Assembly: GCA_031414595.1 (NCBI GenBank)
Contig: JANNVX010000010.1
Location: 1 to 21,829 of the forward strand
Reading direction: 5' to 3'
DNA: 21,829 bases
Origin: Deinococcales bacterium
GTDB lineage: Bacteria > Deinococcota > Deinococci > Deinococcales > JAAFIG01
This document shows positions 1-21,829 of this stretch, one piece after another; positions within the stretch are counted from its first letter, which is position 1, and each line of letters starts with the position of its first letter. Made by a program: the position numbers and the translations under genes. Under the pieces are notes generated by a model. The model worked only from the letters and a program-made list of their open reading frames with translations. It did not search any database and was not told the origin of the DNA.

Positions 1-114
1 GACGTGTTGCGGAATACGAAGTGGTATTGCTCTGATTGGTTTATGGAGATTGCTTGTGGTTTGCATAACCTTCGCTGTGCTTTTCGCAAACGGGCTTTGC
101 GGAAATCGAGCTAG
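1..114 (+). CDS. transposase C-terminal fragment (partial, 5' end outside window)
   Basis: Frame 1 reads DVLRNTKWYCSDWFMEIACGLHNLRCAFRKRALRKSS*. The RN..D..ME(I)ACGLHN.R pattern resembles the C-terminus of IS5/ISL2-group DDE transposases. Not in the ORF track. Confidence 0.75.
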   Translation, partial: DVLRNTKWYCSDWFMEIACGLHNLRCAFRKRALRKSS

Positions 115-137
115 TTTCTTATTTCCGATAACGTCTA
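1..137 (+). mobile_element. 3' end of an insertion sequence (IS5-like, DDE_Tnp_4/ISL2-like), truncated by the window edge
   Basis: 1..137 is the exact reverse complement of 21693..21829. It holds a transposase-like C-terminus (1..114) followed by a short terminal segment (TTTCTTATTTCCGATAACGTC-TA). The shared sequence ends at a TA in both copies. Confidence 0.8.
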
Positions 138-628
138 TTCAATTGTTACCCATTGAGGTTAGGCAACGATACGGTGACGAGTTTTTAAGTGAATTAGACT
201 GTATTCCGAGGAAATTCTTTAAATTGCTTTACGCTTTAAGAATTTTATTTGGTTTGTATGAAATTAGGAAAGAACTTAATAGGTATAAAAAAACTATACT
301 CCAACTGCCATTAAGTGAATATGCTCTCAATTCAGCAATGTCGAATTATATCAAGTTTAAGAAGTTTGGTTTGCAGTATGGATTATTTTCTTTTTTTCTT
401 TTAGCAAAAAGTATCCCATATTATTTCGTCCGTGATTGTTTATTTTTATACAAAAGAACAAGGAGTTTACTGCAAATTTACTTGATGCGAAAATCGTTAC
501 AGAGGTCGCTTAGTGAATTGAAAGATGATCATTCAAGCAATAATGATGAACGGAAATTTAAGCTACAAAGTCAGCAAAAAAGGTTAGATACGGTTTACGA
601 AGACCTATTTGATTTAAGTGATGTTTAG
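138..628 (+). pseudogene. 3' remnant of an AT-rich gene interrupted by the IS
   Basis: The frame stays open from the IS boundary to TAG at 626-628. The first 29 codons of track ORF 50..628 are IS sequence. LLPIEVRQRYGDEFLSEL resembles the LLP..R.RYG.E motif of permease-prefix-type N-terminal domains. Very AT-rich, no CTCGAG. Confidence 0.55.
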
Positions 629-647
629 CTATCATGCTAATTATATT

Positions 648-713
648 ATGGCTAAGAAAAAGTTTAAGTCTCGAGTAATCGCATTTATCAGCCTTAAAGA
701 TGGTGTTGATTGA
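648..713 (+). pseudogene. ParA/Soj/MinD-family ATPase N-terminal relic
   Basis: ATG648 gives MAKKKFKSRVIAFISLKDGVD*, a degenerate form of (K/R)VIAF.SLKGGVGKTT, the deviant Walker A lead-in. Confidence 0.55.
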
Positions 714-826
714 CTGCCCACTGGGTCTTGAACTTCGTGGCATAATTGGCAGATAGTATTGTGTCATGTGCGTCCAACCGATGATGCTAACCGCGCCCGA
801 TTCACGCTCGAGGAATACAGACAAGT

Positions 827-1510
827 ATGGCAAAAATCACCCTCGAGTTTTTAAGACAACACATTCAAAGCATTGCAAGCGTGTATAACAAGCAGCTTTT
901 AGAACTAGAAGACTTGGCGTACATTACAGAGGATGTCCAAGTCGTTCGTATTCAGCGTGAGCAACTGCTGCACCAAATGCGGCTCGAGCAATTTGAACCG
1001 TTAAGGGTTAAGCATCCTGTCCATATTGCTTGGTTTACGATTGATGAATTATCCACGAATTTGACTGGGCGGATTCAGAACGCCATTGAAGTATTGCGCT
1101 TGCTTTTACCGCAACCTCGAGAACAGGCTGGCTTCTACCTTGAAATGCTGCACCGTCCTGAAATGTTTTGTGAGTACAGATTTATAAAGCCTAATTTTTC
1201 GGAAATATACCTTCGTGGTGACGCACCAACCAGCGTTATTCTGCATGAACTTGGACACTGGCTTGAGGCTTCGATACCAGGCACAGAAAAAGCAGCTACT
1301 GCCCATGTTGACGCTCGAGTTCAAAACGAAATACCGCGACACCTCGGACTTGGCTACCACGTCCTTGAGTACACACAACCAGACGGCTCGAGGGTGTACA
1401 CTGAACTCATCAGCACAGGCTTGGAATACCTGTACCAAAACCCGATGCAGTTGATTGAACAAGACCCACAAACCACTCTTTTTCTTGTCGAGTTAATGGA
1501 GTCCATATGA
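827..1510 (+). CDS. zincin-like metallopeptidase (HExxH), resembling metallopeptidase domains of phage MuF/polymorphic toxins
   Basis: 227-aa ORF with VILHELGHWLE and a downstream TELISTGLEYLY..P..L...DP motif supplying a candidate third Zn ligand (Glu). No signal peptide evident. Confidence 0.7.
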   Translation: MAKITLEFLRQHIQSIASVYNKQLLELEDLAYITEDVQVVRIQREQLLHQMRLEQFEPLRVKHPVHIAWFTIDELSTNLTGRIQNAIEVLRLLLPQPREQAGFYLEMLHRPEMFCEYRFIKPNFSEIYLRGDAPTSVILHELGHWLEASIPGTEKAATAHVDARVQNEIPRHLGLGYHVLEYTQPDGSRVYTELISTGLEYLYQNPMQLIEQDPQTTLFLVELMESI

Positions 1511-1818
1511 CCCTCTCTAGTACCAACACCAAACAAACCCAACGCAACCAAAAACGCCCCAAAGGTGGGATTAAAACCCTCGAGCAACTGACCGCTCTTG
1601 AGTACCAAGGCAATCGAGCCGAGTTAAAGCATGGGGTTTGGTACTCGAGCGACCAAGCCTTTGCCCAGCGATTGACCGAGTTAAGTTTGATGATTGCTTA
1701 CAGTGCAGCAGACCCACACCCAGATGCAACCATTGCCCGAACAATTGCTGCACGACTTGGGGCGCGGTTAGTACAGATTGGGGCTGCTCCTAAGCGTTCG
1801 CCTGATGCAATGTATTAA
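1507..1818 (+). CDS. small hypothetical protein coupled to the metallopeptidase (candidate immunity or substrate partner)
   Basis: ATGA overlap at 1507-1510. 103 aa with YSAADPHPDA and a C-terminal P..P..Y*. Confidence 0.7.
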   Translation: MTLSSTNTKQTQRNQKRPKGGIKTLEQLTALEYQGNRAELKHGVWYSSDQAFAQRLTELSLMIAYSAADPHPDATIARTIAARLGARLVQIGAAPKRSPDAMY

Positions 1819-1896
1819 GCTATCTATCAATATATTTTGTGATTTTAAGAGATGGCTAATGCGATTTAGCCGCACACCTGTTCTAAAATCCAAAGT

Positions 1897-4800
1897 CTAC
1901 CCCACCAGTTGCCGCAGCAAAATCGGGTCTTGAATTTCAGAATCCTTTGCCAGCATCAGCACCTTGGCAATCACCTCAGCCGTGTGCGGGTCGGCATCGG
2001 CAAACGGCAAGAAAATCCGTCCTCGAGCCTGATTCGGCACTGCCACCAAACAAATCGCGCCACCCGGTTGCTGATGCACCACTGCACTGCCTAGATGCAC
2101 GCTATACCGTCCAATTTGCCCTTCAATCAGCGCCACCGATTTCTCGAGACGCACATTGCTGATTTTCAAAAGTCTTAACGTCTCGAGCAACAACGCCGCC
2201 CGCATTTCGGTGGTGCTTTGCGAGGCTTCTGGGTCTACGCCGCCAACGTGCGCCACCGAGACCACCAAGTCAAGGTCGCGCATGATTTCGGAATACAAAC
2301 GCTTGGGGATATTCTCGAGGGTCAACGCTTCCCATTCGCCGCGTTTGGTAAAATGCACCGTGTCCAAGGCTGGTGCTTCGACTTCGGCTGGGGTTGTCCA
2401 ACCTTGCTTGCTGCGGACATGAGCCGTGATGCCTTCGGCAAAAAAGGTGCGGCTGGCATCGCCTTCGTAAGCATTGACCACCCAGCCCCTCGAACCAAGC
2501 AGGGCAGCGCTTTGGCGTTGGTTAATCTGATGCCCAGCGTAGCGCTCAGACTGGGTTTTCTCGAGTTTTTCGACTTCGGTTAGCAAATAAAGTTCCCTAA
2601 AAATTTGCTTAAAAGGCTGTTGGCGTTTGGCACTAAAAAATGCGGCTTGGAATTCGCTCCAGTGTCCGGACTCGAGTAAATCTATCGGGTGCGCCAAGCG
2701 TAAACTCGAGCCTTGAATGGTCAGCAATTCGCCGTTTGGACTGACCAAATTTTTACCGTCGGCAGCTAAAAAGCCCATTTGGGTTTGGTCAATAAACACC
2801 ATTTGCTCGAGCATCGGTTTGACGATTGGGTGCTTGGTCAGGTCGCGCAGTTCTTTAGCCGTAAATTCGTCGCCATGAACCATGGCGCGTTCCAAAGAAA
2901 CCCGCATTCGGCTGCGTTGGGTCTCGAGTTCTTTGCGTCTGGCTCGGATTTCAATCACGGCTTCGTCTTTTTTGAGGTTGGCTGGAATGTCTTTGAGGGT
3001 TTTGCCGGCTTTTTGTACCTCGAGCATCGGTTCGCCATCTGGCGTGACCGACAAAATCAGTTCAACATCGCCTTTTTGTAGCTTGACAGCGCCTTTGGAT
3101 AAATCTGCCACGGCTCTCAGTTCCATTGCCCACTCGAGCCGCATTGGGTCTGGGTAGCCAGCCGTGCGGGCTAAATTCTCGAGTCCAATCCGCGAAGCAA
3201 GGCGTTCGGATTCTTTGCGCTGCGAACCAAATTGCTTGGATTGTTTTAAGAAGGTCTGGATGACCTCATAACGCGCCAGCAGTGGTGCGTCTTTACTCTT
3301 GGGGAGTGGCAGCAGCCCAAGGGCGCGAAGGCTGTCTTGGTGGCGTTTACTGGTAATCCGCGTCACCACTTCGGATTCGACCAGTTTTCCAACCATCGCA
3401 TCGGCAAATTGCTTGGCTCTGGCATGACCCGTTCCAGAGGTGATGTACTTGGCGGCATCGTAGAGTTGTGTCCAGCGCTTTGTGCCAAGGTCTTTGTAAA
3501 CCCCACTAAACCAAGCCACATCGACTGCGCCGTCGATTAAATCCTGAGTGGTCAGTGGGGTCAGTTGCGCCATCTCGAGTTTCCAACTTTCTTCTTCGTT
3601 TTCGGTGTTAAAACCGCCATCTTTGGTGTGCGCCCGCAACCAATACATCCCTTCAGACAAGCCTTTCCAGCCGATGGTTTTCGCCACAAATTGTGTCCAT
3701 TGTGGTGCAAACAATCCAAGTTCGAGCAGGCGTTGTTCGGGAATATCGGCTTTTTGAATGGCGCTCGAGAATTCTGCTTGGGTGTCGGTCGGGCTTGGAT
3801 ACACAGCTTTTAGGAGGTTGGAAAAAACCACCAAACGCGGTGCTTTATCCCCGTAATAATAACCAGCCCCACGCGAAATGTTGTCATTTTTAATCACACT
3901 GAGAATCTGCACCAAACGCGGTAAGCCAGTCAAAAATTGGATGCTCGAGGCTGCACCTGTGGCGGGGGTGGGTAAATCGCCTCGAGCCAATTCGATTTCC
4001 AGCACCCGATTGGTGCATTGCTCGAGCAAGGGTTGTAGTTGCGGGTAGGCTTTAAGCAGCTCAGTCGGCTTTTTTCGCAGATACTCGGTAAACCCATGGT
4101 TGCAGGCTACTGTTTTTTCGGGGCGCAGGTGTTCAAGTCCAATCAAGGCTTCCATCACATCGGTTTGATTGGCAATGCCAGCCTGCCAAGCCGCCAATAG
4201 GTTGCCATGATTTATCTTGCGCTGATGATTCCACCACAGCCGCAAGCCCAGACCATGCTCGAGTTGCCAAGACCGAACTTTTTGGGCTGTACTTAAAGGC
4301 TGACTGCTGGTGTCAAGCCGCACAATCACAGGGTTTTGGCGCTTAAATGTTTCATAGGCTTTGTTGCCCTCAAGGGCTTTTTCGTTCGGTAATGATTCGC
4401 CTTTTTGTACAAAAGTAGCAAAGGTTTGCTCGAGAACTGCAACACTTTGTGCCAATTGGTCTTCAAGGACATCCAAGGCAAAATCGTGTTCGTTGGCAGC
4501 CGGGTAGAGTTCGGTCAGCCAAGCCAGAATTCTGACCATGATGCCTTCAAGGGCTTCATCGGCTTCTTTGAGTTTTTTTGGTTTGAGGCTTGAAAAATAG
4601 GTTTTTTTAATTTCCGTGTTGGCATAAAAGGCATCATCTGGGTCTATCTCGAGTTCGTAGTTAAATTCGTCGTCCACATAAAAATCGTCATCGTCCACCT
4701 CGGGCTTAAACATAAACGGACGAATTGCCAATGCCCGCAGAAGCTCAAAACCATCGGCATCGCGTTCCTTGGCGGTTCGATTTTCAAACCAAGTTGTCCA

Positions 4801-6780
4801 AGTTTCAGACAATGGAAAATTTTTCCACTGCTCGAGAATCGTTTTTTCTTTGTCATTTGGATGAGAGGGACGGTAGTACGCATTCTCAAATGGTTTTTGT
4901 TCAATTTCATCGCTCCAGTTTAGATTATCCACCACAGTTAAACGCTGCGACCAAACCAGTTTCTCGAGTTCACCCAAAAGCGCTAAAGCGGCTGGTGTAA
5001 CCAACTCGATTTTTTTGCGTTCAAAGCCAAAAGCTGGGGTGCGTAGCTTGGGGTCAAACAAACCAAAGCCGTCGGTTGGGCTGGGTGCGTTCTGCTCGAG
5101 CCGCAGACGCTCGAGTGCCTGTTCGATTTCTGCGCCAGCTTTTTTTTGTTCGGGGGTTTTGGCTGCTTTTAAGCGCGAAGCACTGGCACTGGCAAATTCG
5201 GCGGGTTGAGCCAAAATAAGTTCAATCGTGCTTTGTCGCACCGAAGCAGTTTTGCGACTGAGTTGCTTCTCGAGCGGGGCAAATTCGGTCTCCTCGAGTA
5301 AGACCTTACTTTTGCCCATCACCTCAAAGGCTTTTTCGCGCAAATAATTGTCTTTGTGGGTCAGTGCCTCAATCACAATTTCTCGAGTTTCGGCTGCCCA
5401 CGGTGTTTGTTTGGTTAAGACTTCGATTAACTGACGTAAGGTATAAGGCTCGAGCAAATGCTTATAGGGCAGAATCAAAGTCACTTGCGTTTCATCAAGT
5501 AAGTTGTACATCTCGGAGGCAATTCGGCTTGGCTCGAGGGCAATATCTGGTAGCCAACTTTCGGGCGCAGCCAGCTTAATCGGGTTTGGAAAGCGTTTTA
5601 AGAACTTCTCGAGCATACCAAAACTGCTTTCTCGAGCCGCCAAATTTTCGGTTGGCAAGCTCGCAATCTGCTGGGCTTTGAGCGCCACCAAATCTTCGGG
5701 GTCGGTCAGCATGGTTTGAATGTTGGCATCATCGGCTGCCTGCAAAAATGCCAAAGTGTGCAACGCCAAAAATCGGTACTTGGCATCTTTGTGCTTCAGC
5801 CAAGGCAGTGCTAACGCTTGAGCTTCCTCGAGATTTTCAAAGGCTAAACTGAGCAGCACCAAATATAAATCCTGTAAAGCTGGCGCACCTTTTAAGTCTT
5901 TAGCCACAGTATGGTTGGCTTTTTGGTTCTCGAGCCGACCAATAAATTCTTTTAGCGATTTCTCGAGGATTTTTGGAGTCGGTTCGTCTGGCAAAAGCGG
6001 CAAAAAATCTTTCGCCCATTGGACACTCGAGGAAAAGCGCAGCAAATCCGAGTCGAGTATCCATTTCAGCATCCGCAACAAAGCCAGAGGGTGGGCATTT
6101 TGGATTTCGGCAAAAATACTCTGACGCAGCCCTTCTTGGCGTTGGGCTGCCAACAAGGTTTTTTCAATGATTTCCCAGCCCTCAACACGGTTGGCTCGGA
6201 GCAACGACCCAATCACGGTATTGCCCATCATCGCCACAGGATGCTCATTTTTGGCGGCTGCCAGCATGACATTAAACACTGGCGTGTTGCCCAAATCTAT
6301 ATCGGCAACAAATAAATCGGTCAGGTAATGTCCAAAAGTCCAATCGTAGGCGGCGTACTCCGCAAACCACTCGAGTGGCTGGTCGTAATTTTTGGTTTTT
6401 TCGAGCCATTCCTGACAAGTATCAATTTGTTCTTGCAAAGGGGCGGCTTGATGGCTTTGGAAACCACTTGAATTTTTTTGTGGTTTTTGTATGGCTGCCC
6501 TAACAACTTGGCTAAAGCGCACAAACCAAACCTCGAGAACGTCTGCAAAATCTTTTTCCGAGATGCCATAAAAAACCTGTTGCGCCGCTTCATGAAATTG
6601 ATTGCGTTTCTCCCAATCACCCAACTCGAGTTCTTTACCGTTTACATCCAGCAGCAAAAAATCCAGGGTTTTCTTGGCTAGGTCTTTGGGCAACCGACCA
6701 ATCCGTTGCGCCAGCAATTGGTCGGCATTTTTAAGCACGGCGGTTTCGATGATTTTTTGGGCATCTTCGCGTTTTAACAT
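1897..6780 (-). CDS. large DUF4132/DUF5724-type protein (MolR/YehI-like), about 1627 aa
   Basis: Motifs include AAQRQEGLRQSI, SKQFGSQRKESE, LENLARTAGYPDP.RL.WAME, the DUF4132 block (LERAMVHG...HPI...RLAHP..L...QPFKQIFRELY...RYAG) and YSEIMRDLDLVVSVAHVGGVDPEAS. Start moved from 6804 to ATG 6780 because GGAGG lies just upstream of it. Confidence 0.85.
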   Translation of the reverse strand: MLKREDAQKIIETAVLKNADQLLAQRIGRLPKDLAKKTLDFLLLDVNGKELELGDWEKRNQFHEAAQQVFYGISEKDFADVLEVWFVRFSQVVRAAIQKPQKNSSGFQSHQAAPLQEQIDTCQEWLEKTKNYDQPLEWFAEYAAYDWTFGHYLTDLFVADIDLGNTPVFNVMLAAAKNEHPVAMMGNTVIGSLLRANRVEGWEIIEKTLLAAQRQEGLRQSIFAEIQNAHPLALLRMLKWILDSDLLRFSSSVQWAKDFLPLLPDEPTPKILEKSLKEFIGRLENQKANHTVAKDLKGAPALQDLYLVLLSLAFENLEEAQALALPWLKHKDAKYRFLALHTLAFLQAADDANIQTMLTDPEDLVALKAQQIASLPTENLAARESSFGMLEKFLKRFPNPIKLAAPESWLPDIALEPSRIASEMYNLLDETQVTLILPYKHLLEPYTLRQLIEVLTKQTPWAAETREIVIEALTHKDNYLREKAFEVMGKSKVLLEETEFAPLEKQLSRKTASVRQSTIELILAQPAEFASASASRLKAAKTPEQKKAGAEIEQALERLRLEQNAPSPTDGFGLFDPKLRTPAFGFERKKIELVTPAALALLGELEKLVWSQRLTVVDNLNWSDEIEQKPFENAYYRPSHPNDKEKTILEQWKNFPLSETWTTWFENRTAKERDADGFELLRALAIRPFMFKPEVDDDDFYVDDEFNYELEIDPDDAFYANTEIKKTYFSSLKPKKLKEADEALEGIMVRILAWLTELYPAANEHDFALDVLEDQLAQSVAVLEQTFATFVQKGESLPNEKALEGNKAYETFKRQNPVIVRLDTSSQPLSTAQKVRSWQLEHGLGLRLWWNHQRKINHGNLLAAWQAGIANQTDVMEALIGLEHLRPEKTVACNHGFTEYLRKKPTELLKAYPQLQPLLEQCTNRVLEIELARGDLPTPATGAASSIQFLTGLPRLVQILSVIKNDNISRGAGYYYGDKAPRLVVFSNLLKAVYPSPTDTQAEFSSAIQKADIPEQRLLELGLFAPQWTQFVAKTIGWKGLSEGMYWLRAHTKDGGFNTENEEESWKLEMAQLTPLTTQDLIDGAVDVAWFSGVYKDLGTKRWTQLYDAAKYITSGTGHARAKQFADAMVGKLVESEVVTRITSKRHQDSLRALGLLPLPKSKDAPLLARYEVIQTFLKQSKQFGSQRKESERLASRIGLENLARTAGYPDPMRLEWAMELRAVADLSKGAVKLQKGDVELILSVTPDGEPMLEVQKAGKTLKDIPANLKKDEAVIEIRARRKELETQRSRMRVSLERAMVHGDEFTAKELRDLTKHPIVKPMLEQMVFIDQTQMGFLAADGKNLVSPNGELLTIQGSSLRLAHPIDLLESGHWSEFQAAFFSAKRQQPFKQIFRELYLLTEVEKLEKTQSERYAGHQINQRQSAALLGSRGWVVNAYEGDASRTFFAEGITAHVRSKQGWTTPAEVEAPALDTVHFTKRGEWEALTLENIPKRLYSEIMRDLDLVVSVAHVGGVDPEASQSTTEMRAALLLETLRLLKISNVRLEKSVALIEGQIGRYSVHLGSAVVHQQPGGAICLVAVPNQARGRIFLPFADADPHTAEVIAKVLMLAKDSEIQDPILLRQLVG

Positions 6781-6781
6781 T

Positions 6782-7222
6782 TTAGCCTCCCGCCAGCGCC
6801 ACAAGGCGCAGGAACATCAGTTCTTGGTTTAACTCGAGGTCGAGTGTATCTGATAGGCGCTCAATTTGATTTTCGCCATAAAAAGCGTAGTACAAACCAT
6901 CCTGAAAGGCTTGAATAGCAGTTTCGATGGCTTGGTCGGTGTCTATTTCTTGCTTAAATTCTTGTCCACCCAGACTGATTTTGCCGCTTTCAGCAGCCTC
7001 GAGCAACTGGTTTTCGGTCAGTACCCGTAAAAACTGATTATCGGTTTGGCGTGTTCTAAAAGCATCAACCTCGAGGGTCACAATTCGCTCGAGTAATTGG
7101 CGCAAGGTTGGCTGGCTCGAGAAATTACCAAGGTTGTAGTCGCGGGTTGTCAGGGCTTTTTTGCGCCCGAGTTGCTTAACCGAAAGCCTCAGATTAAAAG
7201 TCGTACCAATAGATAAGTCCAT
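6782..7222 (-). CDS. small protein with a ubiquitin-like (ThiS/MoaD-type) C-terminus ending LAGG, co-transcribed with the DUF4132 gene
   Basis: Ends DGLYYAFYGENQIERLSDTLDLELNQELMFLRLVALAGG*. The stop is 1 nt before the next ATG. ATG 7222 is preferred over 7228 because it lies 6 nt after a TAGACT -10 box. Confidence 0.75.
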   Translation of the reverse strand: MDLSIGTTFNLRLSVKQLGRKKALTTRDYNLGNFSSQPTLRQLLERIVTLEVDAFRTRQTDNQFLRVLTENQLLEAAESGKISLGGQEFKQEIDTDQAIETAIQAFQDGLYYAFYGENQIERLSDTLDLELNQELMFLRLVALAGG

Positions 7223-7228
7223 GCTCAT

Positions 7229-7234
7229 AGTCTA
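7229..7234 (-). promoter_or_regulatory. -10 element (TAGACT) of a probable leaderless transcript
   Basis: TAGACT-N6-ATG(7222), with no Shine-Dalgarno sequence upstream. Confidence 0.5.
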
Positions 7235-7291
7235 GTTTCTTTAGGTGAGTTGGCGCTGTAAGCAGTCTGAAAAAAAACCAACCATGAGTTC

Positions 7292-8872
7292 TTAACGCCG
7301 TTTATTTGGCAGCACCAAACCAATAAAAGCACTCGAGACCAACATCAAAACCAGCGCATGAGGTGCGGCCTTGCCAAACATTGCTTCGGAGGTGTAGCTG
7401 TAAACGTTTTTGGCAAGGCTTTCAAAACCGGGTGGGGCTAAGAGGGTGGTGATTGGCAATTCCTTGGCGGCACTCAAAAAAGCCAATGCCACACCAGCCA
7501 GCACCCCTCGAGCCAGCAGTGGAATCAGCACTCGAAAGATTACTTGCCAGCCGCGCAACCCAAGGCTACGAGCAGCTTCCTCGAGCCGAACAGGGGTTTG
7601 ATGCAGTTGGCTGCGGATTGGTCCGATGCTTTCGGCTAGAAAATGCACCGTATAGGCAAAAATCAGTAACCATAAGGTTTGGTACAGGTCTGGTACAACT
7701 CGTAGCGTCACAAAAATCAGTGCCAATGCTAGGGCAAGTGGGGGGGTGGCATAGCCAAGATAACTGCTGCGTTCTAACCAACTCGAGAATCTGGTTTTAT
7801 GACGCACCGCTAAATACGCCAATGGTAAAGCACAAATGGCACTTAGGAAAGCGGCGGGAGCAGCCGCCGAGAGTGTGCCAAGGGTAGCCCTGAGTAATTC
7901 TGCCCAAGGGTTATAAAACTGGCTTTGTGGTTCTCGAGCCATCCAATAAATGGCGGTCACAATGGGCAATAAAACAGCAGTTGCAACGTATAAAGTCAAG
8001 GGTATCAAGGCTGGGATGCTCCAAACACCAAGCGAAACTCGAGATGCAGGACGGGTGTTCTTGGCATTGCGAGCTAGGAATACTCGGCGCATGGCAACCC
8101 CTTCGAGTCCAAGGATTAGCACGGTAATAACCAGTAAAATTAAGGCTAACCAAGCCGCATAAACTCGGTCTAAACTGCTGATGTACTGGCTGTAAATGGC
8201 AAAAGAAAAGGTTTCAAAACGCATTAAACTGACCACCCCAAAATCGCCCAGCACATGCAGCGTAATCAGTAATGCCCCAGACAACCAAGCTGGACGAAGT
8301 TGTGGCACAGTCACCCGCCAAAAACTTTGCCATCTCGAGTGACCTAAACTTTGGGCGGCTTCTTCAAGCGCAGGGTCAGTGTTTTGCAGGGCAGCATAAA
8401 GGTTGACAAACAAATAAGGCGCACTATAAAGCGTTAAAATAAAAGTTGCACCAAAAAAACCACTCGGGCGGGGCAATGATAAGCCAATCGCCTGGAGTGT
8501 GCCGCCTGAGCCACTGGCAGCCAGCAACGCAAAAGCCCCCACATAGCCCGGCACAGCCAAAGGCAAGGTGTTTGCCACCACCCAAAATCTTAAAAAAGGC
8601 AGCTTGACTCGAGCCAAAAGCCAAGCTGCTGGTAAAGCCAGTGCGGTTGTTCCAATCAGTACCGAAATCGCCAGCAAAAAAGTATTGCCTAGAAGGGTTA
8701 AATTGCGTTCCCTAAACACAATTTCACGCAAGCTCGAGCCATCCGCCTCGAGCGCCCTGACGACCAAGTAAAGCAGTGGAATCAGCACACTCGAAGCCAC
8801 CAGCACCGCAAACAACACCAATCCAAGCGGTGCGCGGCGACCAGAAAAGGTGCGTTCTCGAGAAAAGTTCAT
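7292..8872 (-). CDS. fbpB: iron(III) ABC transporter permease (FbpB/FutB type)
   Basis: 526 aa, about 12 hydrophobic segments and two EAA loops (LEEAAQSLG, LEEAARSLG). Lies directly downstream of the Fe-binding protein gene. Confidence 0.88.
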   Translation of the reverse strand: MNFSRERTFSGRRAPLGLVLFAVLVASSVLIPLLYLVVRALEADGSSLREIVFRERNLTLLGNTFLLAISVLIGTTALALPAAWLLARVKLPFLRFWVVANTLPLAVPGYVGAFALLAASGSGGTLQAIGLSLPRPSGFFGATFILTLYSAPYLFVNLYAALQNTDPALEEAAQSLGHSRWQSFWRVTVPQLRPAWLSGALLITLHVLGDFGVVSLMRFETFSFAIYSQYISSLDRVYAAWLALILLVITVLILGLEGVAMRRVFLARNAKNTRPASRVSLGVWSIPALIPLTLYVATAVLLPIVTAIYWMAREPQSQFYNPWAELLRATLGTLSAAAPAAFLSAICALPLAYLAVRHKTRFSSWLERSSYLGYATPPLALALALIFVTLRVVPDLYQTLWLLIFAYTVHFLAESIGPIRSQLHQTPVRLEEAARSLGLRGWQVIFRVLIPLLARGVLAGVALAFLSAAKELPITTLLAPPGFESLAKNVYSYTSEAMFGKAAPHALVLMLVSSAFIGLVLPNKRR

Positions 8873-8874
8873 AG

Positions 8875-8908
8875 AAAAAGGGGGGAGGGATACACCCTCC
8901 CCTTTTTT
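8875..8908 (-). terminator. intrinsic terminator-like hairpin between the binding-protein and permease genes
   Basis: Minus strand GGGGAGGG-TGTAT-CCCTCCCC followed by CCTTTTT. T-tracts are present in both orientations. Confidence 0.65.
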
Positions 8909-8923
8909 ACCTTTTTACCGACC

Positions 8924-9919
8924 TTAAAGAAGTCCCTGTTCGCGCAATAACTTCTGGGCGTTACCGACATAATCCGCCAGCTTGTCAAAATCTATTTTTG
9001 GACTGCGGTTAATCATGTCATTCAAAGGCAGTAAGCTGCTGGGCAAAATTGCGCCTTTGACCACTGGGTATTCAAAAATCTCACCACTAAAAAACTGTTG
9101 GGCTTTGCTCGAGAGTAACCATGTCAAGAAGCGTTGTGAAGTCACAGATTTCTTGGAGGTTTTTAAGATTCCCGCACCGGTCACAAGGGCGAGTGAGCCT
9201 AGGTCGCCATTTTGGAAGTAATGTGTTCCCATTGCATAACCCACTTTGGTAAAACGCAACACATAATAGTGGTTGGTCAGTGCCACATCAATTTCTCCTG
9301 CCCGTAAAGCCTCGAGCATTTGGACGTTGTTTGTGCCGTAGGCTTTAGGCTCGAGTTGTTTCATTCCAGCTAACCACTGGCTAGTCACCGCATCGCCTTT
9401 GGTGGCTGCCATTGCCCCAACAAAATCTTGGAAACTGGCATAGGCTGGAGTCCAACCAACCCGTCCTTTCAGGGCGGTCATTTTTGGCAAATCCATGACT
9501 GAAGTTGGTAAATCAGTCGCTTTAATTTTGGCTGGGTTATAGGCGAGTACCCGAAAACGAATCGAAAGTGGAGTCCAAGTTTTACTTTCTGGGACGTAAA
9601 GATTGGGCTTATTGGTAATGGCGGTCGAGAGCTTGACAAATTGATTGTTTTTACTCAAGAGTCCTAGGCTACCAGAAGTATTTGCCCAAAAAATATCGGC
9701 TGGGGAGCGTGCGCCTTCTTCTTGAACCGCCGCCAGTAATTGTGCATCTGTGCCGTAGCGAACATTGACTTTTACCCCAGATTCGGCTTGATAGGCTTGA
9801 ACCAAAGGGTCAACCAAGCCCTTGCCGCGACCAGTGTAAACCGTCAGTTCTTGGGTTTGCGAAGCGGCGGTGGCTGCCACAATCAGGGCTGTTCCAATCA
9901 CCAAAAGTGCTTTTTTCAT
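8924..9919 (-). CDS. fbpA: iron(III) ABC transporter substrate-binding protein (FbpA/FutA type)
   Basis: Signal peptide, LTVYTGR, EGARSPADIFW and TNHYY with the tandem Tyr iron ligands. AGGAGG RBS at 9925-9930. Confidence 0.88.
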   Translation of the reverse strand: MKKALLVIGTALIVAATAASQTQELTVYTGRGKGLVDPLVQAYQAESGVKVNVRYGTDAQLLAAVQEEGARSPADIFWANTSGSLGLLSKNNQFVKLSTAITNKPNLYVPESKTWTPLSIRFRVLAYNPAKIKATDLPTSVMDLPKMTALKGRVGWTPAYASFQDFVGAMAATKGDAVTSQWLAGMKQLEPKAYGTNNVQMLEALRAGEIDVALTNHYYVLRFTKVGYAMGTHYFQNGDLGSLALVTGAGILKTSKKSVTSQRFLTWLLSSKAQQFFSGEIFEYPVVKGAILPSSLLPLNDMINRSPKIDFDKLADYVGNAQKLLREQGLL

Positions 9920-9940
9920 GTTGTCCTCCTAAAGACTAGA

Positions 9941-9967
9941 TAAATCCTATCGGTTTACTCGGAATTA
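9941..9967. promoter_or_regulatory. imperfect palindromic operator, Rrf2-family (IscR/CymR-like) candidate
   Basis: TAAATCCTATCGGTTTACTCGGAATTA, with arms TAAATCCTA and TCGGAATTA, lies in the 111-bp divergent spacer between fbpA and yeiH. Confidence 0.55.
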
Positions 9968-10030
9968 AACAGAGGACTTTTATCACGGTTCAACCAAGCT
10001 GCTCTAAAAAACGTTACACTAAACGAATTC

Positions 10031-11035
10031 ATGCCAAAAAACTTCTCAGGCATTCTCACTTGTTTTGCCATCGCTGCCATATCTGCCATTATCGCTGGCA
10101 TCCCCAATGTTTTACCGGGTATACCAGGCATTAAAATCCTTGGTATTCTTGGTTGGGCATTGGTGCTGGGCATTTTGGTACGCTCGAGTTTTCTCCTGCC
10201 GGGCAGCTTAAAAGCAGGCATCACTTATAGTGCCAAAACCATTTTACGGCTCGGGATTGTGCTGCTTGGGGTGCGCCTGAATTTCTCGAGTTTAGCCAGC
10301 AGTGGACCAATTATTTTACTGCTCGACGGACTGATTGTGATTGTTGGCATCCTTGGGGTCAATCATATGGGTAAACGTTTAGGGTTATCGAAGGGACTGC
10401 GCTTATCGCTCGCCTTTGGGACTGGCATTTGTGGTGCTTCGGCAGCAGTTGCGGCGGGCAGCATTGCCAGCGCCAAAGACGAAGAGGTCAGTTTAGCCGT
10501 CGGGACAGTCAGTTTACTCGGTACTTTTGGCGTACTAGGCTTTATTTTGCTGCGTCAACCGCTCGGTTTAACCGACCTTCAGTACGGTATTTTAACCGGC
10601 AGCACCTTACAAGAAGTTGGACAAGTGATTGCCGCCGCCAGTGTCAATGCCAGCGCCCTAGACACGGCTACCCTTGCCAAATTAACCAGAGTAGCCTTGC
10701 TTGCACCCGCCTTGGTGATTGCCTCGAGTCTGCTGCGAATGCGCGAGGACAAAGCCACTGCCCCTAGCCAACGCCCACCCGTACTGCCTCCGTTTTTGCT
10801 TGGGTTTTTGGCGGTAGGACTGGTTAATTCTTTTGGCTGGCTGCCCAAAGAAGTCTCGAGTAGCGCCCAGACTTTATCCATTGCTTTTACTGCCATGGCG
10901 ATGGCTGGAATTGGCTTAGGGGTGGACTTAAAAGCCATGCGGCGGGTTGGGGTTAAAGCCCTAGGCGTTGGTGCAATTGGTTTTTTGGTCTTGGTTATGG
11001 TCTCGAGTGCCGTGATTGGAATAGCAGGAATTTAG
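10031..11035 (+). CDS. YeiH/UPF0324 family membrane protein (putative sulfate exporter family)
   Basis: Signature motifs LRLGIVLLG, GTGICGASA, GSTLQEVGQV.AA, KLTRVALLAP and AMAGIGL. Confidence 0.9.
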   Translation: MPKNFSGILTCFAIAAISAIIAGIPNVLPGIPGIKILGILGWALVLGILVRSSFLLPGSLKAGITYSAKTILRLGIVLLGVRLNFSSLASSGPIILLLDGLIVIVGILGVNHMGKRLGLSKGLRLSLAFGTGICGASAAVAAGSIASAKDEEVSLAVGTVSLLGTFGVLGFILLRQPLGLTDLQYGILTGSTLQEVGQVIAAASVNASALDTATLAKLTRVALLAPALVIASSLLRMREDKATAPSQRPPVLPPFLLGFLAVGLVNSFGWLPKEVSSSAQTLSIAFTAMAMAGIGLGVDLKAMRRVGVKALGVGAIGFLVLVMVSSAVIGIAGI

Positions 11036-11063
11036 ATGAGGGTCTGGGTGACTCGAGAAAAAT

Positions 11064-11091
11064 TTGTAATTCCAAGACAAAGCGCTACAAT
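11064..11091 (+). promoter_or_regulatory. sigmaA-type promoter for a leaderless transcript
   Basis: TTGTAA(11064-69)-N16-TACAAT(11086-91)-N6-ATG(11098). Confidence 0.6.
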
Positions 11092-11097
11092 AAAAAC

Positions 11098-11268
11098 ATG
11101 ACACCCTCGACCCCATTAAAACCTAGTAAAAAACAAACCGCCTCTAAATTCCTACTCGAGTTTGCCGCCAGCATACCTAAAGACGTACCAGAATCTGAAC
11201 TCGAGAAACTACCTAGCGACGGCGCAGTGAATCATGACCATTACCTGTATGGAGCGCCAAAAAGATAA
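11098..11268 (+). CDS. small VapB-like antitoxin (56 aa)
   Basis: MTPSTPLKPSKKQTASKFLLEFAASIPKDVPESELEKLPSDGAVNHDHYLYGAPKR*. The LP.DGA..HDHYLYG.PK tail is typical of small proteins preceding PIN toxins. TAATG overlap with a PIN-like start. Below the ORF-track length cut-off. Confidence 0.8.
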   Translation: MTPSTPLKPSKKQTASKFLLEFAASIPKDVPESELEKLPSDGAVNHDHYLYGAPKR

Positions 11269-11336
11269 TGCGTTCCGTATTTTTAGATGCTGTGTATTTA
11301 ATCGCCCTGATAAACCCAAACGACCAGTACCACTAA
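11268..11336 (+). pseudogene. vapC: truncated VapC/PIN-domain toxin (first 22 codons only)
   Basis: MRSVFLDAVYLIALINPNDQYH* matches the PIN N-terminus (FLDT..hIAL....D.YH..A). No further PIN sequence is recognisable downstream. Confidence 0.75.
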
Positions 11337-13078
11337 ATGCGAAACCGAACCTACCAATAATAAATACACTCCGTATGATAGATAATTCCGCCAATTCATG
11401 GCTACTTGTAGAGAATCTTGGACAGCAAAATCAACCTCACCATTATCGCTGGGTTAGTCCATTTGAACCAAATGAGCAGTTAAATCCAATAGCTCTTGCG
11501 TCTAAATTGACTAACTCAAACAATTCTACGATCTCAAACGGTTTCTCAGGGCTTTTTCAGAGTGGAATGGATGATATTGCTGGATTCGTATTAACTCTAG
11601 TCGGAAACTTTCTTAACTCAGCTTTCTTTTTTAGTCCATTTCGGCGCGGCAAAGAAAAATCACCTAGTCAGTCTGACGTAATACTAAATACAGATGGAAA
11701 TAACCTACCAGCACGACTATTTACCGCAGTATTAAACGAAAAACAAGAATTCCATAGAATAGAAAAATTTGCACAAGAGGCTCTTTCTAACATCGGGGAC
11801 TTAAATCCTCGAGTCATTGGTAGCGAAACGCATATCGAATTTGAACAAGATGTCATGGGTAAACCGCTTTCAACTCGTTTACACGCAATGGGTGGCGGCG
11901 TTGAACAACTTCTGATGGTTGCTGCAGCACTAGAGACGACTTCTGTAGATGCTCCACTTTTTCTTGAAGAACCAGAGTCTCATTTGCATCCAGGCGCACA
12001 ACGCTACTTACTCGAGAAATTGGTAGAAAGCGGACGACAGGTTTTCATCACAACCCATTCAAGCGTTTTTCTGGGTGATTTAGCCAATCAGAACCGTACC
12101 AGTATTTACCGTGTTTCACAAAGTAACCGCCGTACCAGTATTGCCCGAGTAGATGGAGCAGCACTTTCTACAGCACTTCAAGAGCTTGGTGTTATCAATT
12201 CGGACTTGCTACTGCGTGAAGGTTTGGTTTTTGTTGAAAATGATTATGACGGACAAGCATTAAGTGCTTTAGCCAAGACTTTAGATAAGCCTTTAACAAA
12301 TCGCAATATTGCATTTGTTCCAATAGGTGGCGCAACAGCATTAAATACAATTGCCCCAAGTAGTAGCACCGCGCTTGAGCGTTTGCATCAAGGAGCATTA
12401 GCTATTCCGCACTTATTTTTGATAGACCGTGATGAAAGAAGCGAAGCCGACCTAGAAAAGCTAAAACGCAACGCAAATATTCAGGATACCCTACACGTTT
12501 TTGAACGACGAGAATTAGAAAATTATTTACTTGTTCCATCCGCTCTCAACCGCTACGTTAAAGCCTATAAACCATGTAACGACGTAACAGTCCAAACTCG
12601 ACGCGAGGCAACAAATGCGGTAGAAATTGAAGGGCTTATTCAGGCTGCTCGAGATAACCTAAAATCAAAAACGTTAGCAAAACGGATTGCATCTGCTTTA
12701 TCTCGTGACCATCGAGTTTTTATTCTTGACAGAGAAGATATTTCAGGACTCGAGCATATACTATCAAACGAAAATTATGCAGAACAAGTGAAAACATTTA
12801 TTGAGAAGCAACTCCTGATTCAAGCAAAATTGGATAGAATTCCAGCTTTAGTAGAAGAAGAGCATTTCAAATTTGAGAATGATTGGTCAGATGAACTACA
12901 ACGCAAAAATATCGCTCCTGGTGAAGAAATTATTTGTGCAGTATTAAAGCATTTCTCAATTGGGACTAAAAATATAAAAGCTGAAGTACCAAAAATCGCT
13001 GCTTTTCTCAAGCCTAATGAAATTGCACAAGAATTAAAAGACCTGATACTGCGGATTTATGACCTACCAAAACGCTAA
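11337..13078 (+). pseudogene. OLD-family ATP-dependent nuclease (ABC-type ATPase plus TOPRIM), N-terminally truncated and lacking Walker A
   Basis: ABC signature-like MGGGVEQLL, Walker B/D-loop LFLEEPESHLHPGAQ, H-loop FITTHS, TOPRIM VFVENDYD and IDRDER, and RRELENYLL. There is no GxNxxGKS/T in the ORF. The track start at 11234 overlaps the antitoxin and vapC. First internal ATG is at 11375. Confidence 0.7.
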
Positions 13079-13094
13079 TTTTATGCTCGAGACT

Positions 13095-13235
13095 CTAACT
13101 CGCCCCTGTTGCAAAACCTTCGACTACCCGATGCGTTGGCGGATGAAAACTCAGCATTGTTTGTCTTTTGGTACTCCAAAACTTAGTAACTACTCTGCCA
13201 CTTCAACTCGCAGTGTTGTTCTCCTCGAGCCAAAT
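13095..13235 (-). pseudogene. xisI: XisI-family C-terminal relic with frameshifts and an internal stop
   Basis: Across frames it reads IWLEENNTA / VEVAE*LLSFGVPKDK / MLSFHPPTHRVVEGFATG, matching the XisI pattern IWI..D.TE..IA.EL...GVPK..IVLGFHPP..R....FA. Confidence 0.7.
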
Positions 13236-13239
13236 TCAA

Positions 13240-13836
13240 TCACAGTGCAATATGTTCAAGAATCCCAAAAATCTTCTCTGGATTTTGAATCGAATATTCT
13301 ACGCTGTCCACAATTGCATGTTGCTGCTCGAGGGCTAAAAAACGCCATTGAATCCCTGTTGTGACCACGCCATAAATACGTTCTCGAGGTTTGTTCTGGT
13401 CAATATTAAATTGCTGAGCAGCAATCATTTCGGCAAGGCATTGTCCAAAACCACCAATGATATTTTCATTCTTCGCCTCAACCAGTACACATATTGGCGC
13501 AGTCAAAACCAATTGTTGTGGGTTACTCGAGAGGATATAGTCACAACGCCCTTTTAAGCCCATTGCTTCGTTGACGTTAAATTCTAAACCAGAGAAAACA
13601 CTAACTTTTTGGTGGTGCAGCAGCTTAAATTCGGTTAAAAATGGGGCAATCAGTAATTCCGAGCGGGCTTTTTCGGTGTTTAAGTTCAGTGCCAGTGGTA
13701 AGTACCTGTGTAGCATATCCTCGAGTGTTTTGGGGAGTTGTACAGGTGTCACACCATCGAATAAGTCTTGGTTTTCTTCGATGGTCACAGCAAATTTTTG
13801 TTGCACTTCAAGTAGCTTAAAATCTGAGTACGCCAT
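13240..13836 (-). CDS. conserved hypothetical protein, PD-(D/E)XK restriction-endonuclease-like fold
   Basis: MAYSDF start, TEKARSELLIAP, GRCDYILS, VLVEAK, GQCLAEMIAAQ.FN and IYGVVTTG..WRFL. ATG 13836 is preferred over TTG 13842. Confidence 0.75.
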   Translation of the reverse strand: MAYSDFKLLEVQQKFAVTIEENQDLFDGVTPVQLPKTLEDMLHRYLPLALNLNTEKARSELLIAPFLTEFKLLHHQKVSVFSGLEFNVNEAMGLKGRCDYILSSNPQQLVLTAPICVLVEAKNENIIGGFGQCLAEMIAAQQFNIDQNKPRERIYGVVTTGIQWRFLALEQQHAIVDSVEYSIQNPEKIFGILEHIAL

Positions 13837-13853
13837 ACTCAAAACGATACGCC

Positions 13854-14402
13854 TTACCTAAATGAGGCTGGTGTCGTTTCACACCAATACAGACTAAGCA
13901 CATTCGAGCCGTAGACGCGCCGCTCGAGCTTAAAGCCAGTCGCTTCTGAAAGCCTAATTTGAATCGGGTGCTGTGAAATCAGCACCCCATCTGGCTCGAG
14001 CTTAGCAAGTTTTAAGGCTTTTAAGGTTATCTGCACTAAATCTTCGGTATATGGTGGGTCAATAAAAATGATGTCGTGACTTGGGGCAGACTCGAGAAAT
14101 TTCAAAGCATCAGCTCGAATAATTTTTGCAGCCACTTTCAGTTCGCGTTTGTTCTTCTCGAGAATTTCTGTGGCTTTGGTGTCCTTTTCGACCATCGTCA
14201 CCACAAAATCTCTGGAGGCTGCCTCGAGTCCAACTGCCCCAGAACCGGCGCATAAATCCAGCAAGCTCGAACCCGCCCCAAAATGCACTTCGAGCAGGTC
14301 AAAAAGGCTTTTGCGGACTCGAGCCGGGGTAGGGCGGGCGGTGCTAGGAATTTTTAGCGAACGCCCTTTGGCGCTACCGCCAAGGATGCGGAGGTCTGGC
14401 AT
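13854..14402 (-). CDS. rsmD: 16S rRNA (guanine966-N2)-methyltransferase
   Basis: LRILGGSAKGR.L, RPTPARVRKSLF, LDLCAGSGAVGLEAASR and FIDPPY. Confidence 0.9.
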   Translation of the reverse strand: MPDLRILGGSAKGRSLKIPSTARPTPARVRKSLFDLLEVHFGAGSSLLDLCAGSGAVGLEAASRDFVVTMVEKDTKATEILEKNKRELKVAAKIIRADALKFLESAPSHDIIFIDPPYTEDLVQITLKALKLAKLEPDGVLISQHPIQIRLSEATGFKLERRVYGSNVLSLYWCETTPASFR

Positions 14403-14719
14403 TACACAGCCCGCTCGAGGGTTTCACGTATAAACTGATTCAAACTTTGGTTTTTTTGTGCAGCTTTAACAACTAATTTTGCATGGGTTTGAGGTTCGAG
14501 TCGGACATTAAACCGACCCGAAAATGGTTTATTTGGGTCTCGATTTAGTTTTTGGCAAGTCTCGAGGTAATCATCTATCGCTTCTTCAAAAGCAGTTTTC
14601 ATTTCTGTAATTGAATCACCATGAAAACCAATCACATCAGTAATTCCAATCACTCGCCCGACTAAACACGCATCGCCTTGGCTGTACTGAATGAATGCCG
14701 AATATCCTTTATAGGTCAT
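14402..14719 (-). CDS. hicB: type II toxin-antitoxin antitoxin HicB
   Basis: MTYKGY, GRVIGITDVIGFHG, FEEAIDDYL and KPFSGRFNVRL, with an RHH-type tail (SLNQFI). Confidence 0.92.
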   Translation of the reverse strand: MTYKGYSAFIQYSQGDACLVGRVIGITDVIGFHGDSITEMKTAFEEAIDDYLETCQKLNRDPNKPFSGRFNVRLEPQTHAKLVVKAAQKNQSLNQFIRETLERAV

Positions 14720-14976
14720 GGTTTTACCCCCGCAGCTTCTAAGAAATCTTTTGCCTCAAGAATTTGGTACAACTTGGCTTCTTTACTTGGATGTGGACGA
14801 TGAAAAGTACCAATAACATTGTTTAGAACAAATCGGACTCGAGAACCACGTCCTTCTATAACGTTTGCACCCAAGGCAATAAATAATCCTTCGAGATCAC
14901 GCCAGTCTAAAGTTCTCGGTGGGGGTATCGAAAAAAGTGCTTCAAGAATACGTTGATGACTGGAACGCACCTTCAC
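14716..14976 (-). CDS. hicA: type II toxin-antitoxin toxin HicA
   Basis: W.DLEGLF.ALGA...EGRGSRVRF and FHRPHP.KE. GTG start and ATGA overlap with hicB. Confidence 0.9.
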   Translation of the reverse strand: MKVRSSHQRILEALFSIPPPRTLDWRDLEGLFIALGANVIEGRGSRVRFVLNNVIGTFHRPHPSKEAKLYQILEAKDFLEAAGVKP

Positions 14977-14977
14977 A

Positions 14978-14998
14978 TGGTACTACATTTTGGTATCA
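14978..14998. promoter_or_regulatory. inverted repeat, candidate HicB autorepression operator
   Basis: TGGTACTA-N5-TGGTATCA (6 of 8 positions pair) fills the gap between the purA stop and the hicA start. Confidence 0.55.
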
Positions 14999-16210
14999 AG
15001 TCCAACTGACGTGTCCAAAAGTCTCGGCTCGAGATTGTCCGGTACCAAAAATAACCACTGGGCAATTCACCAATTCTTCGATTCGGGCGATATATTTAAG
15101 AACCGCTTTTGGCAGGTCTTCACGGCGCTCAATCCCGTCTAAATGCCCCCAACCGTCCATTTCCTCGAGTATGGCATTGCCGTTTTCATCGTGTTCAATG
15201 CCAAGTTTGATTTTGTCAAAACCACTTAAGAAATCGAGTTTGGTCAGGGCAATCCCATCAAAACCGTTGACATCTACCGCGTACTTGACCAATTTAGTAT
15301 CAAACCAGCCCATACGTCTTGGTCTACCCGTGGTCGTGCCGTATTCTGCACCCGGCGCGTCGCGTTCGCCACGCAACCGATGCTCGAGTTCGCCAAAAAC
15401 CTCGGTGGGAAATGGTCCATGTCCGACCCTTGAGGTAAAGGCTTTGGCAACCCCAAAAACCTTGTTGATGTGCTTATGGTTCACTCCTGTACCAACCAGA
15501 ATTCCGCCGACTGTCGGGTGGCTCGAGGTCACAAATGGGTATGTGCCGTAATTCAGGTCTAGCAAGGTGGCTTGAGCGCCTTCAAATAACACATTCTGAT
15601 TTTGACTTAGGGCTTGGCGCAGCATCGAACCAGTGTCTTTAATAAATGGTGTAAGGATGTCTCGAGCCTCGAGCATGTGCGGCATGGCGGCTTCAACGTT
15701 CTTCCAGCCGACTTCGGCAGTGCTGTTCGGCTTGGCTTCGATTAGGCGCTCGAGGCGCTCATGTAAAATGCTGTCAGACAATAAATCCCCAGCGCGTATA
15801 CCGATGCGCCGAGCGCGGTCAGCGTACGCGGGTCCGATGCCGCGTCCGGTTGTGCCGACAAAATCGTTTTTGCCATCCACATGTTTATGGTGCGGCAGTA
15901 CCAGATGGGCGCGGTCGGAAACATAGACTTCTGGGTTTAACCCGTGATTTTTTAGGTACGCCAGTTCTTCCTTAAATTTGAATGGGTCTATGACAAGTCC
16001 GTCACCAAGGACAATTTTGACACCCGGCCTAACCGCGCCGGCTGGGAACAGATTTAGCTTAAAAACCACATCTGGCAAAACAATCGTGTGTCCAGCATTC
16101 GCGCCTCCAGAATAACGCACCACAAAATCTGCGTCTGGTGCTAAGAAATCCGTGACTTTTCCTTTTCCTTCATCGCCCCATTGAGCGCCGATGATTGCAA
16201 TTCCTGGCAT
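14996..16210 (-). CDS. purA: adenylosuccinate synthetase
   Basis: GAQWGDEGKGK, GGANAGHT, GTTGRGIGPAYAD, FEGAQ, GTYPFVTSS, EYGTTTGRPRR and TKLD. GAGGAG RBS upstream. Confidence 0.98.
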   Translation of the reverse strand: MPGIAIIGAQWGDEGKGKVTDFLAPDADFVVRYSGGANAGHTIVLPDVVFKLNLFPAGAVRPGVKIVLGDGLVIDPFKFKEELAYLKNHGLNPEVYVSDRAHLVLPHHKHVDGKNDFVGTTGRGIGPAYADRARRIGIRAGDLLSDSILHERLERLIEAKPNSTAEVGWKNVEAAMPHMLEARDILTPFIKDTGSMLRQALSQNQNVLFEGAQATLLDLNYGTYPFVTSSHPTVGGILVGTGVNHKHINKVFGVAKAFTSRVGHGPFPTEVFGELEHRLRGERDAPGAEYGTTTGRPRRMGWFDTKLVKYAVDVNGFDGIALTKLDFLSGFDKIKLGIEHDENGNAILEEMDGWGHLDGIERREDLPKAVLKYIARIEELVNCPVVIFGTGQSRAETFGHVSWT

Positions 16211-16229
16211 ATTGACTCCTCAAAATCAT

Positions 16230-16263
16230 AAAAAAACGGCGCTAAGCACCGTGGGGTAGTGTA
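16230..16263 (-). promoter_or_regulatory. purA leader: -10 box followed by a hairpin and U-tract
   Basis: Minus strand TACACT-ACCCC-ACGGTGC-TTA-GCGCCGT-TTTTTT, followed by the RBS. Confidence 0.5.
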
Positions 16264-16361
16264 CCCTAAATCGGTTCGTGATTTTCAATCTATTGACTGG
16301 TTTCAAAAACACTTTGCAACAGATAGTAGCTTGGTTCTACAGTTTTGCTTGAGGTGCAAAA

Positions 16362-16799
16362 ATGAATCGAAGAACTGCCTTAAAAGCCGTGGCTGTGGGC
16401 GGGGCAGCTTTGCTGCTCGAGTCAGCCAAAACCCAAAACTTAGTGGCTTACCGAATTGCAGATGTGGCTTTTTTTGAGCCTGATGGTGCAATTGCCCAAT
16501 TCCCTTTTGATGGTCGTCATGGGTTGGTGGTTCGCGTCCCCCAAGCTCAACCCAACCGCAGCTTAAAACTCGAGCAGAAAAATCAGACCATTTATCTGGT
16601 TGCCTATCACTTGGTTTGTACCCATTTGGGTTGCACACCAGCCTTACCTAATGCCGATGGTCACTTGGTTTGTCCATGTCATCTCTCAAAGTTTTTTGCC
16701 CATAACGGACAAGTGGCGGATTCTCGTCCAAATCCGCCACTCAAAGCCATTGCCCTCGAGCAGCGTGGCACAGCTATTTTTGCGATTGGCTACCTTTAA
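16362..16799 (+). CDS. Tat-exported Rieske [2Fe-2S] protein
   Basis: Twin-arginine signal MNRRTALK, Rieske boxes CTHLGC and CPCHLSKF, and a GAGGTG RBS. Confidence 0.9.
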   Translation: MNRRTALKAVAVGGAALLLESAKTQNLVAYRIADVAFFEPDGAIAQFPFDGRHGLVVRVPQAQPNRSLKLEQKNQTIYLVAYHLVCTHLGCTPALPNADGHLVCPCHLSKFFAHNGQVADSRPNPPLKAIALEQRGTAIFAIGYL

Positions 16800-16823
16800 C
16801 GATTTGGGCTTTCAGTCATTGCT

Positions 16824-17600
16824 TCAACGATGCGCCAAAAGCCATAGCTCGAGGTCTTGTAGTGGCTTTTGGTTAATTGGTGCAAATTGCGAGTTGCTGG
16901 CACTACCTAAACCATGTCCGAGTTGTGGGTAGTAAATAACTTTGGCATCCTTATGGTTTTTCAAGGCATTTTCTAAACGCCCTGTTTGGTCTGGGGTTGT
17001 AATGTCGTCACTCGAGCCTTGTTGGATTAAAATAGGTAAACCCAATTTAGGCATGGCAGGGAGCGTCTCGTAATCTGTACCTTGTACCACCACGGGCGGT
17101 GATTGCAAGATGATACCGCCAAGTGTTGGTTCTTGTAGTGCGACTTGAACCGCTACGGCTGCACCTTCGCTCCAACCCAAGACAAACAGCTTGCTCGAGT
17201 CAACAATTTTGTTCTGGCGCAAGGCATTTAGCACTGCTCGAGCATCGGCAATAAAGTCGGTGCGTGAAAGTTGGGAGTAGCGCCTCGAGTCTATCTCGGT
17301 GGCACTGGTTACATATCGTTTGTTATAACGTGCCACCGCAAACCCTTGGCTGCTGAGGTACTTGGCAATATCCAAAAAATTCTTTGAAACCACTTCGCCG
17401 TTGTTGATAAAAGTGCCATCCATATCCGATGGAAAACCAGCGTGGATTAAAAGTACGGTGGCTAAAAGTCTTTGGCTCGAGTACATCAATTGAGCTTGGG
17501 ACTTAAAATCACCGAGTTGCACCATAAAATCTTGGGTTGTCGAAGTCTGTGCCAGTCCTAATCCAAGCGCCGCACAAAGCACAATCAAGAAGTATTTCAT
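16824..17600 (-). CDS. secreted alpha/beta-fold hydrolase
   Basis: Signal peptide (GLGLA/QT), nucleophile elbow GWSEG, acid motif QGSSDD and His motif YPQLGHGL. Confidence 0.85.
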   Translation of the reverse strand: MKYFLIVLCAALGLGLAQTSTTQDFMVQLGDFKSQAQLMYSSQRLLATVLLIHAGFPSDMDGTFINNGEVVSKNFLDIAKYLSSQGFAVARYNKRYVTSATEIDSRRYSQLSRTDFIADARAVLNALRQNKIVDSSKLFVLGWSEGAAVAVQVALQEPTLGGIILQSPPVVVQGTDYETLPAMPKLGLPILIQQGSSDDITTPDQTGRLENALKNHKDAKVIYYPQLGHGLGSASNSQFAPINQKPLQDLELWLLAHR

Positions 17601-18139
17601 TATTTTCTCCGCAGGTAAAGCGCATTAAAATTAACGCGCCAAGTTTTGCCGTTGTCACTCGAGATTTCGCCCAGTTGACGAACTTTATCAGGGTCATTAT
17701 TTATAATATTCCAAGTGATGCGTTGCAGTGGTTCGCTACTTGGGCTTGCACGCATAAAGCGGTCTGACTCGAGAACCATTGCGCCGTTGTTAAATGTGCC
17801 ACTTAAGGTCAGTGCGCCTTGTCCGTTGTTATCCACATAGATTTGATACCACTGTTTGGCTTTGGGGTCGTAATAATTTTGGCTGATGGCGCGTCCACCG
17901 GGCGCATCGGTATTATCTTGCCAATTTTCTTCTATCATGCAGCCATTGAGTAAGTTCTGAACAGTGTTGCGTCCAACACGGCGCTGAGAGGGTGCGTCCA
18001 AAACATCCCAATCGCCAACCCAAAAATCAAATTGACGGTATTCGGGGGCGCTGCATTGTCCTTGCCCATCGGCTTTTGTGCTTAAACCACTGGTCAGCAG
18101 TGTGCCTATCAGTAACCAAACAACTCGGGTTTTTAACAT
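17600..18139 (-). CDS. secreted hypothetical protein (FDFWVGDWDV family, beta-barrel-like)
   Basis: Signal peptide, C.APEYRQFDFWVGDWDV, GCMIEENW and SSDNGKTW. AAGGAG RBS, and TAATG coupling to the hydrolase gene. Confidence 0.8.
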   Translation of the reverse strand: MLKTRVVWLLIGTLLTSGLSTKADGQGQCSAPEYRQFDFWVGDWDVLDAPSQRRVGRNTVQNLLNGCMIEENWQDNTDAPGGRAISQNYYDPKAKQWYQIYVDNNGQGALTLSGTFNNGAMVLESDRFMRASPSSEPLQRITWNIINNDPDKVRQLGEISSDNGKTWRVNFNALYLRRK

Positions 18140-18186
18140 GATTTACTCCTTTTATTTTGTCACAGTTTAGGGCTAAACTCCTTTCA

Positions 18187-18885
18187 ATGACAGCCGAATT
18201 TGAAAATAGCCCGTGGTTTGAAGTGCAGAATAACCAGCAAGCCCAATTGCTGCATTCTGCGACTGATTTTCGGTTTTTTCGCCCATTTTTTACTCGAGAA
18301 AACACGGTTTCCCAAGCGGCTAAAATTATCGGGGTCAGTGTGCTGAAAATGTACCGCAAGGTACAGCAACTAGAATTGGCGGGCTTGTTGGTACAGACTC
18401 GGTTAGAGGCTCGGGCGGGTAAAGCCATCAAGTATTACCAGTCGGTGGCGGATCGTTTTTTTGTGCCGAATCGTTTACTCAGTGCCGAGAATTTTGAAGC
18501 ACTGCTCCTCGAAGAAGATGATGTTTGGCGGCGCAGATTACTGAGAGGCATGGCTCAGGTTTCTAAGGATGCGATGCAGCACCAAGGAATGTATATTTTT
18601 CGTGAATCCCAAGGCAGAATTCGCAGAATCAACGATGAAGAAACTGGTATGAACGCACTGCCTGAGAATATGGAAATGGGCAGTTCTAGCCCTGCGGTCT
18701 GGTCGGATTGGTCTTTGGTGCGGCTCGAGGCAGACGAAGCCAAAGCCCTACATGATGAAATGCGGGCTTTATTTAACAAGTATTACAACAAACCTAGTGC
18801 CAAACGGCGTGGACGTTTTCATGTTATTCGCACCGCCATTGCTCCAATGTCGGATGAGGACGCACTGGTATTTATAGCGCGTTAA
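18187..18885 (+). CDS. winged helix-turn-helix (ArsR-like) transcriptional regulator, Deinococcus type
   Basis: PFFTRENTVSQAAKIIGVS..KMYRKVQQLELAGLL and RAGKAIKYY.SVADRFFVP. ATG 18187 lies 7 nt after TAAACT (18174-79). Divergent from two secreted-protein genes. Confidence 0.8.
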   Translation: MTAEFENSPWFEVQNNQQAQLLHSATDFRFFRPFFTRENTVSQAAKIIGVSVLKMYRKVQQLELAGLLVQTRLEARAGKAIKYYQSVADRFFVPNRLLSAENFEALLLEEDDVWRRRLLRGMAQVSKDAMQHQGMYIFRESQGRIRRINDEETGMNALPENMEMGSSSPAVWSDWSLVRLEADEAKALHDEMRALFNKYYNKPSAKRRGRFHVIRTAIAPMSDEDALVFIAR

Positions 18886-21098
18886 TGCTCTAAACTCAGT
18901 TTTGGCATGACTTTGGCAAGGCGTTTTGGCAGCCACCAGTTCCATTCACCTGCCAGCATCATCACGGCTGGAACAAGTACCAGACGAACCAGTGTGGCAT
19001 CAAGGAACACCGCCACCGCTAAGCCCAATCCGATGGTTTTATTGGCGACCACATCACCCGAGACAAACGCACCAAAGACTATCAGCATAATTAGCGCCGC
19101 ACTGGTAATCACACCAGCCGTACTCTGCACCGCGCTTTTGACTGCATCGTGGGTGTTCATGCCAGACAAATGTGCTTCTTGAACCCTCGAGAGTAGAAAA
19201 ATTTCATAATCCATACTCAGTCCAAAAGTCACGGCAAACATCACAAGCGGTAGGCTCGAGTCTATAGCACCAATGTCGGTTGGGATATTAAAGAAATCTG
19301 CCATAAATCCATTTTGAAAAATCAGGGTAATGATGCCGTAACTGGCAGCCACAGTCAAAGAATTCATGATGATGCTTTTAATCGGAATGACAATGCTTCT
19401 AAAAGCAATAGCGAGTAAAATAAAAGTAGCGATAAAGACAGCAATAATTGCAATCGGCATGGCGCTGACCAGCGCATTGGTGAATTCTTGGCTGCCGACG
19501 GGCGCACCACCAAGCAGCACTTTGTCAAATCCAGCGTTTTTTGCTGCCCCACGAAGTTTTACAAGCCAAGCAGGGATTTCAGAAGGATGCACGGCATCTT
19601 TTGGAATCACCGAAATGCGTAAGTATTTGCGGTCTTTGGAGATGCTGCGCTCGGTCAGGTTGGTCAGGGTCGCAAGGCTATTGCCGTCAGTGTCAGTCGA
19701 AAAATCGGCTCGAGAAGTCAGGAACGGCGAAATCACCAAACGGGCTTCGTCCCATGAGGCGATTTCTGCGTCTAAGGCACGCCATTTGCTGCGGTCTTGC
19801 CTAAAATCACTGGTCTCGAGAATGATTTCAAATTGGTCTAAACTGCCGCCAAGTTCAAGCGGGCGGATAAGTTCGAGTCCTTTGCGAGATTCGACATTTG
19901 AAGAAAGCCCAAACGCCCCCGTGTAGCCAAGTTTCATATTCAGGGCTGGACTGGCAATTAAGAGAATAAAAGCCACCACCCCAATCACCCAAGGTATCGG
20001 GCGCTGCATGACTTTTTCGGCAACATTTGCCCAGAAAAAACTGCCTTTGCCGCTCGAGGTGGTTTTGAATTGCAATTTGCGTGGGCTGTTGACCCGATCA
20101 CCGATTAAAGCCAGTAAAGCGGGGACAGCCGTGGTACTGACCAGCACAGTCATGAGAACCACCAGCACCCCAGCAATACCCATGCTGCGAACAAAGGTCA
20201 GGTTAGGAATTAAGAGTGCAGCCATCGCAATTGCCACAGTCAAGCCGCTAAAGCCCACGGCGCGTCCGGCGGTGCGGGTGGTATTGGCGGCGGCAACTCG
20301 AGGGCTGTGTCCTTTGGTCAGTTCTTCACGGAAACGATTGACCATTAAAAGCGCGTAATCTATGCCAGCCCCCAAACCAAGCATGGTCACGACTGCCGAA
20401 GCAAAACTCGAGACCTCAATCAGTTGGGTCACACCATAAACGGCTGCCATGGTTAGCGTTATCGAAACCACACCCACCGCAATTGGAATTCCAGCCGCCA
20501 CCAGTGCGCCAAAGGCAAAAACCAGAACAATCGCAATTAAAGGCAATGCCGCAAGTTCGCTATTTTTGGTGTCCTCCTCGGATTTTTCCAAAAAATCTTT
20601 GGTGATTGAGCTTGCACCCGTCACAAAAACCTTGGTCTCGGGTAAACCAGCCTCGAGTGCCGTTTGGCGAATGGCGTTAATCACAGGGTTTGGTTCGGTC
20701 AGGCGGGTGCTGAGGACGGTGGCACGTATCAGCTTGCCATTTACTTCGCCCGTCAGTTTTAAGGGGCTGCTGGCATCAAATCGGGTGACGCTATTAACCC
20801 CTTCTATCGCCTCGAGCTTCGCCACAAAGGTTTTGTATTTTTCTAGGAATACGGTCTTATTGGCTGCCAATTCGCTTTCGGTGACCACCAGTGTGGTGTC
20901 CACGCGCTCGAGCTTAAATTCATTTTCGATGATTTTATTGACTCGTTCGGCTTCGCTGCCTGGTAGCGCACTGGCATTACCAACTAGGTTCTTAGAAGTT
21001 AAAGAAGCTGGAAAGGCGCAGAGTAAAAGAATAACTGCCCAGAATCCAAGTATCCAAGCGGGACGGGTGGCGACCAAATCAGCTATTTTTTTGAACAT
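18882..21098 (-). CDS. MMPL family (RND superfamily) transporter, YdfJ-like
   Basis: GLGAGIDYALLMVNRFREEL, TAGRAVGFSG, FGLSMDYEIFLLSRVQE and LDATLVRLVLVPA. Two MMPL repeats. Confidence 0.93.
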   Translation of the reverse strand: MFKKIADLVATRPAWILGFWAVILLLCAFPASLTSKNLVGNASALPGSEAERVNKIIENEFKLERVDTTLVVTESELAANKTVFLEKYKTFVAKLEAIEGVNSVTRFDASSPLKLTGEVNGKLIRATVLSTRLTEPNPVINAIRQTALEAGLPETKVFVTGASSITKDFLEKSEEDTKNSELAALPLIAIVLVFAFGALVAAGIPIAVGVVSITLTMAAVYGVTQLIEVSSFASAVVTMLGLGAGIDYALLMVNRFREELTKGHSPRVAAANTTRTAGRAVGFSGLTVAIAMAALLIPNLTFVRSMGIAGVLVVLMTVLVSTTAVPALLALIGDRVNSPRKLQFKTTSSGKGSFFWANVAEKVMQRPIPWVIGVVAFILLIASPALNMKLGYTGAFGLSSNVESRKGLELIRPLELGGSLDQFEIILETSDFRQDRSKWRALDAEIASWDEARLVISPFLTSRADFSTDTDGNSLATLTNLTERSISKDRKYLRISVIPKDAVHPSEIPAWLVKLRGAAKNAGFDKVLLGGAPVGSQEFTNALVSAMPIAIIAVFIATFILLAIAFRSIVIPIKSIIMNSLTVAASYGIITLIFQNGFMADFFNIPTDIGAIDSSLPLVMFAVTFGLSMDYEIFLLSRVQEAHLSGMNTHDAVKSAVQSTAGVITSAALIMLIVFGAFVSGDVVANKTIGLGLAVAVFLDATLVRLVLVPAVMMLAGEWNWWLPKRLAKVMPKLSLEH

Positions 21099-21150
21099 GA
21101 TTTTTCCTTACAAGAATTGAATAGGGGATTTTTAGTGTTTTCTATCTTTC

Positions 21151-21177
21151 GTAGGGGCAGACCCCCGTGTCTGCCCT
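21151..21177 (+). repeat. GTAG-type REP-like palindrome
   Basis: GTAG-GGGCAGAC-CCCCGT-GTCTGCCC: a GTAG foot with a perfect 8-bp stem. Single copy in the window. Confidence 0.7.
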
Positions 21178-21359
21178 GTAGGAAGACATTCTTTCGAGGA
21201 TTTACCAGACTACCCTGTATGTAGAGTCTAACGCCTTATGGCAAGGCATCCGCCCTCGATTGACAATAGTTTGCACTATAAATCACAAGCTGTCTAGGTA
21301 CAAACGCTTGTTTGTAGCAATTCAACTAAAGGACTGTACCGCCCAAAAGATTCACTGCC

Positions 21360-21500
21360 CTAGGGCTTAGTCGTACCCGCCAAGCCAAAAACAAATTCGG
21401 AATACTCGAGGTCTGGCGCGAGTTTGTTAAGCACTTGCAAAGCGCACGAAATAACTTCTGGACTAACACCATCACCAAGAAGAACACCAACTTTTGGCAT
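21360..21500 (-). pseudogene. leuB: 3-isopropylmalate dehydrogenase (beta-decarboxylating dehydrogenase family) N-terminal relic
   Basis: GAAAGG RBS, then MPKVGVLLGDGVSPEVISCALQVLNKLAPDLEYSEFVFGLAGTTKP*. This is a degenerate LPGDGIGPEV...A..VL motif that stops after 46 codons. Confidence 0.65.
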
Positions 21501-21521
21501 AAGAACCTTTCTACTCGAATT

Positions 21522-21692
21522 CTATGGGTTTGTTTTTATCTTATACCTTTCTATTTTATCTTGACTAAAATAGAAAATATAATCTTTTTCTATAAAGCAA
21601 AGACCAGAAGAGCAGTCTTTTGAAAAAACTTCTTTTTCAGAATTTGAATCATAATCAAAAGAAAAGAGTTTCTTATTTATGCTGTAGTATAT
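21522..21692 (-). pseudogene. 3' remnant of an AT-rich gene interrupted by the IS
   Basis: 56 stop-free codons run from the IS boundary to TAG (IYYSINKKLFSFDYDSNSEKEVFSKDCSSGLCFIEKDYIFYFSQDKIERYKIKTNP*) in very AT-rich DNA. Confidence 0.55.
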
Positions 21693-21829
21693 TAGACGTT
21701 ATCGGAAATAAGAAACTAGCTCGATTTCCGCAAAGCCCGTTTGCGAAAAGCACAGCGAAGGTTATGCAAACCACAAGCAATCTCCATAAACCAATCAGAG
21801 CAATACCACTTCGTATTCCGCAACACGTC
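21693..21829 (-). mobile_element. second copy of the IS 3' end, inverted (transposase C-terminus at 21716..21829)
   Basis: Exact reverse complement of 1..137. Confidence 0.8.

Follow-up and report, generated by a model that had tools for sequence, protein, structure and literature searches.

CTCGAG as a highly iterated palindrome in an uncultured, low-GC Deinococcota family

Why should a six-base palindrome that is itself a restriction site recur in almost every gene of a bacterial genome? The window analysed here, a stretch of 21,829 nucleotides, contains exactly 124 copies of CTCGAG, which reads alike on both strands (5.7 per kb; positions 670..21410, with the first copy at 670-675 and the last at 21405-21410). 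A first-pass annotation had counted about 124 by hand and judged the word more than 20-fold enriched, against roughly 5 expected. The enrichment holds, but the figure of 5 is the flat 1/4096 expectation, and 100 dinucleotide-preserving shuffles of the window gave a mean of 2.65 (maximum 7, none reaching 124). We found no published report of CTCGAG hyper-abundance in Deinococcota, and here compare it with HIP1 (GCGATCGC), the long-puzzling repeat of cyanobacteria.

Abundance in genes, spacers and independent contigs

The density is the same outside the window: the genome carries 23,235 copies in 4,488,778 bp, one per 193 bp, about 24 times the number predicted from composition (observed/expected, O/E, 23.9 at order 0, 43.6 at order 1 and 18.1 at order 2) and three-fold more than any other hexamer. 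At least one site is present in 17 of 18 window ORFs and in 3,697 of the 3,885 ORFs of at least 100 aa in the genome (95.2%, on crude longest-ORF calls), bearing out the remark that the word is written into almost every gene. The sole window ORF that lacks it is a 5'-open frame at 2-628 with a GC content of 0.34.

By our own ORF list, 63 window sites read CTC-GAG (Leu-Glu codon pairs), 23 nCT-CGA-G and 28 nnC-TCG-AGn, and 10 lie outside ORFs, so that sites fall in every frame and in the spacers, as had been claimed. CTC-GAG is also the commonest frame genome-wide (12,245 of 20,601 ORF sites), which a codon-pair or composition effect could produce, and in one genus of the phylum, g9, CTCGAG is about as frequent as the control word GAGCTC, as codon usage alone would give. 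However, a shuffle preserving amino acids and codon usage left only 1,950-2,037 of the 20,601 sites and a codon-order shuffle about 940, and in the two other frames sites outnumber those of the synonymous shuffle 10- to 15-fold. Non-coding DNA is as dense in sites as coding DNA (5.37 versus 5.15 per kb), density along genes is uniform (4.96-5.70 per kb by decile), and convergent spacers are slightly richer (6.61 versus 5.01 per kb). The excess is therefore not a codon-pair effect, in agreement with the first-pass annotation, and it is strong enough to shape proteins: the Leu-Glu dipeptide is doubled (20,432 versus 9,195 expected), with Glu-Leu at 8,977.

An assembly or linker artefact would be expected to vanish from independent data. 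Logan contigs (contigs, not raw reads), built independently, match window positions 1000-20999 with 0 differences; in run X1 a single 21,320-base contig covers the match and in run X3 eight contigs do, although both runs may be the source sample, and short contigs of run X5, from a second study, show 0-1 differences. Flanking bases are random, sites recur at orthologous positions in seven other species, and the trait is present in 18 of 18 genomes of the family. None of the outcomes that the first-pass annotation had named as refuting its claim was obtained. We consider any reading without a special process, whether by codon-pair or composition effect, proliferating mobile element, or assembly or linker artefact, to be refuted. 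CTCGAG enrichment resides in the DNA itself rather than in codons, peptides or a mobile element.

Specificity, turnover and spacing of the site

Each flanking position out to ±15 carries at most 0.045 bit, confirming the hexamer as the unit; a four-fold deficit of CCTCGAGG is the one strong effect seen beside the sites. Half-sites set apart as CTC(N)kGAG (k = 1-12) number 338-1,007 copies each versus 23,235 at k = 0, and in non-coding DNA CTCGAG has an O/E of 29.7 versus means of 1.47 for its transition and 0.50 for its transversion neighbours. Only the contiguous, perfect hexamer is favoured. This suggests a reader protein behind the bias, one as all-or-none in its choice of site as a restriction or modification enzyme. 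Depletion extends to all 12 transversion neighbours (0.28-0.71); a simple reversible model expects neutral levels for all neighbours and leaves this depletion unaccounted for.

Sites outlast their surroundings, even at synonymous bases. In comparisons covering one 20-kb window, CTCGAG was conserved at 68/89 positions in G003 (versus a fraction of 0.29 for control hexamers), 41/51 in G007 (0.26), 39/54 in G006 (0.22) and 14/24 in G002 (0.14), with most comparisons for G003, G006 and G007 coming from the minus-strand DUF5724/DUF4132/DUF7737 gene at 1897..6804 (1635 aa; 38 sites, 7.7 per kb). The CTC codon within the motif was unchanged in 0.79-0.88 of cases versus 0.22-0.40 for other CTN Leu codons, and the GAG codon in 0.88-0.92 versus 0.24-0.50 for other GAG codons. 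Against G005 (66.7 kb, 92.9% identity), 324 sites are common and 36 private to each genome, so that gains equal losses. The 46 single-base site differences are distributed 9/4/10/7/7/9 over the six positions, and 41 are transitions. CTCGAG thus arises and decays by single-base substitution, mostly by transitions, at all six positions. Conservation alone cannot tell selection from a restoring drive.

We infer that the density reflects an equilibrium in which fixation favours the intact site, weakly but pervasively. By our own arithmetic, from ln(O/E) of 3.2-3.4, a ratio of sites to transition neighbours of 17-24 and a synonymous rate ratio of 0.2-0.5, the scaled bias S would be about 3 in this genome, and in milder lineages about 1.6-2.3.

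Spacing between sites is near random (coefficient of variation, CV, 0.99), which argues against a spacing ruler, although somewhat fewer gaps of 600-1,000 bp occur than a geometric distribution predicts (0.67-0.78 of expectation). Two sites stand 7 bases apart at 15661..15673 (CTCGAGNCTCGAG), and the site at 15661 shows a two-state pattern in the congener alignment that does not follow overall relatedness. No two sites in the genome are spaced by 6, since that would generate GAGCTC, an avoided word.

These observations bear on direct selection for a chromosomal function at each site, such as binding by a nucleoid-organising protein. Xu, Lawrence and Durand proposed such selection for HIP1 from conservation and periodicity (PMC5861425), and their argument from conservation applies to CTCGAG as well, whose sites are conserved within and outside coding DNA and at synonymous bases. 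Nearly equal density in every context and the mild deficit of long gaps also speak for it. However, no ruler is seen, ordinary DNA-binding proteins tolerate near-sites where one-off variants here get no credit, two large genera and one congener manage without the word, and the observed conservation would fit a restoring drive equally. HIP1 periodicity was reported at 10-90 kb; the present assembly consists of 120 contigs. We regard a chromosomal function as unlikely.

Recently acquired or multi-copy DNA has few or no sites. Repeats in at least four copies (1,561 bp) contain none versus about 8 expected, and O/E drops to about 7-11 where gene GC is at most 0.35, versus 22-24 elsewhere. The 20 most site-poor long genes encode an RHS toxin, a type I R subunit, and defence-like, surface and secreted proteins, and a low-GC polysaccharide cluster has a 4.3-kb core free of sites. 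The window has its own site-poor accessory gene, on the plus strand at 11234..13078, for an OLD-like AAA/TOPRIM nuclease (GC 0.40), with only 4 sites (2.2 per kb). Both contig ends are site-free: 1..669 (GC about 0.34) holds an inverted copy at 30-137, and 21411..21829 a direct copy at about 21688-21800, of a repeat found at some 20 places in the genome, mostly contig ends.

Distribution across the phylum and the search for a cognate enzyme

RpoB of this genome is colinear with five beta chains of 1118-1119 residues (1iw7_C, 1ynj_C, 1hqm_C, 1l9u_C and 1i6v_C; 1,679-1,695 bits, versus 1,218 bits for the next match), which we take to be Thermus enzymes. Over 301 Deinococcota genomes, CTCGAG abundance is graded. 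It is extreme in this genome's family (4.3-6.8 per kb in all 18 genomes) and in a second deep lineage of the phylum, and in each of the four lineages sampled outside that family it ranks first among palindromes, at 5- to 27-fold; identities of 57-64% between the adenylosuccinate synthetase encoded here (purA, minus strand, 14996..16210, 7 sites) and those of G019, G030, G253 and G196 gauge the distances involved. Enrichment is absent from genera g7 and g9 and from G197, whose congeners G253 and G310 are hyper-abundant. The first-pass annotation's proposal of a HIP-like system in this Deinococcota lineage thus holds for the placement and for the behaviour (genome-wide, in all frames and spacers, with a hexamer as the unit and proteins altered), but not as a trait of this lineage alone. 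That annotation had named methylation-directed repair, biased mutation, a nucleoid-binding mark and an uptake or recombination signal as candidate mechanisms, with no preference among them; an uptake or recombination signal, a nucleoid mark or another process linked to methylation would each still fit the data.

The proposal had borrowed from HIP1 a link to methyltransferases. In methylation-linked biased repair, the HIP model of Elhai (2015), a methyltransferase would mark CTCGAG or its TCGA core, and mismatch or short-patch repair would turn near-sites into the methylatable word, so that sites ratchet up. The model is published for HIP1 and alternate HIPs, each with a cognate methyltransferase (PMC4390886), and the strictness of the hexamer is what a modification enzyme would give. 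The genome (G000) is rich in candidates (5 C5, 8-9 N4/N6, about 10 N6 and one D12 enzyme), the non-enriched G197 has 0 matches in PF00145, PF01555, PF02384 and PF07669, and the available passages of a 2026 preprint (10.64898/2026.06.24.734251) place CTCGAG among the methylated motifs of hot-spring genomes and phages, without stating the taxon of its 'Group 2'.

However, no member of PF00145, PF01555, PF02384/PF07669 or PF02086 was common to the hyper-abundant genomes compared. G013, a single-contig genome, encodes one C5 enzyme, with at most 35.5% identity to any in G000, and no PF01555 member was found in it; in G006, PF02384 and PF07669 have only 2 matches apiece. Those enzymes of about 500 aa that recur are type I HsdM subunits adjoined by HsdS, HsdR or a YhcG-type nuclease in contexts that all differ, only 2 of 30 relatives have an orthologue of the TaqI_C-type G000 enzyme, the D12 enzymes form three unrelated clusters, and a scan of all 59 G000 ORFs with the motif [DNS]PP[YFWH] gave no further methyltransferase candidate. 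Vsr (PF03852) was not found in G000 (94% complete), and MutH occurs in only 2 of 31 genomes, each time adjoined by a D12 enzyme. The borrowed link is therefore not borne out by these families. Enzyme specificities are not readable from sequence here, and different enzymes of one specificity, or an unrecognised family, could carry a methylation link.

Site differences are also even over the six positions, with no single neighbour specially depleted, which is not what repair centred on one methylated base would give and argues against repair of deamination at a single position. In E. coli, very-short-patch repair with Dcm (CCWGG) repairs mismatched near-sites towards a mildly favoured modification site. 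A favoured modification site is the point of likeness, but that effect is small and concerns one deaminated base, and G000 yielded neither Vsr nor a conserved C5 enzyme. We think methylation-linked repair as improbable as a chromosomal function.

CTCGAG is the recognition site of XhoI/PaeR7I-type systems, whose all-or-none specificity it matches, yet genomes normally avoid the sites of their resident restriction systems, and most other palindromes are indeed avoided in this one. For PF04555, the XhoI endonuclease family, there was no match in G000 or in any of the 14 control genomes, a weak result. The genome is under extreme restriction pressure, with about 30 of 64 palindromic hexamers at an O/E below 0.05 and GGCC at 0.01. 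This pressure, the many restriction and defence genes and a viral record (G316) with 73 sites in 14 kb (5.2 per kb) would suit a defence self-mark, in which dense, possibly modified CTCGAG signals own DNA to a resident nuclease or exclusion system. Against this, we found no conserved candidate system, the multi-copy repeat and recently acquired islands are retained although they carry few sites or none, and avoidance is not tightly coupled to enrichment (G196, at 3.3 sites per kb, avoids only 7 of 64 palindromes, and G030 avoids 1 of 64). A self-mark is thus very unlikely.

Exchange of DNA with kin as a candidate cause

By elimination and by analogy to HIP1, our tentative guess, the best we can offer though one we would not yet bet on, is that DNA exchange maintains CTCGAG as a HIP-like self-DNA word. 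Cells would prefer DNA carrying the word in uptake or recombination with kin, or between their own chromosome copies, and molecular drive would spread the preferred word, making it a kin-DNA watermark. Methylation may be involved, though not via one conserved methyltransferase coupled to short-patch repair. HIP1 is itself now proposed as a DNA-uptake watermark, following reports of a methylation-dependent rise in transformation (PMC13756078).

The ComEC competence channel is present in 11 of 12 genomes tested, including the non-enriched G197, G020 and G022, and does not discriminate. No receptor or other CTCGAG-reading protein was identified. Given its lack of matches in four methyltransferase families, the contrast of G197 with G253 fits a methylation link equally well. 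Genera g7 and g9 are, we presume, the classic naturally competent members of the phylum, and their lack of enrichment would then count against uptake, as do the slight excess in convergent spacers and the poor discrimination per site of a bare 6-mer. Known uptake sequences are 9-12 bases long and non-palindromic, with an extended consensus, and occur about once per kb. They occur within genes, influence peptide sequences and are rare in newly acquired DNA, and CTCGAG, a bare palindrome of 6 bases, resembles them in these three respects. For the DUS of Neisseriaceae and USS of Pasteurellaceae, uptake preference is experimentally shown, whereas for CTCGAG it is a proposal; the genome-wide excess kept by fixation bias, as molecular drive, is a shared feature (PMC1939737).

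The likeness to HIP1 is closer. Both are short GC-rich palindromes in genes, all frames and spacers, over-represented 15- to 300-fold for HIP1 (PMC5861425) and 24- to 30-fold for CTCGAG; both spread by substitution rather than insertion, are conserved between genomes, and differ in strength from lineage to lineage of a phylum, a few exceptional lineages having no such excess. They differ in word, phylum and length (6 versus 8 bases), no counterpart of the conserved DmtA and DmtC was found here, one-off deviations from CTCGAG are not concentrated at the outer bases, and CTCGAG is about five times denser than the roughly one per kb given for HIPs in PMC4390886. In alternate HIPs, too, another palindrome fills the role in particular lineages, the word itself being arbitrary, but these are reported there with a word-specific methyltransferase, and none is tied to CTCGAG here.

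New here are the gradient across the phylum, the conservation of orthologous sites, a bias for the hexamer only, and the lack of a common methyltransferase among the hyper-abundant genomes compared. CTCGAG would be a second, denser counterpart of HIP1, and under a fixation bias small shifts in its strength or in effective population size would yield the entire gradient seen across Deinococcota.

Abundance and form of the CTCGAG word

The 21,829-base window contains exactly 124 copies of CTCGAG, bearing out both the count and the coordinates of the first-pass annotation, compared to a mean of 2.65 and a maximum of 7 copies in dinucleotide-preserving shuffles of the window. Across the source assembly (4,488,778 bases in 120 contigs, GC 47.2%, completeness 94%, contamination 0.5%) we counted 23,235 sites, or one per 193 bases, making CTCGAG the most frequent of the 4,096 hexamers, three-fold ahead of the next, and about 3% of the genome sequence. 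Observed/expected (O/E) ratios of 23.9, 43.6 and 18.1 under zero-, first- and second-order Markov models show the genome-wide over-representation of at least an order of magnitude that characterizes a highly iterated palindrome (HIP).

Gene calls were crude (longest ORFs of 100 or more codons that do not overlap; n=3,885, 88.8% of the genome), and 95.2% of these ORFs contained at least one CTCGAG. Density was 5.15 per kb within ORFs and 5.37 per kb outside them, flat along genes (4.96–5.70 per kb by decile) and slightly higher in convergent (6.61 per kb) than in divergent (5.01 per kb) spacers. A within-gene shuffle of synonymous codons, which keeps protein and codon usage, left about 2,000 sites versus 20,601 real ones (1,323, 397 and 273 by frame, versus 12,245 in the CTC-GAG frame and 4,038 and 4,318 in the other two), and a codon-order shuffle left about 940. 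The similar coding and non-coding densities, together with the loss of sites under the synonymous shuffle, uphold the earlier claim that this is not a codon-pair effect, and the word is present beyond codon usage in every reading frame and also outside coding DNA, as expected of a HIP. Leu-Glu is the most over-represented dipeptide in the genome (20,432 versus 9,195 expected; Glu-Leu, 8,977); CTCGAG spells 60% of Leu-Glu pairs, even though overall Leu is encoded by CTC in just 15.5% of cases and Glu by GAG in 33%. The approximately 11,000 surplus Leu-Glu pairs show a DNA-level force able to override protein sequence.

Flanking positions to 15 bases on each side carry at most 0.045 bit each, and half-sites CTC and GAG separated by 1–12 bases are at background (338–1,007 copies versus 23,235 intact), which confirms that flanks vary and that the unit is the hexamer, and rules out split half-sites. 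A longer motif or a mobile element behind CTCGAG was rejected by word and flank analysis, and trivial explanations are excluded. Of 33,474 TCGA tetramers, 23,235 lie within CTCGAG and the core is not enriched elsewhere; CTC and GAG beyond CTCGAG occur at half of their expected frequency. In 493 kb of non-coding DNA, CTCGAG reached an O/E of 29.7 and words two bases away 0.79; the six transition neighbours averaged 1.47 (range 1.09–1.81) and all 12 transversion neighbours were depleted (mean 0.50, range 0.28–0.71), a depletion that simple site-level bias does not predict. Genome-wide, the six transition neighbours are alike (950–1,368 copies, O/E 1.06–1.26). Near-sites thus earn no partial credit, as one would see with a restriction or modification enzyme but not with a typical DNA-binding protein.

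At short range, gaps between sites are nearly geometric (mean 191, median 138, CV 0.99) and are under-represented only at lengths below 20 bases (0.53 of geometric expectation in the 10–20 bp class), and a spacing ruler is therefore rejected. Pairs at distance 6 number zero because such a pair would create GAGCTC, the control word for CTCGAG. Hairpin pairs were also rejected: spacings of 10–14 bases have 29–54 copies each, with no peak comparable to the 101 at spacing 7. For HIP1, the cyanobacterial HIP, the accessible text of Xu et al., 2018 (PMC5861425) describes a quasi-periodic distribution at 10–90 kb.

CTCGAG is the lone palindrome to run counter to the trend in a genome that avoids palindromes. 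Of the 64 palindromic hexamers, approximately 30 hardly occur (O/E <0.05), copy numbers being 0 for GGGCCC, 2 for TGCGCA, 3 for CGATCG and 6 for GAGCTC, and the tetramers GGCC and GATC stand at 0.01 and 0.14 of expectation. The congener G005 avoids 31 of the 64 (O/E <0.1), avoidance is weaker in two other Deinococcota genomes, G019 (20) and G253 (19), and a third, G030, is not avoiding (1). The source genome encodes some 25–30 DNA methyltransferase-like genes, and its defence genes are numerous; that CTCGAG is a self-mark in defence seems to us very improbable. At 26904–28231 of contig C1, a D12-class methyltransferase gene adjoins a 210-aa MutH/Sau3AI-family ORF; the avoidance of GATC fits the pair's probable role as a GATC restriction system. 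Among 31 genomes, MutH was found in two only (the source genome and G005), beside a D12 enzyme.

Distribution across Deinococcota and conservation of sites

The placement in Deinococcota agrees with RpoB, which is colinear with the RNA polymerase beta chains 1iw7_C, 1ynj_C, 1hqm_C, 1l9u_C and 1i6v_C (1118–1119 residues), which we take to be Thermus enzymes; these five best matches scored 1,679–1,695 bits and the next 1,218 bits. The assembly has no 16S gene, and a purA scan of a genome-contig collection returned relatives at 46% identity or less only, all from other phyla.

All 18 sampled genomes of the source genome's family, an uncultured low-GC family (five genera, all metagenome-type assemblies), carry 4.3–6.8 CTCGAG per kb, and GAGCTC is almost missing from most of them. 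Density is graded over 301 genomes of the phylum, from 0.01–0.25 per kb in the largest genus (100 genomes), through about 0.9 per kb in genus g9 (31 genomes), which equals the GAGCTC control and is the level codon usage alone would give, and 0.3–2.8 per kb in family f2, to 1.4–3.5 per kb in genera g13–g15 (GAGCTC 0.07–0.9). Genus g36 forms a second deep lineage as extreme as the source family (7.0 per kb in G253, and G310 also), with purA and RpoB identity to that family no nearer than for other families. In samples of 35–80 kb from five genomes, CTCGAG ranked first among palindromic hexamers every time, with O/E against composition and observed/synonymous-shuffle ratios of 4.9 and 1.8 in G019 (GC 0.58), 7.4 and 3.2 in G030 (GC 0.63), 9.6 and 3.5 in G196 (GC 0.66), 24.0 and 9.8 in G005 (GC 0.48), and 26.8 and 9.0 in G253 (GC 0.49).

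G197, a congener of G253 and G310 (RpoB 85–86% identical), has equally low GC (rpoB GC3 0.57) yet only 0.3 CTCGAG per kb, and carries one-off forms such as CTCGAA and TTCGAG at rpoB sites of its congeners. Low GC is thus insufficient, and the trait can be lost or gained within a genus. The G197 assembly (2.3 Mb, 5 contigs, 95% complete) appears reduced; its purA search gave no match and GAGCTC is unavoided (384 copies). CTCGAG enrichment is neither universal among relatives nor limited to the uncultured family.

Viral contigs, among the matches listed, were mostly high-GC and rich in CTCGAG and GAGCTC alike. Of five viral loci examined from those matches, only G316 (from locus L375; an IMG/VR contig of 14,155 bases, ~60% GC) was evenly CTCGAG-rich, its GAGCTC count being 29 and its CTCGAG count 73 (5.2 per kb); a CTCGAG-enriched host may carry it as a phage or prophage. 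In the full-text literature lying outside subscription journals and preprint supplements we found no published report of CTCGAG at such abundance in Deinococcota, nor of a HIP of any kind there; neither a honey-bee CTCGAG motif (PMC3903499) nor the m5C described at this word in a Halorubrum (PMC8112702) is, by the accessible text of each, related.

When the window was aligned to seven congeners (72–93% identity, few intergenic sites aligned), CTCGAG was conserved at 0.58–0.90 of sites versus 0.14–0.70 for control hexamers: 52/59 versus 0.69 in G005, 37/41 versus 0.60 in G001, 13/15 versus 0.50 in G004, 68/89 versus 0.29 in G003, 41/51 versus 0.26 in G007, 39/54 versus 0.22 in G006 and 14/24 versus 0.14 in G002. 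Conservation between genomes is thus above background, as for a HIP, with conservation between genes weakly tested by the few intergenic sites. Where the amino acid was unchanged in G003, G007 and G006, the third base of CTC was kept at 79–88% in the motif, compared to 22–40% for other CTN Leu codons and 47–53% for other four-fold codons, and GAG was kept at 88–92% inside CTCGAG and 24–50% outside it.

An alignment with G005 spanning 66.7 kb (92.9% identity) has 324 sites in common and 36 private to each genome. Single-base changes account for 46 of the 72 private sites, fall at positions one to six 9, 4, 10, 7, 7 and 9 times, and are transitions in 41 of 46 cases. Differences of two or more bases occur at 26 of the 72 variable sites versus 27% of control hexamers, and an excess of concerted multi-base recoding (e.g. 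CTCGAG versus TTCTAA, both Leu-Glu on the coding strand) was not significant. Variant states are substitutions rather than insertions, again as in HIPs; rpoB CTCGAG sites lie mostly in ungapped columns, and purA matches cover query residues 1–403/404.

Candidate enzymes and site-poor DNA

In its accessible text, an article on HIP1 (PMC4390886) describes a conserved cognate methyltransferase, from which one would be expected for CTCGAG. The methyltransferase association that the first-pass annotation had carried over from HIP1 did not hold up: no orthologue in PF00145, PF01555, PF02384/PF07669 or PF02086 is common to the hyper-abundant genomes compared (the source genome, G006, G013, G011, G009 and G253), a negative that rests on sequence families and incomplete assemblies, enzyme specificity being unreadable from sequence. 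CTCGAG differs in this respect from HIPs with a conserved, orphan cognate enzyme. Different methyltransferases could share one specificity.

G013, a single 5.1-Mb contig with 4.6 CTCGAG per kb, has one C5 enzyme with at most 35.5% identity to the five of the source genome. It lacks PF01555 members, and its remaining enzymes are two HsdM subunits of type I systems, a 693-aa N6 enzyme common only to G011, and one 1,111-aa protein. In the congener G006 we found two N6-type matches only, one of them in an Eco57I-type (type II) pair that does not occur in the source genome and was rejected as the driver. Also set aside as drivers were the HsdM-like cluster, whose members are type I systems; the D12 enzymes, whose three clusters are not universal; and the enzyme on C89, an MmeI-like fragment on a 2.1-kb contig. 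A catalytic-motif sweep of all ORFs in the source genome returned no further methyltransferase candidate, and the XhoI endonuclease family had no match there, its profile being matchless in every control genome as well.

On contig C4, between NUDIX and valyl-tRNA synthetase genes, lies a restriction-modification-like pair (28798–31529; positions 6799–9530 of locus L114), comprising a 663-aa methyltransferase with HTH, N6 and TaqI_C regions and a translationally coupled 246-aa ORF. This ORF has no Pfam or NCBIfam family and 4,005 homologues at ~70% identity in unrelated phyla, all unnamed or 'hypothetical', and looks like a member of an uncharacterised endonuclease family. The pair was rejected as the driver, with orthologues in G001 and G003 only (2 of 30 relatives).

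Methylation-linked repair, in which mismatch correction at a methylated site would restore the word, is weighed by the same searches. A Vsr/Dcm-type system combines Vsr with a conserved C5 methyltransferase and would act mainly at the product formed when one methylated cytosine is deaminated; here Vsr (PF03852) had no match in the source genome, using a profile that matched 3 of 14 control genomes, the C5 enzymes are not conserved, and the six transition neighbours behave alike. That non-enriched G197 had no match in PF00145, PF01555, PF02384 or PF07669 speaks for such repair. The lack of a conserved methyltransferase among the hyper-abundant genomes compared and the even behaviour of the six positions, which argues against repair of one methylated base, make it unlikely.

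DNA not long resident in the genome is without CTCGAG or poor in it. Multi-copy repeat DNA (at least four copies, 1,561 bp) has 0 sites versus about 8 expected, and O/E by gene GC is ~22–24 from 0.40 up and ~7–11 at 0.35 or below. Site-poor genes are accessory ones: among the 20 long genes poorest in CTCGAG are those for secreted proteases, an S-layer protein, defence-like proteins, a subunit of a type I restriction system and an RHS/PT-HINT toxin of 3,646 aa. No CTCGAG occurs in the 4.3-kb core of a polysaccharide cluster of low GC. Scarcity in recently acquired DNA and abundance in core genes is the pattern of an uptake sequence.

Several local features were recorded. A repeat of ~110 bases without CTCGAG stands at window positions 30–137 (inverted) and 21688–21800, with copies 98–100% identical; about 20 further copies lie in the genome, mostly at contig ends, and it is probably an IS or MITE terminus that broke the assembly. 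A 30–45-base word at window positions ~21147–21194 and ~14149–14178 recurs in dozens of places in all genomes of the genus at 84–100% identity and may be a small dispersed repeat. The window also encodes an OLD-like AAA/TOPRIM nuclease (11234–13078, plus strand; site-poor, GC 0.40), a HicB antitoxin-like protein (14402–14719, minus strand) and a 1635-aa protein with DUF5724, DUF4132, DUF7737 and HEAT repeats (1897–6804, minus strand) that is conserved in congeners. Elsewhere, a defence island at 18000–38127 of contig C14 holds Double-GTPase 1 and 2, GASH, SIR2 and TPR genes, after which comes an RHS-repeat/PT-HINT polymorphic toxin gene of 10,941 bases that has just 20 CTCGAG, and a 268-aa ORF at 13994–14800 of contig C18 matches the retron Ec78 effector HNH endonuclease PtuB at 137.8 bits (curated cut-off 150).

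Inferred force on CTCGAG

If intact CTCGAG alone is favoured, enrichment at equilibrium would equal e^S, with S as the scaled fixation bias for it. Estimates for the source genome give S of ~2–3.4, from ln(O/E) of 3.2–3.4, a site/transition-neighbour ratio of 17–24 and a synonymous slowdown of 0.2–0.5, and milder lineages give ~1.6–2.3, so that the whole gradient would be covered if a weak force varied two-fold. These figures are predicted equally by selection and by a restoring drive. Selection acting directly on DNA structure is one such account, and an improbable one in our judgement.

A protein with restriction-enzyme-grade specificity may confer a small fixation advantage on CTCGAG-bearing DNA, and we tentatively favour, at somewhat short of an even chance, an advantage arising in DNA exchange, either through uptake and recombination of kin DNA or through conversion between chromosome copies. 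Exchange would act on the whole site whichever base had changed, act alike in every sequence context, spare DNA without a homologous donor, and need no conserved methylase. Against it, no receptor was found, and the ComEC channel, present in 11 of 12 genomes, enriched and non-enriched alike, was rejected as a discriminating factor. Known uptake sequences (DUS/USS) have an asymmetric 9–12-base core and an extended flanking consensus, whereas CTCGAG is a palindromic 6-mer without informative flanks. The exchange reading also draws on HIP1, for which an uptake watermark is now proposed, following reports of raised transformation (PMC13756078, accessible text).

CTCGAG is a different word from HIP1, about five times denser and in another phylum. 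HIP1 has gone three decades without explanation, partly because it was known from a single phylum, which left its correlates (methylases, polyploidy, competence) inseparable from cyanobacterial ancestry. The present enrichment offers an independent case, graded in strength over some 300 genomes and with natural contrasts, in that one congener is not enriched and two large genera lack the trait. Methylation-directed repair, uptake drive and nucleoid structure thereby become testable by comparison, and experimental tests are probably feasible in moderately enriched lineages with complete genomes. At ~3% of the genome, CTCGAG also skews codon usage and dipeptide statistics, and with them k-mer binning and methods based on restriction.

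It is possible, if doubtful, that HIPs as a class are 'kin-DNA watermarks' produced by exchange-biased molecular drive, with two or more origins, one giving the cyanobacterial GCGATCGC and another the CTCGAG of Deinococcota. A factor with the specificity of a restriction enzyme would bias which DNA is taken up or recombined, and the word would then spread by molecular drive until codon choice, and even protein sequence, were rewritten. CTCGAG density would then be a readout of the drive's scaled strength, ~1.6 to 3.4 in the phylum. If this is true, enriched lineages with complete genomes, which are probably cultured, would provide a second independent system for the thirty-year-old HIP1 question.
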